Position numbers and translations under genes: made by a program. From the IMG/VR virus record IMGVR_UViG_3300042987_002978, positions 32,001 through 96,000 of that record: a stretch of 64,000 nt of DNA; one strand, written 5' to 3'. Positions 1-64,000 of this stretch are shown here, piece by piece. A model generated the notes under the pieces. The model had not been told where the DNA came from. It saw nothing but the letters and a program-made list of their open reading frames with translations, and made no database searches. How positions within the stretch are numbered: position 1 is the stretch's first letter; each line of letters starts with the position of its first letter. Source of the DNA: a virus.

Positions 1-280
1 TCAGCGCGCGTCCCATCGCTTTTGAGCAGAGAACGTTCCATGCATCAGTGTCGCGGCCTTTTGCATCAGACACGGACTTGTAACCGATGAACGGAGTATC
101 GCCCTTGAAGCGCGTCACCGTAGCAATGCAGACCTTTTCGTCTTTCTTGCTGAACGACGCAGGGATTCCCGCATCAGCGGCAGTACCTTCCGTGAATTCG
201 ACAGTGGCATCAGGCCAATCTGCCTTAAACATTGACCACCTCAGTGAGGTGGAGATGTAATCGTCAAAGTTTATGGGCAT
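1..280 (-). CDS. Putative ssDNA-annealing (Rad52/Sak-like) phage protein, runs off window edge
   Basis: Not in the ORF track; hand-translated MPINFDDYISTSLRWSMFKADWPDATVEF...WNVLCSKAMGRAL, with AGGAGG RBS upstream. The N-terminal DY...R...F...P and 'AMGRAL' motifs resemble phage Rad52-like proteins. Confidence 0.55.
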   Translation of the reverse strand, partial: MPINFDDYISTSLRWSMFKADWPDATVEFTEGTAADAGIPASFSKKDEKVCIATVTRFKGDTPFIGYKSVSDAKGRDTDAWNVLCSKAMGRAL

Positions 281-338
281 ACGCCCTCCTAACTTATTTG
301 TGGGTTGGTTTGATTACGACCACTATACAGGGCCGGCG

Positions 339-509
339 TTACAATTCCAACTCGCCACCGTCAGCAACGTTTTGCTGCTGTTTTTGGGATTGGGGCTGGA
401 CTCGCATTGCCTGGATTGTGGCTTTGAGTATGGCATTTTCACGGGTCAAATTGGCGATTTGCAAAGTTAGTTCACCAATTACGACATTGACATCTGGCTG
501 TTGGTTCAT
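339..509 (-). CDS. Small coiled-coil hypothetical protein (56 aa)
   Basis: Hand-translated MNQQPDVNVVIGELTLQIANLTRENAILKATIQAMR...; start overlaps the stop of the upstream gene (ATGA coupling). Confidence 0.7.
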   Translation of the reverse strand: MNQQPDVNVVIGELTLQIANLTRENAILKATIQAMRVQPQSQKQQQNVADGGELEL

Positions 510-1483
510 ACTCTAAGCATACACCTAGCCACGTGTCTTCTGACCGCTCTCCTGTCTTTCATATGATTAAAAATATCGATATATCTGAATTCCACATCAA
601 CCACGGATTTGATGTCATCCTCAAACGGATACCAATAATCCGGATGTATTGTAATACCAATAAACTTAGTCCCGCGTTTGCAAAACAAGCCGTTGTAAAA
701 TCCGGTTCCGAGTATTCCGGCGACGTGGGTAGCAGAAGCAAAAAGTCCTATTTGTTCGTCCATTGGCATGCCAGACGGCTGAATTATTGAATAGCCGTTT
801 TCAATAAAAACACTTTCTATTTCTTCTTCAACCCAGTCCTCGTTGTAACGCAGGCGCCTTTGTTCTTTTAACCAGTCGCTGTTAACGGGATGCTCAAACT
901 TCCATTCATCTAGTTGTTTGCTAACAACCCGACGAGATATAAAAATCTTTTCTTGCTTTTTCTCCGGGTATTTTGCCTTTTCCAAGAACATGTATCGCAA
1001 TTCATTGTTTAGGCCCGGAGTTTTCGTATAGTCCTTAAACTTGTCTTGATAGTCGGCAAGGATTTGCTGCCCATCAAACACGACGACAAGACGCTCTATT
1101 ATGTAGCAAGACTTGTTGAATGAATATACGTCTATGTTCCCAGCACAGTCTTTTTTTATGAAAGACTCTGTCCATTCGCATACGTCGCACATTTGTTGGT
1201 GTTTCGGGTATACATAAGCATAATTTTCAACCCATAGATATTTTGCCGAGTGGTCATATGTGTGTTTGTAGTGAAGAAAAGACGCAAAGTATTCTTTTAA
1301 GTAGTGAAAATAGTGCGGCGTACACGTGATTATTAAATTGGTTCCGTTGAAGCATTGAATATCATCGCTTTCGACGTTCCCAATCACAACATTTTCATAA
1401 ACCCTTATGTAATTGTTTTCGTCATCAATGATTTTGTATGAATCGTACCCAATAGGCCACTTGAACCTAGCGTGGTCATCCAT
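506..1483 (-). CDS. Glycosyltransferase family 61 (DUF563-like)
   Basis: HYFHYLKE, KIFISRR, GYSIIQPSGMPMDEQIGLFASATHVAGILGTGFYNGLFC motifs typical of GT61. Confidence 0.8.
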   Translation of the reverse strand: MDDHARFKWPIGYDSYKIIDDENNYIRVYENVVIGNVESDDIQCFNGTNLIITCTPHYFHYLKEYFASFLHYKHTYDHSAKYLWVENYAYVYPKHQQMCDVCEWTESFIKKDCAGNIDVYSFNKSCYIIERLVVVFDGQQILADYQDKFKDYTKTPGLNNELRYMFLEKAKYPEKKQEKIFISRRVVSKQLDEWKFEHPVNSDWLKEQRRLRYNEDWVEEEIESVFIENGYSIIQPSGMPMDEQIGLFASATHVAGILGTGFYNGLFCKRGTKFIGITIHPDYWYPFEDDIKSVVDVEFRYIDIFNHMKDRRAVRRHVARCMLRV

Positions 1484-2810
1484 ATTTATACCATCTGACT
1501 GCTGTTTGCTTGTTTCCTCTCAGTACGGAATTTATGCGATGGAAAAATGCATAAGTAGATGGGAAAACAATTATTTTTCCTGGCTCAGATGGTATTGATA
1601 TGCCGTGTTTTTCAAACACCATTTCGCCTCCTTCAAAATCATCATTTAACATCACGGTTACTGAAGTAATGCGGTTATAGTTTGGCGCATCATCAAAATG
1701 GTCGTGAAATTTACCTCCTTGCTCGTACCGCAAAAGAGTCCATTCGCTTGATATGAGTTCTGGGATATTGTAAGTCTCTCTATAATCACGCATTATGTCA
1801 TCCATGGCTTTATTTAGATTTACATAAAGCCGTTTTGCTGGGTCATGGGGGTGACAATCATTAACTTTTTCATTAAGTATGTATGAAAAAGAACTCCTAG
1901 CGTTAAGGTTTACGACAGGGTCTCCGTTTGGCCCAATAACGCGAGACCTTTCCCACATTTTGAATCCAACGTTTCGCGACAGACCATCAAGCACCATTGC
2001 GGACTCTTTTGAAATTGAATACTGAATTAGCCCAGGAGCAAGTGTTTGCTTGCTTTGAAATCCCATATCCATTATTTCTATATCGTCATCTACATAACGC
2101 CCGAATTGCGCGTTATATATGTTTAAAACGTTTGAATAGTCATGACACTTTCCGCAAATTGGTTGTTCAACCGGAGAATCTGGCAATGGGAAAAAACGGG
2201 CTCTGTTGAAGTATCTTACATCTCCGTCATTTCCATACTTGTGAATGTCTTGGGCATTGGTCTGTATCCAATGGTCAGGTTTGGTAAATTCAAGAAAAAG
2301 CACCGTTGTATATAAAGATGGGTCATCAGTTGGATACGGAGGCCTTGAATGCATGTTTTGCTGACCAGCAAATATGATTGCGCTATTTTCTATCTGTTTG
2401 TAACTCACTCGCTCAACACGTAAATCCCAATCAGCGTTGTTATCAATCGTTATGTCAATGGTTGATTGTGTGCCGTTCTGGTCGCAATGCTCCCAAAGCG
2501 AGGGAATGCAACCTTCGTGAATTTGATATCTGGAAACGAAAAAAAATGACTTTTGCAAAGTTGGGTCGTTGCATAATTCGCGTGCTTTTTGAGTGCAATA
2601 TGATTCAATATCGGCATCGAATGTAATTCCTGCTTCCCACCTTCCCATCATGGTGTGATATTTGTGGGGGCCAGATGGTCCCAGATTCAGTGCGGCAATG
2701 GCTGATTTGACACGCGAAAACATCTCATCGGGGAAAAAATTTGGCGACACATACGGTGAGCCAATAGTCGGCTCAGGAAGCGGAAATTCAATTACTCCGT
2801 TGCGCCGCAT
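1476..2810 (-). CDS. Tandem two-domain 2OG-Fe(II) oxygenase; C-terminal domain prolyl-4-hydroxylase-like
   Basis: C-terminal: LLRYEQGGKFHDHFDD...SVTVMLNDDFEGGEMVF...IVFPS..FFHRINSV. N-terminal: SRY..WEHCDQ...IIFAGQQNMHSRP (a second HxD...H set). Confidence 0.85.
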   Translation of the reverse strand: MRRNGVIEFPLPEPTIGSPYVSPNFFPDEMFSRVKSAIAALNLGPSGPHKYHTMMGRWEAGITFDADIESYCTQKARELCNDPTLQKSFFFVSRYQIHEGCIPSLWEHCDQNGTQSTIDITIDNNADWDLRVERVSYKQIENSAIIFAGQQNMHSRPPYPTDDPSLYTTVLFLEFTKPDHWIQTNAQDIHKYGNDGDVRYFNRARFFPLPDSPVEQPICGKCHDYSNVLNIYNAQFGRYVDDDIEIMDMGFQSKQTLAPGLIQYSISKESAMVLDGLSRNVGFKMWERSRVIGPNGDPVVNLNARSSFSYILNEKVNDCHPHDPAKRLYVNLNKAMDDIMRDYRETYNIPELISSEWTLLRYEQGGKFHDHFDDAPNYNRITSVTVMLNDDFEGGEMVFEKHGISIPSEPGKIIVFPSTYAFFHRINSVLRGNKQTAVRWYKYG

Positions 2811-2816
2811 GGCGGG

Positions 2817-3080
2817 TTACCATTTTTCTATCGGACAAGAAGCGTTAGAAAGACGCGTTTTTAATGGCATTATGCACCCACACTCGCGACACTGCTGAGT
2901 GGCTTTTATGAACCTGTCACATTCCCTACAAATTGCCAAACGCGATTGAATCACATCTTCAGTTACGCGCAATCCTGGATTAAGAATATGCCATGGCCTA
3001 GCCTTACCATTTGCGCTTTGCGACTCTTTATATTTATCCCAATTGCTTTTAGGCTGATTCTGTGAAGGTTCCATTTGCAT
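2817..3080 (-). CDS. Small Cys-cluster protein (DUF6171-like), copy 1
   Basis: RLAICRECDRF..QCRECGCIMPLKTRLSNASCPIEKW; paralog at 28390-28554. Confidence 0.75.
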   Translation of the reverse strand: MQMEPSQNQPKSNWDKYKESQSANGKARPWHILNPGLRVTEDVIQSRLAICRECDRFIKATQQCRECGCIMPLKTRLSNASCPIEKW

Positions 3081-3453
3081 ATGTCCATCCTGTGACCACT
3101 GCCGGAGTTGCTGAAGTTATTTCTGCCAATGTTGGGTTACTTGTAAGCGCTGCGGCAAGCAGTTCGTTTGATATGTGAAGTGTGTAAAGCGCAGAGCCAT
3201 TTACATGCAGTTCAATCACGGCATGACCTTCCGGAACACTGTGCGCCGAAGTTACGTCGACGATTGTCCCATCTCTAAACGCTTCCCACAAGGGCGGATA
3301 CGTCGGAAAAGTTGCGACAACCCGACCGTCTATAACCACCGCGACGGCGACACCCTTTGACGAGCCTTCTGGAAGGCCGCGACGCACAGAGGGAATCCAC
3401 TCCCATCCACAATCAGACCCCAAATACTCAAAACCAGATGTTTTCGTAATCAT
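3049..3453 (-). CDS. Hypothetical 'VIDG.V...LAAAL..NP...WTY' protein, copy 1 (putative tip chaperone)
   Basis: Shares motifs with 28026-28367; lies directly after the Cys-rich tail protein. Confidence 0.7.
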   Translation of the reverse strand: MITKTSGFEYLGSDCGWEWIPSVRRGLPEGSSKGVAVAVVIDGRVVATFPTYPPLWEAFRDGTIVDVTSAHSVPEGHAVIELHVNGSALYTLHISNELLAAALTSNPTLAEITSATPAVVTGWTYANGTFTESA

Positions 3454-3486
3454 ATAATCATCCTACCTTTTCGTTAATGGCTGTTC

Positions 3487-7475
<3,989 letters not shown>

Positions 7476-7476
<1 letters not shown>

Positions 7477-8348
7477 TAGTAATACGCCTTCCTATACGAG
7501 ATTGAAACAGTACCAGTTCCAGAGGTGGCGGAGAACGTTATGTCATTGGCCATCGGAAAAATTTCAAACCAAGACTGACGCGCACCGGCACGATACAACT
7601 TGGAGACGTCGTTGACCGCATTTTTCTCAAGCGTCAAGGCATCAGTATCGATAATTACCGATTGTCCAGTAGGAATCGTACCCGTGTATCCAAGTGACGA
7701 GAGACTGTCCGGATAGGTTTCGTTGGTTATCTTTGGGTTTTGAAGACTCGAAGTAGACGTGAAAGTTATAGTCATATACGTCGTGGGCGCAGTGCCAACG
7801 GCGGTGGCAGGCATCGGTACTGCAATATTCGAGCCAGAGAAGGTGGCAGAAGAAGACACCGACGTCAGCGAGAACCAACGCGGGTCAGGAAACTGGACAT
7901 CGACGCTGAACTCTGTGTAGTTAAGGTCTCGGTGGTCAGAAACCGTTATAGAACTAACGACTTCCCCATATGCGACCCTGGAAGAATACACGCCTGGGTT
8001 TGAAGGGTCAACCCTTACGTGCGTAACCGTAAGAAGTTGCGGCATTTCATTCAATAGATTGAAGACGGTGTCGTAGTTCTCGTTGAACTGTGAGCGGCGC
8101 CCTGCTTCTGTAGTTGCGACAGAACCGCTCACTGGGTCGTTGTCAGTTATCCAAATTGTCCAGGTTTCTGTCCTGGTATCGAGGCGCTTTTCGCGCCACT
8201 GTTGGCCATGAATAATTGCCGAGCCAACGTTTTCTCCTTTTTTCGCCGGTATTCCACGGTCAACCGCCGAAAGCATGTACCCGTGCGTGGCAAGTTCGAC
8301 TCCGTTGACGTCGTACCACTCAAGAACATTTGGAAGAACTGTCGCCAT
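7476..8348 (-). CDS. Distal tail protein (Dit)
   Basis: Immediately after TMP; [13 protein letters not shown]...[14 protein letters not shown]...ISYRKAYY Dit-like motifs. Confidence 0.8.
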
Positions 8349-8353
8349 TTACA

Positions 8354-11300
8354 TCACCCGAACAATCCGCTGTTTGCCAGGACCTTCATGCGGCGAGTGA
8401 TTGAGTCTTCTGCTGCTTCTGGGACCGGGTTGTTCACTGTTACAACAATATTATTGGGAGCAGATGTCGTGCTGGCACCCTGTGTCACTTCACGGGTACG
8501 GGTATATCTGTCCATGGCTGAATTCGTAACTATAGTGCCGCTTACCTTTGGCACGAATATTTCAGGTCCGCGTTCTCCAACAAGATACGGAGTTTCCTGT
8601 TTTACTGGTCCACCGACAGCCATTCCCTTGATTCGACGTGATGCAAGATATGTTGAGTACTGACTTTGTGCAATTACAGCCATTGCATTCACGTATTCTG
8701 CGCTTTGTTGAACGCCGACAATTGAGCCATACCTAGTTGCTGCAGCACCGTAAAGTGATTTCAAGGTCTCAGTGTTGAGGTTTGATTTGTTCTTTGCAAA
8801 CCACGAATCATAGTCAAGAGTCCCAAGTTGGTAATCACCAAGTCCTGGCACTGTTGCTCCAGGACCCTTGCCTCCACTGCTTGTGACCGTGGCATTGACG
8901 CTTACATTCAGACGCAACGGCGATTTATCAAGCGCATCTTGTGCGGCCGTTTGAATAGCCTTGAAAATTGTCGGTCCTAGCGACTTTAGATTTTGATACA
9001 TCTCGCTTTTTTCATCGAGAAGACCTTTTGACAAATCAGTGAAGTTTGCACCGATTGAGGCGGTCAAGGCGCTGACACTTCCACCTGTTTTGACGATGTT
9101 GGCAAATACTCCATCCGGACCATAAAGATTTTGGTCGAACAGTCCTTTTGTCGTTGTTATGTTATTGCCGAGCGTCGAGACGTATCCACCGACTGTTGAT
9201 GTGTACCCACCAAGGCCTTTAACACTTTCGCCAAGATTGAACAAATCACTGTTGCCGACTTGAAGTTTTCCGCTCGCTATCCCGGTAGCAGCAGCAAGGT
9301 CGTTATAAACCTTTCCAAGTTCCGCGTGATTTATGTAAAGAAGAGCAGCGGCTTCTTGCACGTCTTGATATGCGCTAAGAATGTTCACCGTTGCGCCGGC
9401 AAGATTCAACTGTTTGTTTTCTAGTTCTACAGTTGCGTCTATAAATCCGTTTTGCGCACCGAGAACATCATCGCTCACTTCTGATGCTGCAGCCCTTGCT
9501 TCGTAAAGGGCGATTTCTGCATCGACAAGTTCCGTGTAGGACAGGCGGCCCATTGCATAATCACGCGACGCGCGCTCGAACTCAATTTGTAATTGGTCAA
9601 TTCTGGATTGTTCATATCCAGTGACCTCTGCTCCGCCACCCATCCCGTAGCGGGTCTCTGCATATTGCTGTTCGCGAGCGGCTTTCTTCCGTCGAGACTC
9701 AAGACCGCGTTGCATGTTTATCAATTTGGCAAGGTCTGTTTGTGCTTTGCGAAAATCTAGTTGTGACCTGATGTAATCACCAAGCGAGCCAATGATGTCT
9801 TTCATCCGACCAATGGTTTCTTTAACAAAATCCGCTGCCGGAGTCTCCACATCTCCCTTCTTCTCCAAGAAGTCTTTGTAGAACTTGTTTGCACCCTTTC
9901 GCCCACCTGATTTGTATGCCTTATTAACTGCTTCCGCAAGTGACTTTTCAATCGCCCTGCCTGAACGACCGCCCATTTCGTCTTTGAAACCCTTTGCAAA
10001 ACCTTGCGCAGTGGGAACACCGACTTCCTTTGCCATGACTGCCGACGGGCTCTTGATTCCAAGGCGAATCTTGAGGCGAGCAATGACATCGTTGCCCAAA
10101 GCGTCAATGGCCTTGCTTACTGCTGGTCGACCGTTTTCTATACCGCGTGACATTCCGTCGGTCAGCGCAGTTCCAATCAATTCTGCTTTTGTGCCAGCAA
10201 CATCTTCCGTGTCTTGCGCTCCGAGAAGTGTGTCAAGCATTTGCGGACCAAAATTATGGAGTTCAAAGAATGCCATGATGTCTTCTTCTTTGAGGCCTGC
10301 GGCGATTCCGGTTCCCAATATTTGCGTCATTCCTTGACCAAGTGCAGCCGCAGCACCCTCTTCATCCATTTGGGCTGCATAAGTATTTACAACTTCAAGA
10401 ACGGCGTCCATTGAGTCAAGGAGGGCGGCTTTTGCCTTGTCCGCCGCTTCCGTTCCGGCAAAAAGGTCTCCACCGGCACTCTTTGCATCATCTCCAAGGT
10501 CTCGTATTGAGGAACGGTAATCGATTTGCGCTTCGGTCATGTCCCTTGCAAGACCCATGAGCGCTTCTTGCCCGCGCTGGAATTCTTTTATTGCGTTTGT
10601 CGCGGCATCGTATTCAGTGACGAGGTCGCGAATACTCAGGGCATAACCTTGCGAGAACCTGTCTTCTAGCCCAGATATGACAGTGTCAAGAGTTTGATGC
10701 TGTGTGGTTACGCCTTTTGCGCTTGCCTTGAATTCATCATAAACTTTGCGGAAGCGAGTGAATGCCTCCGTGTTTCCACGGGCATTTGTCTCGACCCCCT
10801 TCATCGCGTCTTGTAACTTCTTATAAACCGCCTGTACCTCAGTGTTGTCTGTTACGCCAAACGTATTCTTGATGAAGTCTTCAGCCGCAGATTTGTTTTT
10901 ATCCGAAAACTGCTCATTGAATATATTGGCGAGGTTTCCAGTTGAGTCTCCGACAAGGTCAAATTTGTCTTTAAGGCCAGTAAGTGCAGAACCGACGATG
11001 TCCGAAATGGCCATAGATTGGTCGTGTGCTTTCACTCCAGCCTTTGTCCATGCGTCCTGGAATTTGCTGATTGTCTCTACCAGGGGGTTAAGTTGTCCTG
11101 TGTCTTGGATGCCTTGCGTAAATGCCTTTCCGTATTCAACTGCCGCATCGTAATATCCAGAGACGTCAGTCCCCTTGGCGAACGCCGCTGCCTGTTCTTC
11201 AAGTGAGCCAAAAGGATTGAAAATGTTTGCAAAGTCAGTGCCACGAGATGCATCTTCTGCCGCGACGCTGGCAACTTGAATCAAGCCGTCTGTCAACGTG

Positions 11301-13288
11301 TCACCGGTACGATTCTTGACTGCTCCGGCAGTTACTTGTTGAGGTGTGAGTTTAAGTGTGTCGGTGAAAAAGTTGACAAAGTTGTCTTTCAGTTCTTGTG
11401 TGTTGCCGCCTAAACTCGTCGCTGCCAATCCGCGCACGTATGCCGCTGCGTATTCTTTGCCTTGCGTGTCCGCAATTTTCTTAATTGTTGCGATTAGGCC
11501 AGGAGAGGATTCTTCAAGTTCTTTTTCTAACTGAGCGTTTATGTCTTCGCGTTTTGACGTTGTAAAGTCGACCTGAATATCGAATATGATTCCAGTACGT
11601 CCAAATTTTGCGGTTTCATTCAATAATTCTTTGACTTTTGTTACTCCATCAGACACGCTTTCAAGCGCATCGGAGCCATCGTTTTTGAACTTATTGAACA
11701 CCCACTTGAAGGCCATGAAGCCAAGGTATAAAGCAGTTATTCCCATCATTATCGGGCCCATAACAGACATCAGCGTGCCCATCGCTGTTGTCAAATAATA
11801 AACTGAGGTTCCGGCAATCCTTACGGTAGAGGCCAAAAATCCAGTAGCGGTTGTCCATGTTCCTGTCGCTGCCGCTGCCGTTCCGGTTGCGCCGGCAGCA
11901 GTTGAAGTTGCGGCTGTATATTTCAACACCTCACCAGTGGCTGCGTTGTACTGGAATTGTTGACCGAACAACATCATGTTTGTCTGCGCGCCAAGACGAA
12001 CGAATGCCGACATTGTTTTCATCACCATCGCAAGAGCAGATGTCATTATCACCAAACCAGTGACGACGTATGTCAACACCTTGCCAACGCCACTGCCAAA
12101 CACCTTTGAGAATCCCTTGGCTATCATTGTCCCTGCTTTGAGAAAAACCTGAACAACTGGCTTTAGCGCGTCGCCAAGTTGAATCAAAGCAGCCTGTTGT
12201 TCCGCAAGCGCTCTGTTGAAATCGGCATCTATCGTTTCTTGATATGTCTTAAAGGCGTAGTCAAGGTCGCCTGTCGATGCGGCCATTCGCTCAAAAATCT
12301 TTTCATTTTCTTCTGCTGCCGGACCGACAAGTGACAAAACTGCGGTGAGCGCTCGGACGTTACCGAAGACTTTCGTAAAGTCTCCTGCTTGTTCAATTCC
12401 TCCGATTGCGTCGCGTAATTCAATGAGTGCAGCAAACAGACCTTTTTCGCGGACATTTTGTCTGATTTCGTCAGCGCTTGTTCCGACGCCCTTTAAGACT
12501 TCTTGTGCCTGTTTTGACGGTTTTAGCAACTGCGACAAAGTTTGACGAACATAAATTGCCGCAGTACCTGCCGACAAACCGCCTCTTGATAGGGCGGCAA
12601 TGGCGGCTGATACGTCTTCAAATGATGCACCATATGCTGCCGCCACTGGCAACACTTTGCCCAGAGCAGGAGCGAATGTATCGGCTTCCGCTTTACCTTC
12701 TCGCACCGTTGCCACAAGCACGTCTGTCGCTCTCGCAGCAGACATATTTGCGACTCCGTAGGCGTTCATGGTCGACGTGACTGCATCGGCAACCGTGTTG
12801 GTAGTACCGAGGCCTGCTGCGGCAGCCTTTGCCGAAGACTCAAGAACTTCTAGGGCGATGTTTGCATCTTTGATACCGGCTGATGTGATGTAGTAAAGAG
12901 CATCAGCAAGTTCAATCGGTGCCCTGGTAGTTTCTCCCGCCAAGGAAAGAACCTTTTTCTTCATCAGGTCCAATGAGTCGCCAGTTACTACCACCAATCC
13001 CTTGATGCGATTGAACGAAAGTTCGAATTGGCGAGACATCTGAATCGCTTGCTTGCCAGCATTCACAAATACGCCGACGACCGTATATTTGATGAGTGAT
13101 GCGGTCATTCGCATTGCGTCGCCGAGAGTTCGTGCGCTTATCGTGCCAACGCCCAACCCTTTTGCCATACCACCAGAAGCAGCAGTAACTGCGCCCATGC
13201 TGCGGGCTGCAGTCGTAGCACCAGTGGTTGTGATGCGAACTTGGATGTTTAGCGGCGGCATTCCGCCTGTTCCTGCTGCTGCTGGCAT
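8354..13288 (-). CDS. Tail tape measure protein (TP901-type core)
   Basis: 1644 aa, Ala-rich and helical; ELADALYYITSAG, ATDVLVATVREG, LGIKSPS and C-terminal AVGGPV...YLVGERGPEIFVP motifs. Confidence 0.95.
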   Translation of the reverse strand: MPAAAGTGGMPPLNIQVRITTTGATTAARSMGAVTAASGGMAKGLGVGTISARTLGDAMRMTASLIKYTVVGVFVNAGKQAIQMSRQFELSFNRIKGLVVVTGDSLDLMKKKVLSLAGETTRAPIELADALYYITSAGIKDANIALEVLESSAKAAAAGLGTTNTVADAVTSTMNAYGVANMSAARATDVLVATVREGKAEADTFAPALGKVLPVAAAYGASFEDVSAAIAALSRGGLSAGTAAIYVRQTLSQLLKPSKQAQEVLKGVGTSADEIRQNVREKGLFAALIELRDAIGGIEQAGDFTKVFGNVRALTAVLSLVGPAAEENEKIFERMAASTGDLDYAFKTYQETIDADFNRALAEQQAALIQLGDALKPVVQVFLKAGTMIAKGFSKVFGSGVGKVLTYVVTGLVIMTSALAMVMKTMSAFVRLGAQTNMMLFGQQFQYNAATGEVLKYTAATSTAAGATGTAAAATGTWTTATGFLASTVRIAGTSVYYLTTAMGTLMSVMGPIMMGITALYLGFMAFKWVFNKFKNDGSDALESVSDGVTKVKELLNETAKFGRTGIIFDIQVDFTTSKREDINAQLEKELEESSPGLIATIKKIADTQGKEYAAAYVRGLAATSLGGNTQELKDNFVNFFTDTLKLTPQQVTAGAVKNRTGDTLTDGLIQVASVAAEDASRGTDFANIFNPFGSLEEQAAAFAKGTDVSGYYDAAVEYGKAFTQGIQDTGQLNPLVETISKFQDAWTKAGVKAHDQSMAISDIVGSALTGLKDKFDLVGDSTGNLANIFNEQFSDKNKSAAEDFIKNTFGVTDNTEVQAVYKKLQDAMKGVETNARGNTEAFTRFRKVYDEFKASAKGVTTQHQTLDTVISGLEDRFSQGYALSIRDLVTEYDAATNAIKEFQRGQEALMGLARDMTEAQIDYRSSIRDLGDDAKSAGGDLFAGTEAADKAKAALLDSMDAVLEVVNTYAAQMDEEGAAAALGQGMTQILGTGIAAGLKEEDIMAFFELHNFGPQMLDTLLGAQDTEDVAGTKAELIGTALTDGMSRGIENGRPAVSKAIDALGNDVIARLKIRLGIKSPSAVMAKEVGVPTAQGFAKGFKDEMGGRSGRAIEKSLAEAVNKAYKSGGRKGANKFYKDFLEKKGDVETPAADFVKETIGRMKDIIGSLGDYIRSQLDFRKAQTDLAKLINMQRGLESRRKKAAREQQYAETRYGMGGGAEVTGYEQSRIDQLQIEFERASRDYAMGRLSYTELVDAEIALYEARAAASEVSDDVLGAQNGFIDATVELENKQLNLAGATVNILSAYQDVQEAAALLYINHAELGKVYNDLAAATGIASGKLQVGNSDLFNLGESVKGLGGYTSTVGGYVSTLGNNITTTKGLFDQNLYGPDGVFANIVKTGGSVSALTASIGANFTDLSKGLLDEKSEMYQNLKSLGPTIFKAIQTAAQDALDKSPLRLNVSVNATVTSSGGKGPGATVPGLGDYQLGTLDYDSWFAKNKSNLNTETLKSLYGAAATRYGSIVGVQQSAEYVNAMAVIAQSQYSTYLASRRIKGMAVGGPVKQETPYLVGERGPEIFVPKVSGTIVTNSAMDRYTRTREVTQGASTTSAPNNIVVTVNNPVPEAAEDSITRRMKVLANSGLFG

Positions 13289-13339
13289 GCAAATATTTTC
13301 TCATAAGCATGTCAAATTCGCAAACGGCTAAAAGCCGGT

Positions 13340-13555
13340 CTATTTGTTTACTGCCATTCCCATCTGGGCAGCAAAAGCCATCAATTGTTCTGCACCAGCC
13401 CGTTTCTTCATCCAGCCACGAGCCTCGAACATTATCGCTGTTTGTGCGGGGCTCAGTTCCCAGAATTCTTGGAGCGGGCGGCCCGTTTGACACCAGAGTC
13501 CGAGCCACTGGTGCCATTGTCCTGTGCTGGAGGCATTATCTGTTCCAGGTTTTCC
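13340..13555 (-). CDS. Tail assembly chaperone -1 frameshift extension (gpT-like segment)
   Basis: Overlapping -1 frame encodes WLGLWCQTGRPLQEFWELSPAQ ('EFW.L.P.Q' typical of gpT segments); no convincing start of its own. Confidence 0.75.
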   Translation of the reverse strand, partial: GKPGTDNASSTGQWHQWLGLWCQTGRPLQEFWELSPAQTAIMFEARGWMKKRAGAEQLMAFAAQMGMAVNK

Positions 13556-13986
13556 AGGAGTTTTTCTTTGTTTTCTTCGGCGAGCGCGAGCGCCTGCTTT
13601 AGCATCCGGCTCGCCGCGATAGGGTCCACGCCGTTGGCAATCGACCATGCCGTCCCCACAACGTTCGAATAGGTGATGATTTCTCCGTCAAGCATTGCTT
13701 CGCCGACATCGTGAAGCGGCCTACGCAAAACGAACGCCAATGTCTGGCGCATCGTGTTATAGGGCTTTTTCTCAAGTTGTTCTTGCCATGACTCAAGGCC
13801 ACCAAAATATTCCTCAATGTCAGAAATCGAATTGTTATTGAAACGAATGAAAAGGGTCTCTGTAACGACCTCTTCTTTCTCGTCGAGCACTCGTGCCCAA
13901 TCCGATTCACCCGCACCAGTTTTTTGCGTCTTGGCAAATTGGCACGGAATTCCCTTGTTCTTTAGCACTGTAGGTGTATAGTCCAT
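13453..13986 (-). CDS. Tail assembly chaperone (gpG-like)
   Basis: Between major tail protein and TMP; IRFNNNSISDIEEYFG motif; start MDYTP preceded by TATGCT -10 (leaderless). Confidence 0.8.
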   Translation of the reverse strand: MDYTPTVLKNKGIPCQFAKTQKTGAGESDWARVLDEKEEVVTETLFIRFNNNSISDIEEYFGGLESWQEQLEKKPYNTMRQTLAFVLRRPLHDVGEAMLDGEIITYSNVVGTAWSIANGVDPIAASRMLKQALALAEENKEKLLENLEQIMPPAQDNGTSGSDSGVKRAARSKNSGN

Positions 13987-14023
13987 GCAGCCAGCATACA
14001 CACGGACCTAGATACGCGCAAAC

Positions 14024-14059
14024 GCCAGCCTTGGGGCCACACACAACCCCAAGACTGGC
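14024..14059 (-). terminator. Stem-loop after major tail gene (probable terminator/attenuator)
   Basis: GCCAGTCTTGGGG...CCCCAAGGCTGGC inverted repeat on -; weak U-tract. Confidence 0.55.
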
Positions 14060-14084
14060 GAGCGCCAGCAGAACTATTTAGTTA

Positions 14085-14642
14085 TTAGGCGGAAAGCCCA
14101 GTCGCCGCTTCGCGCAGCGTGATGGTGCCGAATCCGAGACCGCTCGCGATGGGGAGGATGGCCTCCGCGTCGAACGACGGTGTCGAGAAGTTGTCGGTCG
14201 AACCCGACATCAGCGTGCCACCAGTAATCTGGCACTTGTTGAGGACGAACACCATTTCGGCGAGGTCGCTCTCCAAGTCGTTCACCAGCACTTCAATCTT
14301 GAAGTACGGGAGGCTGTCACCGTCGAACTCGTACGAGGCGGCCTCAGCCGAGCCAGAGCCCGACGTGCCGACCGAACCACCGAACAACGTCGCAAGGACG
14401 CCGAGGCTGAGTTCGCTGTAGGTGGCCGAGAAGTTCAGACGGTCGACTTTGCCTTTCTTGGCAAGAACCTTTCCGTCACCCTTCAACTCGACGCTGATGA
14501 AGTTCGGCTCAACCGAAACTTCCTGAATGCCGGGGACATCGACGGCCGCGCCGTAAGTGATGCCACCAGTTGCATCTGCAGTGACGGGGTAGACCTTGCA
14601 GTCATGAACGTCAAATGAGATTGTGGATGTTGATGCAGCCAT
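14085..14642 (-). CDS. Major tail (tube) protein
   Basis: 185 aa, TYGAAVDVPGIQEVSVEP...LKGDG, PYFKIEV; strong AGGAG RBS; upstream of chaperone and TMP. Confidence 0.85.
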   Translation of the reverse strand: MAASTSTISFDVHDCKVYPVTADATGGITYGAAVDVPGIQEVSVEPNFISVELKGDGKVLAKKGKVDRLNFSATYSELSLGVLATLFGGSVGTSGSGSAEAASYEFDGDSLPYFKIEVLVNDLESDLAEMVFVLNKCQITGGTLMSGSTDNFSTPSFDAEAILPIASGLGFGTITLREAATGLSA

Positions 14643-14731
14643 TGTTATGACTCCTTTTTTTGCTCTGCTAGTCGTGTCGTTTCCGACACGGTTGAAGTCT
14701 CACACGTTTGTGTGTATAGACGAAGTATTCT

Positions 14732-15613
14732 CTACGGATTTATCTTCGCCCACGTCTTGTGGTTGACGATTCCCGTTGCTTCGAGTCCAACTTTTGTTTG
14801 GAACTCTTTCACTGCCGCCTGTGTCTTCGGACCGAAATCTCCGTCAGTGGCGCACTTGACTCCTGCTTTATTGAGAAGTTCTTGCAATGTGCGAACTGCA
14901 CCTCCCTTTGAGCCGAGTTGAAGAACCGGATTTGTGGCAGCATTCGCTTTGCCGCGCTTGACGGCGGCATCGGCATTTCCTGCCGGAGCAGCGGGAGCAG
15001 CCGGAGCAGCGGCTTTCGGCGCTTCTGGTGCTGGCGTTGGAGCGGGAGCGGGTGCGGCCGCTTGACCCGGAGCACATGCCTCTGTCGGATTGGCATCCAT
15101 CCAAGCCTTCACGGCTTCCGGAACGTTGTCACCTTCCGTATAACGAATGTGCCATGGTTCCTCTGGGACCACTTCCCAACTCCACCCGAACTTTGCGCAG
15201 TTGGCAATCATCCACTGCAAACGCGCACCACTTGCGGTATGAACATCACAGGCCAAACCGCTGTTGTGCTGCGATGTGCCCGGTGCAGCCAAGGGAGCCA
15301 TCCCTTTCTTGAGCCAGTATTTCTTGCCCTCAAAGGTACGAGTCGACTGACCTGGGATTTCATGGTCAACATAGCGTTGATTGAAAGCCGTCAATTGGGC
15401 ATCGTAGGAGCGGTACAGGTCACCTGCCGAAGTCGGCTTGAGTTCAACACCTTCAGCAGCCGCAGCGGCCTTCATGGCTTTCCAAGCATTTGCCGCGCGC
15501 CAGTGGAGTTTGCCGCCATCGACTTTGGCGAGGATGGCTTCCGGCAAACGACCCGGCTTGTGGCCTGCGACGTCAGCGGGCGGGGTGACTTTCTTGATGT
15601 ACAGTTCCGACAT
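14732..15613 (-). CDS. Endolysin: M15 (VanY-like) peptidase + Pro/Ala linker + peptidoglycan-binding domain
   Basis: YRSYDAQ, APGTSQHNSGLACD, EEPWH zinc-peptidase motifs; C-terminal LQLGSKGGAVRTLQ...DGDFGPKTQAAVKEFQ PG_binding_1. Confidence 0.92.
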   Translation of the reverse strand: MSELYIKKVTPPADVAGHKPGRLPEAILAKVDGGKLHWRAANAWKAMKAAAAAEGVELKPTSAGDLYRSYDAQLTAFNQRYVDHEIPGQSTRTFEGKKYWLKKGMAPLAAPGTSQHNSGLACDVHTASGARLQWMIANCAKFGWSWEVVPEEPWHIRYTEGDNVPEAVKAWMDANPTEACAPGQAAAPAPAPTPAPEAPKAAAPAAPAAPAGNADAAVKRGKANAATNPVLQLGSKGGAVRTLQELLNKAGVKCATDGDFGPKTQAAVKEFQTKVGLEATGIVNHKTWAKINP

Positions 15614-15622
15614 TGCTATCTC

Positions 15623-15871
15623 CTAAGCGTGTGGGGGGTTGTCTTGTTCGACTTTGCTGAATACCTGGTTCACTTCTTCTTCCGACAACTTTCCGTCAGT
15701 GAGGAATGCACGTGCCAATCCTTCAAGCACATTCGCCACGCCGCCGATTCCGGCCATAAACACGGCCTTTTCCATCGACACGCCAGCAATGGTGCCGGCG
15801 CCAATGACGCCAAGACCAGTCACGATGAAGGTCGCGAAGATTCTCAGGATTACGTTTTTGATGAGTTCCAT
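15623..15871 (-). CDS. Putative holin (2 TM)
   Basis: 82 aa, two hydrophobic helices, DGKLSEEEVNQVF tail; directly upstream of the endolysin. Confidence 0.65.
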   Translation of the reverse strand: MELIKNVILRIFATFIVTGLGVIGAGTIAGVSMEKAVFMAGIGGVANVLEGLARAFLTDGKLSEEEVNQVFSKVEQDNPPHA

Positions 15872-15887
15872 GTTCTGTCAGCCAGAT

Positions 15888-15924
15888 TGTGCGCCCGGCG
15901 GAGTGTTTACGCACCGGGCGCACA
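15888..15924. promoter_or_regulatory. Hairpin between two small membrane genes of the lysis cassette
   Basis: TGTGCGCCCGG...CCGGGCGCACA perfect 11-bp inverted repeat. Confidence 0.5.
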
Positions 15925-15941
15925 CTCCGAGGTAGCGATAC

Positions 15942-16166
15942 CTACTTCTTGGCCTTCTCCTTTGTAGTTTCAGGTTTCTTCGCGAGGAACGATGCGACGG
16001 AAGGGTCGCCGACCTTCGTGCTTGCCAACGCAAGTGCGTAGGCAGCGAGCGGCATCAAGAGAGCAGTAAGTGTCGGGTCAACGTTGTACTTATCGCACAG
16101 ATAGACGACGACGCCGAGCGCTCCGCCTTTGACGACCTGGTCAAAACTCTGGCTCTTCTTGTCCAT
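15942..16166 (-). CDS. Small membrane protein (holin/antiholin candidate)
   Basis: MDKKSQ start with AAGGAG RBS; 2 hydrophobic segments; basic C-terminus. Confidence 0.6.
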   Translation of the reverse strand: MDKKSQSFDQVVKGGALGVVVYLCDKYNVDPTLTALLMPLAAYALALASTKVGDPSVASFLAKKPETTKEKAKK

Positions 16167-16240
16167 GGATTGCTCCTTTGTTGAGGGCCACATCGGCCGC
16201 TTACAGTCTCAACGAAGGATGCGTATAGTCGGACTATGGT

Positions 16241-18430
16241 CTAGTCGCTTTTCTTCTCCATCAATCTCTTCATCAAATCCTTGACAAGTGACTGCTGCTC
16301 GATTTCGTCGCCTTCGGTCACTGCGTCGACGACGGAACGCTTCGCGTCGACCAAATCGTAAATGTCTTCGTCAATTGTTCCGGAGGCAAGCAAGTACCAG
16401 GCCTGCACATTGTTCTTTTGTCCGATTCTGTGGCAACGGTCTTCTGCCTGGTCGTGCTCGCCGGGAGTCCAACCCATCTGGACGAAGACAACGTCGGAGC
16501 CTGCCGTCAATGTGATACCTACTCCACCAGCCTGAAGGTTGAGGACGATGACTCTTGCGGAAGGGTCAGTCTGGAATGCATCGACCGCTGCCTGTCTTTC
16601 TTCGAGTGAGTCGCGCCCGCTGATTCTCAGATTGCCGTACTTCTCGGCAAGATGGTCGACCACGTCGATGTTGTGGGCAAACACAACAAGTTTGCGGTCA
16701 CACGATTCAAGGAACGAATCAATCCATTCCTCGACTGCGTCCATCTTCGCCCATGCGGCGAGGCGCTTAAGTACTTGGGTTCGCGCCAGATGCTCGCCTG
16801 AGTCTTTTGCCTTGTAGCCGTTCTCTCGCAAGAACAGAACGAGGTCATCTTCTGCCGATGAGTAATCTTTGTAACCTTTTCCGGCCACGTCGAGGTGAAC
16901 GATGTTGCGGCTCTTTTCGGGAAGTTCCTTCAGGACTTCGTCTTTGGTCCTGCGGATGTAGCAGTTCTGCCTGAGTTTGGTATTGAGTTCAATCAGGTTG
17001 CTTGCTCCGCTTGTATCCCAGCCGAATCCGTTGTGGTAGGCGCCTGCATAACGCTTGAGGAACGCCCATTTACCGCCGAAGCGGCCCAGCATCCCCATGA
17101 TTTCCAATTGGCTCACAAGTTCAGACGGGCGATTGGTCACCGGCGTTCCGGACAGCAGTAGAACGCTGCCCGAATTTGGGACCATCTCGGCTATGTCCTT
17201 TGCCGCCTTGGTGCGCTTGGACGAGGCGGTCTTGACATAGTGGGACTCGTCCAGCACCAGCCCGTTGATTCCTAAGTGTTCTATTGCCTCCACGAATTTG
17301 TACAAAATGTCGTAGTTCACTACGTTCACATCGCAAGCAACTATATCCGTCTTGCCGGACACGATATTGACCGTTCGGTGCGGCAGCCACTTGTTTATTT
17401 CTCGCCTCCAGTTCTCCTTGAGCGAGGCGGGACAGACTATGACCGCAGGAAACGCATCGCGCATTTCCAGTGTTGCTATCGCTTCTACGGTCTTGCCAAG
17501 GCCCATTTGGTCAGCGACAAGACACCTTCCGACAGAAGACGCATAGGCGACACCAGCCTTCTGGTACGGCATCAGAGTTCCGGAAAGATTCGGGACATGG
17601 ATGTCGGCGTCGGTTGAAGCCGACTTTTCAAGCAGTTCTGCCTCGCGTTTCGCCGAAGTCAACAGAGTCTTGCGCAGACTCTCCGACATTGAGAATCCGT
17701 ACTTGTCCGCTATCTCCACGACCGACAAGACGGGTGGGGTGGACCAAACCTTTTTCTTTGCGTCCCACAGCCGACCTGGGATGTTCTTGATGTCGGCGAC
17801 AATGTCCGGGTGGTAGGCGAACTCAAAGAGCAGGCGCCCGCTCTTGGACGTTGTTATCTTGCGGTCTTCTATTTGTGTTTGTTGCATTGTTGTGTTCATA
17901 TGGTTGAGTTCTTCCGATGGGACGAATCCGTATTGAGAGACCAGTTTAGCGACTTGTTCGGAACTGGACAAGGGTGCCACCCAAACGAGTGCTTTATTGT
18001 TCCACGAGACTCCGGGTATTTTCCTGATTTCCTCAATCAACTGCTCGTCATATTCGCAGCGCACGACGAACAGTTCCCCGTTGCTCGACACGGTATTCCG
18101 CGCTGCCGCATTTGTCGAAGACACCATTTCGTTGAATCCATGAGTGAAATCATCCGGTCGCATCGGTGCAGGAATCTGGTCGTACTCGATTCCCAGCCCG
18201 GAAAGTTGGGTCTGATACTTGGCGAGCATTTTCCACGCTTCGTAGACGACCACAGAATTCCACTTCGATACCGGGATGAGGGCCAGCATCGTGCCGTACC
18301 GTGCGTCGGCCTTGTTGAATCCGATTCCGTCCGTCGACTCTGCGCCGTCACAAATTCCGGCAAGCGTGCGTATTGCTTTTGCAAGCAGTGACGCGTCGTA
18401 GCCGTCTATTTGTCGGTCAGGTTCGCCCAC
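16241..18430 (-). CDS. SNF2-family helicase, SMARCAL1-like with two HARP-like domains
   Basis: LMPYQKAGV, ADQMGLGKT, LDESH, LSGTP.N, QAEDRCHRIGQ motifs; start placed at GTG 18430 (the ORF-track start overlaps another gene). Confidence 0.9.
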   Translation of the reverse strand: MGEPDRQIDGYDASLLAKAIRTLAGICDGAESTDGIGFNKADARYGTMLALIPVSKWNSVVVYEAWKMLAKYQTQLSGLGIEYDQIPAPMRPDDFTHGFNEMVSSTNAAARNTVSSNGELFVVRCEYDEQLIEEIRKIPGVSWNNKALVWVAPLSSSEQVAKLVSQYGFVPSEELNHMNTTMQQTQIEDRKITTSKSGRLLFEFAYHPDIVADIKNIPGRLWDAKKKVWSTPPVLSVVEIADKYGFSMSESLRKTLLTSAKREAELLEKSASTDADIHVPNLSGTLMPYQKAGVAYASSVGRCLVADQMGLGKTVEAIATLEMRDAFPAVIVCPASLKENWRREINKWLPHRTVNIVSGKTDIVACDVNVVNYDILYKFVEAIEHLGINGLVLDESHYVKTASSKRTKAAKDIAEMVPNSGSVLLLSGTPVTNRPSELVSQLEIMGMLGRFGGKWAFLKRYAGAYHNGFGWDTSGASNLIELNTKLRQNCYIRRTKDEVLKELPEKSRNIVHLDVAGKGYKDYSSAEDDLVLFLRENGYKAKDSGEHLARTQVLKRLAAWAKMDAVEEWIDSFLESCDRKLVVFAHNIDVVDHLAEKYGNLRISGRDSLEERQAAVDAFQTDPSARVIVLNLQAGGVGITLTAGSDVVFVQMGWTPGEHDQAEDRCHRIGQKNNVQAWYLLASGTIDEDIYDLVDAKRSVVDAVTEGDEIEQQSLVKDLMKRLMEKKSD

Positions 18431-18876
18431 AGCCTTATGTCGTGCGGTTCGGCGGTGTAATCGCCTTCGAACGATGCCCTTTTGTGCTCGACTATTGCCT
18501 TTACCAAGCGGGCATTTTCCTCCACGACATTGAGCGAATCCATGTTGCTCAAAATCGTCTTGACTTCCGACAGTCGCTTGTTGATGCCGTTGCGATAGCG
18601 CTGAGCCTTGCGCAACCACTCGTCGAACTTGAGTTTCTCTTCCGCGAAATCTTCAGGATTGGTGAGGCCAAGTTCCACGTCTCTGGCGAGCATGTCAATG
18701 CGCGTCTTGTGAAAGACCATCTGTGAATCAGAGTCTGACAAGGCTGTAATTAGCGCATGACACCACGCGAGTCTGTTCTCCTCGTCATGAAGCCAAGCGA
18801 TTTCTTCTGAAGTAGCGTCTCCCTTGCATTCGCGTTTTGCCATGTCAAGGACGTCTTTGTTGGGCAGCATTTTCAC
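18406..18876 (-). CDS. Hypothetical helical protein
   Basis: Good codon usage, RBS-like GAGG, coupled to the helicase. Confidence 0.7.
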   Translation of the reverse strand: MKMLPNKDVLDMAKRECKGDATSEEIAWLHDEENRLAWCHALITALSDSDSQMVFHKTRIDMLARDVELGLTNPEDFAEEKLKFDEWLRKAQRYRNGINKRLSEVKTILSNMDSLNVVEENARLVKAIVEHKRASFEGDYTAEPHDIRLWANLTDK

Positions 18877-18925
18877 CTCGTTGGGTAGTTGTGTTGTCCG
18901 TCTAGTCTACAGACGAACGGGGTGA

Positions 18926-21900
18926 TTACTCGGTATCCGGCTCTTTCATGTGCAGCCACATCGCCGCGGCAATGGCAAGAACCGTCGATATTCCGGCAAT
19001 TTTCTGAATAGGCCCGGACAAAGTTAAATAAACGACAAGTGAGCCCGCAATCGTGAAGCCCATGTTCATGAGCCCGTACGAGAACTTCTTGAAGAATGCT
19101 TTCCAGTCCATCACTTTCACCCCATTTACGTACTTAAAGATGCTGATGTTCTTTATCCAATCTAAACCATCGCCGGCAATCTCGCCTTGAGGCTCTTCCT
19201 CGTCATCCTCTCGTCTAGCCGCAGTGTCCTGTCGCGTGCTCGGCGCACTTGGGCCAGACGATGAAGGTGAGCCACCCGACATTCCGCCAGTCGCTGTCAT
19301 TGAAACGGCAGCAGCAGACGTGAGCAGTCCCGCTGCGATGACCGTGCGGCGCTCTCCGACGCTGATGTTCTGGTTCAACATCTTGTATCCGTCAAATGCG
19401 CCTTGGAACAAGTCCACGACATCCTCAAAGACTTCACGGACATCAGAGGGTGCTTCCTGGACCGCGTCCACGATTTGCTCGGCAACTTCTTCTGTAAGTT
19501 GCTCTGCCTCGACGCTCTCAAATACCTGTGCGGCCTGTTCCGTACTGACCGACTCAAGAACGGCAGGATTGGAGGCAAGAGTTGCTGCTACTTCTTGACT
19601 GACCCCAGCCTCGATTACAGCGGCCACCACGGCCACGATTTGTTCTTTCTGCTCTTCTGTCAAGGACTTGGGGTCTTCCACTTTGGTGATTGCCTCGATT
19701 ACCTCGGCCACCACCTCAGCAACCCTGTCTTCGGGGACGGAATCAATCAGGTCAGCCACGACTTCTGCCGTCTCTTCGGGGGAGGCGTCCTCCAGTTCGG
19801 AAACTGCCTCTTCTACGGCTTCAGAAACCTCAGACTCTGGCTCTGGTACCGTTGTTTCTGGTGAGACAGGTTCTGGGTCTTCTTGCTCTTGGGGCAACAC
19901 TGTTGTTTCAGTTGGCTGTTCTTCTTGCTCTGGCTCTACGGGGTCCTCTGGAAGAGTCGTATCTGGAGAAACATCAGCAGGGGTAGACGGTGTTGTTGTT
20001 TCGGGCTCTTCGACAGGCTCTGGTGTCGTGGTGGTCGTTGAATCGGTCTCTTCGGGAATGGTCGTCTCAACAGGCTCAGGCTGAGTGGTCGTCGTCGTCT
20101 CAGGCTCAGGCTCAGGCTCGGTCGTTGTTGTCGGAGGAACAGTCGTTATCGGGGGAGGCGCTTCCGTCGTCGTTGGAGCGGGGGCTTGGGTCGTAGTCGT
20201 CTGAGGAGCAGGGGCGACAGTCGTCGTAGTAGTGCTGGTCGTGGTAGTAGTCGTGGTACTGGTCGTCGTGGTCGTGGTGGTCGTCGAAGTAGTGGGGTCA
20301 ACCACCGTCACGTCGACAGTCGAGTACGGCCCGTATGTGCATGAGCCTTGGCCTTCGCCAACACATGCAGCGCTTCCGGCGCGAACCTTGAATCTGACAG
20401 GTCCGTATCCGGTGGTTCCCGGAAATTGATACGAACCGACCACATAGGCGGTATTCGTGGCGTATGTCCACACACCCCAGCCGCCAGACTCGACATTATT
20501 GTTCAAGTCGAACCAACTGACGTCGTACATGTGCGGTGAAAGATTGCCTGAGGCTGGGGCATCCCAATCAAGAGAAACGCTTCCGTCTTGGTTGGCCGAA
20601 CCTGTCAAGTTTTGAACTTGATTAAAATACGGGACAACCGTAGTCGTAGTTGTAGTCGTAGTGGTCGTAGTGGTTGTTGTGGTTGTTGTAAAAGTTGGAT
20701 TCGGGTCGACAACGCTCGCCACCGCAGTTGAATTGCTGTAGCGGAGCATGTCAACAAAGTAAATGTCTCCTTCTGCCGGAAGGGAGAATGACGAAATAAT
20801 CTTGCCGTTTCCGTTGAAGTAAATCTCTTTGTAATAGCCAGGTGCTTGGCAGGTCGAGCATCCTGCTGTCAATACCGAGTTTCCAATGGTAAATGTTGTG
20901 GTTGTTCCGTCTGAATATGTCACAGTTCCAGTTGCATCACCGTTCTTCGCCCCGACACGGAAGTAAAAACTTCTTGGAGTTGCCGATGATGGAAGTGTGA
21001 ACAGCGCTGACTGCGACGGGTTGCCGGCATACACGGCAACACCGGTCGTGCCGTAACCGTTGTTCATGTTTGCGTAATACCAACCTGATTGATTGCTTGA
21101 CGTGAGCGCACTTCCATTCACTGAAACCGTCACTCCAGTTGTCGGTCCTGGACCCTCAAAATCCTCCGTTGTTTCCGTTCCGGTGCCAGGAGAGGGAACA
21201 GTCGTGCTCGTAGTGGTCGTTGTCGTTGGCGCAGGCGCAGTCACGGTGATGTTCATTGATTCGCTTACCACGATGCTTGACGGCATGTTGTATTCAGCGA
21301 CATAACCTCCGACGCTTGACCAGGAATCGGGAAGGTCGTTCCAGCAGTTGCCGCCACTCCATTTGGTGACAGCGGCATCCTCGTTGCCTGAGTTGTTGGG
21401 CTCGCCACCGCACCACTTGGCGTAGTTCCCGCCTTGTGCAGACCCGTTGCTAACGCCGCGCCAGACAAGCGTTCCTTGTTCAGGAGAGCCGTCGTATGGG
21501 TCAAGAACCCAGTCACCTTCGACTGCCCTGTCGGAAAGGGCTATCCAGATGTTGTACGCACCTTGGATTTTGCTGAGGACGAACTCGTGTTCCGCGTCGG
21601 ATGTGATGGTCACCAAATAGCCATTTACTCCGCTGATTGTTCTTGTCCGCGCCGCTGTCCTTGCATTCAAGTAACTGATGTTCCCTTGGACAAATTCATA
21701 CAAATGGCCGTTAAAAAATGCAGTGTTGTTGACTTTCTCAGATACCTCAATAGTCAATGTTGCGGAACCAGCCGTCGCGCCAGAATCCAGAGTCATCGCA
21801 TCAAGCGCCGTATTGATGTTCGTTTGATTGCCAGTGAAATTGATTTGCGAAGTGTTGGTCCAAGACGTGTACCCAGACTCAAGCGTCAATCCAGTCGTCG

Positions 21901-22159
21901 TCGGCAAGTTGACCTTCGCAGCAGTTGAGCCAGAAACAGTGATGCTCACCAAAAGATTGGCGGATTCACTAAAGCCAGAAACTTGAAAATCATCACTGAG
22001 GGCAAGCCCGTTTTGGCCGCTGACAGTTGTTATGTCAGAAGGTGCCGCAACGGACTCTCCCGCAGCGTTCGCTGTTTTCAGAGGTGTGCCAAAACTGAAA
22101 AGCATGCACATGAAACACGTCAACCAAATCAGTGCTTCGAACGGTCTGCGCCTCAACAT
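18926..22159 (-). CDS. Large membrane-anchored surface protein: signal peptide, Ig-like, C-type lectin, FN3, Thr/Pro mucin-like stalk, acidic helical region, 2 C-terminal TM
   Basis: NGHLYEFV...GYLVTITS..EHEFV...IWIALSD...WCGGEPNN...WNDLP (CLECT); VSLDWDAP...FKVRAG (FN3); poly-Thr tracts. Confidence 0.85.
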   Translation of the reverse strand: MLRRRPFEALIWLTCFMCMLFSFGTPLKTANAAGESVAAPSDITTVSGQNGLALSDDFQVSGFSESANLLVSITVSGSTAAKVNLPTTTGLTLESGYTSWTNTSQINFTGNQTNINTALDAMTLDSGATAGSATLTIEVSEKVNNTAFFNGHLYEFVQGNISYLNARTAARTRTISGVNGYLVTITSDAEHEFVLSKIQGAYNIWIALSDRAVEGDWVLDPYDGSPEQGTLVWRGVSNGSAQGGNYAKWCGGEPNNSGNEDAAVTKWSGGNCWNDLPDSWSSVGGYVAEYNMPSSIVVSESMNITVTAPAPTTTTTTSTTVPSPGTGTETTEDFEGPGPTTGVTVSVNGSALTSSNQSGWYYANMNNGYGTTGVAVYAGNPSQSALFTLPSSATPRSFYFRVGAKNGDATGTVTYSDGTTTTFTIGNSVLTAGCSTCQAPGYYKEIYFNGNGKIISSFSLPAEGDIYFVDMLRYSNSTAVASVVDPNPTFTTTTTTTTTTTTTTTTTVVPYFNQVQNLTGSANQDGSVSLDWDAPASGNLSPHMYDVSWFDLNNNVESGGWGVWTYATNTAYVVGSYQFPGTTGYGPVRFKVRAGSAACVGEGQGSCTYGPYSTVDVTVVDPTTSTTTTTTTTSTTTTTTTSTTTTTVAPAPQTTTTQAPAPTTTEAPPPITTVPPTTTTEPEPEPETTTTTQPEPVETTIPEETDSTTTTTPEPVEEPETTTPSTPADVSPDTTLPEDPVEPEQEEQPTETTVLPQEQEDPEPVSPETTVPEPESEVSEAVEEAVSELEDASPEETAEVVADLIDSVPEDRVAEVVAEVIEAITKVEDPKSLTEEQKEQIVAVVAAVIEAGVSQEVAATLASNPAVLESVSTEQAAQVFESVEAEQLTEEVAEQIVDAVQEAPSDVREVFEDVVDLFQGAFDGYKMLNQNISVGERRTVIAAGLLTSAAAVSMTATGGMSGGSPSSSGPSAPSTRQDTAARREDDEEEPQGEIAGDGLDWIKNISIFKYVNGVKVMDWKAFFKKFSYGLMNMGFTIAGSLVVYLTLSGPIQKIAGISTVLAIAAAMWLHMKEPDTE

Positions 22160-22207
22160 AGCAGGAAGAATAAATCTTCCGGCTAGATAGTGTTTATAAT
22201 TGCGCGA

Positions 22208-23320
22208 TTATAGTTTCGCTATCTTGTTAAAGACTTCTATCCACTGCGACGCTGTTTGTTTGATGGAAAACTGTTTGGACACTATCGTTCTTGCTCTTCT
22301 TGACTCTTCTTCTCGTTTAGCAAGATTCAGGAACGAATCAAGGTGATTTTCCCATTCTTGTTGTGATGAGGCGACTCGGCCCACCCCAGCATTGGCAAGG
22401 TACTCGTACTCCGGAAGATTTGATGCGACAAAAGGAATTCCTGCCGCCGCATACTCAAGACCTTTTATGAATGACTTGGCTCGATTGAACGGTATGTCGT
22501 TTAGCGGGACGATTCCGATATCAAAATTTGCGTAGACATTGGGCAAGTCGTAGAGCGGCACCATGGGACTGACGGAGCACAAATCGGGGTTTATCTTGAG
22601 CCTCAGATAGGCAGGACCAGCCCAAGGGATGTGTCCTGCATGGTGGAAACGGGCATCGCGACTGGTCAGATATTCGTTGAAGAACGGCGATATCTGCTCA
22701 AGGTCCATGGACCGCCACGGCGTGGCACCGAGCCACCCAATTATCGGCTTGCGCTTCACCGTCCTGAATCGAGTCCATCTTTCTATGTCAATGGCGTTGC
22801 GGACCATGAATATGGGCTTCTTGGGGTATTTCTTTTTGTAGTACTGCTCTATGAATGGCGTAGAGCAGATTAGGGCGTCGGCGTTCTTGATTATCTCCGC
22901 GTAAATCTCCCTGTTGCTTTCTTTGGATTTTGCAGGGTCGGTCGACCTATAGGCGTGGTTTGTTTCGTGCAGTTCTTCGTGAAGGTCGTCGATATCTACC
23001 ACGATTTTTTGACCGATGGCTTTTGCTTTCGGCATCGCCTCAAGGGTCTGTGCCGACATGATTACCTTGAGAACGATTATTCCGTGCCTGTGCGAAAACG
23101 TGTCGTTCAGCCGCTTGATGACGAACTTACCGTTTGGCTTTATGGACAAGAACCCGAAACTTGCGTGGATTCCGGCAAGATTCAACTGCTGTGCCGGAAG
23201 TATGCACCTGTACCACGTGCAGCCGTTCGGTACGTATTGGTCTTCGTCTCTTCCCCAATCGAGCGAAGCAAACCCGACGCTGAACGTAAGTCCTTCGTCT
23301 TTGAAAACGTGGCGATTCAT
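22208..23320 (-). CDS. Glycosyltransferase (GT-B, GT4-like), paralog 2
   Basis: GCTWYRC, VVDIDD, IGWLGA, DIGIVPL..FNRAKSFIKGLEYAAAGIPFVAS. Confidence 0.9.
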   Translation of the reverse strand: MNRHVFKDEGLTFSVGFASLDWGRDEDQYVPNGCTWYRCILPAQQLNLAGIHASFGFLSIKPNGKFVIKRLNDTFSHRHGIIVLKVIMSAQTLEAMPKAKAIGQKIVVDIDDLHEELHETNHAYRSTDPAKSKESNREIYAEIIKNADALICSTPFIEQYYKKKYPKKPIFMVRNAIDIERWTRFRTVKRKPIIGWLGATPWRSMDLEQISPFFNEYLTSRDARFHHAGHIPWAGPAYLRLKINPDLCSVSPMVPLYDLPNVYANFDIGIVPLNDIPFNRAKSFIKGLEYAAAGIPFVASNLPEYEYLANAGVGRVASSQQEWENHLDSFLNLAKREEESRRARTIVSKQFSIKQTASQWIEVFNKIAKL

Positions 23321-24423
23321 GTTATGTCCATGATGCTGGTGTACACGTGTTCCCATTGCGATGCGAAAGAATCGATTGAGAAGTGCTCGGTTATTATTTC
23401 TTTGTTCAACTCCGACTCGTCGACGCGCATGTTGTAATCCATCAGTTCGTTGAAATGCGCAATCCACTCTTCGTCCGTTTTCGCTATTCTTCCCACTCCG
23501 GCGTCCGCCAGGTATTGATATTCTGGAGTATGGGACGCGACGAACGGGATTCCTGCGGCGGCATATTCAAGGCCTTTCAAATATGACTTTGCGTGGTTGA
23601 ATTCGACGTTGTTCAAAGGGACTATGCCGATATCGATGTTCTTGTAGAGTTCCGGAAGTTGCGTCATAGGAAGCATCGGCGTGGTGCTTACTTGCTTGTC
23701 GTCGATTCCAAGAAGCGAGGCGGCGCTGTCCGCCGCGGCTATGTGGCCGGAGTGGTGAAAAGTCGTGTTCTGCGATATCAGGTATTCCTTGAAGAAGGAC
23801 GACAACTGCTCTAAGTCTCTTGAACGCCACGGAGTCGCGCCAACCCAACCGATTACAGGTACGGAACGTCTGGTGTTGCGCTTGGGCCACCGACCGATGT
23901 CGATGGAGTTTCTCACCATGAACACAGGCTTTGTAGGGTGCTTTTTTGAATAAAAGTCGTACAGGAACGGCGTCGAGCAAATCAGGGCATCGGCCATTTC
24001 AATGACTTGAAAATAGATATCGCGATTGTTGTCCTTGTGAAGTTCCGGGTCGGTCTGCTGACGAGCCCTGTTCGTCTCGGGAAGATTGTCGAACCAGTCG
24101 TCTATATCAACGACCACACGGACCTTGTTCGCTTTTGCTATTTGTACCGCTATGAGGTTTGCGGCGTGCATCGGCAGTTTGAACACCAGCATTTTGTGAC
24201 CCGAATAGATACCTTCCGTCTTGTACAGAGGTGCACGTACGCGAACGCCCACCTTGCCGTCGGCGACCGATATGGTTCCGATTTGGCAGGCATGATTACG
24301 TCGAATCATTGCCATTGCCGGAAGAATGCAGCGATACCAAGTGCAGCCGTTGGGAAAAGACAGATTCTGGACTTGAGACCAGTCCTGAGAGATGAACCCG
24401 ATGCTGAGCGGCGTGGTTGGCAC
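23317..24423 (-). CDS. Glycosyltransferase (GT-B, GT4-like), paralog 1
   Basis: Same motifs as its neighbour (FNHAKSYLKGLEYAAAGIPFVAS); tandem duplicate; GTG start. Confidence 0.9.
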   Translation of the reverse strand: MPTTPLSIGFISQDWSQVQNLSFPNGCTWYRCILPAMAMIRRNHACQIGTISVADGKVGVRVRAPLYKTEGIYSGHKMLVFKLPMHAANLIAVQIAKANKVRVVVDIDDWFDNLPETNRARQQTDPELHKDNNRDIYFQVIEMADALICSTPFLYDFYSKKHPTKPVFMVRNSIDIGRWPKRNTRRSVPVIGWVGATPWRSRDLEQLSSFFKEYLISQNTTFHHSGHIAAADSAASLLGIDDKQVSTTPMLPMTQLPELYKNIDIGIVPLNNVEFNHAKSYLKGLEYAAAGIPFVASHTPEYQYLADAGVGRIAKTDEEWIAHFNELMDYNMRVDESELNKEIITEHFSIDSFASQWEHVYTSIMDIT

Positions 24424-24472
24424 GCCTATACGTTAGCGAAAATACTTGCTCAGCACCCGCAGATTATGTGTT

Positions 24473-25060
24473 TTATAGGGGCACCCAGTGGTCAAGCGAA
24501 TTCAAAGATTTTTGTATGCTGCCGTATGAATGTATGTCAAACGCAATCGTTATTCGTGGTTCATCTTTTAGGGGCTTGGATGTTTTGTGGAAATTATCGT
24601 TTGACTTTGCAAACACCAGCAACCCGTCCTTTGAGTCAACTTTTATGCGTTGACCATCATCGAACTTGTACTGAGTATTTCCTGCACTTGACTTGACACA
24701 AAAAAATCCGTGGTACGAATGCTTGCTGCCATAGTGTCTGTGCCAATCAAGTTTTTGTTTGTCTCTGTAAACATTCACCCAGCCTTGAATGTAGTATTTT
24801 TTGGACACATCAATGTCTGCCGAATAAAAGGTATCTCTTATCGCACAGTAGAGAGAATTAAGTTCTACGGACGGATAGCAAAAAACGTTGTAAAAGTCTG
24901 CCACCCGCGTGCCGAACGGGGTGTCTTCATCAATTTTGTAGTTTTGTGGTTTGTCTGAAAGCGTGCTGGCAACCAACTCTTCTATCTCCAGACATTGTTC
25001 AGAAAGTTCTCGCAGGTCAATTTCTTCCAGCAGAACAGAAACTATTTTTCTTCTTGCCAT
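24473..25060 (-). CDS. 2OG-Fe(II) oxygenase superfamily protein (HxH type)
   Basis: QGWVNVY..LDWHRH...GFFCV...DGLLVF...FHKT...RITIAFDI. Confidence 0.8.
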   Translation of the reverse strand: MARRKIVSVLLEEIDLRELSEQCLEIEELVASTLSDKPQNYKIDEDTPFGTRVADFYNVFCYPSVELNSLYCAIRDTFYSADIDVSKKYYIQGWVNVYRDKQKLDWHRHYGSKHSYHGFFCVKSSAGNTQYKFDDGQRIKVDSKDGLLVFAKSNDNFHKTSKPLKDEPRITIAFDIHSYGSIQKSLNSLDHWVPL

Positions 25061-25070
25061 ATGCTCAGTC

Positions 25071-25592
25071 TCAGAAATAGTTAAAGTTGATAACAATTCT
25101 GTATTTCGTGTTCGTGTGCGTTGTCCCAGCGTGGCTCATTGTTGCCGGGAATACAACGACTCTATTGGCAACACTTTCTACTTTTGTGCCATCCTCGAAC
25201 AATGTATATCCGTCATTCGTGTTTAAGTAGTAAATGGCAGTCTTCATTGCTGACATGACCTCAGGTTTTCGCAGCATCGTAGGATAAGCAATGTCCGTGT
25301 GCATGTCTGATACTTCTATGGTCGGTGTTGATGGTCTGAAATTTGCTTTTGCCCTGACAAGTACGTCCGACTTCAAATTGCGCAGAAGTGGGGCCAGCAC
25401 AGAGTAGTAGGGGCTCGTCTGACTGTTGTCCCTGTAGAAAATGTGGGTGAATTGAAAATCGTTCAGCGAGCGACTGGGTTTGTCTTTGTAGACTACGCTG
25501 TTGTTGTAATGCCAATTAAATTTCACGTCGGTCAGCGTCGTAAATATAGCCGAGTGTTCTTCCTTTTTGAGGAATTCGTCAATGATTTCCAC
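25071..25592 (-). CDS. 2OG-Fe(II) oxygenase superfamily protein
   Basis: IIDEFL, RAKAN, MHTD, TAIYYLNTNDGYTLF, SVANRVVVF..SHAG...RIVINFNYF; GTG start after TATACT. Confidence 0.85.
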   Translation of the reverse strand: MEIIDEFLKKEEHSAIFTTLTDVKFNWHYNNSVVYKDKPSRSLNDFQFTHIFYRDNSQTSPYYSVLAPLLRNLKSDVLVRAKANFRPSTPTIEVSDMHTDIAYPTMLRKPEVMSAMKTAIYYLNTNDGYTLFEDGTKVESVANRVVVFPATMSHAGTTHTNTKYRIVINFNYF

Positions 25593-25627
25593 GCTGCCAA
25601 GTATAGTAGAATGATACGGAGAAAAAT

Positions 25628-26302
25628 ATGTTGATTCAGCCGTACGCAATCTACGACAATTTCTTGGATGACCCAAGCGCAGTAATCAGGTCTCTTCGCT
25701 CGCAAAGGTATTACGTGCAGGGACTACCGGATACGGGACAAGTGTCGAACAATGACATACCTCTGGAAATCAACTACGGAGACGAAAGCGTCACCGGAGA
25801 CCCGAGGTTTGGTTCGCCCTACTGGAAGGGCTACAGGACCAGGGACCTGCAAGAAATAGACATGGACAGTTACAACATAATCATGAGCAAGTTGCTTGAG
25901 CACATATTCGGCTCGTTCACATTGGCACAGATTGAGTTTGACGCCGAAACACATTTCCACCTCATGACCAAAGACTTTGTTTTTACTGATACGTGGTTCC
26001 ACTCCGACGCCAGCAAATTCATTGCCGGCGTTTTGTACCTGGCAGAAGACCCTGGTCCGAACAGTGGGACGGCGCTGATGATAAACGGTGAAAAAGTCTC
26101 AATAGAAAACAAGTTCAACAGGTTGATTGTCTATAACGCTGGCTTGACGCACAGCGCAGAAGGCTGTTTCGGGGACTCGCTTGAGAACTGCAGGGCTACG
26201 TTTGTATTTTTTATCCGGAATATCTTGCTGTTCAACGACATATTGGAACAGCAGGAACCGACATCAATGGGCAATCAGCACAATTACATAGGCGGATACT
26301 GA
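25628..26302 (+). CDS. 2OG-Fe(II) oxygenase (DUF6445-like)
   Basis: IYDNFLDDP, WKGYRT, WFHSD..AGVLYL..GT, NKFNRLIVY...HSA...R..FVFF. Confidence 0.8.
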   Translation: MLIQPYAIYDNFLDDPSAVIRSLRSQRYYVQGLPDTGQVSNNDIPLEINYGDESVTGDPRFGSPYWKGYRTRDLQEIDMDSYNIIMSKLLEHIFGSFTLAQIEFDAETHFHLMTKDFVFTDTWFHSDASKFIAGVLYLAEDPGPNSGTALMINGEKVSIENKFNRLIVYNAGLTHSAEGCFGDSLENCRATFVFFIRNILLFNDILEQQEPTSMGNQHNYIGGY

Positions 26303-26309
26303 CAGGCCA

Positions 26310-28016
26310 ATGAGAATCGTAGGAATAAGTACCGCGCACGATAGTTCTGTTGCCTCATATTGCGACGGCGAAATTGAGTTCTTCATGAAAGAAGAGCGGA
26401 TTACCAAGCGCAAGAGGGACAAGAACCCATTCGCAGCCATGGTGGAAACGGCCAAATTCTTGGGCAACAAGAAAATCGACGCAGTCGCGGTATCTGCACC
26501 GCACAACACTGATGTCGACAGTTACTTGTTCGCGATAATCGATGCCGCGACAAAGATTTTCAAGACAAACAACATATACAAACTCTTCAACAGCCATCAC
26601 TTGTGCCATGCTTCGTTGGCTTTTTACAACAGTGGATTTGACAATGCTGTCGTGGTAATCGTGGACAGAAACGGCTCGAACAATCCGAATTCAAATATGC
26701 TGCTTTTCGAGTCCGAAACGGTTTTCACCGCGGAATACCCAAGTTCATTCAAGGAAATAAAGAAGAACTACTGGCTTGCGCAGCGCGGGCAAAGTTCTGA
26801 TGCGTTCCTGTTGGAACTCGTTCCCAGAGAGAAAACAAAGAGACCAGGATGTGAAATATCGTACGAGAGTTTGTACGGCATCACCAAGGTCTACGAAACT
26901 GCGACCATTCTCATAGGCGAAGGAATTCTGGAAAACGGCAAGACGATGGGACTTGCTGCATACGGGAACGAAAACCAAGATTTTCCCAATCTGTTTCTTG
27001 ACAACGGCTGTCCCAACGACTCCCTGTTCTCCTATGCGATGAGCAGTCGTGACAATACGCTTGCTGCGATATATAAAGAATACGCAGGCAAGATGACCAA
27101 AACGGTCGACAAAAACGACTATCAGTTTTATGCGGACTATGCGTATCAAGTTCAAAAGCAAACACAAGAACAGGTGGCAAAACTCATTGAGACGGCGGTA
27201 CAGCGAACAGGCATAAAGAACGTTTGCGTCTCTGGTGGTTACGGTTTGAACGTTGTTGCCAACGGCTACTACATATCGAAGTTCCCAGACGTCAATTTCT
27301 TCTTTGAGCCGCTCGCCGATGACACCGGGAACAGCATTGGCGCGGCAATGCTTGTTTATAGAGAATTGTCAAAAGACAAAACCATACGACCGTTGAAGTC
27401 GACTTTCTTCAACGGCCACGAGCCGCATATTTCAGCAGAAGAATTTGACAGGCACCCGATTTCATATGGCAAGGCAACCGTCAACGATGTTGCAAGATTG
27501 TTGGCGGACAACGCAAAACTTGCCATGTTTGCCGGCAAGGCGGAGGGCGGTCCGAGAGCGCTCGGGAACAGGTCGATTTTGTTTTACCCAAATCTTGCCG
27601 ACTCAAAAGACATCGTAAATCGAATTAAGAAACGAGAGTGGTACAGGCCGTTTGCGGCATGTGTCTTGAAAGAAGATGCCTGGGAATACTTTGACATGAT
27701 GTCGCTGACCGAAAGCCCGTACATGACCGTTTCTTTCGACTGCCGCGCCATGACAAAAGAATTGTTTCCGGGGATTGTCCATGTTGACAATTCGTGCAGA
27801 GTGCAGACGGTAGGCGAGGAGAACAAGAACCTACATTCCTTGTTGACGGCAATAAAAGAACTGACTGGTCACGGGTTGTTGTTGAATACAAGTTTCAATT
27901 TGGCCGGCAGCCCGCTGGTTGAAACTATTGACGATGCGATAAAGGTCATGATGGAATCAGAACTTGAATACATCTGGATTCCAGAACACCAGACGCTGCT
28001 AGGCAAGCAGCGATAG
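26310..28016 (+). CDS. Carbamoyltransferase (NodU/CmcH family)
   Basis: GIS.AHDSS, EERITKRK, HHLCHA..AFY.SGF, GKTMGLAAYG, SGGYGLNVVAN, GPRALGNRS, KKREWYRPFA, HVDNSCRVQT, LNTSFNLAG. Confidence 0.95.
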   Translation: MRIVGISTAHDSSVASYCDGEIEFFMKEERITKRKRDKNPFAAMVETAKFLGNKKIDAVAVSAPHNTDVDSYLFAIIDAATKIFKTNNIYKLFNSHHLCHASLAFYNSGFDNAVVVIVDRNGSNNPNSNMLLFESETVFTAEYPSSFKEIKKNYWLAQRGQSSDAFLLELVPREKTKRPGCEISYESLYGITKVYETATILIGEGILENGKTMGLAAYGNENQDFPNLFLDNGCPNDSLFSYAMSSRDNTLAAIYKEYAGKMTKTVDKNDYQFYADYAYQVQKQTQEQVAKLIETAVQRTGIKNVCVSGGYGLNVVANGYYISKFPDVNFFFEPLADDTGNSIGAAMLVYRELSKDKTIRPLKSTFFNGHEPHISAEEFDRHPISYGKATVNDVARLLADNAKLAMFAGKAEGGPRALGNRSILFYPNLADSKDIVNRIKKREWYRPFAACVLKEDAWEYFDMMSLTESPYMTVSFDCRAMTKELFPGIVHVDNSCRVQTVGEENKNLHSLLTAIKELTGHGLLLNTSFNLAGSPLVETIDDAIKVMMESELEYIWIPEHQTLLGKQR

Positions 28017-28025
28017 CCGCAAAGG

Positions 28026-28367
28026 CTATTGATTGTTGGCCGTAAAATCTCCGGTCGTTTCGTCGTAAGTCCAATTTGGCTGGACGACGTTTTTCTGGGT
28101 CGCCTGCATGTGAACGACCTTCGGGTTGGCAGCAAGGGCAGCGGCGAGTTCTGCCGCGAGTTCTTTGTGCGCAACATGGACAGCACCGACAACCCCGTCG
28201 ACGACAAGGGCAAAAAATTCATAGTCTTCTGGGTGCTCGGCAGAAGTACGCACGGCAGGAACCTCGGAATCCACGGCATCCTGGTGATAACGAATCAACT
28301 CTTCAAGAGTCAAATTCTCGATTATCGCTCGCAGTTCTTGTTCTGTGCTCGAATCTAATGCTGCCAT
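28026..28367 (-). CDS. Hypothetical 'VVDG.V...LAAAL..NP...WTY' protein, copy 2
   Basis: FALVVDGVV...ELAAALAANPKVV...PNWTYDETTGDF, matching 3049-3453. Confidence 0.7.
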   Translation of the reverse strand: MAALDSSTEQELRAIIENLTLEELIRYHQDAVDSEVPAVRTSAEHPEDYEFFALVVDGVVGAVHVAHKELAAELAAALAANPKVVHMQATQKNVVQPNWTYDETTGDFTANNQ

Positions 28368-28389
28368 GTTGACCCCTTAATAAGGTACA

Positions 28390-28554
28390 TCACCATTTGC
28401 CGATTGGACATGAGGCCAATTTCAGGCGCGTTTTTACGCGCATGAAACACTTGCACTCTTTGCATTGGCCGGTCGGCTTGAAAAAGCGAGGACAGGCCTT
28501 GCATATGTCAAGCCGCTCTTCATGAAAAGGTCGAGATTGCGTTGACCCTGTCAT
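28390..28554 (-). CDS. Small Cys-cluster protein (DUF6171-like), copy 2 (54 aa)
   Basis: Not in the ORF track; hand-translated MTGSTQSRPFHEERLDICKACPRFFKPTGQCKECKCFMRVKTRLKLASCPIGKW; ATGA overlap with the upstream stop. Confidence 0.85.
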   Translation of the reverse strand: MTGSTQSRPFHEERLDICKACPRFFKPTGQCKECKCFMRVKTRLKLASCPIGKW

Positions 28555-28865
28555 TGTCCCTCTTCGGTGCCTTCAAGTGCATCAAGATATGCAGGCCATC
28601 TGTGGTTTTCAAAAATCCAAAGGCTTTGAGTCGCATTGATGTATGAATAAATTTTTGTCGGAGGGGGATTGATGCCAGAGTCAGCGGCATCTAAAAATGC
28701 CTCGACCGCAGACCTCAATTCGCTTTTTACGTGCTCTTCAAGTGCTTCAATGAGGCTTTCATCCTTCTCGCACAATTCAACAAGTGCGTCATCGTCAGAA
28801 AGAACGATGAACTCGCCATCGTGAATGATTACCGGACCGTTTGTTGTCGAACGAATTTCAAACAT
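28551..28865 (-). CDS. Hypothetical acidic protein
   Basis: AGGA RBS and upstream TATAAT; coupled to the Cys-cluster gene. Confidence 0.7.
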   Translation of the reverse strand: MFEIRSTTNGPVIIHDGEFIVLSDDDALVELCEKDESLIEALEEHVKSELRSAVEAFLDAADSGINPPPTKIYSYINATQSLWIFENHRWPAYLDALEGTEEGQ

Positions 28866-28914
28866 TTTTCCTGCCTTTAATAAGTTATTGCATTATACCA
28901 AAATGGATGGGTTT

Positions 28915-29331
28915 TCAGCCGTTTTCTGTCGCGGCGTACGAGGGTGGATAGTTGCAAGAAGTGGATACCCTTGTGACAACGCTCGTGTTTGTTGGGCATG
29001 AATATGTCGTCGTATAGGTTGGGGAAGCCCCATAACCCCATTCTGGTCTGTGCAGGTTGGCGTTGTCACACGGTCCGCACCAGTTGGTGCAGTTACATCC
29101 ACAACCTTGACCTGCTCCGATGCACCATCCACCGCAATTTGCGCCGCCAGATGGGCAGTAACTGCCGCTTTGCCATGTCCACGCTGTTGCAGAATAATTC
29201 GCCGGGTAGTTGCAAGTCGTTCCGCTCAAAGAAACGATTGCCGTGTTGGTATTGCAGGTATAGAACACGCTCCTGCGGGACAGGCCGAATCTCCTTGCCG
29301 AGCCGCCGCCCAACTTGTTTACGAATGGCAT
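28915..29331 (-). CDS. Cys-rich putative adhesin/tip protein with 'MP..G..S.R.FG' leader
   Basis: 12 Cys in 138 aa; leader shared with Gly-rich proteins 30667 and 31443; internal duplicated C.TNT..V....CNYP..Y.AT. Confidence 0.7.
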   Translation of the reverse strand: MPFVNKLGGGSARRFGLSRRSVFYTCNTNTAIVSLSGTTCNYPANYSATAWTWQSGSYCPSGGANCGGWCIGAGQGCGCNCTNWCGPCDNANLHRPEWGYGASPTYTTTYSCPTNTSVVTRVSTSCNYPPSYAATENG

Positions 29332-29350
29332 AAGTCCCCTTGTTTAAATA

Positions 29351-30214
29351 TTAGGCGAATCGTGTCTGCGCGGCGAACACGGTGAATGTGGCAGCACCAG
29401 TCTTTACTGCGGTCATGGTGTACATATCCACCGAGTTGGCGTTTCCAGATGTCGGTGCGCCAGTAGAACCCTGCCATTCTGTCGTCACACCAGACGTCGT
29501 TCCGTTGATTTGAATCGATGTCGCGTAGTAGGGAGTCGCGCCGTTGGTGACCATGAACGACGTGGTGGCCATTTCGCCAGTGGCGAGTTTGCTGTCCAAC
29601 GTCGTGGAAGAATTCCAGCGCAGGTTGATGACAAAGTTGGCGGCCGCGTTCGACGTGTAGTAGGTGGTTCCGTTTGCGACATCAACCGCAATCGTTCCCG
29701 TTGCCGCAGTCGCAGAAATTGTGATTGGCTCGATGACCGATGTGGTCTTGACGCTGGAGAAGGTAACTTCACTTGTCGTGCCTACGGCCTGACCAATGGC
29801 AATTGACGCAGAAGAGCCTTCGCCAGGAGTATGAGTGACAGTAACGCCCGTGCCGGCAACTACGTCAGCGACATAGTTTCCGGTTGTGTCGGTACCGAGA
29901 GCGACCGAATTGGCGGCAATCGAGGCGACACCGCCGCTTGTGATTGTCAGGTCTCCGCTTACCTTGCCAAACACGTACGTCGGGATTCTGCTTGCGTCCA
30001 TTTTTCTATTGGCAGAAGCGCTAACGTCGTAAATTGGGATGTCGTCAGCGTCAACTATGTCGGCGTTGATGTCTACTGCGTTTGTAATGTCGATTCCGGC
30101 AAGGGCTGGGATGCCACTGAGCAGTCGCCAGGTGGTGCCGTCCCATTTCCAGGTTCGCTCATCGGCCACATACGTGTCATTTACCGATGGAGAGTTTGGG
30201 AAATCGATTGCCAT
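29351..30214 (-). CDS. Fibre branch/adaptor protein (FPxSP N-terminus, ...QTRFA C-terminus)
   Basis: Paralog of 32312-33277; contains the LGTDTTGNY..GTGVTVTHTPGEGSS repeat of the long fibre. Confidence 0.75.
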   Translation of the reverse strand: MAIDFPNSPSVNDTYVADERTWKWDGTTWRLLSGIPALAGIDITNAVDINADIVDADDIPIYDVSASANRKMDASRIPTYVFGKVSGDLTITSGGVASIAANSVALGTDTTGNYVADVVAGTGVTVTHTPGEGSSASIAIGQAVGTTSEVTFSSVKTTSVIEPITISATAATGTIAVDVANGTTYYTSNAAANFVINLRWNSSTTLDSKLATGEMATTSFMVTNGATPYYATSIQINGTTSGVTTEWQGSTGAPTSGNANSVDMYTMTAVKTGAATFTVFAAQTRFA

Positions 30215-30306
30215 TGTTCGCCTCCAAGTGGTCCCTGTAATTATGACATATCGACGGGGGGACTAGTTAGAAGGGAAAATCGCCCCTTGGTAATAAGGCG
30301 CAAAAA

Positions 30307-30657
30307 TCAGCCAGCGGAGACGGCGACCCATGAGGTCGTATCCTCATCCCAGCGGTATGTTTCCCCGTCGGTTGGATACGGCACCGGTGCCTGCCATCGA
30401 CAGGTTGACTCGTCAAGAATCCATGAAGCAAAACGCTTAGGGATTATGAATGCGTCTCTTTCCTGGTCATACACGCCACCGATAATTGCGTAGTTTTTCC
30501 TGAAAGAACCATTTTCGCAAGTTTCTTTCCAGGTTCCGGTCAGACCAAGAGAAGCGATAAACTGAAGGCCAATTTCTTCAGTTGGGGCATCTTCATCTGA
30601 TACAAGAATGACATTGGTTACAAAATTATTTTCGTCAAGCGAAGCGTAGTATTTCAT
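30307..30657 (-). CDS. Small fibre-associated protein (putative adhesin chaperone), paralog 2
   Basis: FRKNYAIIGGVYDQERDAFIIPK..SWILDE..C.W.APV; paralog of 33281-33649. Confidence 0.75.
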   Translation of the reverse strand: MKYYASLDENNFVTNVILVSDEDAPTEEIGLQFIASLGLTGTWKETCENGSFRKNYAIIGGVYDQERDAFIIPKRFASWILDESTCRWQAPVPYPTDGETYRWDEDTTSWVAVSAG

Positions 30658-30666
30658 GTCGTAATC

Positions 30667-31440
30667 CTACGGACGGAACCTTACGTAGACGATTCCAGAG
30701 CCGCCACTTTCGCCTCCGCTGCGCACTGCGCCGCCACCTGCCGACCAACGAGTTCCACCACCACCGCCACCAGAGTAACTTCCATTGCCAGGACCAGCAC
30801 CGTTAGAACCGCCCGCACCGTTTCCACCGTTTCTTCCAGAGGTGCCGTTACCGCCACCCATGCCGCCTTGCCCCAGCATCGGACCACCACCACCGCCGCC
30901 AGCACCACGATAAGTATGACCAGCCGGCTGACCGATGAAAGCCGAAATGTCGGTTCCGTTACCGCCATTTTGTCCTTGACCTCCACCGTTCGGGGAGCCA
31001 CCACCGTCGTTACCGCCGCCACCGCCGCCGCCAGTTGAGTTGGTTTGTGAACCAAATGTCGTAGTGCCACCATTGCCGCCGTTGCTACTAAGTGCGCCGC
31101 CACCGCCACCACCACCAATTGTGATGCTTTGATTTGATGTAAGAGTCAGAAGCAAACTTTGACGAACCTGTCCGCCACCGCCACCGCCGCCGCCGGCATC
31201 GCTACCTTCGTTGCAGCCACCTCCTCCTCCACCGCCGCCACACCATAAGACATCAAACTGCCCCGAGCGAGTGACGGTCAGGGTACCAGAACTGGTGAAT
31301 GTCAATAAAGTATATGTCTGTCCGTCGACAGTTATGGATGAGGAACTACCACCAGTGGCAGCGCCGTAAGGGTTGGGCACTGAGCGAAGAGAGCCAAACC
31401 CTCTTCCCGAAGAAGAACCGAATGTTCCAATAATAGGCAT
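30667..31440 (-). CDS. Glycine-rich (polyglycine II-type) adhesin-like protein, leader class A
   Basis: ATGG...YTLLTFTSSGT, repeated GGGGGG blocks, GGSGIVYVRF end. Confidence 0.8.
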   Translation of the reverse strand: MPIIGTFGSSSGRGFGSLRSVPNPYGAATGGSSSSITVDGQTYTLLTFTSSGTLTVTRSGQFDVLWCGGGGGGGGCNEGSDAGGGGGGGGQVRQSLLLTLTSNQSITIGGGGGGGALSSNGGNGGTTTFGSQTNSTGGGGGGGNDGGGSPNGGGQGQNGGNGTDISAFIGQPAGHTYRGAGGGGGGPMLGQGGMGGGNGTSGRNGGNGAGGSNGAGPGNGSYSGGGGGGTRWSAGGGAVRSGGESGGSGIVYVRFRP

Positions 31441-31442
31441 AG

Positions 31443-32303
31443 TTACACCACCACCAAAGAGCCGCTGCCAGTAAACGTGTGAATTGTGTACGAGCCAGAA
31501 GTAGTTTTCGAGCCGCCAGTAATTGTGTAGGCACTTGCGCTTGAGGTCAAGTAGCGAACAATTACGATTCCGGAGCCGCCGCTTAAACCGCCGCCGCCGC
31601 CACCTCCACCGCCGCCAGTGTTTGCCGCTCCTACAGTTGCTCCGTTGCCAGCATCGTAATATCCACCGTTTCCACCACCACCCGCACCACCTGCTTGACT
31701 ACTCGGGTCTTGACTGGCTCCACCACCACCACCGGCACGAGTTACAGAAGAGCCTGTTATGGAAGATGCCCTACCAGAGCCACCTCCACTTGTTCCTCCA
31801 CCTGCAGCGGCACCACCTCCACCACCGGCTGCATCCGCACCGTTTCCGTTTCCACCACCATAACCTTGACTTGCAGTGCCGCCAAATCCGCCAGTTGCGC
31901 CTGAAGATGCACCGCCACCGCCGGAACCACCAGTACCACCGCCACCGCCGTTTCTACGACCGCCACCGCCACCCGTAGAAGTTATCGTATGAAAAACGGA
32001 GTTGGAACCGTTACCTCCTTCTGCACCACCTCCACCACCGACGGTGACCGTGTAAGTGCCGGCACCGAGAGAAAGAGCCGCTTCTGCGGCTGCGCCACCG
32101 CCCGAAGTTTCGCCGGAGACTGACGACCTATAACCACCTCCGCCACCTCCGCCGCCGTAAGCACCTATTCCTGTGTCGTTTCGGTTTCCACCGCCGCCAC
32201 CGGCAACGACAAGATATTCAACGCTGAACAGCGGTCTTGCAAAGACTCGTAATCCACCGAACCCTCTTGTTGAGGAAGAACAGAACGTTCCTGAAAGCGG
32301 CAT
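31443..32303 (-). CDS. Glycine-rich adhesin-like protein, leader class A
   Basis: VEYLVVAGGGG, GGYRSSV, SSITGSSVTRAGGGGG, GSGIVIVRY, YTIHTFTGSG. Confidence 0.8.
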   Translation of the reverse strand: MPLSGTFCSSSTRGFGGLRVFARPLFSVEYLVVAGGGGGNRNDTGIGAYGGGGGGGGYRSSVSGETSGGGAAAEAALSLGAGTYTVTVGGGGGAEGGNGSNSVFHTITSTGGGGGRRNGGGGGTGGSGGGGASSGATGGFGGTASQGYGGGNGNGADAAGGGGGAAAGGGTSGGGSGRASSITGSSVTRAGGGGGASQDPSSQAGGAGGGGNGGYYDAGNGATVGAANTGGGGGGGGGGLSGGSGIVIVRYLTSSASAYTITGGSKTTSGSYTIHTFTGSGSLVVV

Positions 32304-32311
32304 AGTTATTC

Positions 32312-33277
32312 CTATGCGAACTTGGTCTGAGTCTCTAGCACCTGGTATGTCGGGGTTGCTGCGGTCTTGACAATCGTGAACGAGTAAACGTCAATCGACG
32401 AAGCGTTGCCTGCAGAAATTGCGGATGGAACCTTCGGAGTAACTGCCGACCCGTCAATCTGGATGACGTTCGGATAGTACGGAGTCGCTCCGTTCTGATT
32501 CATCCACACGACGGTTATCACGTCGCCTACCGCCAGTTTTGACGAAAGGGTCGTGCTTGAGTTGTAACGGAAGTTCAGCGTGTGGTTCGCCGTCGCGTTC
32601 GATGTGTAGAACCAAATCGACGATGTTGCAATGTCAATGTTGATGGTTCCAGTAGCGGCCGCGGCAACGACGTTTGCGCGCTCCTGAAGGCCCTGAACGA
32701 TGAGTTCTTTCGTCAGGTTTGTGTGAGCACCGTTGATTGTCGGGCTCGTCAAGGTCTTGTTCGTCAGCGTGTCACTTGAGGATGTCGTAACGACGTTTAC
32801 TCCCTCAATAGTGACGACTCCTGCCGCACTGCGGGCAAGCGTGGTGTCGTTGGCGTGGCCAAGTTCAATCGAGCCGACACCGAGAGGCGAGGTCGTTGAA
32901 GTGCCCAATTTTGAGATAGCGATGGCCGCTGCCGCATTGACATCAGCATCGACAATCACGCCTGAAGCAATTGAAGTAACTCCGGAGGAATCAATGGTTA
33001 CATCGCCAGATTCTGTAACAGAGGTGGGGACCCCAGAGGCGTTGTAAACGATGATATTCCCAGCAGTGCTAGTAGCGAGTTTGGACAGTGCAATCGCTGC
33101 GGCTGCATTGATGTCCGCATTGACGATTGAGCCGTCGGCCAGTTCAGTCGAGCCGACCGAACCGGCACCGAGAGCACCGGTAACGATTTTCCACGAAGTG
33201 CCGTTCCACTGCCACGTGCGAGCGCCGTCAGTGTACGTCTGGTTGACAGAAGGACTTGATGGAAATGTTAACGGCAT
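32312..33277 (-). CDS. Fibre branch/adaptor protein (FPxSP N-terminus, ...QTKFA C-terminus)
   Basis: MPLTFPSSPSVNQTY..RTWQWNGTSW; IVNADINAAAAIA.SKL repeats; TLTNKTLTSP; AATGTINID...YTSNA..IDVYSFTIVKT. Confidence 0.75.
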   Translation of the reverse strand: MPLTFPSSPSVNQTYTDGARTWQWNGTSWKIVTGALGAGSVGSTELADGSIVNADINAAAAIALSKLATSTAGNIIVYNASGVPTSVTESGDVTIDSSGVTSIASGVIVDADVNAAAAIAISKLGTSTTSPLGVGSIELGHANDTTLARSAAGVVTIEGVNVVTTSSSDTLTNKTLTSPTINGAHTNLTKELIVQGLQERANVVAAAATGTINIDIATSSIWFYTSNATANHTLNFRYNSSTTLSSKLAVGDVITVVWMNQNGATPYYPNVIQIDGSAVTPKVPSAISAGNASSIDVYSFTIVKTAATPTYQVLETQTKFA

Positions 33278-33280
33278 AAA

Positions 33281-33649
33281 TTACTCTCCTTGGGGTACGA
33301 CTTCATCCCATTGAAGTTCTTCTTCGTTCCAGACCCAGAATCCTGTCTCTGGACGCGCAACCGGGGCTTCCCAGTCGCATGTTGTCTCGTTGAGAACCCA
33401 AGACGGGTACGGCTTCGGTGCGATGAATGCATCGCGCTCGGCATCATACGCATAGCCGATTCCGGCATAACGCTTGCGGAAGTTGTTGTTGTACGAGGTT
33501 TGCTTCCAAGTGCCGCCGAGAAGATTCGTGCAGAAAGCCACACCGATTTCCTCACTGGCCGGAAAGTCTCCACCACCGCAATCGTTGTTGGATACGACGA
33601 TTACCTGCGTCACGATGTTGTCCGAGTCAATTTGGGCAAAATGTGCCAT
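33281..33649 (-). CDS. Small fibre-associated protein (putative adhesin chaperone), paralog 1
   Basis: MAHFAQID..VTQVIVV...WKQTSYN..FRKRYAGIGY.YD..RDAFIAPKPYPSW; own TATAAT and AGGAG. Confidence 0.75.
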   Translation of the reverse strand: MAHFAQIDSDNIVTQVIVVSNNDCGGGDFPASEEIGVAFCTNLLGGTWKQTSYNNNFRKRYAGIGYAYDAERDAFIAPKPYPSWVLNETTCDWEAPVARPETGFWVWNEEELQWDEVVPQGE

Positions 33650-33696
33650 GTTCTTGCTCTCCTATAGTGGTTGGCTCACATTATAGGCCATGGGCA

Positions 33697-34689
33697 TCAA
33701 AGAGTGATTGAACCCGAAGCGGTAAAAGTGTAGATATGGTAGCCGCCTGCGCCGCCATTGTACGTTGGCGAACCAGTGGTTGATGTTGCCGCCCCGTATG
33801 CAGATGTAGGCCATCGAACAATGACAACACCAGAACCACCCTGCCCACCGCTGCGCCATACCGCATCGTTGTTGAATAGTCCGCCACCACCGCCACCACC
33901 CGTGTTGCCGGTTCCTGCAGAGCCGTTGGCAGTGTGCGCTGCGCCGTTTCCGCCTCCGCCGTTTCCGCCTGCTCCGCCAGAACTGGCGGGTTGTTTTCCG
34001 GCGCATCCTCCACCGCCTCCACCGCGCACAACTGCGGACCCAGTGATTGAGGACGAGACGCCTGCGCCACCGGCACCACCAACACCGTTGATTGTGTTCG
34101 CAGCGTTACCGCCGACTGCGCCAGCGCCTCCACCACCACCGGCGGGATAGTCCTGCAATGCCGATGAACTTCCACCTGCATATCCTTGCCCTGTTGTGCC
34201 AGTTCCTGCACTGCCGCCTTCACCACCGCGACCACCACCGGAGCCACCGTTGCCTGCACTCACCGCTCCAGAACCACCACCGCCGCCGCCAGTTGCGGTT
34301 ATCGTGGACAATACAGAGTTATTACCGTCGGTTCCTTTTACGTTTGCGTTTCCTCCGTAGGCACCACCTCCGCCTACCGTAACGGTGTGAGAAGTTGCGA
34401 CGGCAAGAGCAAGTGTCGATTCTGCAGATGCTCCGCCTCCAGAGTTTTCTCCAGAAACTGAAGAACGATATCCGCCGGCACCACCGCCGCCGCCTTGTTC
34501 AAGTGCGCCTCCTCCGCCTCCACCGCCAGCGATGACCAGGTATTCAACCAGAACTGGTGTCATCGGCCAGTTCGATGCACCTTTTTCTTGTTGATGGCTT
34601 GCCAAACTCCACATACCCGACGCGACAGATGTAGAGATTGTCTGCTTGGGACCGAGCCGCCCACCTTTTCTTTGTTTTTTGTTTGGCAT
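33697..34689 (-). CDS. Glycine-rich adhesin-like protein, leader class B
   Basis: GGRLGP...SGMWSL...QQ...NWP leader; VEYLVIAGGG; YHIYTFTASGSITL. Confidence 0.8.
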   Translation of the reverse strand: MPNKKQRKGGRLGPKQTISTSVASGMWSLASHQQEKGASNWPMTPVLVEYLVIAGGGGGGGALEQGGGGGAGGYRSSVSGENSGGGASAESTLALAVATSHTVTVGGGGAYGGNANVKGTDGNNSVLSTITATGGGGGGSGAVSAGNGGSGGGRGGEGGSAGTGTTGQGYAGGSSSALQDYPAGGGGGAGAVGGNAANTINGVGGAGGAGVSSSITGSAVVRGGGGGGCAGKQPASSGGAGGNGGGGNGAAHTANGSAGTGNTGGGGGGGLFNNDAVWRSGGQGGSGVVIVRWPTSAYGAATSTTGSPTYNGGAGGYHIYTFTASGSITL

Positions 34690-34697
34690 AGTTACCC

Positions 34698-35684
34698 CTA
34701 GAAAGTTATGCTTCCAGAACCGGTGAACGTGTAAATGTGATATCCGCCCGTGCTCGAATATGACGGTGAGCCTGTCGTTGATGCTGCTTGTAGATACGCG
34801 GTTGACCAGCGAATAATCACAATTCCAGAACCACCCGCTCCACCGGGACCATCGGCTCCTCCGTCAACCATTCCGCCACCGCCGCCACCAGAGCCAGTGC
34901 TGGCCGCGCCTGCAGTAGCAGAGTTTCCATTGTTTACTGACCCACCTCTGCCGCCAATTCCAGAACCCCCGCAACCACCACCTCCGGGATTTCCGCAAGG
35001 ACTGGTCACATGGGACCCGTAGCCAGCACCACCACCACCGCCGCCTGCACGAGTTACAGATGAACCTGTAATACTGTTACTTAAACCAGCGCCGCCGGAA
35101 CCACCGTTGTAGTAGTCATTTGATGGGCTAGTTTGACCAGCGCCTCCAGCACCACCACCACCCCTACCCACGTTTTGGCTGTCTGCGCCTTCACCACCGT
35201 CATAACCCTGTGCATTGGTTCCGGTTCCTTTTGAAGCACTACTACTTGCGCCACCACCAGCGCCGCCGCTTGCTCCGTTGCCGTTATATGAGCCGCCAGC
35301 GCCTCCACCAGTAGAGGTGATGCTTCCAAAAACTGAGTTGTTGCCGTTCGTTTGCGAACCACCGCCGCCGCCGACCGTTACGGTGTAAGTAGTGCCGGCA
35401 GACACGGAAAGTGGTGATTCTGCCGCTGAACCTCGCCCAGATGTGGCACCGCTGACTGATGTGCGATAACCACCAGCGCCACCGCCACCACCGCCGCGGC
35501 CGCCGCGTCCTCCACCTGCACCTCCGGCAATTACCAAATATTCAACGGTGGGCGGAGGATACAGTGTTACCGGCCAGTTCGACGTTCCTTTTTCTTGTTG
35601 CTGACTCGTCAAATTCCATACGCCGCTTGCAGCGCTAGTACTTACCGATGAGCGCGGTCCGATTCTTCCGGCGTTTAAGGACAT
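34698..35684 (-). CDS. Glycine-rich adhesin-like protein, leader class B
   Basis: AGRIGP...SGVWNL..QQQ...NWP leader; same scaffold as its neighbours. Confidence 0.8.
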   Translation of the reverse strand: MSLNAGRIGPRSSVSTSAASGVWNLTSQQQEKGTSNWPVTLYPPPTVEYLVIAGGAGGGRGGRGGGGGGAGGYRTSVSGATSGRGSAAESPLSVSAGTTYTVTVGGGGGSQTNGNNSVFGSITSTGGGAGGSYNGNGASGGAGGGASSSASKGTGTNAQGYDGGEGADSQNVGRGGGGAGGAGQTSPSNDYYNGGSGGAGLSNSITGSSVTRAGGGGGGAGYGSHVTSPCGNPGGGGCGGSGIGGRGGSVNNGNSATAGAASTGSGGGGGGMVDGGADGPGGAGGSGIVIIRWSTAYLQAASTTGSPSYSSTGGYHIYTFTGSGSITF

Positions 35685-35687
35685 ATA

Positions 35688-36641
35688 TCAAAGAGTAATC
35701 GAGCCGGAGCCGTTGAATGTGTAAACGTGATATCCGCCGACGCCGCTGTTGTATGAGGGGGAACCTGTCGTAGATGTGGCAGCATTGCTGCTTGTTGACC
35801 ATCTAAGAATCACCACACCAGAACCGCCAGCACCTGAAGTACCGGCACGTGTTCCACCACCACCGCCGCCAGTGTTTGCCGCTCCAGACTCGCCGTTTGC
35901 AGAAGAACCGTTTGCGCTAGCGCCACCACCGCCGGCACCGCCCGCACCAGAGGTCACATTTGCGTTACCACCACCGCCACCACCGGCGCGAGTCACAGAA
36001 GAACCAGTGATTGACGATGCCCTTCCATTCCCACCCCTACCGGCATTATTCACCATCACTTGACCCGCTTCTCCGGCACCCCCACCGCCCGAACCGCCGT
36101 TACCTCCGCTTGCGCCACCATCAAAACCCTGACCTGCCGTACCTACGCCGTTGGTGCCAGATTCTCCACCTTTGCCGCCACCACATCCACCGTCTCCGCC
36201 ATTGATTCCGTGTCCACCTCCGCCACCCCCACCGAGTGAAGTTACAGTAGTCATTCCCGTTGCGGAAATCGCGCTGTTATTTCCAGCGCCGCCTCTTTGC
36301 TGACCACTGACAACGGCGCTACCGCCGCTGCCAACAGTAACGGTCATCACCGTTCCCCTGGCAAGGGTTACGGTAGATTCGGCTGTTGAGTTTCTTCCGC
36401 TTAATTCGCCGATGACAGAACTCCTGTATCCGCCAGCGCCACCGCCACCGCCACCGGATGCGCCGTCAGCAGAACCACCACCTGCTCCGCCAGCAATTAC
36501 CAAATATTCAATAGTTAATGATTGAACTGGCCAGTTATTTTGACCCTGATTTTGTTGCTGGGTATAAAGGTCCCAGAAGCCAGAAGCGCCAGACGTAGAG
36601 ACCGTTTGTAACGGGCCGATGCGTCCACCGCGCCGGCGCAT
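35688..36641 (-). CDS. Glycine-rich adhesin-like protein, leader class B
   Basis: GGRIGP...SGFWDL..QQQ...NWP leader; same scaffold. Confidence 0.8.
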   Translation of the reverse strand: MRRRGGRIGPLQTVSTSGASGFWDLYTQQQNQGQNNWPVQSLTIEYLVIAGGAGGGSADGASGGGGGGAGGYRSSVIGELSGRNSTAESTVTLARGTVMTVTVGSGGSAVVSGQQRGGAGNNSAISATGMTTVTSLGGGGGGGHGINGGDGGCGGGKGGESGTNGVGTAGQGFDGGASGGNGGSGGGGAGEAGQVMVNNAGRGGNGRASSITGSSVTRAGGGGGGNANVTSGAGGAGGGGASANGSSANGESGAANTGGGGGGTRAGTSGAGGSGVVILRWSTSSNAATSTTGSPSYNSGVGGYHVYTFNGSGSITL

Positions 36642-36994
36642 TAACTAATCTCTTCGTAAGAGCAGACCGCCTCAAGGTCAGAGTTCGCGTTTGCAGTAAG
36701 ACGCAGGGCATCACCTTCTTCTAGGTAAATTGCCTTGGAGATGATGTCGAGCGTCGCGTCGGCAGGAACCGAGACGGTGTTCGCGATTCGATAGGCAGTC
36801 GAGGAGCGGAACAAGTCGACGTTGATGTCCGCCGCGTTGGTGCCGTCCACGTTCGATACGTACAAGGCGTTGATTTTGAACACCTTGCCACTGGCGGCCG
36901 AGTTCGTGACGATTGCCGTCGCGCTCGTGGTGACGGCCATGACTGCCGTCTTGCCGGTGATTGTTGCTACGTTGACGATGTTCGGTGCTGCCAT
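36641..36994 (-). CDS. Small beta-rich fibre-tip adaptor
   Basis: MAAPNIVNV..ITGKT...NVDGT...IANTVSVPADATL...YLEEGD...SYEEIS; sits between the long fibre and class B adhesins. Confidence 0.7.
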   Translation of the reverse strand: MAAPNIVNVATITGKTAVMAVTTSATAIVTNSAASGKVFKINALYVSNVDGTNAADINVDLFRSSTAYRIANTVSVPADATLDIISKAIYLEEGDALRLTANANSDLEAVCSYEEIS

Positions 36995-37003
36995 AATCTC
37001 TCC

Positions 37004-40000
37004 TTACGAACCGAAGACAATGGCCATTGCGATGGCCTTGCCAGTCGATGCATATGTTGGTGTTTGCCATTCTAGACCAGTTGCCGTCGCAGAGTTGGCA
37101 ACCAGGAGTTGGCCGTTAGTGCCAACCCCGAGACGAGTGACCGTGTCTGCCGCAGTAGCGGCCAACAGGTCACCTTTGGTCGTGACAATGTCGGTTGTCG
37201 GGTCGATGCCCCACTTCAAGCCAGTGGCAGTCGAGGAATCCGCGATGAGAACGTATCCGTTCGTACCGACCGTCAGGTTGTCGATGGTGTCGTTGGCAGT
37301 ACCGACGAGCAAGTCGCCCTTGTTGTCAATGGCGCTCAGGAGCGTGTCGACCGCCGATGCGCCGATTTCCACCCAGTTTGAGGCGTAGTACACGTAAGTA
37401 GCACCGTCATCAGAGTCAAACCATGTGTCGCCTTCCAGCGGTGACGCAGGCGGGTTGGAACTGATTGCCAAGCGCGACGCACCGGAGATTGCGCCGACTT
37501 CAACCCATGCCGAGTCGTAGTAGACGTAGGTACGGCCGGTGTCTGACTCGAACCAGAATTGTCCGTTCAACGGGCTGGCTGGGGCAGTGTCGGAAATCGT
37601 CGCGCCGCCAGAACCGAAGTCTGTGTATGTCGTCCCGTCGTTCGTGAACTGCCACTTGTCGGTGGTCTCGTTCCAACGGATTGCAACCGTGCTGGACGAG
37701 CCACGAAGGACCTCGAAACCGGCGTCGTCGCTCGGAGCGCCAGTGGTGACATCGCTGTTCAGGGTGACGATATTGTCCTGGATGTTCAGGGTTCCGACAA
37801 CCGTTAGGTTGTCGTCGACCGTGACGGTTCCGCCAGCGGAGTCAATCGTCAGGTTGCCTGACGTTGTGTCGATTTCGCCTGATGCGCTGACGCCGATTCG
37901 AACCGCGTCAGCAGTGACTCCGGCGAATGACGGACTATCTGACGTCCCGACGGCTTGACCAATCGAAACGGAAGCAGTCGAGCCTTCGCCTGCCGTGTGG
38001 CTGATAGTGACACCGGTACCAGCGACGACATCTGCCATGTAGTTGCCGACCGTGTCGGTCCCAAGGTTGATTGGGTCGTTGACCCAGGCGGAGCCATTCC
38101 ACTTCAGGAAGTCACCAGCAGACGCAGAGGTGATGTTTACATCACCGATATCGTCCAGCGCCGCGATACTTTGGGCATCGACGTAGGCAGTCGAGGCGAT
38201 GTCGACGTAGTTAGTTCCGTTCTCCGTGTATTCCCACTTGTCCGAAGTTTCGTTCCATCGCAACGAGACGTTGGCCGACGAGCCACGCTCAATTTCGATT
38301 CCTGCGTTCTGGCTCGGAGAACCGGTCTCGTTGCTGTTCAGGACGATGAGGTTGTCGGCGAGATTGATTGTCTCAGTGTTGACTGTCGTCGTCGTCCCGT
38401 TGACGGTCAGGTCTCCACCTATTGTTACGTTTCCAGTCGTAGTTACCTGAGCAAACTGAACCGAAGCAGAAGTTGCCACGTCTTGACCGATTGAAATTGA
38501 AGCACTCGAACCTTCGCTAGGAGTATGGACAATTGTGACGCCAGTTCCCTGAGCAAGGTCTGCCATGTAGTTGCCGGTCGTATCGGTGCCAAGAGCGACT
38601 GAATTGGCCTGAACTTGAGCAGTGATTGTTACATCGGTGGAGCCATCAAAAGAAGCCGAGCCAGACAAATCTCCACCCAATGAAATCGTGCGTGCGGTGT
38701 GCAAAGTCGTCGCCGTGTCGGCATGGAGGTTTGCAACTTCTGTAGTTGATGCGACAACGAATGGCGCACTGCCAGTAGCAATCGTGCTCTCGAAAGTCTC
38801 TGCGACTACAGGAGCAGGTGAGTATGTGCCATGGTCTGTGTCAATGGGACTTGACGGCTCAGGTGTGTACGAATCAAAGAACTTGAACTTGCCGTCCGTC
38901 GAATCACGGAAGTAACCAGCGTGCTTGTGTGAACCGTCGTAATAACTAGAGACGACACCAGTGTCAAGACCTGCCGCGCTGGCTGTCGTGTTTAGATAGA
39001 TGAAAGGATTGTCAATTTCAAGGCTGACTTGGTTCTCCGTGACAACCGAGCCGCTGACGTAGAGGTTGCGCCCGACGATTACGTCATATTGAGTCTCCAA
39101 CTGATGGAACTCGACCGATGCCGACGTTCCAACGTCCTGACCGATGGCGATACTCGCCGAAGAACCTTCACCAGGAGTGTGGCTGACGGTTACGCCAGTG
39201 CCAGCAACAACGTCATTGACATAGTTGCCGACTGTGTCTGTTCCAAGATTTATTTGGTCATTGACCCAAACGGCAGAGGCGCTGTCGTACTTGAGGAAGT
39301 CGCCATTCGTGAGGCCAGAGACCTTGACGTCGTGGAGTTCTTCAAGTTCATAGCCATTCTGCGTGGCAACGTAAATGATGCCGTTGTTGGTCGCGCGAAC
39401 GACCACGCCGACGAAAACGAGGTGGTCGGGCGATGATGGCTTTGTCGTTGTGACTTGGCCGTTTGTGCCGAGCCACAAAATGTCTCCGGCGTTGTAGGCC
39501 GAAAGGTCCATGCCGTTTGCATAACCGCGCGTGATGACAGAGCCATTTTGTCCTGCGGCAATTGATGCCGTTACGACACCGACAGTCTTTGACGATGTGG
39601 TGTCAGAAGTGTTGTCAGCGCGCTTTACGGAAGCATGGTCTCCGGTGCCACCAAACAGGTAGACGACAGTTCCTGCAGTAAGTGTTGTGGCTTCGGCGTT
39701 GCGGACGTACGAAACGACTGGCGCGTACGAGTTGACCCAGCCTGCGCCGTCGTAGCCGAGAGTCTGGAATCGCTCTGGGGTGCCGACGATGACAACATCG
39801 CCAAGTTCGTTCAACCCGGCATTGAGGGCGACAGATGCGCTCGAACCTTCGCCTGGCGTGTGGGTGATGCTGATACCGGTTCCGGCAACGACGTCCGACA
39901 TGTAGTTTCCGGTCGTGTCCGTTCCGAGGGCGACCGAGTTCGGTTCGACTTGCGCGGTAATAGTGATGTTCTGCGAACCGTCGAACGATGCCGAACCTGA

Positions 40001-41098
40001 CAGGTCACCTGCAAGGGAGATGGCTCGTGCTGTTTCCAGCGAAGAAGCCGTAGTGGCATTTCCGCTCAGTGGAGCCGTGACATGCGCGAAAGTTACGGAC
40101 GACGAAGTCTCGACGTCCTGTCCGACAGCGATGTTCTTATACGTAGTTCCGTCTTCGGTTATTTCCCACGAGTCAGTCGTTTCGTTCCAAAGGAGCGAGA
40201 CGTTAGTTGAACTTCCACGCTCAATCTCGATTCCGGCAGTACCAGAAGGCACTCCGGTTACATTGGCATTGAGAACTATGGTGTTGTCTTCGACAAGCAG
40301 GTCTTGAGTGTTTAGGGTTGTTGTCGTTCCATTTACTGTCAAATCACCAGAAATCGTCACTTGCGCAAATGTGACAGAAGCAGAAGTTGCCACGTCTTGA
40401 CCGATTGCGATTGAGGCCGACGAACCCTCGCCAGGAGTATGACTGACAGTTACGCCAGTGCCTGCAACGACATCGTTGACATAGTTACCTGTCGTATCTG
40501 TGCCAAGCGCGACAGAGTTTGGTTCTACCGATGCGGTGATTGTGACGTTGCTTGACCCGTCAAACGATGCAGAACCGCTCAGGTCTCCACCAAGCGAAAT
40601 CGTTCTTGCGGTCTCAAGCGTCGTGGCCGTATCTGCATTGCCAGTCAAGTCTCCGGTCACATTGGCAGAAACATGCGCAAAAGTTACAGATGCAGATGTA
40701 GCGACGGACTGTCCGATTGAGACAGTCGGAGTCGCTGCTTCACCAGAGTTTCCGGCGAGCGTGACGCCGGTTCCGGCGACAAGTGACTCGACGTAGTTGC
40801 CGACTGTGTCAGTAGAAAGATTTACGGCATCGTTAATCCAGGCAGATGCTGAACTGTCATAGCGCAAAAAGTCGCCACCTGCGACACTGCTTATTGTTAC
40901 GTCAGCAAGGTCGTTTATAGAACTCAGCGAAAGCGGGACGTGTGTGTACGAAAGGGAGTTCCATGCAGTGGTCCCGTCGCCTACCTTGAATTTCCTGGTG
41001 TCGGTTTCATAGCCAATTTCTCCAGCAAAAAGAACCGGGTTATTGGACACCCATGATGCAGCAGTACCGCGCTTGACTTGAATCCTTGCTCCGGCCAT
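37004..41098 (-). CDS. Long fibre protein with Mtd_N-like N-terminus and internal repeats
   Basis: IQVKRGTAASW..NPVL..GEIGYETDT.KFKVGDG..WNSL; six L[GS]TDT.GNY repeats; three A.TISL.GDLSGSASFDGS repeats; ends GKAIAMAIVFGS. Confidence 0.85.
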   Translation of the reverse strand: MAGARIQVKRGTAASWVSNNPVLFAGEIGYETDTRKFKVGDGTTAWNSLSYTHVPLSLSSINDLADVTISSVAGGDFLRYDSSASAWINDAVNLSTDTVGNYVESLVAGTGVTLAGNSGEAATPTVSIGQSVATSASVTFAHVSANVTGDLTGNADTATTLETARTISLGGDLSGSASFDGSSNVTITASVEPNSVALGTDTTGNYVNDVVAGTGVTVSHTPGEGSSASIAIGQDVATSASVTFAQVTISGDLTVNGTTTTLNTQDLLVEDNTIVLNANVTGVPSGTAGIEIERGSSTNVSLLWNETTDSWEITEDGTTYKNIAVGQDVETSSSVTFAHVTAPLSGNATTASSLETARAISLAGDLSGSASFDGSQNITITAQVEPNSVALGTDTTGNYMSDVVAGTGISITHTPGEGSSASVALNAGLNELGDVVIVGTPERFQTLGYDGAGWVNSYAPVVSYVRNAEATTLTAGTVVYLFGGTGDHASVKRADNTSDTTSSKTVGVVTASIAAGQNGSVITRGYANGMDLSAYNAGDILWLGTNGQVTTTKPSSPDHLVFVGVVVRATNNGIIYVATQNGYELEELHDVKVSGLTNGDFLKYDSASAVWVNDQINLGTDTVGNYVNDVVAGTGVTVSHTPGEGSSASIAIGQDVGTSASVEFHQLETQYDVIVGRNLYVSGSVVTENQVSLEIDNPFIYLNTTASAAGLDTGVVSSYYDGSHKHAGYFRDSTDGKFKFFDSYTPEPSSPIDTDHGTYSPAPVVAETFESTIATGSAPFVVASTTEVANLHADTATTLHTARTISLGGDLSGSASFDGSTDVTITAQVQANSVALGTDTTGNYMADLAQGTGVTIVHTPSEGSSASISIGQDVATSASVQFAQVTTTGNVTIGGDLTVNGTTTTVNTETINLADNLIVLNSNETGSPSQNAGIEIERGSSANVSLRWNETSDKWEYTENGTNYVDIASTAYVDAQSIAALDDIGDVNITSASAGDFLKWNGSAWVNDPINLGTDTVGNYMADVVAGTGVTISHTAGEGSTASVSIGQAVGTSDSPSFAGVTADAVRIGVSASGEIDTTSGNLTIDSAGGTVTVDDNLTVVGTLNIQDNIVTLNSDVTTGAPSDDAGFEVLRGSSSTVAIRWNETTDKWQFTNDGTTYTDFGSGGATISDTAPASPLNGQFWFESDTGRTYVYYDSAWVEVGAISGASRLAISSNPPASPLEGDTWFDSDDGATYVYYASNWVEIGASAVDTLLSAIDNKGDLLVGTANDTIDNLTVGTNGYVLIADSSTATGLKWGIDPTTDIVTTKGDLLAATAADTVTRLGVGTNGQLLVANSATATGLEWQTPTYASTGKAIAMAIVFGS

Positions 41099-41550
41099 TA
41101 CACTGCACCTCCATCAAAACCAATCACGACGTAGTTAGTCACTTCTGCTTCATATATTTCCGGTGAAACAATACCACCATCGACATCTCCAGATAACAAA
41201 CCCCCGCCGGATACTTCTGTCCACGAAGAACTTGAGCGGAAGTAAAATTTGTCGTTGGTCGTGTCGATTGCGAGAGCACCGTCCGGAAGCGCAGAGGTTG
41301 GAGCCCCGTTGGTCGTAAGAGTGACCAAGCCGAGTGCGGACTGGAACACGTCATCCGTATAGAGGGTGTTTGCAGAAATCCTGTAGAGGTTGGTATCGCC
41401 CGTTGCCGCACCGCTGGACCATGTGAGTCGTCCGCCGGCATCGATTCGAATACGTGGGTGGCTGTCCTCGTTTACCCGTGTGGAGATAGCCTCATCACTG
41501 GGGCTACTGAACTCAATCCCACGTAGGGGAGTGCCTACAAATCTCGTCAT
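41098..41550 (-). CDS. Fibre connector protein ending in DGG motifs
   Basis: DTNLYR, GALAIDTTNDKFYFR, GDVDGG...FDGGAV; coupled to the long fibre gene. Confidence 0.65.
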   Translation of the reverse strand: MTRFVGTPLRGIEFSSPSDEAISTRVNEDSHPRIRIDAGGRLTWSSGAATGDTNLYRISANTLYTDDVFQSALGLVTLTTNGAPTSALPDGALAIDTTNDKFYFRSSSSWTEVSGGGLLSGDVDGGIVSPEIYEAEVTNYVVIGFDGGAV

Positions 41551-41610
41551 GTGAATACAGCCTCGACTGTCTTCTGGTTGTTTGTGCCCCTCGGGGCACT
41601 ATGGCTATTA

Positions 41611-43068
41611 CTAACCAGTTACCACAACCGTGTAGGCATTCGAAGCAGGGGCCACAGAGAACGAAACTACAACGCTGTCTATTGTGGTCCTTTCAACATC
41701 CGCGATAACGGTGTCGTAATTGGAAGAGTCGTACACCTGAACTACCACGGCACGCGTGCCGAAATTGTGTGTCACTGTGTACGAAACATCTGTGCCGTTA
41801 CCGACAGCCTTGTAGGCCACGCGGGCAAGTGTCGGGGTGCTGGTGTTGCTTCCAGCAGACGGGGTCTCGGCAAGAGCGCCGCGGGCTGCAGATGCACTGG
41901 TCTCGCCAGTACCACCTTGGTCAATCGGAAGAGTTCCGGTCGTGTCGTTGGAGCCCTGAGCAAGGTCAATTGCGTCGCGGCTCAGGACACCGTTCGTGAA
42001 AGTGAGGCCATCACCAGCAAGGTTTCCGCTAAGGGCAAGACCGGCACTGGACGTTACAAGACCGCTGACCGAGCCGTTAATCTTGATTTGCAATTCATCA
42101 TCGGAAATCTCAAGACCACCGTTAATGTGTGGCGCGACAGACAGAACACCGGCAGATGCGCTTAGGCCTGCTCCCGCAGCGCCAGAGGCTATGCGGAGTT
42201 CATCATTGTGAACCTCAATGCTCGTTCCATCAACAAGAACGTTGAGCGTTGAGCCGTCTTTTTCAAGCGCTTCACCGGCGACAATCGTTCCCGCACCGGA
42301 GAACTGGACGAATGTAAGGGGAGTTGTCCCAAGGGTGATTGGGTTGTTCGTTGCGAGAACCCAACCAGTGTCAGCGTACGTTGTACCGTTCGTGACGAAG
42401 GTGAACAAACCAGAAGTGACTTCTGCACTGCTGTCTGCGTCTGTCGAACGTGAAGCCGCGCCAGAGGCAACCGCAACGTAGATACCGTTTTCGCTGGCGG
42501 TTGTCTGGTCCTTGACGAGGACGCGGTCGCCGGCTTCAAGGGTGTGCCCGTCGATTACATCGCCGGCCTCAAGGTCTGTGGCGATGTTGATTGGACCAGT
42601 CGTTGCGACATGAACCGACTGCTTGACGTCAAGGCCGCTGCGAGCCGCATCGACGTATTGCTTGTTCGCTGCATCGAGCGGGTTGGACGGGTCGGCAACC
42701 TGGAATCGACCGTTGCCGTCACGAATGACGAGGGTCCCGGTACCATCCGAAGCGGAGGCGTTGTCCAACTTCGACTTGTCCGAAGCGGACATGACGCCGG
42801 CTTGCGAACTTGAAGCGAGGTTCGGCTCGACCGAAATCGCACCGTTCGTTTCGTTGATTGTTACTGCGGCAGAAGCAGTGCCGACTGAAGAAACAGAGAT
42901 GATTGCTTTCTTCCACGAAGTGCCATCGAAATACTTGATGGTCTTCTCGGTGGAGTTGTAAATGAGGCGGCCCTCAAAGTTGCCCGTGTTCGGGTCAGAC
43001 GCGACGACCTGGAACTTACCGTTCTGCAGTTCGTTTTGGTTAAGGTTAAGGTTTGTTACGAACTTCAT
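41611..43068 (-). CDS. Fibre/appendage protein (COG5301-like domain)
   Basis: DAANKQYVD..GLDVKQSV.VATT...IDG....GDRVLVKDQT.ASENGIY; C-terminal VTHNFGT..V.VQVYD. Confidence 0.75.
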   Translation of the reverse strand: MKFVTNLNLNQNELQNGKFQVVASDPNTGNFEGRLIYNSTEKTIKYFDGTSWKKAIISVSSVGTASAAVTINETNGAISVEPNLASSSQAGVMSASDKSKLDNASASDGTGTLVIRDGNGRFQVADPSNPLDAANKQYVDAARSGLDVKQSVHVATTGPINIATDLEAGDVIDGHTLEAGDRVLVKDQTTASENGIYVAVASGAASRSTDADSSAEVTSGLFTFVTNGTTYADTGWVLATNNPITLGTTPLTFVQFSGAGTIVAGEALEKDGSTLNVLVDGTSIEVHNDELRIASGAAGAGLSASAGVLSVAPHINGGLEISDDELQIKINGSVSGLVTSSAGLALSGNLAGDGLTFTNGVLSRDAIDLAQGSNDTTGTLPIDQGGTGETSASAARGALAETPSAGSNTSTPTLARVAYKAVGNGTDVSYTVTHNFGTRAVVVQVYDSSNYDTVIADVERTTIDSVVVSFSVAPASNAYTVVVTG

Positions 43069-43092
43069 CTCGGACTACCTCCAGAATCTCTC

Positions 43093-43767
43093 CTAAGAAA
43101 GATACGCCTTTCCAGCGAAAGAGTGTGAGAAGGTCACCGTCAGGGCATTTTCTGACAAATAGGTGACCTCACCAACGACCTTCGAAAGCGCCGTATCGAC
43201 GATGCTCACGTTCGGATAGAACTTCATGTTGTGCGTGATGTTCCAGGTTGAGGCGGCAGTCGGCTGGTCGTGGACGTATCGAGAGCGAGTGCGGAGTTCT
43301 TCAATCGCATCCTGAACGTTCGTTGACGTGATTTCAGAAGTTGCATTGAAAGAAATGCCTCCAGCAGAGGCGCTTTCACCGAATGCGTCGTCAACGTACT
43401 CGACAGTCGCATAGTTGACCTGTACAACCGGGTCTATGTTCGGTACTAAATCAGCAAGGTCAACTGTCCCGCCGATTGCGTCTTTGTCCAAAGAAATGAA
43501 GTATTTGTTTAGTGCAGCACCCTTGATTCTCTCAGTGACTTCGTAGGTAACGCCTTTTGGCTCTGTGTCCGTGTCGTTGGTTGCATAAAGAGAAACCGAA
43601 AATGTCCCAGAAGCACTGAGGCTCGCGCTTACTTCCGTCGGGGCAATCGTCAAGTTCTGCGACGGCTGCCGCATCGGGGCGGTGGCAAGAAAGGTCACGC
43701 GCCCTTGGGCCGGGTTGCCAATGCCGTCGAGGAACTCGCCGGTGACGGTGATTTGCGTGAATGCCAT
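43093..43767 (-). CDS. Appendage base/collar-like structural protein
   Basis: N-terminal G.P..GRVTF...GTFSVSL..T.D..P...YEV.E; C-terminal WNITHNMKFYPNVSIVD...FAGKAYLS; coupled to the tail terminator. Confidence 0.6.
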   Translation of the reverse strand: MAFTQITVTGEFLDGIGNPAQGRVTFLATAPMRQPSQNLTIAPTEVSASLSASGTFSVSLYATNDTDTEPKGVTYEVTERIKGAALNKYFISLDKDAIGGTVDLADLVPNIDPVVQVNYATVEYVDDAFGESASAGGISFNATSEITSTNVQDAIEELRTRSRYVHDQPTAASTWNITHNMKFYPNVSIVDTALSKVVGEVTYLSENALTVTFSHSFAGKAYLS

Positions 43768-44156
43768 TATTGCGCCTTCTGAATGACGTTGAGAGTGACC
43801 GAGTGCAAAATTGTATCATCAGTCGATGAGAGGACGCGCTGTATATCGAATACCCTGACCCTGAAAATGTCCTGATTTGCAGTTATCGGCTGGCTATCCA
43901 AGGCAGCAACCACGTCGTCAACCAATGTCGTATTTTCAGCAGTTCGAAGTTGCCATAGGTTCACCCGTACCTGCCTGTTTCGGGCAAGCACGGTTTTGTC
44001 CCCGTAAAGAATCGGCTGGTTTGTCACCTCATCGCTGATTGTGACGTACGGGTACTCCGTTTCCGGCGGAGCAATGTCCCTGTAAATCTTAGAGTTGACA
44101 CCAGCAAGATTTGCATTGACGAGTGTCGTCCTGATTGCGCCGCCGACGGATGCCAT
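43767..44156 (-). CDS. Tail terminator/completion protein
   Basis: KIYRDIAP....YPYVTI motif; position after the HK97-gp10-like gene. Confidence 0.7.
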   Translation of the reverse strand: MASVGGAIRTTLVNANLAGVNSKIYRDIAPPETEYPYVTISDEVTNQPILYGDKTVLARNRQVRVNLWQLRTAENTTLVDDVVAALDSQPITANQDIFRVRVFDIQRVLSSTDDTILHSVTLNVIQKAQ

Positions 44157-44722
44157 TAGAAACCCAAATCAATCACGATGTTGTTACCTTTTTGGTTCTG
44201 TTTGCGGATGTTCCGCTCGTACGCACGCTCAAGACTCACCTTGACAACGTCTTCGGCGATTGATGCCACGAATTGCCTTGCTGGAAGCATGAATGGACGA
44301 GCGGGAATTCGAGGAGTTCCATACTCAAGTTCACGCGCAAATGGAGCAGTCACACCAAATTCAGCGACAGCAGGATTGTCTTTACTCTTGCTATTCAGTT
44401 GAGCATAGATACTTGACTCAAGTGTCCCGCCCTGAGTCGCAGCAGGCGGTTGACCTGGTTGCGAGGAATAACGTATTTGCCCTTTGTGATAGTACGGTTT
44501 ATAACTGCCCGGCTTGCTTATTTCTTGACGGATTTGATTGGCGCCCAAAAATGCAAGTGCTTTTGCTGTGTCGTTCATCGCGTAAACGCCGGCCATAACC
44601 ATGTTCTTCAAACGTGCATCAAGTTTTTTAAATGCATCCAAAATTGTTCCGGTTGGGGTTTGAGCAGTCCATACTTCGTCGGCCATTCCTGGAAAACTAA
44701 AACCGCCTCGTATTTGTGCCAT
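44156..44722 (-). CDS. HK97-gp10-like neck protein
   Basis: SQPGQPPA..G.L..SI, APFARELEYGT.RIPARPFMLPA. Confidence 0.85.
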   Translation of the reverse strand: MAQIRGGFSFPGMADEVWTAQTPTGTILDAFKKLDARLKNMVMAGVYAMNDTAKALAFLGANQIRQEISKPGSYKPYYHKGQIRYSSQPGQPPAATQGGTLESSIYAQLNSKSKDNPAVAEFGVTAPFARELEYGTPRIPARPFMLPARQFVASIAEDVVKVSLERAYERNIRKQNQKGNNIVIDLGF

Positions 44723-44723
44723 A

Positions 44724-45065
44724 TCAGCGCAACGTCCTTCTGCACTCTGCACGAACGTGAGTTTTTGTGTACATCAATGCATCTATTTCATACGTGCCAT
44801 TCACGACCGGATTGATTCCGGAAAGAACTATCTGGTCTCCGTATGTAACAGGAGCATCAAGAGGAATGCGGCAAATGATGTTTCTCTCTTCGCTAAGTTG
44901 TCCAGTCGTTCCCTCATCAACGTCTTCTGATGAATTCTGATGGACAGAACCATAAACCGTCGTGTCTGAACCTGCGTTGCTCCAGATGCCTTCGTCTTCC
45001 GCAGCCGAGTCTGCAAAATCTGGACTCATGTTGCGAATCACGATTGGCGTTCGCGCGCCTCGCAT
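44724..45065 (-). CDS. Head closure (stopper) protein
   Basis: Position and size; V.YGDQI...YEID...H pattern. Confidence 0.65.
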   Translation of the reverse strand: MRGARTPIVIRNMSPDFADSAAEDEGIWSNAGSDTTVYGSVHQNSSEDVDEGTTGQLSEERNIICRIPLDAPVTYGDQIVLSGINPVVNGTYEIDALMYTKTHVRAECRRTLR

Positions 45066-45067
45066 GG

Positions 45068-45628
45068 CTAGACAATCACCCTTCGTTTGAATCGTTTTAC
45101 TGAATTCAATTCTGATTGGGTGAATCCACCTTCTCCGTTGTCAGGGAAGACATAGTCCGTCCCTTCGACTTTGAACCGCGCAAGACCCTGTGCATCAATC
45201 AGAAACTTTCCCATCTCCCTCGTTGCCGCAGAATAAATGACTCGCTCAAGCGCGACCGTGTCACTGCTCGTCATGCCGGCCGTGTAAGTGACCAGGGCCT
45301 GGTTGCCGGTTCCAGCAATTCTGATGTTGTCGATGCCCCACGGGAAAATGTCGAAGTCTGCGATGTTCTGCTGGACTTCTTCGCCGGGCATGCCGACATA
45401 AAAAGAAGTGATGCTCTGCACCGGGGCATGTCGGAGGAATATCTGTCTTTGATTCGGCACGAGTTTGTGCTCTTCTTCCGTGTAGACACGTGCGCCCAGC
45501 GGGCGGTTCAGGTAATACTCAAGTTCTGCTTCCAGGCTTGAAATAATCGACTGAGCGGCATCCTCTTGGGCGGTTGTGAATGTCTTGCCCATATATATCT
45601 CTAAGTCGTTCGGGGTGAGAATGGCCAT
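45068..45628 (-). CDS. Head-tail adaptor (gp6/YqbG-like)
   Basis: LT..DLE.Y, LEYYLNRPL, LRHAPVQSI, VTYTAG motifs. Confidence 0.8.
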   Translation of the reverse strand: MAILTPNDLEIYMGKTFTTAQEDAAQSIISSLEAELEYYLNRPLGARVYTEEEHKLVPNQRQIFLRHAPVQSITSFYVGMPGEEVQQNIADFDIFPWGIDNIRIAGTGNQALVTYTAGMTSSDTVALERVIYSAATREMGKFLIDAQGLARFKVEGTDYVFPDNGEGGFTQSELNSVKRFKRRVIV

Positions 45629-45670
45629 GCGGCCGATAATACACCAGACAAGAAAATTATTGAAATTGGC

Positions 45671-46066
45671 TTACTTTGCCTCGCAAACCCAGAATATGTC
45701 CTTATAGGCAAAAGCCGCATAATCATCGTCGCCCATGTCCAAAAGAAATCCGAGTTCGTCAGACTTTATCCTGATGTCGATTTTCTCGACGACGCCGAAG
45801 CATGAATGCATGATGATGTTCTCATCGTCAAGGAGTTCCCAGCCATAGCGGACTTCGATGTTTTTGCCGAGTTCGTACGCGCTATGAATCATCCCTGTGG
45901 CAGTTAGGGTGGCGATGAGTTGTTCATAAGGGTTTTCGGGGCTGAAATCGTCTCTCGCCATAAAGAGTTTCATGATGCCGGTTTTGATTAGGGCAAAAGC
46001 GTGGGGATGACCCCAGGCGTTGGCAAAGTCGTATCCCGTTGAGCCGTCTTTCTCGGACTCGTCCAC
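45671..46066 (-). CDS. Hypothetical acidic protein
   Basis: Fills the gap in the operon; GTG start adjacent to the upstream stop. Confidence 0.6.
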   Translation of the reverse strand: MDESEKDGSTGYDFANAWGHPHAFALIKTGIMKLFMARDDFSPENPYEQLIATLTATGMIHSAYELGKNIEVRYGWELLDDENIIMHSCFGVVEKIDIRIKSDELGFLLDMGDDDYAAFAYKDIFWVCEAK

Positions 46067-46069
46067 GGG

Positions 46070-46228
46070 CTATTTCGTTTCGATATTGGCGACAGACGAA
46101 ACGGTGATTGGAAGGACCTTGTACTTCTTTGCCTCTTCGACCGTCATGCGGTCGCCTCGGCTCTTGACCTTGACGGCGACTCCGTTGCGGGTCTCGAAGA
46201 TATCTCGTGGCGCAATTACGTGTGTCAT
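46070..46228 (-). CDS. Small post-capsid hypothetical protein (52 aa)
   Basis: MTHVIAPRDIF...GDRMTVEEAKKY...ETK; leaderless TATGAT-N6-ATG. Confidence 0.7.
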   Translation of the reverse strand: MTHVIAPRDIFETRNGVAVKVKSRGDRMTVEEAKKYKVLPITVSSVANIETK

Positions 46229-46255
46229 GACTACATCATACCTGATTGTCAATAT

Positions 46256-46286
46256 AAAAAGAAAGGCCCGGGGTTTCCCCCGGGCC
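46256..46286 (-). terminator. Rho-independent terminator after major capsid gene
   Basis: GGCCCGGG-loop-CCCGGGCC followed by TTTCTTTTT on -. Confidence 0.85.
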
Positions 46287-46306
46287 AATCTTTTGATTCG
46301 TCAGAA

Positions 46307-47575
46307 TCAGGGCGCGCTGTCGAATTCGACTTCGACGAACGACTCCGGACGCTTGACAGCAAGAGCAAGACGCTCTTCGGCCAGAATCGCAACTGCGTTC
46401 CGGATGAAGAAGTCGCTGTGCTGCTCGGCGACGCGGATGTTGCCTTCCATGCGGTCGTACAGCGTGGCGCCGATACCGAACGCACCCACGAGAGCGAAGC
46501 CCTCAGTGATGGCCGGAGTGGCAACCATCGGCAGACGCCACAGGCGAGCCTCGGCACCCATCGAGACGGACATGACCATCAGGTGACGGTCCTCTCCATC
46601 CTTCGTGAGTTCGAGGTCTTCCATGTCGTTCGGGTGAACGATGATGCCTGTCGGCTCGTAGTACGCGAGCAGCGACTTGGTGATACCGCGACGGATTGCG
46701 TCGATGCGGGTGTCACCAGTGACGCCATCGCTCCAGGCCTGAGTCTGGATGCCCGAGGTCTCACGGATGCCGGTCAGGTTCGAACCTGTGCCGTCGCCGT
46801 TGAGAATCTGGTCATCTTCGACAAGGCGGAGGCCGTACAGCAACTCGTTGTCGATGATGCCACGGAGTGTGGGCTCATCGTCAAGCACGTTGCGGTGGGC
46901 AACCTCGTAGTGGGCGATTGTGCGGACCGGAGCCTGCACACCCACGACTGTCATGGACGACTGCGGCTTGGCTGTGAACACGGCGGGCGAACCCGAGCGC
47001 TCAGCAACTGTCGACGCGTTGTTGGTAAATCCGCTGACGCGGAAGTACTCAATCATGTTGGTGTTGGTCTGCTGCACCGGGAACAGGTCGCGGACTCGCA
47101 TGACGCGCTTGGCGCGCTCAACGATGCCTTCACGGACCGGCGAACCGAAGTCGCCAGGCGTGCCTGTGGGCAGTGCAGTGAAGATGTCCTTCACCTGGTA
47201 CGGAGCATGCATGGTGTAGCCATTGCGGCCATTGCTCATGCTCTTGAACTCATCCGACTCGACGAAGCGCTGGCCGAGTGACTTCTTTTCGTCACCAGGC
47301 AAGTAGAGCGACTTCGGGGCAGCCGCGGCGGGAGCCGACGAACCGGCGGCCCAAGCCTTGACTTCCTGAAGACCCTCAAGGGCCTCAATCTCTGCACGGA
47401 TTTCGCGCGCCTTGGCAAGTCCCGAACGGAACGCCTCGACGTGCTTTGCTTCAACTTGAACTTCAGGGCCGCCCTCTTCACGGTTGGCCTCGACATGGTC
47501 GACGATAGCGTCGTTCTGTGCGAGGACATCCTTGAGTGCACCCTTAAGTTCCTTCAAACGGCTATCCATAGCCAT
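46307..47575 (-). CDS. Major capsid protein, HK97 fold, with N-terminal delta domain
   Basis: VRTIAH...LDD...L..EDDQILNGDGTG.NL.GI, LWRLPMV.T, FIRNAVAILAEERLALAVKRPESF. Confidence 0.97.
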   Translation of the reverse strand: MAMDSRLKELKGALKDVLAQNDAIVDHVEANREEGGPEVQVEAKHVEAFRSGLAKAREIRAEIEALEGLQEVKAWAAGSSAPAAAAPKSLYLPGDEKKSLGQRFVESDEFKSMSNGRNGYTMHAPYQVKDIFTALPTGTPGDFGSPVREGIVERAKRVMRVRDLFPVQQTNTNMIEYFRVSGFTNNASTVAERSGSPAVFTAKPQSSMTVVGVQAPVRTIAHYEVAHRNVLDDEPTLRGIIDNELLYGLRLVEDDQILNGDGTGSNLTGIRETSGIQTQAWSDGVTGDTRIDAIRRGITKSLLAYYEPTGIIVHPNDMEDLELTKDGEDRHLMVMSVSMGAEARLWRLPMVATPAITEGFALVGAFGIGATLYDRMEGNIRVAEQHSDFFIRNAVAILAEERLALAVKRPESFVEVEFDSAP

Positions 47576-47678
47576 AGTAGGTACTCCTTTTTAGAGTGTT
47601 TGTAACTTATAGGACGACAAGGTAAGCACCTCGCCGTAACAGAGTATGCTACAACATAAACACCTTGTCAAGCAGGTG

Positions 47679-47978
47679 CTATTCGTCTTCTTCGTCGTTT
47701 TTGTCTTCCTCTTCCAAGAAGGCGTCAAACAGGTTGTCAATCATCGTCACCGAATTGGCATTGAACGGTTCGACCAGTACGTTGCCCTTAAAGGTGATTT
47801 TTGGGGCCGGGGTGGCAGCCCTAAGGATTGAGGCAACCTTGTCAAGAACCGCAGAAGCAACGAATGGGGGTATCGAGCCGAGGTCTACGTGAATCGGCTC
47901 GTCCATATCGTCATGGGATACGGAAATCGTGATTACTGGGAACTGAATGTCACCATCGTCCTGAAAATCAGGCCTCAT
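47679..47978 (-). CDS. Hypothetical acidic protein
   Basis: Start MRPDFQ overlaps the phosphoesterase stop. Confidence 0.65.
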   Translation of the reverse strand: MRPDFQDDGDIQFPVITISVSHDDMDEPIHVDLGSIPPFVASAVLDKVASILRAATPAPKITFKGNVLVEPFNANSVTMIDNLFDAFLEEEDKNDEEDE

Positions 47979-49152
47979 ACTCGACACCCCTGAAGATGCC
48001 CCTCCCGTTGTAAATCCACATCTGCTCGTAGTTGAACCACTCTTCCTTGACGCCCTTGGGCTGGTATTGGACCACGGCAAGGCCTTGCTGCCAGTTCTCT
48101 GCACCCTGCATCAATGGACGACCGAATTCGTCAGAGCCAGACTTGGTTGAAGGAACTGCTCCGTCAATCCTGCACAAGCAACCAGGGCTGGCGGCCATGA
48201 TTGTGCGCGGACCCGCCTCAGAGACTCGCGTCCGATAAGCAACCTCGACTCGGTGAATGTGTCCGTAGATGACCGACTTGTGTGCGTCGTTCAAATACTT
48301 CGTCGTAGTTGAGCCATTCGAAGTGACCCTGTCTCCGTGCCTGATGATGAGATTCTCGTTCAGGGCCAGGAAGGATTCCGGATACCCAGACAGATACTCA
48401 ATTTGGAATTCGTCCATGCGACAAAGATTCGGGACTGACAAAACCGGCCAGTTGTCCCGCAGTTCGTCGTTCAGTTTCCCGCGCGTAAGACCGAATGCCG
48501 CCTCGGCGTTCATCTGCACGTATCGGGCAAGTCGCGCCTCGTGGTTGCCGGCAATCCATGTAATCTTCGCGCTTGGCGCAGCGGCACGGATTTGCGCGCA
48601 CAACAAAGTTGCGCGGTCAATCGTGGCCTGTGTCAGTTGCTTGAATGTCGGGGCAGTCAAATACTTGCCGAACTCTGCGAAGTCAAGATTGTCGCCCAAC
48701 AACACCACTTGGTCTGGGTTCATGTCTTGGACAAGTTTCAAAGCGATGGAGATTGCCTTTTCGTCGTGAATCGGCTCCAGGTGCGCATTCTGCTCAAGGG
48801 ACTTTTTGTAGTAGCCCATTTGCATGTCAGGCAAGATGACTGCTGTTTCCCACTCTTTTGTCTTGCGTGATTTGGCCTTGATTTTTGGAATGTTGTACTT
48901 GGGACCAGGAACGATTACCGGCCATTCCGGACCCGAATCCCACTTGGGGCTGAGAACCAGGCTCGCGCCGCGAAGGTCATGAATTTGTGCTTCGCCAGCC
49001 TCGTCTTTTGTGACCGTCTGCCATTTGCCGACTTTCATCGATTTGATTGAACCGACCTCTTCTGGCTTGATGTTGTGTTCCTTCAGCAGTTTCGCGACTG
49101 CCTCTATGTGTGATTTCTCGGACACTTTATTTATGTCGTCTGACAATGGCAT
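47968..49152 (-). CDS. Calcineurin-like metallophosphoesterase
   Basis: LPDMQ, LGDNLD, GNHE, RHG, GHIHR motifs; NWQQG. Confidence 0.9.
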   Translation of the reverse strand: MPLSDDINKVSEKSHIEAVAKLLKEHNIKPEEVGSIKSMKVGKWQTVTKDEAGEAQIHDLRGASLVLSPKWDSGPEWPVIVPGPKYNIPKIKAKSRKTKEWETAVILPDMQMGYYKKSLEQNAHLEPIHDEKAISIALKLVQDMNPDQVVLLGDNLDFAEFGKYLTAPTFKQLTQATIDRATLLCAQIRAAAPSAKITWIAGNHEARLARYVQMNAEAAFGLTRGKLNDELRDNWPVLSVPNLCRMDEFQIEYLSGYPESFLALNENLIIRHGDRVTSNGSTTTKYLNDAHKSVIYGHIHRVEVAYRTRVSEAGPRTIMAASPGCLCRIDGAVPSTKSGSDEFGRPLMQGAENWQQGLAVVQYQPKGVKEEWFNYEQMWIYNGRGIFRGVEYEA

Positions 49153-49154
49153 GA

Positions 49155-49409
49155 TTATTTCCCTCCAAGAGTGTTTGTAGTGCGAAGTGTTATCCCATTT
49201 GCTCTGCGCCATTGGTTGATTGCCCAGCAGCCGCATTCAATTTTGTTTTTGCGCAGAACTCGCTCTATTGCGCGAGTTGGAACGTCAGGGTCTAACAAAG
49301 CCTTCTTCAGGCTCTCGGCATCTTTCTTGTTCAGAGATGCAAGAAGATTGTCGACCTTCAGCGATTGATGCTGCTTGGTCTCCGATTTACATTCCTCGTA
49401 AAAGTCCAT
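49155..49409 (-). CDS. Small helical (HTH-like) protein
   Basis: GGAGG RBS; L..ALLD...RAIERVL...I.QWRR pattern. Confidence 0.6.
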   Translation of the reverse strand: MDFYEECKSETKQHQSLKVDNLLASLNKKDAESLKKALLDPDVPTRAIERVLRKNKIECGCWAINQWRRANGITLRTTNTLGGK

Positions 49410-49460
49410 GTGCCTCCATGGTTGGTAAATCCGCCCATGGAGAGATTAGCACATGCGTGG

Positions 49461-50906
49461 TTACTGCTTGGTGATTTCCTTAAGCAGGTTGTGGAACTCT
49501 TTGAGTTCGTCGAACGAAATCGATGCTTTGGCTTCGACGACCGGCTGCTCTTCGGCTGGTGTCTCTTCCGCCTTCGCCTCTTCCGTCACGACTTCTTCCG
49601 CCTTGACCTCTTCAGTCAATGTCTCGGTTGCAGGTGTCTCTTCGACTGATGTTTCTTCAACTGCAGCAACGACATCTTCTGCCTTGACTTCCTCGACGAC
49701 TGTTTCTTCTGCAACGGGAGTCTCTTCGACGACATCGGACTTCTCTTCGCTGTCCAACTCTGCGAGACGCTTCAGAACTTCAGCGTTCTGCTCGATAACA
49801 CGCTTGACAAGCGCGCTGAACTCTGGGTCGATGCTCTTCATTGCTGTCTCCTCATCATCTTCTTCTTCACTATCGTAGTCATCTTCGCCGTCCCCAGTGG
49901 GCAAGGCTTCCTCTACCGTCAGGCCGTCGCCTCGGGCGACGACAGTGACGTTGGTTGAGTGCCATTCGCCCTCTGATTTGGCCGATTTTGAGGACTCTTC
50001 CATGTCCTCGTCGTCCTCGGGCTCCTCTTCCTCCTCGTACTCTTCTTTCATCCAGACCCTGATAACAAAGGCCGGATTGTCTTCCGAACCCTCGATTTCA
50101 AGGCCTTGAGGCTCGCCGCGGGCCATGCCATCTGTAACGACCTCCACCACGTCCCCGTAGTACTTGCCCTTTGAGGTGTCCCAAGAGACGATTGCACCCT
50201 TTTCGGGCATGCCATCGGCCTTTTCCATGACGACGAACGTGCGGAGTTTTATTTCTGCGTAATCCAGTTCGTAAAACTCGCCGGTCCTGGCATCCTTTTC
50301 GTCAATCTGCTCGACCAAAGCGACATCATCATCGGCCTCGACAACGATGCCCTTGAACTCTTGGTCCCCTTCCATCCAAGAGACATCGCTCTCGACGTCA
50401 ATGATGTTGTCCAAATCCTCTAGGCCCTTAACGGTCAAATCCAAGGTCTCAGCAAGCGGGGCGTCGATGAGGCCCTTGAACATCATGATTGCGTCCACGT
50501 CCTCATCGGACTTGAGTTCTGGTGCCTCTCGGTCGGCGTCTTTGTAGTGGGCTGCAATGTGGCGATATACGCCCTGTCGTGCCGCACCGCGGAGAACAGT
50601 CCCTTGACGCCCACCATTCAGGACAGCAACCGAGTTTGCCAATGCGCGGCCTGATGCCTCTCCGGCAGCGCCGTCTGAGCCGACAAAATGATGGATGAAG
50701 GAATAATGAGTCTTTCGGGTTCCCTTTGTGTTGGGGAGTTGGAACGCAAAAATATCGTTGTAGTAACTAGGGGTGGCCGGCGAGCGCATTTTCTTGAATT
50801 GCGCAGTGCGGTCCCAAGCAGAACTCAAATCGACTGAAGTGGAATGAACCGGAACAACACGACCGTTCGGCCCGGTTTCCTTCAGTTCAACTTCTTGTTC
50901 ACTCAT
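49461..50906 (-). CDS. Scaffold-like head protein with accessory domains duplicated from the protease
   Basis: N-terminal domain paralogous to the protease C-terminal domain; Tudor/SH3-like domain; very acidic E/V/A/T C-terminal half. Confidence 0.65.
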   Translation of the reverse strand: MSEQEVELKETGPNGRVVPVHSTSVDLSSAWDRTAQFKKMRSPATPSYYNDIFAFQLPNTKGTRKTHYSFIHHFVGSDGAAGEASGRALANSVAVLNGGRQGTVLRGAARQGVYRHIAAHYKDADREAPELKSDEDVDAIMMFKGLIDAPLAETLDLTVKGLEDLDNIIDVESDVSWMEGDQEFKGIVVEADDDVALVEQIDEKDARTGEFYELDYAEIKLRTFVVMEKADGMPEKGAIVSWDTSKGKYYGDVVEVVTDGMARGEPQGLEIEGSEDNPAFVIRVWMKEEYEEEEEPEDDEDMEESSKSAKSEGEWHSTNVTVVARGDGLTVEEALPTGDGEDDYDSEEEDDEETAMKSIDPEFSALVKRVIEQNAEVLKRLAELDSEEKSDVVEETPVAEETVVEEVKAEDVVAAVEETSVEETPATETLTEEVKAEEVVTEEAKAEETPAEEQPVVEAKASISFDELKEFHNLLKEITKQ

Positions 50907-53193
50907 CTGTGTCTGCTTTCGTCAACGGTTCTTTGATGTAACCGGCCTTAATCATCAGATTATCCAGTTCTTCGTCAGACTTCAGAGAAGGTGGGGTTGT
51001 CCCTCCGTCTCGGTAGTGACGAGCAAGATGATTGTATACCGCTTTGCGGTCTGCACCGCGCAACACAGTACCACCGCGAGCACCGTTCAGGACTGACATT
51101 TGAACGCGAAGTTCTGACATTGCTGCTGCGCCGGGTCGTCCGTCTTCTGAGATGTGGTGATGAATGAAGGTGTAATGGGTCTTGCGTGTTCCGTCAGTCT
51201 TTGGCAACTGATAAGCGAAAATCTTTCTGTAGTAATCTGGAGTCTCCGGCGAGCGAACTGCCAAGATTGCGCTTCTATTTATCGGAGTATCATCACGAAC
51301 TGCCGTTGAATGGCTGCGAATCGGCCCGCCATCTGCTTTCGCCTCGATGGCGTCCCAGTCGATTCCTTCGTCGCTTTGCTCCCACTCATCAATGGCGGCA
51401 GCATAAGACTTCATATCGTTCCACTGAACAACTCCGTCAGGGATAACAGCAAAACGGCACTTGCCGTTTTCGTTGACCCTTTGCTTGATGATTGCGCAAA
51501 CCCCGTCGCCCTGGTACAAAGTGCAGTTTGCACACTTGACGCCGATGCTCTTTTCGTCATTTTCTGCCGGGCTTTCGTACCCTGCCCAGATTCCAGAACC
51601 ATCTTCGTCGAATTTTCCGTGCTCGTCAGCGATTCGGACGAGAGCATCATGAAGTGCCTGCTCATCGGCAGTCAGGTTCGGATGCATCCTGCCATGGTCT
51701 TGCGCCTTTGACTCAATATCGGCATCTTCCGACTTCGGAGCCTCTGCTGCGTACAGGGCAGACATGTGCCGCCGCGCCTCGGCAAGTGTTTCGTGGCAGC
51801 CGCCTGGAACGGGACTGTTTTCCCCTTCTTTCACTACTGCGTATCCACTGCATCCCTGCATGTTTCGCGAGATGCGATATGGCTTGCCTTCTTCGGTGCG
51901 GCGGCGGCGGCGGCGCGGTTGACGACCGACGACTCCGGGGCGCTGCGGAGTCCCAAATGAACCCGGCGCGCCTTCCGGCATGTCTGTGTAAAGGTCTTTT
52001 GTCGGGTCCTGGATTTTCGTCAGTGTGGAAAATTTGTGTCCGACCATGGTGTCCGTGGGAACCCACTGGTTTCCTTCTTCGCGATAAACACGAATCATTG
52101 CCGCCGGGTCTTCAGGGGTGGCGGTGACTGTGAAACTGCTGTCCGGGATGCGCATGCGCCCCCTGCGCATTATGCGAGTTATCTTTCCTCGCGCACGTCC
52201 GCCAGAAGAATTCCAAATCACGAAGTCTCCGACTTTAAGGTCACCTGGTTCTGCTTTGATTCCAAGGGCCTTCATTTCGTCGCGACGATTCATTGCCTCT
52301 ACGAGTTTTGTGGACCATGTACGTCCAGCATCACCGCCCCACAATTTCCAGGCGATGAGTCCTGCGCCGGGATAACCATCTGCTCCTGGCCTGCTGTTTG
52401 CCGGAGTACGCAGGTCGACTTCATGCCGCGGGAAATATTTTGCGATGTGCCGCACCTTGCGGGGTGCTGCAGTGTTGTTGTTGATGAGATAGTTGGCGGT
52501 GTTCTTTCCAACCGACGTACCTCCGCGATTGTATTCACGCGACCATTTCAGCCCGATTTCGGCTTGCTTCTTCACGCCGGAGGGAATCGAAAAATTAAGG
52601 TCTGAGTAGTCTCCAGCCTTTTCTTCGTCAAAATCATCGAACTCGTCGTAAATTTCTTCTTCGTTGGACTCAATTTCATTAATGTCGTCCTTGACGCTAA
52701 GTGTTCGCGTGTTCGGGGCGGCACCGAAAATGACCGGTGAATACTCGTAAAGTTCGAGAGCCTTGATAAACCGGACGCCAGTTTTTTCGTCTGTGGTGGA
52801 CTTTCCTTCTGGAACCGAATAACCGATTGACCACTCCTGCTCTTCGGCAAAAAATTGGACGTCATGGAACGCATCTCGCCCACGACTTGTGTTCAGGTTG
52901 AATTGCATCTTGACGAGAAGAGCACCTGCGCCCTGCTGGCGCAAATCTTCCGGCAACCTTTCATCGCCAGGCATCAATTCCTCCACCTTCAATGTCTTAG
53001 CGACAGGAATGTTCGTGTCGTGCGACCACACGCCTTTCGGATTTCGCTTTCGCAGCGTATTCTTGTAAGCGCCCGGCTCGATGACATCGTTTACCGAGTC
53101 AACGACATTTGTGACGGAGACGATTGCCTCCACGATTCCATCTGCTTCGCTCAAGCCGCGAACCGATGAAACTGGAACGTTCTTGCGGTCCAT
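50899..53193 (-). CDS. HK97-type prohead protease with multiple C-terminal accessory domains
   Basis: VDSVNDVIEPGAY, WSHD, WSIGY, LYEYSPVIFGAAP in the first ~170 aa, followed by ~590 aa of extra domains; TATAAT and AGGAGG upstream. Confidence 0.92.
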   Translation of the reverse strand: MDRKNVPVSSVRGLSEADGIVEAIVSVTNVVDSVNDVIEPGAYKNTLRKRNPKGVWSHDTNIPVAKTLKVEELMPGDERLPEDLRQQGAGALLVKMQFNLNTSRGRDAFHDVQFFAEEQEWSIGYSVPEGKSTTDEKTGVRFIKALELYEYSPVIFGAAPNTRTLSVKDDINEIESNEEEIYDEFDDFDEEKAGDYSDLNFSIPSGVKKQAEIGLKWSREYNRGGTSVGKNTANYLINNNTAAPRKVRHIAKYFPRHEVDLRTPANSRPGADGYPGAGLIAWKLWGGDAGRTWSTKLVEAMNRRDEMKALGIKAEPGDLKVGDFVIWNSSGGRARGKITRIMRRGRMRIPDSSFTVTATPEDPAAMIRVYREEGNQWVPTDTMVGHKFSTLTKIQDPTKDLYTDMPEGAPGSFGTPQRPGVVGRQPRRRRRRTEEGKPYRISRNMQGCSGYAVVKEGENSPVPGGCHETLAEARRHMSALYAAEAPKSEDADIESKAQDHGRMHPNLTADEQALHDALVRIADEHGKFDEDGSGIWAGYESPAENDEKSIGVKCANCTLYQGDGVCAIIKQRVNENGKCRFAVIPDGVVQWNDMKSYAAAIDEWEQSDEGIDWDAIEAKADGGPIRSHSTAVRDDTPINRSAILAVRSPETPDYYRKIFAYQLPKTDGTRKTHYTFIHHHISEDGRPGAAAMSELRVQMSVLNGARGGTVLRGADRKAVYNHLARHYRDGGTTPPSLKSDEELDNLMIKAGYIKEPLTKADTDE

Positions 53194-53258
53194 CTAGCCT
53201 CCTGGCGAGCGATTATACATTGCGCGGACGTCCAGGTTAACTAAACCTGTCGTATAGG

Positions 53259-55421
53259 CTAAGCAAACGACAATGTGCAGCGGCAGTTGATTACCGAAGT
53301 TCCGTCTCCCACAAAATCGCCGGGAAAGCGAACTGACTTACCTTCAATGTCAAAATTGTCGTCAATCGCAATCGTCACATTGGAAACGTGATGGTGCTCC
53401 GCGCGGCCGTCTTCGTCGTTTGAATGCACCCATGTCTTCTTGGTGTAACCAAGTTGACGTGCAGCCCAGAGAAGTCCCGCGTTGAAGGCACCTGACACCT
53501 CGGTCCTCACGATTGTTTTAATTCTCTTCGAGAAAGAATCTGACATCCATTTTGTCAGTTCGGCGACGAATGAAGCGTGCGGGCGGCCGGCGAAGGCGTC
53601 GAGCATCTTCTGCATGTTTACCTTGGTCGTCTGGTTAACGAGCAGCAGATTGCTAAGCCTGTCGGCAATCAACTCCTGGACCGCCTTGCCCTGCATGTCC
53701 AACTTGTCAAAGCCTTCTCCGGCGATATCAATTGCGCCGTCAAGGAACACGGCGGAAATCCATGTCTTTCCGTCGGTCTCCAACTGTCCGTTCCAGACCT
53801 CGATATCGAAAAAGTCGTCAACTTCAATCTTCTCGCCGGAGTCCCAGCGCTCCTTCATTTTCTTTGAGCCGGCCTTCTCCATGACCACTCGTTGCTGGCG
53901 CTTGAAGTACGAGGCGATTTGCAAAGTCACGCTGGCTTCGAGCCTGTCCAATTGACGAGTCCTGCGCTGGATGTTCGTCGTTTCTTTTGTCGACTCCGGC
54001 TCGGGAGCAGACAGTTCCGACATTGCCGGAGCAAAAATGGGCCGCGGGCTTGGGTCGTTGGTGTTATCGGTGTCGATTCGTGGCGAAGATGGAGCGTTGG
54101 CTGCTCCCATCGGAACCGCCTCATCCGGGGCGTCGTTCGGTCGGCGACCAGGATTCTGGTTCGGGTTCACTCTTTCGCCCGGCTGCGTCCCGCTGCCGTC
54201 AGTCGACATGACGACAGGCGACAAGTTCGTCGGGACGAGCAAGTCGTCCATTCCGACGCCTTCGCGGCCGGTCAGTTCACGGTACTCATCGATGCTGATT
54301 GCGCCTTGCTTGAGTTCCTCAAGATGGAATTTTGCACGCTCGCGGTCGTCGCGGCTGAGGATTGCAACAGATGAAAGGTCGTAGGAGAAGTATGTGTTCG
54401 GCTTGTCGTCGAGGATGTCAAAAGCACGCTCAAGAAGAGTGAGGTGCGGAAGCATCGTTTCGCGCCAGAACACTTCGAGTTCGACGTCGGCGTTGGCGAA
54501 CGTGCGACCAGAAGCGTTTCCGATTACGGACTCAGGAACACCAAAAGCAAGAAGAATTTCTTCTTTGTTCTGGGTTCGCGCCTCGGTGTATTGAGCATCT
54601 CGTTGGTTGACGGCAGTGTCGATGAAACTTGCGTCTTCTGCCGAGAGAACGGTGATTCTTCCCGCTCCGCCAATGTTTGAACCTGTGGTGCCGCGGAATC
54701 TGCGGGCGATTTCCTCGCTCTGCTCTTCTTCCATGTCGCCCTTGATGACCAACATCCCGCCTGGACGTCCGTCGTTGATGACGAAGTTGCGGTTGTAGAC
54801 GCGTGAGTAATAATCAAACTCAATGGCAAGACCGGCAGACTCAAGCGGTGTCTGGCCTTTGTACGGGTCAATCGGGTGCGGCACGCGAATCCACAGCATG
54901 TTCTCTGGTTCGACAATCTTGCGCGGAGTGTTGGGATATTCAACCGCATAGCCGGACACGTATTTGACCGGGTCCGGGATTGGGAAAACGTATTGCGGCT
55001 GGTGCAAGAAAAGCGAAGTCACATCGCCGAGCCTGTTGCGCGTAACTTCTACGTACGCACCTTTCTTTGACAAAAGAACCTGAGAAGAAAGCATGAACCT
55101 GAAAGAGAAGGCATCTGTCGTGCTGTTGGGGCGGCGATTCAACAATTCCAGAACTGGCTCGTCCCAGGTCAGTTCGCCGATTCTCCAGTCATCCATGCGC
55201 ATACCTATTGGCAAAGATGCGGCATTCGAGGCGATTGCGTAAACGGCTTTGTAGACCCACACCACGCGGTCAAGGGCTTGATTGATTCCGCGCTCTACGT
55301 CCCACCCGTCTTTGTACGGCTCACCCGGGCGGCTGTACCCGGTGGTTGCGTAACGCTTTTTCTCGCCCAGCCCGACGAAGCCGTCAGCGCCTGCTCTTGT
55401 AAAGGTCTTGAAGAATGCCAC
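53259..55421 (-). CDS. Portal protein (HK97 family) fused to Mu gpF-like minor head domain
   Basis: VYAIASNAASLP, LLNRRPN, G.TPL, ILLAFGVP..IG, SIDEYRE..G; C-terminal RIKTIVRTE...KKTWV...INCRC. Confidence 0.93.
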   Translation of the reverse strand: MAFFKTFTRAGADGFVGLGEKKRYATTGYSRPGEPYKDGWDVERGINQALDRVVWVYKAVYAIASNAASLPIGMRMDDWRIGELTWDEPVLELLNRRPNSTTDAFSFRFMLSSQVLLSKKGAYVEVTRNRLGDVTSLFLHQPQYVFPIPDPVKYVSGYAVEYPNTPRKIVEPENMLWIRVPHPIDPYKGQTPLESAGLAIEFDYYSRVYNRNFVINDGRPGGMLVIKGDMEEEQSEEIARRFRGTTGSNIGGAGRITVLSAEDASFIDTAVNQRDAQYTEARTQNKEEILLAFGVPESVIGNASGRTFANADVELEVFWRETMLPHLTLLERAFDILDDKPNTYFSYDLSSVAILSRDDRERAKFHLEELKQGAISIDEYRELTGREGVGMDDLLVPTNLSPVVMSTDGSGTQPGERVNPNQNPGRRPNDAPDEAVPMGAANAPSSPRIDTDNTNDPSPRPIFAPAMSELSAPEPESTKETTNIQRRTRQLDRLEASVTLQIASYFKRQQRVVMEKAGSKKMKERWDSGEKIEVDDFFDIEVWNGQLETDGKTWISAVFLDGAIDIAGEGFDKLDMQGKAVQELIADRLSNLLLVNQTTKVNMQKMLDAFAGRPHASFVAELTKWMSDSFSKRIKTIVRTEVSGAFNAGLLWAARQLGYTKKTWVHSNDEDGRAEHHHVSNVTIAIDDNFDIEGKSVRFPGDFVGDGTSVINCRCTLSFA

Positions 55422-55423
55422 CG

Positions 55424-55654
55424 TTATTCACCTTCATTTTCGTAGGCGAGCAGAAGGCTGAAGAAAATCAATAACGCACCGGTCACAATGAATCCGACTT
55501 CAGGACCGATGACGAACGCACCGGTCGAAATGCATGTGCCGCCGGCGAAAAGAGCCGACATAGAAACGCGTTCGCGGTCAGAAAAAACAACAAATTTACT
55601 GACGAAAAAGACCGCTATCGCGAGTGCCGCGGCGATGATTGCTCCTAGAACCAT
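55424..55654 (-). CDS. Small multi-TM membrane protein preceding portal
   Basis: Three hydrophobic segments; start uncertain. Confidence 0.6.
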   Translation of the reverse strand: MVLGAIIAAALAIAVFFVSKFVVFSDRERVSMSALFAGGTCISTGAFVIGPEVGFIVTGALLIFFSLLLAYENEGE

Positions 55655-55702
55655 GACGTATCCCTTACCGTGCAAACCGATGAATCTGCCATATTTATGA
55701 AA

Positions 55703-55758
55703 CTACACCAATGGTAGTGCTGGCACCCGTCAAGGTGTTCGCACCACCATTGGTGTAG
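55703..55758 (-). terminator. Long stem-loop separating the replication module from the morphogenesis operon
   Basis: CTACACCAATGGT...ACCATTGGTGTAG 13-bp perfect stem plus inner pairing, followed by TTTC on -. Confidence 0.7.
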
Positions 55759-55766
55759 GTCTTACT

Positions 55767-56186
55767 TCAGAACGACTCGTCGTCCCAGGAAGCGTTGCCC
55801 TTCGGGGCTGGCTTCTGCTGTTGCGCCTGCTGGCCGGTCTTGTTGATTCCGGTCACTTGGGCTTTGCGCAGGGAAACACCGATGTCATCGGCGACCAAGA
55901 CGACCTTGGACTGCTTCTGACCTTCCTTGTTCTCCCAACTTTGCTGTTCCAGCCTGCCAGAAACGATTACTCGCGAGCCCTTGGAAAGGCTTTGAGCAAC
56001 GTTGTCTGCCAGTTCGCCCCAAGCATTGACGTCGAAAAAGGAGACTTCCTCTTCCCATTCATCTTGCTTGTTCTTCCAGCGACGGTTGACTGCCACGCCA
56101 ACCTTGAGGACACTGCTCCCCGTCTTGGTGGTCTTGATTTCGGGCTCTGCAGTGAGATTCCCGACCACCGTTACTTGTGCTGTCAT
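55767..56186 (-). CDS. ssb: Single-stranded DNA-binding protein (actinobacterial type)
   Basis: VTVVGNLTAEPE, SFFDVNAW, KGSRVIVSGRLEQ, ADDIG.SLR, acidic tail WDDESF; AGGAG RBS. Confidence 0.95.
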   Translation of the reverse strand: MTAQVTVVGNLTAEPEIKTTKTGSSVLKVGVAVNRRWKNKQDEWEEEVSFFDVNAWGELADNVAQSLSKGSRVIVSGRLEQQSWENKEGQKQSKVVLVADDIGVSLRKAQVTGINKTGQQAQQQKPAPKGNASWDDESF

Positions 56187-56209
56187 ATTTTCTCCTATGT
56201 ACCTGATGT

Positions 56210-56746
56210 TTATTGTTGGCCGGCTTCCAGTTCCAGCATGAACCAGTCGCTCATCCACATGACTGCAATCACGGAATAACCGCAAATGTCTAGCCATGTG
56301 TCGTGCAACGGTTCAAACAGGACCGGACCATCGTGCTTTTGGATGTTCTTGAGCCTCTCTAATTTGTCGTTAAGACGAATTACGAGCCCCGGAACCCCGA
56401 AGCGTGCAATGTTGCCGTGTCCGTACATCCGCTGCTTGCCAATCACGGTTTGCAGCAGTTGTATTCCCGCCTGGTCGACGGAAACCTTTGTTTCGTTGGA
56501 ATAGCCGATGATTCCATTGGCCGCCAACGAACAGAACATATTTCTACGCACGAAATCCGTGCCTGGGACCTCAGAATGAAAAACATCGTCGACCAATTGC
56601 TCAAAGACGCTCACGATGTTCGTTTGGCATGTTGCTGTTTCCAGCACGCCGTTGTGGTTCAAGCGCGAAGCATCGAGCATCGCGTCAACTATGACTCGCG
56701 ACGCGGCTTGGTTCCACGTCGTTGGTTCTGTTTGGATACTGCTCAT
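56210..56746 (-). CDS. Nucleotide modification-associated domain 1 (DUF1599, MazG-like fold) protein
   Basis: KQRMYG..NI..FG..GLVIRLNDKLERL.N...E...DTWLDICGYSVIA. Confidence 0.8.
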   Translation of the reverse strand: MSSIQTEPTTWNQAASRVIVDAMLDASRLNHNGVLETATCQTNIVSVFEQLVDDVFHSEVPGTDFVRRNMFCSLAANGIIGYSNETKVSVDQAGIQLLQTVIGKQRMYGHGNIARFGVPGLVIRLNDKLERLKNIQKHDGPVLFEPLHDTWLDICGYSVIAVMWMSDWFMLELEAGQQ

Positions 56747-57516
56747 CGTTGCCTTTCGTGGGTTATTGGTGCGAGCATTGCCGTCTTGGATTGACGCGCT
56801 TCCCATTCAAAGGTTCTGCGCAGGGCGAGGAAAGTCTCAAATATGTCGTCCTCTATGCGCAGCGGGAACATGCCCCACTTGTCCGGCCTCAGCCATAGCG
56901 CGGCGGCTTGCTCAACCTGCGGCATGGGAATCTCGTCGTCGCCGTCGAACATGACATCGGCACGAGAGTAGGCAGCCAACTGAAGCGCCACCTTCGCGCT
57001 GATTCCAGAACGCGTGGTCTTGAAGTCCAGTAAGGTCACCTTGTCCCTGATGCGGGCAATGGCGTCGAACGAACCTGCGTAAAGATGCGTGACGGAGAAA
57101 ACCGACTTTTCGACGTGCAACCACTCTGGTTCGTATTCAACACAGAATTGGTCGAAGTTTTGAATGAACGGCTCAAGGTCATGGTCGTAAGTCGCGGAAG
57201 GGTCGGCGATTCTGTTCTCAATCGCCTTGTGCACGCGGTCTCCGGTATCCGCAGCAACGGACAATTCTCGCTCCGGAGCAGCCTTGAGCCACAAGCGTGC
57301 TTTCTCTTGCTTGTTGGCCATAATGAGTTCGTTTACGTATTCGATGTTGTCCACCGCCGCATTCGCCGTCACCTTGCTGTTCCACTGCCGGAGAAATGGC
57401 GCGGGAAGCATGTCAATTATTGAAGTCACCGATGGTGCCGACAAATTCTTGATGTTCGGGTGTTTGTAGTACCGATATCCGTTGACCGTTACGGTCTGAA
57501 CTTTTGGATTCGTCAT
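56743..57516 (-). CDS. PD-(D/E)XK exonuclease (Cas4/RecE-like)
   Basis: PSVTSII, G..VH..IE, E..V..YAGSFD, LLDFKT, LQLAAY. Confidence 0.88.
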   Translation of the reverse strand: MTNPKVQTVTVNGYRYYKHPNIKNLSAPSVTSIIDMLPAPFLRQWNSKVTANAAVDNIEYVNELIMANKQEKARLWLKAAPERELSVAADTGDRVHKAIENRIADPSATYDHDLEPFIQNFDQFCVEYEPEWLHVEKSVFSVTHLYAGSFDAIARIRDKVTLLDFKTTRSGISAKVALQLAAYSRADVMFDGDDEIPMPQVEQAAALWLRPDKWGMFPLRIEDDIFETFLALRRTFEWEARQSKTAMLAPITHERQR

Positions 57517-57782
57517 TAGAAGTTTTGTGCCTGTTCCTTGAGCCACTCTTTGTAAGCGGCCCAATTGTCTGTGTACCTGTATGTTGCGTCCATCACTATA
57601 TCAGGGTCTTGGCGTTCGTACAACTCCGTGCCCATGGAAAGAACGATGAATCGTGGAGTCGGGAAAACCACTCCGAATTTTTGACCGTCGTATTTTCCGC
57701 CTACGAGGTCAATCTCGCACTTTGTCTCTGTCTTGTTTTTCGACGTGGCTTTCTGACGCGTCGTCTTGTTTTTTGACGTCAC
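57516..57782 (-). CDS. Hypothetical protein
   Basis: Coupled overlaps with both neighbours; LVGGKYDG motif. Confidence 0.65.
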   Translation of the reverse strand: MTSKNKTTRQKATSKNKTETKCEIDLVGGKYDGQKFGVVFPTPRFIVLSMGTELYERQDPDIVMDATYRYTDNWAAYKEWLKEQAQNF

Positions 57783-58117
57783 TGCTGATTGGTGGCCTTC
57801 AAAACTTCCTCGAACAGTTCCTTGAGTTTTTTGACGCTTGTCTGGTAATCGTCAGCAAAGCCTTTGTCCAAAACGATTGAGTCGGTCTCATCGTCAATGG
57901 TCATCATTTCCTGCATGACCTCAAGTTTCTCGATGGTGGCGCGAATCTGCTTCATGTGCGAAGTGAGGTGCTTGGAAAGGGCGGCAATCTTGTCCCTGTT
58001 TATGTTTGCACTCGGCCTTGTCACTGTTATCGCTTGGTCCCGGCCACCGAGTTGGCTCCCGAATACCTGGAAGGGCTTGTTCGGGTCACCCAAGTCAATT
58101 CCTGAAATTTTGGACAT
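57779..58117 (-). CDS. Hypothetical coiled-coil protein
   Basis: GGAGG RBS; coupled to neighbours. Confidence 0.7.
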   Translation of the reverse strand: MSKISGIDLGDPNKPFQVFGSQLGGRDQAITVTRPSANINRDKIAALSKHLTSHMKQIRATIEKLEVMQEMMTIDDETDSIVLDKGFADDYQTSVKKLKELFEEVLKATNQQ

Positions 58118-58587
58118 CAGTCCTCCAATTTGTCGTACTTATCACTATACAGCATTTCCATCACTTGATTCGGCTCAATCAGGAATCCCCTGGAGGGATT
58201 GTCGCTGCCGGCGGCGAACATTTTCTTGGTCTGCTCATTGAAGAGTTCGCGATTCTTCCTTAGATATCGCTTCAAACGCTCGACGGAAACTACGACCATT
58301 GATTGATGGATTGAATAAACATAAATCCACCACGTTGCCTTGGTGACGTTTATCCCGCTTGGCACCCATATTCTGTGGCCGAAAACATCGGTTGCGCCCT
58401 TTGGATTCTGATTGGTTTCTACGGCCATTCTGCCGTTGCGGTATCTGTCTGTTTTTACTTCTGCAGAACCCTGTATTACCGCGTTGTAAAAATCATGGAC
58501 GAATTTCTCGCCTTGCTCGCCGAAGGCTAGGTCCTTTGCAAAATTGAACGAGTTGACCGGTATGTCAAATTCCTTGTTGTATGGCAT
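58117..58587 (-). CDS. Restriction-endonuclease-like (PD-(D/E)XK) protein
   Basis: DL.FG..GE, EVKTD...G.MAVE, SGI.VT.A.WW motifs. Confidence 0.65.
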   Translation of the reverse strand: MPYNKEFDIPVNSFNFAKDLAFGEQGEKFVHDFYNAVIQGSAEVKTDRYRNGRMAVETNQNPKGATDVFGHRIWVPSGINVTKATWWIYVYSIHQSMVVVSVERLKRYLRKNRELFNEQTKKMFAAGSDNPSRGFLIEPNQVMEMLYSDKYDKLED

Positions 58588-58849
58588 CGGTCTCCTGATT
58601 GTATGTCCATTGCGCGGCAAGAAATCTCTCGATGTCTACCGCTATTTTTGGCTTGATTTCACCTTGTGTGATGGTTATTGATTTTGCAAACTCATCTGCT
58701 ATCAGTTTCCACGTTTCGATTTCGTCTATCGCATCGCGCAAAACAGTGGAATGAATCTTGACAGTAAATTCAGAATTTGCCTCTTCTGACATTTCGATTG
58801 TTTCAGCGAGGACTTCTAGCGTCTCCTTGATTTTGTCGTGTTTGTTCAT
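58565..58849 (-). CDS. Hypothetical protein
   Basis: Start MNKHDK; fills the operon. Confidence 0.6.
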   Translation of the reverse strand: MNKHDKIKETLEVLAETIEMSEEANSEFTVKIHSTVLRDAIDEIETWKLIADEFAKSITITQGEIKPKIAVDIERFLAAQWTYNQETDAIQQGI

Positions 58850-58886
58850 TTCTTTATCCACAGCATAACGTATCGTTGTCCACAGG

Positions 58887-59246
58887 TCAACGTTTGTCGC
58901 CGCTCCCGCCAATCTTTCCACGCTCCAAGCGAGACTCAAGTTTCTTTAAATTATCGATAGCGATGACGCTGAGGTTTGTATCAAGACATTTCGCCAGTTG
59001 TGCGCAATACCAAAGCACGTCTCCGATTTCAGCGGCCATATCCTGCTTTGCCTCATCCGTGATGATTCCCGCCTTATCGCGAATAATCTTCTTGTACTTT
59101 CCGGCCACTTCGCCGGCTTCCGAAGCAAGACCAAGAACTAAATACTCAATCGCCCTTTCGTCTGGGTATTTGGCCGTCAGGCCAGACCTGAATTGATAGT
59201 GGTTGAAATCCATAAAAGCCTGTTCGTCGAAAGAATTCACGTCCAT
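58887..59246 (-). CDS. mazG: MazG-like NTP pyrophosphohydrolase
   Basis: LGLASEAGEVAGKYKKIIRD, EIGDVLWY, NL.KL.SR.ERG.I.GSGD.R. Confidence 0.92.
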   Translation of the reverse strand: MDVNSFDEQAFMDFNHYQFRSGLTAKYPDERAIEYLVLGLASEAGEVAGKYKKIIRDKAGIITDEAKQDMAAEIGDVLWYCAQLAKCLDTNLSVIAIDNLKKLESRLERGKIGGSGDKR

Positions 59247-59340
59247 AAAGAAATCATAGCCGCATACACAAAGATTAGACGACCAAACTCATTAGCCTGC
59301 ACTAACCTACTCGGCTCAAACTCATACGGAAGGTTACTTT

Positions 59341-61266
59341 ATGACATTGCTAGACCAATCCTTTGTGGACTCCTATTCCCAAAAACGCGCCCCATGGGGC
59401 TTCAACGGCATGGGTGAAATCGTTTTCTTGAGGACGTACAGTCGCAAGAAGGAGAACGGCGACAATGAGACTTGGACTGAGACTCTTCAGCGCGTGGTTA
59501 ACGGTGCTCACGAAATTGGAGTCGAGTACACGAAAGAGGAAGCAGAGGCGCTCTTCGACCACATGTTCAATCTGCGCTGCTCATTCTCCGGCCGAGCACT
59601 TTGGCAACTTGGAACGCCGCTCGTTCAGAAATTCAATGGGTCGTCGCTGAACAACTGCTACTTCACAAACATCGAAAAGATTGAGGATTTCGAACTGTTG
59701 TTTGAATACCTGATGCTGGGTGGCGGGGTCGGCTTCTCTGTTGAGCGAGCCAAGATTCACGACCTTCCCAAGGTCAAGTCTGGTGTAGCAATCACCCATG
59801 AGCGCAGCAACGACGCCGACATCATTGTCCCGGATTCGCGCCACGGTTGGAAGCGTCTGCTTCATGCTGTGCTGAAGTCATACTTTGAGACCGGCAAGTC
59901 TTTCTCTTACTCCACGATTCTCATCCGCGAGTATGGAGCGCCGCTCAAGACGTTCGGCGGTACTGCTTCTGGTCCTGGTGCTCTCATTGACGGCATCGCC
60001 GACATCTGCAAAGTTCTTGACGGACGAGTGGGCAAGAAACTCCGCTCAATCGACGTGTTGGACATCTGCAACATCATCGGCCGTATCGTCGTCTCTGGCT
60101 CTTCGCGTCGCTCTGCGCAGATTGCGATGGGCGACCCCGACGACGTACTATTCCTTCGTGCCAAGAATTGGGCTACCGGCTCGATTCCCGCATGGCGCGC
60201 GAACAGTAACAACAGCATCTACGCAGATTCGTACGACGAAATCATGCCAGAACTCTGGAAGGGCTACGACGGCTCTGGTGAGCCGTACGGCCTGCTTAAT
60301 CGAAAGTTGGCTCGCAGCGTCGGTCGCCTTGGCGAGAAGAACCCGGACCCTTCAATCGAGGGTTTCAACCCGTGCGCAGAAATTGCGTTGGCTGACGGAG
60401 AATCGTGCAACTTGGCGACCATCTATCTCCCGAACGTCGAGAGTCTTGAACAACTGAAGGAAATTTCTATCCTTCTCTACAAGGTCCAAAAGCAAATCAC
60501 GCGCTTGACCTACCCTTACGAGAAGACGACAAACATCGTCAAGAAGAACGCACGATTGGGTCAAAATGTGACCGGAATCTTGCAGGTTTCCGCGGACAAG
60601 ATTGAGTGGTTGGACGAGGCATACAAGAACCTTGCGGCCTTCGACAAGAAATACTCGAAGGAAAAGGGTTGGCCGACATCGGTCCGTCTGACCACAGTTC
60701 AGCCGTCAGGAACCCTGTCATTGCTGCCCGGAGTCACCCCAGGAATCCACCCTGCTTTTGCGCAGTACTACGTGCGTCGCGTGCGCTTCGGCTCCGCTGA
60801 CCCGCTCGTGGATGCTTGCCGCCGTCGCGGCTACAAGGTCCAGTGGGACATCGGCCTGGACGGTCGCGAGGACCACACGCGTTATGTCGTGGACTTCCCG
60901 TGCATGTCGCCGGAAGGCTCGGTCCTTGCTACCTCAATGACTGCAGTGGAGCAGTTGGAGTGGGTCAAGACGATGCAGACCGTCTGGGCGGACAATGCCG
61001 TTTCGGTGACTGTGTATTACCGCAAAGAGGAACTGCCCTCAATCAAAGAGTGGCTGGAAAAGAATTATGACGACGGGGTCAAGTCCGTGTCGTTCTTGCT
61101 CCACAGCGACCACAACTTCCCGCTTCCTCCGTACGAAGCGTGCTCAAAAGAGGACTATGAAAAGATGCTCGCAAGCATTGACTTCACCGTTCCACTTCAG
61201 CAGAAGTCGTTCGACGGTGAACTGGACTTGGACGCCTGCGCAACGGGCGCTTGCCCAATCAAGTAG
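59341..61266 (+). CDS. nrdJ: Class II (adenosylcobalamin-dependent, monomeric RTPR-type) ribonucleotide reductase
   Basis: RTYSR, GRALW, SLNNC, LMLGGGVG, RRSA, NPCAEI, ESCNL, QPSGT, C-terminal CATGACPIK. Confidence 0.95.
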   Translation: MTLLDQSFVDSYSQKRAPWGFNGMGEIVFLRTYSRKKENGDNETWTETLQRVVNGAHEIGVEYTKEEAEALFDHMFNLRCSFSGRALWQLGTPLVQKFNGSSLNNCYFTNIEKIEDFELLFEYLMLGGGVGFSVERAKIHDLPKVKSGVAITHERSNDADIIVPDSRHGWKRLLHAVLKSYFETGKSFSYSTILIREYGAPLKTFGGTASGPGALIDGIADICKVLDGRVGKKLRSIDVLDICNIIGRIVVSGSSRRSAQIAMGDPDDVLFLRAKNWATGSIPAWRANSNNSIYADSYDEIMPELWKGYDGSGEPYGLLNRKLARSVGRLGEKNPDPSIEGFNPCAEIALADGESCNLATIYLPNVESLEQLKEISILLYKVQKQITRLTYPYEKTTNIVKKNARLGQNVTGILQVSADKIEWLDEAYKNLAAFDKKYSKEKGWPTSVRLTTVQPSGTLSLLPGVTPGIHPAFAQYYVRRVRFGSADPLVDACRRRGYKVQWDIGLDGREDHTRYVVDFPCMSPEGSVLATSMTAVEQLEWVKTMQTVWADNAVSVTVYYRKEELPSIKEWLEKNYDDGVKSVSFLLHSDHNFPLPPYEACSKEDYEKMLASIDFTVPLQQKSFDGELDLDACATGACPIK

Positions 61267-62421
61267 TTACGGACGACCTGGCGAATAGCGCTGGGGAATC
61301 CACATCAACTGGTTGCCGGTGTTGACGCAAACATACGGAACGCCGTAGAAACGCGTGCGTTCGGCCGGGTTGGAGCACGACAATTCCAATGGCTGCGGTT
61401 GTGGTGTAGCGGTGGTGGTTGTGACCCTCTGAACGACTGTCGTCGTCGTGACAACAGTGGTCGGTACTGGAGTCACGACGGTCGTTGTCGTGGTCGGCGC
61501 AACTGGCTGATTTGAAAAATACGAATAGGCGAGAAGGTTTGGGCTTCCTGCGCCAATATTGAACAATGCGCCGGCGGTGGCGTTTGCTTTAAGTCTTTCC
61601 TCGACCTGCGACTGAGTCAACGATGGATTTTCCTGCAGCATGAGCGCAGCGATACCGCTAACGATTGGTGCTGCATTTGATGTGCCGCTGCTCGAACGGT
61701 AGACGTTCGTTCCGCCTGTCCACGCACCGACAAGGTCCCAGCCCGGAGCAAACAAGTCGACACATGTGCCGAAATTCGATTGAGTGCCGCGCAGTTCTGT
61801 CTTGTCTGTTCCGCCGACAGAAATGATTGACGGCTCTGACGCGGGCGAGTACAAACAGGCATCTTTTGCTTGGTTGCCTGCAGCACCTACGACGATGAGG
61901 CCATCAGCAATCAGTCTGCGTACTGCTTCGTTGAATGCTTCTGATTTCGGCATTCCCACGCTCATATTCACAACTGCCGGAACTCCGGCTTGGTGATGCT
62001 CGATAATCCAGTCGAAAGCGGGATAAAGAGTCGCGCTGGAGGAGTTGCTGTTACTGCAATTCAGCACACGAACAGGAATGAGTCTCACGTTCTTCGCCAC
62101 ACCATACGTCTTGCCACCAACAAGACTTGCCGTGTGTGTCCCGTGACCGGCGCAGTCTTCCGAGCCAAGTCCGTCTGTTATGACACTGAAACCTGCGTCT
62201 ACTCGACCTTCAAAGTCTTCGTGGATGGAGTTTATTCCAGAATCGAACACGTACACATTCACACCAGCGCCAGTGAGGTTGTAGGTGTACGTATCGTTTA
62301 GCGCAGCGTCTCTCTGGTCGATTCTGTCCAAACCCCATGTGGGTCGATAACCGTTGTCATTTACAAGAGGCTGGGAGACCAGCGATGTGGCAGCGACGAA
62401 TATTGACAGTATGTATTTCAT
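61267..62421 (-). CDS. Secreted subtilisin-like S8 protease (aqualysin/proteinase K type)
   Basis: WGLDRIDQR, VFDSG, HGTH, AAGN, GTSNAAP catalytic triad; Thr-rich linker; C-terminal small Cys domain. Confidence 0.93.
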   Translation of the reverse strand: MKYILSIFVAATSLVSQPLVNDNGYRPTWGLDRIDQRDAALNDTYTYNLTGAGVNVYVFDSGINSIHEDFEGRVDAGFSVITDGLGSEDCAGHGTHTASLVGGKTYGVAKNVRLIPVRVLNCSNSNSSSATLYPAFDWIIEHHQAGVPAVVNMSVGMPKSEAFNEAVRRLIADGLIVVGAAGNQAKDACLYSPASEPSIISVGGTDKTELRGTQSNFGTCVDLFAPGWDLVGAWTGGTNVYRSSSGTSNAAPIVSGIAALMLQENPSLTQSQVEERLKANATAGALFNIGAGSPNLLAYSYFSNQPVAPTTTTTVVTPVPTTVVTTTTVVQRVTTTTATPQPQPLELSCSNPAERTRFYGVPYVCVNTGNQLMWIPQRYSPGRP

Positions 62422-62459
62422 TTGGTTTAACCTTTCAATTGGTTAAACCATTGTACCGC

Positions 62460-63035
62460 CTATTTGGCGTTGCGGCACAAAATTGCAAAATGCCATTTCC
62501 AGTGGCCCACAATCGGCCAAGGAATGCCGTCGTTCAGCCACCCCTTCATGTGGGGGCTCTGCGGAATGACGTTGAAAACATCGATTATTTCGCTGAAACC
62601 AGTACTGGAAAGTAATTTTGCGACTCTGTCGTTGTGGCAATTCCAATGGTGATGCGCTCCGTCCCACCAGTCATATTCTCTTCCTGGCTGCAGATTTAAA
62701 TCCTGATGTTCTAGCGCTGCCAACAAAATATGCCTTGGTTCTTGGCCCGTCGCATATCTATCGATTGTTCTGAAAATGTCAGGTCCGCAAACCAAGAATT
62801 GGGCGTTTGGTTTGGCAACCCGTTTCATATCGTAAAGAAATGCCGGCACTTCCTTCCACGGAATGTGCTCAAGAACATGTCCAAGAAATACGGCGTCAAA
62901 AGTGTCATCTTCGAATGGATACGGCTGACCAGGCTCAACCCTTATGTCCGGCTTTGTCTCGTCGTTTTCCCAGACGTCGGTGTTGACCCAACCCTGCGCG
63001 TAGTGCGTTCCACACCCTGCGTTAAGAAATTTCAT
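62460..63035 (-). CDS. Class I SAM-dependent methyltransferase
   Basis: LNAGCG..GWVNTD, PFEDDTFD, HVLEH, RVAKP. Confidence 0.88.
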   Translation of the reverse strand: MKFLNAGCGTHYAQGWVNTDVWENDETKPDIRVEPGQPYPFEDDTFDAVFLGHVLEHIPWKEVPAFLYDMKRVAKPNAQFLVCGPDIFRTIDRYATGQEPRHILLAALEHQDLNLQPGREYDWWDGAHHHWNCHNDRVAKLLSSTGFSEIIDVFNVIPQSPHMKGWLNDGIPWPIVGHWKWHFAILCRNAK

Positions 63036-63316
63036 TTCTTCTTTCTAGCAGCAACTTTCTTGGTTGTGCGGGACTGTTTCGGCGCGTGCCAAACGGTCTC
63101 GTGGTGGGAAATTGCCTCGCGGACCGCGTCAATCTTCTCGCCGAGTTCCCTGACCGACTGAAGCATTTCGCTTTTTGCGTCGTCAACCTTGTCCCCAAGG
63201 GCATTGTGGTCAGCAGTGTTCTTTTTATATGCCCAAACTGCCGCACCCCAAGTAACGGCAAACGCCAGGGTCACTCCAAAATTTGTGTTGAGAAAATCGT
63301 CGAGCGTCATACTCAC
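63032..63316 (-). CDS. Single-TM coiled-coil membrane protein
   Basis: N-terminal TM, then a coiled coil ending H...H; GTGA coupling. Confidence 0.65.
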   Translation of the reverse strand: MSMTLDDFLNTNFGVTLAFAVTWGAAVWAYKKNTADHNALGDKVDDAKSEMLQSVRELGEKIDAVREAISHHETVWHAPKQSRTTKKVAARKKK

Positions 63317-63423
63317 TCAACCTCGCATGTGCACGTGACACAATGGCATTTTTTGCTGCTCATCAATTTGCCGCATGTAAAGGCGACTGCTGCCAAAAGC
63401 ACGCATCCGATGATACTAAGCAT
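63313..63423 (-). CDS. Tiny TM peptide with Cys-rich tail (36 aa)
   Basis: Hand-translated MLSIIGCVLLAAVAFTCGKLMSSKKCHCVTCTCEVE; overlaps both neighbours. Confidence 0.5.
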   Translation of the reverse strand: MLSIIGCVLLAAVAFTCGKLMSSKKCHCVTCTCEVE

Positions 63424-63691
63424 TTGTGCTCTCCTCTGTCGGTGATTGTTCTTTGTTGCGACCAGTTGAAATCATCAGGCCTGCGAGCGTACCCGTAATG
63501 AAGGTCGCCACCGACGACAACACCCCGAAAAACATCTTGTCATTTTCTGCCTGAACGCCGATGGGCTGAGCAACGAAGACCAAGGCGTAGAGAACGCCGA
63601 TGGTAGTGATGGTGAGAACTCCGCCAAGAATGCAGCCAACAACGAACTTAAGTCTTGCATCTAGTTCCTCTGGTGTCATGCGGTTGCTCAC
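63416..63691 (-). CDS. Two-TM membrane protein
   Basis: LDARLKF..G..L...LYALVFV.QPI..QAEND..FF...ATFITG.LAG; GTGA overlap with the lipoprotein stop. Confidence 0.7.
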   Translation of the reverse strand: MSNRMTPEELDARLKFVVGCILGGVLTITTIGVLYALVFVAQPIGVQAENDKMFFGVLSSVATFITGTLAGLMISTGRNKEQSPTEESTNA

Positions 63692-63885
63692 GGTTGCTCC
63701 TCTTCGTAACCAACCAAGTCCTTCCAGCAGTCCCCGTTGACGTTGCACATCGGGGGATTGCATTCTGGATTTTCCCAATTCTCTGGGTCTTGGCACTCGT
63801 AACGATAACTTCCCTGATAACCGCACGCAGAGAGGGCGACAACACCGAGAGTGGCGAGAGTGAGTGCGATAACCCGTCTTTTCAT
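63688..63885 (-). CDS. Small Cys-rich lipoprotein
   Basis: Lipobox LSAC; RYECQDPENW..ECNPP.C...G.C. Confidence 0.8.
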   Translation of the reverse strand: MKRRVIALTLATLGVVALSACGYQGSYRYECQDPENWENPECNPPMCNVNGDCWKDLVGYEEEQP

Positions 63886-64000
63886 GCGGGTCATTCTGAC
63901 TTGACGAAATCGAATAGAAGTAGTTCTCATGACCACCCCATCTATCGCTAACGAGCGGCGAAGAACCCGCGAGTTCTTGTCAATGGGGTGGAACGTTTGG

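Follow-up and report, generated by a model that had tools for sequence, protein, structure and literature searches.

Tail-fibre chaperones, including T4 gp38 and gp57A, the Tfa proteins of lambda, Mu and P2 and the intramolecular chaperone domains, are usually encoded directly downstream of a receptor-binding protein, and each goes with one type of tip domain. In T2 and S16, the adhesin itself, gp38, is the product of the small gene that follows the fibre gene. Mycobacteriophages encode glycosyltransferases that have been proposed to decorate their own capsid and tail proteins. In the cytoplasm of Dictyostelium and Toxoplasma, Skp1 undergoes hydroxyproline glycosylation in which the prolyl 4-hydroxylase (P4H) PhyA acts first and is followed by the GT60 enzyme Gnt1, and the P4H of the chlorovirus PBCV-1 acts on proline-rich repeats. 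RiPP clusters comprise a precursor peptide, a recognition element and interchangeable tailoring enzymes, radical SAM/SPASM enzymes among them, and RiPP recognition elements occur free or fused to different enzymes.

The stretch of viral DNA that we analysed (the window) is 64,000 nucleotides long and contains two loci in which a Cys-rich virion protein is accompanied by the same two kinds of small gene, encoding a protein that we call the partner and a DUF6171 protein. The features are as follows.

3487..7476, minus strand: tail-tip/fibre protein of 1329 aa in locus 1, encoded after Dit (PF22768) and the tape measure, with weak Sipho_Gp37 and fn3 matches
3049..3453, minus strand: partner-1 (P0003), 134 aa, member of an unnamed family with a core of about 65 aa
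2817..3080, minus strand: DUF6171-1 (P0001), 87 aa, six invariant Cys (CxxC...CxxCxC...CP..KW)
1476..2810, minus strand: 444-aa protein with a C-terminal P4H-like 2OG-Fe(II) oxygenase domain (PF13640)
506..1483, minus strand: GT61-family glycosyltransferase (PF04577), 325 aa
29351..30214, minus strand: 287-aa fibre protein that precedes P0005, paralogous to the N-terminal region of the Mtd_N fibre of 1364 aa (37004-41098)
28915..29331, minus strand: P0005, 138-aa tip subunit of locus 2 with 12 Cys
28551..28865, minus strand: 104-aa acidic protein, third conserved member of the locus-2-type cassette
28390..28554, minus strand: DUF6171-2 (P0002), 54 aa (PF19668)
28026..28367, minus strand: partner-2 (P0004), 113 aa
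22208..28016, strands mixed: enzyme block adjoining locus 2, made up of the next six features
26310-28016, plus strand: carbamoyltransferase
25628-26302, plus strand: weak 2OG-like ORF, 224 aa
25071-25676, minus strand: weak 2OG-like ORF
24473-25096, minus strand: weak 2OG-like ORF
23317-24423, minus strand: GT1/GT4-type transferase
22208-23467, minus strand: GT1/GT4-type transferase

The ORFs of both loci lie where the original prediction had placed them, on the minus strand. In locus 1 the order is tip, partner, DUF6171, 2OG oxygenase and GT61, and the partner and DUF6171 genes overlap by 32 nt. In locus 2 it is P0005, the acidic ORF, DUF6171 and partner. The two Cys-rich proteins had been described as unrelated in sequence, and we detected no relationship between the tip C-terminus and P0005 (BLASTP E 0.45).

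P0003 and P0004, which had been grouped as VxDG...WTY proteins, belong to one real family. The direct BLASTP match was weak (E 0.046), and homology was supported by hhalign of P0003 against the P0004 family (92.8%, E 4e-7) and by reciprocal jackhmmer searches (E 4e-15 each way). The motif pairing itself was out of register, as the VVDG of P0004 matches the second beta unit of P0003 and not its VIDG. The core of about 65 aa consists of a hydrophobic strand, D/E-G, a second strand, a helix with AA.SS.PK, and GW.YD..F; P0004 aligns throughout. A P0004 profile search recovered 32 proteins at E<=0.001, almost all of them small (71-161 aa) and sharing the core, and none of 13 close relatives of P0003 has a recorded Pfam domain. 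No Pfam or PHROG model covers the family: P0003 itself gave no match, and 0 of the 31 members scanned matched a PHROG or a Pfam chaperone family such as Caudo_TAP.

P0001 and P0002, the only DUF6171 copies in the 104,851-bp contig, are clearly paralogous (E 3e-18). They match DUF6171 (PF19668) at 35.2 and 35.0 bits, respectively, against a gathering threshold of 27, and phrog_13558 at E 5.5e-17 and 1.1e-15. Six Cys (CxxC...CxxCxC...CP) and a C-terminal K-W are invariant in a 68-sequence alignment, and both window copies have all of them. DUF6171 was without mention in the literature that we searched. AF2 models of P0004 and P0002 had mean pLDDT values of 88.8 and 87.8, respectively. Neither model resembled a known chaperone or recognition domain (no hit listed in the fold searches exceeded Z 2.9), and the confident DUF6171 model had no PDB match.

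These sequence comparisons support the claim that the same small-gene pair stands at both Cys-rich loci. Chance does not account for the repetition: dozens of unrelated viral contigs have the same adjacency. Jackhmmer searches started from either partner retrieved the other copy and about 65 ORFs, nearly all of which lie at a distance of 0-70 bp from a same-strand DUF6171 gene, and 14 of 17 partner representatives had DUF6171 within 1 kb. Conversely, a partner lay within 100 bp of 28 of 52 DUF6171 representatives from IMG/VR and was not detected in the locus of 17. Locus frequencies are biased, because the 80 DUF6171 loci sampled were those most like P0001 (the best 80 of at least 583). Cultured T4-like cyanophages and Stenotrophomonas phages carry DUF6171, and tblastn detected no partner in them; the DUF6171 gene of Moby lies among small early-type genes, and that of P-SS2 adjoins the tape measure gene.

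The original prediction treated the pair as the companion of Cys-rich virion tips, and the genes upstream of the pair bear this out. At least six Cys were present in the last 150 aa of 30 of 36 such genes, compared with 3% in a background set of 486 genes (Mann-Whitney p 3e-22 for the upstream Cys enrichment; the statistics ignore shared ancestry), which supports the view of the pair as a dedicated, conserved companion of these tips. The upstream proteins bear fn3, PASTA or Ig domains, which are typical of fibres, and usually end in a proline-rich repeat stalk with a terminal Cys knot of 25-45 aa, like the tip of the window. All 16 Cys of that tip lie within its last 227 residues, interspersed with (PVT)n and (TPPV)n repeats. 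The C-terminal part (3487-4200) forms a stalk-and-knot appendage, its four small Cys modules being set apart by the repeats. A homologue in contig L006 is 74% identical. In L086, L087 and L091, the same cassette begins with a P0005 homologue (154-156 aa, 14-16 Cys), and phmmer ties the 287-aa fibre to fibres of these three contigs and to the one at 37004-41098. P0005 also shares an N-terminal MP...GGSAR.FG motif with two Gly-rich adhesins. As had been noted, the five Gly_rich_2 adhesins of the window, with 1-2 Cys each, are without the pair.

The association with Cys-rich C-termini is also what would be expected of the function first proposed. On that view, folding of the tip in a reducing cytoplasm is the task of a kit made up of partner and DUF6171, which would relay thiols, form disulfides or load metal; decoration by the enzymes is a separate step. 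The six invariant Cys of DUF6171 with two CxxC motifs, its fusion to the partner and its fusion to Cys-rich adhesins fit such a kit. However, DUF6171 is also fused to glycosyltransferases, oxygenases and DUF6065, none of which needs thiol chemistry, and lies far from any Cys-rich gene in several phages; some Cys-knot fibres have the partner and not DUF6171; and the Pfam tallies of flanking genes included no flavin sulfhydryl oxidase or thioredoxin-fold family. We consider this kit unlikely and favour it less than a docking role for DUF6171.

The docking role is suggested by the fusions. DUF6171 is fused to GT60 domains at either end (at least nine clusters), to a 2OG oxygenase (P0052), to DUF6065 and to a sulfotransferase-like domain, and the ESM Atlas model of a viral GT60 cluster aligns to DUF6171. 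It is also fused to the partner in both orders, and in frame to Cys-rich adhesins (P0056, with 16 member sequences, and P0057). Partner and Cys knot occurred together in 40 of 47 loci compared with 6 of 15 (p 0.0013), and enzymes were present in 21 of 22 loci with Pro-rich repeats compared with 17 of 40 without (p 2.6e-5); both p values ignore shared ancestry. A podovirus-like group has a Cys-knot fibre and the partner, and lacks DUF6171, the enzymes and a long Pro stalk. In locus 1, the G+C content of the partner gene is 50.6%, and that of the DUF6171, P4H and GT61 genes is 40-42% (42% for DUF6171 itself). The notion that partner and DUF6171 act as one unit was not upheld, in that the partner tracks the Cys knot and DUF6171 tracks the enzymes, as seen in the fusions and in the low G+C part of locus 1. 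We interpret the partner as serving the Cys knot and DUF6171 as a putative metal-binding module that docks the enzymes acting on stalk or tip.

The same G+C break shows recent exchange, fibre regions are mosaic, and DUF6171 also occurs in non-structural regions. On another view, the small genes are hitch-hikers in a recombination-prone fibre region, either unrelated morons or regulators such as a nucleic-acid binder with a Zn ribbon. Conservation of order and strand across dozens of divergent contigs, together with the domain fusions to enzymes, partner and substrate, already disfavours this explanation, which we regard as highly improbable.

The enzymes of locus 1 were assigned with confidence. 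The oxygenase matches 2OG-FeII_Oxy_3 (PF13640) at E 1.4e-11 (45.6 bits, cut-off 27) and the GT61 matches PF04577 at E 2.1e-13 (51.1 bits, cut-off 27). The nearest solved relatives of the 444-aa enzyme are bacterial prolyl 4-hydroxylases. In a weak match (E 0.0016) to the Bacillus anthracis enzyme (3itq/5hv0), its His-Phe-Asp, which we take to be the iron-binding H-x-D, aligns with His-Tyr-Asp. Homologues of this enzyme directly follow DUF6171 in L006, L097, L109 and L116. Next to locus 2, where the enzymes are partly on the opposite strand, the carbamoyltransferase is solid (Pfam E 3.5e-53). The three putative oxygenases fall below Pfam cut-offs (E 7.7e-5, 0.0055 and 0.0032), and one of the two GT1/GT4-type transferases lies above its cut-off (28.7 compared with 27 bits) and the other below. 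Of the enzymes into which the two loci had been said to run, the 2OG oxygenase and GT61 of locus 1, the carbamoyltransferase and one glycosyltransferase are supported, and the three oxygenases and second glycosyltransferase of locus 2 are putative. At least the 419-aa glycosyltransferase is linked to the cassette by its homologue in L091 (E 1.4e-103), which shares an operon with DUF6171 and the acidic protein and comes directly after them.

Among 44 non-redundant genes directly following DUF6171, 17 encoded 2OG-FeII_Oxy_3 proteins, 10 a Skp1-type GlcNAc transferase (PF11397), 3 GT2, 2 GT61, 2 radical SAM/SPASM (in L053 and L115) and 2 DUF6065. The prominence of 2OG oxygenases, the P0052 fusion, and the small size and paired CxxC motifs of DUF6171 could instead mean that it carries iron or electrons in the manner of a rubredoxin. 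It would then keep neighbouring 2OG-Fe(II) oxygenases reduced or iron-loaded and stand in for the ascorbate of eukaryotic P4H. In contrast to this expectation, GT60 fusions are commoner than the 2OG fusion, partner and adhesin fusions occur too, and a glycosyltransferase comes directly after DUF6171 in 10 of the 44 cassettes. P0001 and P0002 had no Pfam rubredoxin, thioredoxin or Erv match at E<=0.1. A carrier of this kind seems to us quite improbable.

The cassette, with its interchangeable enzymes, invites comparison with the Skp1 pathway and PBCV-1, as a P4H-like 2OG oxygenase gene adjoins a glycosyltransferase gene, proline-rich repeats are the likely target, and the Gnt1 family (PF11397) directly follows DUF6171 in related cassettes. 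Unlike the Skp1 pathway, the predicted substrate is a phage fibre appendage, two extra small proteins (partner and DUF6171) are integral to the cassette, and the window has GT61 and GT4-type enzymes rather than GT60; Pfam found no PF11397 among the ORFs in 506-8348 and 16241-41098. Hydroxyproline in the phage tip is a prediction. The P4H-like enzymes most likely act on the proline-rich stalks, on which the original prediction had not drawn; such a stalk is absent from locus 2. The cassette also recalls mycobacteriophage virion glycosylation, in which phage-encoded enzymes are proposed to decorate virion proteins, but judging from the gene arrangement it would be attached to the fibre tip, and oxygenases and the two dedicated small proteins are part of it.

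RiPP-like logic applied to a virion protein, as originally proposed, is a fair description, because the pair is tied to tailoring enzymes, as the downstream tally and the radical SAM/SPASM genes of L053 and L115 illustrate. The order of Cys-rich module, accessory proteins and variable enzymes, and the occurrence of DUF6171 free or fused to different enzymes, are as in RiPP clusters. In contrast to a RiPP, what stands for the peptide is the C-terminus of a large structural protein, with no sign of its release; at E<=0.1, neither partner nor DUF6171 had a Pfam match to a PqqD-like recognition element.

We propose, with a probability of roughly 55%, that the genes form a modular cassette that matures and decorates phage fibre tips. 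The substrate would be a distal protein of the virion with a small Cys-rich knot at its end, usually on a proline-rich repeat stalk. The partner (beta-hairpin, helix and GW.YD..F) would be the Cys knot's own helper, probably either a cap or a factor specific to fibre assembly or folding. Its gene has the chaperone-like position at both loci of the window (in locus 2, within two genes) and in related contigs. Like tail-fibre chaperones it is found directly downstream of a receptor-binding protein and goes with one tip-domain type; unlike them it is tied to Cys knots and DUF6171 and lacks sequence or fold similarity to known chaperone families. DUF6171 (about 50 aa, six invariant Cys), presumably metal-binding, would be a docking adaptor that, like a RiPP recognition element, brings interchangeable enzymes to the substrate-partner complex: P4H-like 2OG oxygenases, GT60, GT61, GT2 or GT4 glycosyltransferases and, in some phages, radical SAM/SPASM enzymes. 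In locus 1, prolines of the (PVT)n/(TPPV)n stalks would probably be hydroxylated, with O-glycosylation as the next step. The analysis establishes family membership, gene order, fusions and co-occurrence, and from these we infer binding, metal content, hydroxylation, glycosylation and the residues that would be modified.

The location of both small genes inside the structural operon, the in-frame adhesin-DUF6171 fusions (P0056) and the precedent of gp38 in T2 and S16 are consistent with another role, in which the partner, and perhaps DUF6171, are not transient helpers but virion structural parts that, for example, cap the Cys knot distally or serve as an adaptor on it. Fusion of DUF6171 to cytoplasmic enzymes argues against a purely structural role, and we give this alternative only a slim chance.

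The cassette order, common to many uncultured phages, points to an undescribed kit that finishes the part of the virion that contacts the host and probably also sugar-coats it. More tentatively, DUF6171 may be a new docking or recognition domain and the partner a new tip-specific chaperone in a widespread, RiPP-like tip-building system of phages. If so, a swappable Cys-knot warhead on a polyproline stalk would be matured by plug-in hydroxylases, glycosyltransferases and radical SAM enzymes, and host range would be tuned post-translationally.

The stop codon of the 104-aa acidic ORF of locus 2 overlaps the DUF6171-2 start by 4 nt. The acidic protein, for which there is no Pfam family, had 14 matches in 11 sources (the window and its own excerpts counted), and its homologues adjoin DUF6171 in L086 and in L091, which has two copies.

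The window covers bases 32001-96000 of an IMG/VR viral contig of 104,851 bp. In this siphovirus-type genome a 1329-aa tip protein comes after a Dit protein (PF22768) and a tape measure of 1644 aa, and the portal is closest to actinobacteriophage portals (~38% identity across half its length). The original prediction held that two Cys-rich virion proteins are each accompanied by the same pair of small proteins. All of the ORFs that it named were present on the minus strand at the positions it had assigned, in two loci with the following gene orders.

Locus 1
3487-7476, minus strand, 1329-aa tail-tip/fibre protein (tip), C-terminus at 3487-4200
3049-3453, minus strand, P0003, member of an unnamed small family (partner)
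2817-3080, minus strand, P0001, DUF6171 (PF19668) copy 1
next, minus strand, 444-aa oxygenase
next, minus strand, GT61

Locus 2
first, minus strand, 287-aa fibre
28915-29331, minus strand, P0005, 12 Cys in 138 aa
next, minus strand, 104-aa acidic protein
28390-28554, minus strand, P0002, DUF6171 copy 2
28026-28367, minus strand, P0004, partner
beyond, a convergent carbamoyltransferase block and, after it, weak genes of 2OG-like and GT1/GT4 type

All 16 Cys residues of the tip lie within its last 227 residues, grouped into four small modules with intervening (PVT)n and (TPPV)n repeats. In agreement with the original prediction, sequence comparison found no kinship between this end and P0005, and the Pro stalk is absent from locus 2. 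The further claim that both loci carry oxygenases and glycosyltransferases held for locus 1, which contains the 444-aa oxygenase and GT61; for locus 2 the enzymes were weakly supported. P0005 and two Gly-rich adhesins (30667-31440 and 31443-32303) have a common N-terminal motif, MP...G.SS.R.FG.LR, which suggests a docking peptide common to alternative tip subunits. The Gly-rich adhesins have a small companion family of their own, encoded on the minus strand at 30307-30657 and 33281-33649. Its members combine a YA.lD.nN.VtnVI strand pair at the N-terminus with a C-terminus rich in Trp, and the family matched none in Pfam. The partner was considered as a distant relative of these companions, and this was rejected (hhalign probability 0.4%).

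P0001 and P0002 are paralogues (E 3e-18); both exceed the Pfam gathering score for DUF6171 and match phrog_13558, and no third copy was found in the 104,851-bp contig. P0003 and P0004 matched weakly by BLASTP (E 0.046). Comparison of a profile of P0003 relatives with one of P0004 relatives gave 92.8% probability, and jackhmmer seeded with either protein recovered the other (E 4e-15). Both loci do contain the same pair. Searching 1.8 billion representatives with a profile returned 32 partner proteins at E<=0.001, nearly all of them small (71-161 aa) with a ~65-aa core in common, and none of 31 members matched any Pfam or PHROG family. AlphaFold2 models of DUF6171 and the partner were both confident (mean pLDDT 87.8 and 88.8, respectively). 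Neither model gave a usable likeness to solved structures with Foldseek against the PDB or with a wide VIA-align search; the highest Z was 2.9 (partner) and 2.6 (DUF6171). Complex prediction with partner residues 40-113 and DUF6171 scored 0.01 against a mark of 0.32, a result that carries no weight either way on binding. Many DUF6171 proteins of ~185 aa (among P0062-P0127, alignment A9) also contain a ~110-aa beta-rich N-terminal domain, which matched no Pfam family in P0062, the one scanned. The linker motif RPWDL ahead of the Cys domain is conserved in these proteins and also occurs in P0001.

A scan of IMG/VR for DUF6171 identified at least 583 loci. The best 80 by likeness to P0001 were examined using our own greedy ORF calls, a sample that is skewed toward P0001 relatives. 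Partner ORFs in these loci were nearly always on the same strand as the DUF6171 gene and 0-70 bp from it. Among 52 DUF6171 representatives with <80% identity, the partner was adjacent in 28 (24 upstream and 4 downstream as in locus 2), within 1 kb in 3, farther away in 4 and absent from the locus in 17. For 17 partner representatives, DUF6171 was adjacent in 10, within 1 kb in 4, farther away in 0 and absent from the locus in 3. The type of cassette found in locus 2, a P0005-like protein with the partner and DUF6171, was present in three other loci (L086, L087 and L091), two of which (L086 and L091) also contained the acidic protein.

Of 36 non-identical genes ahead of the pair, 30 had at least 6 Cys among their 150 C-terminal residues, compared with 3% of 486 further genes from these loci (Mann-Whitney p 3e-22, a statistic that ignores phylogeny). 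In these loci the pair recurs behind Cys-rich structural genes, in line with the original prediction. The upstream fibre ends are strikingly alike in plan. A knot that packs 4-10 Cys into 25-45 residues forms the terminus, and ahead of it runs a long stalk built of repeats such as (PFFPPFF)n, (TPPV)n, (PT)n, (PVS)n and (TTTTAAP)n. These proteins bear fn3, PASTA and Ig-type domains, like fibres and decoration proteins. Long Pro/Phe repeats of the (PFFPPFF)n type directly precede the Cys knot in many fibre ends (L014-L031, L038, L046, L056, L065 and L078), and we know of no described counterpart of this repeat.

Megablast of both window loci against phage records gave no match, and tblastn with P0003, P0027 and P0028 did not find the partner in cultured phages. 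Cultured phages do carry solitary DUF6171 copies. In Synechococcus phage S-SRM01, under accessions QPX48018 and QPX48019, DUF6171 lies directly behind an 'adhesin tip' protein with an 11-Cys insert, an arrangement that provides a handle for experiments. In the same phage (L121, MW015081.1 41680-44626), a gene annotated as a flavin-dependent halogenase directly precedes the adhesin-tip gene and may represent further tailoring chemistry. In Cyanophage P-SS2 (L001:6001-6186; NC_013021.1 53858-54043), an unannotated DUF6171 ORF lies between 'tail protein' gp076 and tape measure gp077, and the record contains a second DUF6171 match elsewhere.

Most of the tallied families of genes directly following DUF6171 were enzymes of the oxygenase, glycosyltransferase or radical SAM type.

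Families of genes directly after DUF6171 (44 non-redundant genes)
2OG-FeII_Oxy_3: 17/44
PF11397 (family of Skp1 hydroxyproline GlcNAc transferase): 10/44
GT2: 3/44
GT61: 2/44
Radical SAM/SPASM: 2/44
DUF6065: 2/44

The nearest solved relatives of the 444-aa enzyme of locus 1 are bacterial prolyl 4-hydroxylases (P4H), a weak match in which a His-Phe-Asp aligned to their His-Tyr-Asp. Its earlier description as a tandem P4H was not confirmed: the Pfam match is in the C-terminal domain only and the N-terminal half gave just a weak PHROG match. The Cys motif of radical SAM enzymes was seen in ORFs one or two genes past DUF6171, behind Cys-knot fibres, in three loci (L053:6227-7228, L115:2120-3151 and L027:7176-8150); the first two are the radical SAM/SPASM matches of the Pfam tally, and the third rests on the motif and a wider tally.

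Several observations suggest that the partner and DUF6171 do different jobs. Fusions join DUF6171 to GT60 (on either terminus), a 2OG domain, DUF6065 and a sulfotransferase-like domain, and others link it to Cys-rich adhesins or, with the two in either order, to the partner; independently, the ESM Atlas contains a viral GT60 cluster with a model aligning to DUF6171. Since it is found free or joined to many enzymes, and sometimes to the substrate, DUF6171 resembles a docking or recognition module in its behaviour. DUF6171 may instead act in a thiol relay or in metal loading, as originally proposed for the pair, but that role is less favoured and is a poorer fit both to the fusions with enzymes and to the solitary copies in cultured phages. 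In one podovirus-like group, the partner directly follows a fibre that has a terminal Cys knot and only a Gly-rich linker in place of the long Pro stalk, and both DUF6171 and enzymes are absent. In the 62 loci whose flanks were complete, the partner occurred with Cys knots (40/47 versus 6/15, p 0.0013) and Pro-rich repeats occurred with enzymes (21/22 versus 17/40, p 2.6e-5), both statistics ignoring phylogeny. Composition pointed the same way: in locus 1 the G+C content is 50.6% for the partner and 40-42% for DUF6171, the oxygenase and GT61, against a window average of 52%, and from this drop DUF6171 apparently arrived with the enzymes. These values suggest that the enzyme block at 506-3080, including DUF6171 copy 1, was acquired as a unit.

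We infer the biochemistry of the cassette, in all its steps, from the observed gene order, family membership, co-occurrence and fusions. The partner would help the Cys knot to fold or assemble, or would cap it. With a metal presumably bound by its six Cys, DUF6171 would dock tailoring enzymes onto the substrate-partner complex, where P4H-like enzymes would hydroxylate stalk prolines and glycosyltransferases would add sugars. Other cassettes would exchange in radical SAM/SPASM or different enzymes.

The literature searched contained no mention of DUF6171 and no paper on a phage hydroxyproline-glycosylation system for fibres. What this analysis adds is a defined partner family and its tie to Cys knots, the case that fusions make for an adaptor role of DUF6171, and the division of roles between the two helpers. 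Receptor-binding tips determine which hosts a phage infects. If many environmental phages finish their tips with dedicated helpers and enzyme-added hydroxyls and sugars, host-range prediction from sequence only would miss a layer. Phage 2OG oxygenase and P4H genes are usually classed as auxiliary metabolic genes (e.g. PMC9301287), and the cyanophage P4H papers found by our literature search handled the gene in this way. If the proposed mechanism is true, such genes would need to be re-read as virion-maturation genes, and both DUF6171 and the unnamed partner family would be given a role that can be tested. Practical uses could then also exist for the Cys-knot binders, small and stable on their rigid stalks, together with the maturation kit.

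Two other genes of the window were noted. A 792-aa SNF2/HARP-type helicase (16241-18619, minus strand) separates the fibre/enzyme block from the tail genes, in a region that is otherwise structural. A 1077-aa protein (18926-22159, minus strand) has a weak C-type lectin match and a long acidic C-terminal part rich in Glu, Val and Ala, with hydrophobic segments at its extreme end.

Follow-up and report, generated by a model that had tools for sequence, protein, structure and literature searches.

A predicted plug-and-socket tail-fibre module with leader-matched tips in an uncultured aquatic phage

How uncultured marine and freshwater phages recognise their hosts can mostly not be read from their sequences. 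The window analysed here, a 64,000-nt stretch from an uncultured phage of ~105 kb, carries six tip genes behind three stalk ends, arranged in three cassettes, and raises the question of what assigns each tip to its stalk. We consider it likely that this minus-strand locus is a tail-fibre module of separately encoded stalks and snap-on tips, with a leader seating each tip on the stalk end encoded upstream; it looks like a system, common to many phages, in which host specificity is swapped by snapping on other tips, with docking predicted.

The three cassettes follow a common order (Table 1). In cassette 1, the long fibre, whose C-terminus is GKAIAMAIVFGS, is followed by a 117-aa jellyroll protein, three glycine-rich tips with the leader pattern GR[IL]GP..SG.W.L..QQ..NWP, and one helper. 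Cassette 2 consists of a short fibre ending ETQTKFA, two glycine-rich tips starting MP..GTF.SSS.RGFG, and a phrog_7759 helper. Cassette 3 opens with a paralogue of that short fibre, with AQTRFA as its C-terminus; a Cys-rich tip that begins MPFVNKLGGGSARRFG comes next, and then helpers unlike phrog_7759. The genes and motifs of all three lay exactly where the first-pass annotation had placed them, on the minus strand.

Table 1. Positions in the window and proposed roles of the cassette genes
Feature	Position	Strand	Description and proposed role
Long fibre	37004-41098	-	1364 aa; socket 1, part 1; C-terminal tail STGKAIAMAIVFGS
117-aa jellyroll protein	36641-36994	-	phrog_1276; socket 1, part 2
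Tip G1	35688-36641	-	class-1 leader (residues 1 to ~40) + glycine-rich and putative TNF-like body
Tip G2	34698-35684	-	class-1 leader + glycine-rich body
Tip G3	33697-34689	-	class-1 leader + glycine-rich body
Helper H1 (MAHFA...)	33281-33649	-	phrog_7759; presumed chaperone for glycine-rich bodies
Adaptor A1	32312-33277	-	short fibre, 321 aa, phrog_5906; ends ETQTKFA; socket 2
Tip G4	31443-32303	-	class-2 leader MPLSGTFCSSSTRGFG + glycine-rich body
Tip G5	30667-31440	-	class-2 leader MPIIGTFGSSSGRGFG + glycine-rich body, strand order permuted
Helper H2 (MKYYA...)	30307-30657	-	phrog_7759; paralogue of H1, 50% identity
Adaptor A2	29351-30214	-	short fibre, 287 aa, phrog_5906; ends AAQTRFA; socket 3
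Tip C6	28915-29331	-	138-aa Cys-rich protein; class-2 leader, MPF[VL]N sub-class; starts MPFVNKLGGGSARRFG
104-aa protein	28551-28865	-	small gene after Cys-rich tip C6; presumed helper for Cys-rich bodies
DUF6171 mini-protein	28390-28554	-	six Cys; Pfam DUF6171 at 2e-8; presumed helper for Cys-rich bodies
113-aa 'VVDG' protein	28026-28367	-	presumed helper for Cys-rich bodies

Two kinds of stalk end were distinguished. The long fibre has an Mtd_N-type N-terminus, five copies of a GTDTTGNY...GEGSSASI module and two internal P.SP..G..W...Y.Y...W motifs, and in all class-1-leader loci listed with upstream DNA the 117-aa gene was preceded by a fibre (86 to 1171 aa) ending [ST]TGK[AS]IAM[AS]IVFG[G]. 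Homologues of the 117-aa protein in other loci showed 69-91% identity overall; those of the same length shared 83-91%, L097 excepted, and 225-aa forms 69-75%. Its AF2 model (pLDDT 84) contains nine strands, and a fold search returned generic jellyrolls as the sole matches. The model leaves residues 1-11 disordered, yet M1, A3-V7 and V9 do not vary; the window reads MAAPNIVNV here. The 117-aa protein is an invariant member of socket 1 and no bystander, a conserved junction piece that would join the class-1 tips to the end of the fibre. The second kind of stalk end is carried by the short adaptors. In A1, the N-terminus reads FP.SP..W.W.G..W and the C-terminal domain is all-beta and 132 aa long (AF2 model of A1, pLDDT 92.7); A2 also has an FP.SP N-terminus, and its C-terminal domain, a paralogue of the A1 domain, is 50% identical to it, both C-termini belonging to phrog_5906. 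The first-pass annotation had called the fibre branched, a description that found no support here, as nothing indicates the attachment site of either short adaptor.

Alignment of G1-G3 revealed the common leader GR[IL]GP...S[TS]S.ASG.W.L..QQ..G..NWP. Behind the leaders, G1 (64.4 bits, 2.1e-17), G2 (43.6), G3 (51.9) and G5 (39.8) passed the gathering cut-off of Pfam Gly_rich_2 (PF21722; 24.3 bits), and G4 fell slightly below it at 21.8 bits. The G4 body aligns with that of G1 at 54% identity, yet its leader is of the other class. No further Pfam family, including the gp38 adhesin family, was found in G1-G5 at E-values up to 0.1, and the sole phmmer match of G3 in the PDB was 7yfw_a, the Pam3 fibre (170 residues), a weak match with high compositional bias (E = 0.97). 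C6 contains 8.7% Cys, and its homologues in L114, L200 and L091 stand behind the same adaptor type as A2.

These proteins might instead be effectors, secreted or intracellular, that happen to stand in one operon with the fibre genes: we found no virion proteomics for them, and none carries a curated functional name. We regard this as very improbable, given the Gly_rich_2 matches and the weak match to a solved fibre head, and given that the same bodies occur fused to fibre stalks. In L087, L097 and L098, a glycine-rich body is joined straight onto a stalk whose N-terminus is of the same FP.SP kind, which argues for tips sitting at fibre ends, and in the long profile phrog_2295 (1183 positions) the glycine-rich part aligns at 560-891.

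To place the cassettes in a wider context, we surveyed about 270 fetched loci, and the same leader-socket pairing appeared in over 140 gene pairs of other aquatic phages. The class-2 (MP-type) leader was carried by 98/106 genes following the short-fibre C-terminal domain, where class 1 was never seen, and the class-1 (SG.W-type) leader by 41/44 genes following the 117-aa protein, where class 2 was never seen; the 11 unclassified next genes are, by eye, leader variants or mis-called starts. The claim that the leader tracks the preceding adaptor was borne out, and leaders were not scattered at random after either adaptor type, with 0 cross-pairings among 139 classified pairs (Fisher's test, 3e-36, for loci that are not independent). 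The two patterns, present in 27/30 and 70/76 of the unique leaders directly behind the two socket types, occurred in only 20 and 9 of the 1590 other ORFs of at least 100 aa in the fetched loci. This association is far beyond chance.

The pairing held across differently drawn samples. The next gene bore a class-2 leader in 79/80 loci homologous to A1 and began MP[FL][IL].. in 21/21 A2-related loci. Loci fetched by their helper, a sample unbiased for the pairing, had a class-1-like leader behind the 117-aa protein in 10/10 cases and a class-2 leader behind the adaptor domain in 3/3, and yielded at least three or four additional leader-to-stalk-end pairings. Distantly placed cultured phages that have the pairing include Prochlorococcus phage P-SSM7, Roseobacter phage CRP-738, Pelagibacter phage HTVC033P, phage DSL-LC04 and a freshwater podovirus.

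One leader was seen on many bodies. The class-2 leader occurs on seven or more body clusters that have no relation to one another and the class-1 leader on several glycine-rich clusters plus one non-glycine-rich body, while two glycine-rich body clusters include both socket types. Leader identity correlated with adaptor identity at r = 0.68 (a value reached in 0/2000 Mantel permutations) and with body type at r = 0.29. Sub-classes were paired as well: adaptors ending ..SSNLGY precede MPFISS.SARQSGLLF leaders, and those ending ..AQTRFA precede MPF[VL]N.. leaders. Cassettes 2 and 3, whose leaders had been assigned to the same class, do share one broad leader class but differ in sub-class (MP[IL][IL]G.. 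and MPF[VL]N..), and each sub-class is found behind its own adaptor sub-family in other phages. Six tips interchangeable among three sockets, as first proposed, thus does not stand as written; because leader sub-classes track adaptor sub-families, interchange is probably restricted to tips of one socket type.

Linkage could produce such statistics. The leader lies only 10-25 nt from the adaptor stop codon, and tight linkage with breakpoints after the leader would yield the same figures without any contact; the leader would then be a structural start of the tip, such as a trimerisation strand, kept with the adaptor gene because breakpoints fall in the first body strand, whose conserved sequence VEYLV[IV]AGGGG is a possible crossover site. 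We consider this quite unlikely. Four-fold synonymous sites in the leader codons are near random (0.34), and such saturation means that the leader is conserved at the protein level; the same leader also stands on non-glycine-rich bodies that lack the VEYLV[IV]AGGGG strand, and a trimerisation strand would be expected to track the body, not the upstream gene.

Fold comparison of the adaptor domain bears on a further alternative. The best matches were all below Z 8, led by the Pa223 capsid spike (Z 7.2) and a KP1 baseplate protein (6.2). Lower values came from TSP4 residues 52-181 (Z 5.3-5.4), from StcE and CpaA (both about 5) and, at Z 4.6, from residues 25-151 of a chain in the T4 baseplate structure 5iv5. 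The matched part of TSP4 is most likely XD1, judging by the residue range and the co-hits. The closest solved folds (the XD1-type domain of CBA120 TSP4, StcE, CpaA and a capsid-spike end) are not the partner-docking XD2 or XD3, which counts against docking. Since the TSP4 paper counts the StcE and CpaA domains among the binding domains of XD1-type fold (PMC8825819), the adaptor domain could itself be a receptor-binding head. In that case each short adaptor would be a fibre in its own right, and the leaders would address a common tail site (baseplate or long fibre) or an assembly factor instead of the upstream protein. This, too, appears unlikely: the leader sub-class co-varies with the upstream adaptor sub-family, and the domain lies at the extreme C-terminus of 118/118 adaptor proteins, always with a leader-bearing gene next, the leader standing at the N-terminus and no fusion of domain and leader found among these 118. 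Moreover, the pairing is found in a T4-like cyanomyovirus, in records that were deposited as podoviruses and in the present phage, with its siphovirus-like tail-gene order, and one shared baseplate site is improbable in phages with such different tails.

Leaders acting as docking peptides are strongly implied as the most economical reading, which we prefer because the observed co-variation and body swapping fit it. Socket (a) would comprise the hydrophobic fibre tail ...TGKAIAMAIVFG together with the conserved 117-aa jellyroll protein, and socket (b) the 132-aa all-beta domain ending ..QT[KR]FA on short fibres without a binding head of their own. Each tip would begin with a leader fitting one socket (~40 residues for (a), ~20 for (b), 20-45 overall) that most likely holds it non-covalently on the stalk end encoded directly upstream; we infer both this physical docking and its stoichiometry. 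Host binding would fall to the tip body, five being glycine-rich and putatively TNF-like, of the Pam3 gp24 or S16 gp38 kind, and one a putative Cys-rich knob. Because the address would lie in the leader and not in the body, any body could reach any stalk by recombination. In this phage the system appears to have grown to 3 + 2 + 1 tips, so that its fibres would probably be a mixed population and its host range broader or hedged. The number of tips speaks against the docking model, as in related loci a socket is almost invariably followed by a single tip, versus three and two here. More tentatively, an orthogonal, multi-class plug-and-socket code may be common to aquatic phages of all three tail types, with bodies moving between stalks and lineages by keeping the 20-45-residue leader, and with several tips competing per socket here to give mixed adhesins on single or sibling virions.

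The proposal that the helper tracks the body type also held, phrog_7759 accompanying glycine-rich tips and other small proteins Cys-rich ones. The gene directly upstream of the phrog_7759 helper was a glycine-rich tip in most of 80 helper-fetched loci. Cys-rich tips in L114, L131 and L133 were followed by homologues of the 104-aa or VVDG-type proteins, and a DUF6171 homologue was present in L200, which also has a Cys-rich tip. Within the window, the Cys-rich C-terminus of a 1329-aa tail protein (3487-7476) is likewise followed by paralogues of the DUF6171 and VVDG genes, which lie at 2817-3080 and 3049-3453. No Pfam or NCBIfam family, including Tfa/Caudo_TAP, was found for the phrog_7759 helpers, a profile of 47 helpers had no PDB match at E-values up to 10, and no sequence relation to Pam3 gp25 or Tfa was detected. 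Judged by gene position, these helpers are presumed chaperones for glycine-rich bodies; body-specific folding helpers would lie downstream of the tips, phrog_7759 for glycine-rich bodies and the DUF6171, VVDG and 104-aa proteins for Cys-rich ones.

If the leader is the address and the body the cargo, each metagenomic fibre operon could be split into its stalk, socket, tip and helper parts, and the tips, as the true determinants of host range, could be catalogued apart from their carriers. The rule, namely that the leader is kept and the body swapped, is simple and is testable in cultured relatives whose hosts are Pelagibacter, Roseobacter and picocyanobacteria. If true, the docking-peptide principle, for which experimental proof comes only from enterobacterial phages, would reach glycine-rich adhesins as well as phages of a very different kind.

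Docking peptides of branched receptor-binding proteins and gp37-gp38 tips are already known, and the predicted design resembles both. In KP32, K11 and KP34, which are podophages of Klebsiella, RBP1 has a branching domain and RBP2 a conserved N-terminal peptide, shown experimentally to dock this second receptor-binding protein (PMC6872550, PMC13352976). The likeness lies in a short conserved N-terminal peptide on variable binding bodies (class 2 here on its seven or more clusters), in adjoining genes for peptide bearer and carrier, in a dedicated carrier domain and in exchangeable bodies. In contrast to the Klebsiella proteins, the carrier domain here sits at the very C-terminus of a headless stalk, a serial arrangement and not a side branch; it shows no sequence match, and its best fold matches, all below Z 8, are of XD1 type and not of the T4gp10-like XD2/XD3 branching type. 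A single genome here has at least two orthogonal leader-socket classes, adhesins rich in glycine or Cys take the place of depolymerases as bodies, and docking is predicted.

In long tail fibres of the T2/T6/S16 type, as Dunne et al. (2018) are cited in PMC7289586 and PMC9608196, the gp37 trimer is capped by the gp38 adhesin with its polyglycine-rich domain. As there, a separate glycine-rich adhesin, encoded right after the fibre gene, would here sit on the distal fibre end through its N-terminal part, whereas the attachment piece would be a 20-45-residue leader and not a folded N-terminal domain; the bodies here include a putative TNF-like domain, as in Pam3, and their Pfam matches at E-values up to 0.1 are limited to Gly_rich_2. 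Pam3 gp24 is a TNF-like and glycine-rich fibre head with the chaperone gp25 encoded downstream (PDB 7yfw; PMC9608196), a layout that the predicted head type and the small downstream gene of a presumed helper would mirror here, although the sequence match is weak. However, gp24 docks on the baseplate by its own N-terminal helix, whereas here a leader matched to a separate stalk would replace that helix. Among the XD domains of CBA120 TSP1-4 and T4 gp10, XD2 and XD3 are docking modules and XD1 is a putative spacer (PMC8825819). Unlike XD2/XD3, the part matched here is most likely XD1, at middling Z values; the resemblance lies in beta-sandwich modules on a fibre or spike that would serve as platforms for other trimeric proteins.

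The source record of the window is a linear IMG/VR virus of 104,851 bases, 75% complete according to CheckV. The portal, protease, and major capsid genes are located at 46-55 kb of the window, and three genes in a row at 3.5-13.3 kb, encoding proteins of 1644, 290, and 1329 aa, are read as the tape measure, distal tail, and tip proteins. These features point to a siphovirus-like phage, as do the closest portals among cultured phages, which are those of actinobacterial phages. All genes from 43 kb to 28 kb are on the minus strand, and within this interval the gene order claimed in the first-pass annotation was matched exactly, with three sockets each followed by tips and small genes.

Features of the fibre module and of other window regions discussed in the text (window positions)
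Feature	Position	Strand	Order and annotation
Long fibre (its end is part of the class 1 socket)	37004-41098	-	first of module
117-aa protein (class 1 socket)	36641-36994	-	after long fibre; phrog_1276
G1, G2, G3 (Gly-rich tips, class 1 leader)		-	after 117-aa protein; Pfam Gly_rich_2 passed
H1 (MAHFA helper)		-	after G3; phrog_7759
A1 (short-fibre adaptor ending ETQTKFA, class 2 socket)		-	after H1; C-terminus phrog_5906
G4, G5 (Gly-rich tips, class 2 leader)	G5, 30667-31440	-	after A1; G5 passes Pfam Gly_rich_2, G4 marginal
H2 (MKYYA helper)		-	after G5; phrog_7759
A2 (short-fibre adaptor ending AAQTRFA, class 2 socket)		-	after H2; C-terminus phrog_5906
C6 (Cys-rich tip, class 2 leader)		-	after A2
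Three small genes		-	after C6
150-aa gene	41098-41550		overlaps long-fibre start
Weakly scoring oxygenases and a carbamoyltransferase	24473-28016		just downstream of module
1329-aa tail protein	3487-7476		Cys-rich C-terminus
DUF6171/VVDG paralogues	2817-3080 and 3049-3453		follow 1329-aa tail protein

All three PHROGs are of unknown function, an NCBIfam search with ten module proteins returned no family, and no match to the 15-kb region was obtained from the phage collection by megablast. A tblastn search with one Gly-rich tip also gave no match, probably because of the low-complexity filter. The 150-aa gene (MTRFVGTPLRGIEF...RIRIDAGGRLTWSS) overlaps the long-fibre start by one base; in the homologous loci L089 and L098, its sequence forms the N-terminus of a fibre ending TGKAIAMAIVFGG, so the window fibre is either split into two genes or read through somehow.

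The tips carry N-terminal leaders of two types, class 1 (SG.W-type) and class 2 (MP-type), and the leader class had been proposed to track the preceding adaptor. This pairing was tested in homologous loci of other phages from four starting points: the A1 C-terminal domain, the A2 C-terminal domain, the class 1 leader, and the helper. Pooled counts over all loci, with socket proteins recognised by HMMs, bore out the proposal without a single cross-pairing: tips preceded by the adaptor C-terminal domain (n = 106) comprised 98 with class 2 leaders, none with class 1, and 8 not classified, and those preceded by the 117-aa protein (n = 44) comprised 41 with class 1, none with class 2, and 3 not classified. 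By eye, the unclassified leaders were variants or mis-called starts. After duplicates were removed, class 2 leaders followed the adaptor domain in 70/76 cases and class 1 leaders followed the 117-aa protein in 27/30. The background among 1590 other ORFs was 9 matches to the class 2 pattern and 20 to the class 1 pattern; the first class 2 pattern (MP plus two hydrophobic residues) also matched FP.SP adaptors and other proteins and was tightened for the reported counts. The same pairing was present in the distant cultured phages P-SSM7 (Prochlorococcus), CRP-738 (Roseobacter), a freshwater podovirus, HTVC033P (Pelagibacter), and DSL-LC04.

For the A1 domain, 80 of 249 matching IMG/VR loci were fetched, and the next gene started M(S)P[IL][IL]..[LF]A.[GAS]S[AS].G[YF][GR] in 79 of them, heading Gly-rich bodies of ~300 aa or 575-808 aa, non-Gly-rich bodies of ~190 aa, and bodies of ~343 aa. 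The leader was absent only in L044, where (4493 onward) a normal ETQTKFA adaptor is followed by a 96-nt gap and a leaderless tip of the ~190-aa body type, which may be decayed or mis-assembled. In the A2-domain sample, the next gene started MP[FL][IL].. in all 21 matching loci, and sub-classes were paired as well: stalks ending ..AS.TQ[YF]A occurred with the leader MPL[IL].TR.AAS.RGFG, those ending ..SSNLGY with MPFISS.SARQSGLLFANAAKL, and those ending ..TRFA with MPF[VL]N... The leaders MPFISS. and MPF[VL]N each head Gly-rich as well as Cys-rich bodies. These sub-classes argue for per-socket specificity and against the earlier suggestion that tips are interchangeable across the three sockets.

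The class 1 leader search yielded 30 loci, and all listed loci with upstream DNA showed the order fibre, 117-aa protein (or a 225-aa variant), tip(s), and MAHFA/MAHYA helper; among the loci listed, the fibre was 86 to 1171 aa long and ended [ST]TGK[AS]IAM[AS]IVFG[G]. The helper-fetched sample, which is biased toward neither pairing, showed class 1-like leaders behind the 117-aa protein in 10/10 cases and class 2 leaders behind the adaptor domain in 3/3. Helper-fetched loci (L193-L272; examples are L198, L246, L208; L214, L215, L220, L226, L251; L230, L232, L254, L260; L236, L239) also contained further pairings: fibres ending ..DDQVVLSSQIF[SN] followed by a 120-aa protein starting MATF[ST]K..LSGST and then by tips starting M..R.RSGTSVSGWT; fibres ending ..ISG[SAG]GLT or ..VSGNV[ST] followed by tips starting MSGALQAVFQN, MAIQQMFLG, or MTIMQMLLF; and coiled-coil-ended fibres followed by tips starting MTL.SSG.IS...I..E[FY]GG. 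Still other tips started MG[IL]RS.NN.

The leader follows the socket rather than the body. When the bodies were clustered, class 2 leaders headed at least seven clusters unrelated to one another, tips of both socket types occurred together in two Gly-rich clusters, and the G4 body is 54% identical to that of G1, yet the two have opposite leader classes. In 71 adaptor-tip pairs, adaptor identity correlated with leader identity more strongly (r = 0.68; Mantel 0/2000) than body type did (r = 0.29); leaders had 53% of residues in common when the adaptors were similar but the bodies different, and 42% when the body type was shared but the adaptors were dissimilar. Four-fold degenerate sites in the leader codons were near random (0.34), indicating that conservation acts on the leader peptide and not on the DNA. 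The adaptor domain was at the extreme C-terminus in 118/118 proteins, among which no fusion of adaptor domain, leader, and body was found; the fusions that do exist place a Gly-rich body on a stalk without socket domain and without leader.

The best reading of this arrangement is a stalk with a snap-on tip, in which the free N-terminal leader of the tip would engage the free C-terminal end of the upstream-encoded stalk; in class 1, this engagement would run via the 117-aa protein. A complex prediction of three copies of the A1 C-terminal 132 residues with three copies of G4 residues 1-60, using custom alignments, gave no answer (score 0.00), with the partner fold uncertain, and carries no weight either way on binding. 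The branched fibre envisaged in the first-pass annotation was not supported, as nothing was found to indicate where A1 and A2 attach by their FP.SP N-termini. The two P.SP..G..W motifs in the C-terminal region of the long fibre were considered as complementary docks for the FP.SP adaptors and rejected as evidence, since they are the same kind of module and not a complement; this module also occurs inside fused fibres. Related loci had one tip per socket in 70/83 and 24/36 cases and never three, making the 3 + 2 + 1 tips of the window an unusual expansion.

The A1 C-terminal 132 residues were modelled confidently (pLDDT 92.7) as an all-beta domain, whose best structural matches were either parts of phage fibres, spikes, or baseplates or domains of StcE and CpaA. 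The matches included the C-terminus of the Pa223 capsid spike (the best, Z 7.2), a Klebsiella phage KP1 baseplate protein (Z 6.2), an Acinetobacter phage tailspike (Z 5.4), CBA120 TSP4 residues 52-181 (Z 5.3-5.4), and StcE and CpaA (Z about 5); as all values are below 8, the fold likeness is treated as a lead only. Listed relatives of TSP4 XD1 include T4 gp9, T4 gp10, StcE, and CpaA, and XD1 is distinct from the known docking modules XD2 and XD3 (PMC8825819). Among the A1-domain matches, the XD1 relatives StcE and CpaA recurred, together with one chain of the T4 baseplate 5iv5. A sequence profile of the adaptor domain had no match in the PDB.

The 117-aa protein was modelled as a nine-strand jellyroll with residues 1-11 disordered, although every homologue keeps M1, A3-V7, and V9 unchanged. 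Its fold search returned only generic jellyrolls (TM 0.6 or less) and no specific relative, the matches being the metagenomic phage 'pentameric capsid protein' 4dmi, Ena pilus subunits, TNF/C1q, and needle knobs. The 117-aa homologues other than that of L097 are 83-91% identical to the window copy, and the 225-aa forms 69-75%; such high conservation, compared with the very variable tips, would suit a putative junction piece in which both interfaces are fixed. The 225-aa variants (L084 3318-3992, L087 3324-3998, L090, L091, L098) carry a ~108-aa insertion that includes GHPFWIQ ... YY[VA]CQ.H[SA][AT]M.G; its His / Cys-x2-His-x2-Met pattern is similar to that of a type-1 copper (cupredoxin-like) site.

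By sequence, the tips matched a single solved chain, the Pam3 fibre 7yfw, and that weakly. Pam3 gp24 has a docking helix at its N-terminus, a TNF-like domain, and a glycine-rich domain for receptor binding; its folding chaperone, gp25, is encoded downstream (PMC9608196). In G5 and in tips of L005, L015, and L050, the strand ..Y.[LI].[TF]F..SG.., elsewhere C-terminal, stands right behind the leader; in these tips, the TNF-like plus Gly-rich body is circularly permuted.

The helper class was likewise confirmed to track body type. Most loci fetched with the helper encode a Gly-rich tip immediately upstream of the phrog_7759 helper, whereas Cys-rich tips in L114, L131, and L133 were followed by homologues of the 104-aa or VVDG-type small proteins of the window. 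A DUF6171 homologue was present in the L200 locus. Elsewhere in the window, paralogues of the DUF6171 and VVDG genes of the module come after the 1329-aa tail protein, whose C-terminus is Cys-rich (16 Cys from residue 1101 on), and thus form a second Cys-rich body/helper set in the same genome. From their position and the Pam3 gp24-gp25 precedent, we infer that the helpers are probably chaperones. No link to known chaperones was found by sequence, a helper profile had no match in a sequence search of the PDB, and the only helper matches in the protein atlas were viral clusters without a name. Several related phages have a gene for a 2OG-Fe(II) oxygenase (PF13759/PF13640) between the Gly-rich tip and its helper (L227 5014-5616; L195 1855-2487; L123 4862-5485; DSL-LC04, L274 5324-5944), and the region just downstream of the window module encodes weakly scoring oxygenases and a carbamoyltransferase. 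The recurring oxygenase-tip linkage hints at post-translational modification of tips.

In the literature, of which coverage was incomplete, no account was found of a leader-socket grammar in aquatic phages or glycine-rich tips. The closest documented principle is that of Klebsiella podophages, in which a conserved docking peptide and a branching domain have been confirmed by engineering (PMC6872550, PMC13352976), and the closest adhesin analogues of the tips are S16 gp38 on gp37 and Pam3 gp24. Unlike in these systems, the socket here is terminal and on a stalk without its own head, two orthogonal leader-socket classes occur within one genome, the socket folds differ, and the cargo is glycine-rich or Cys-rich.
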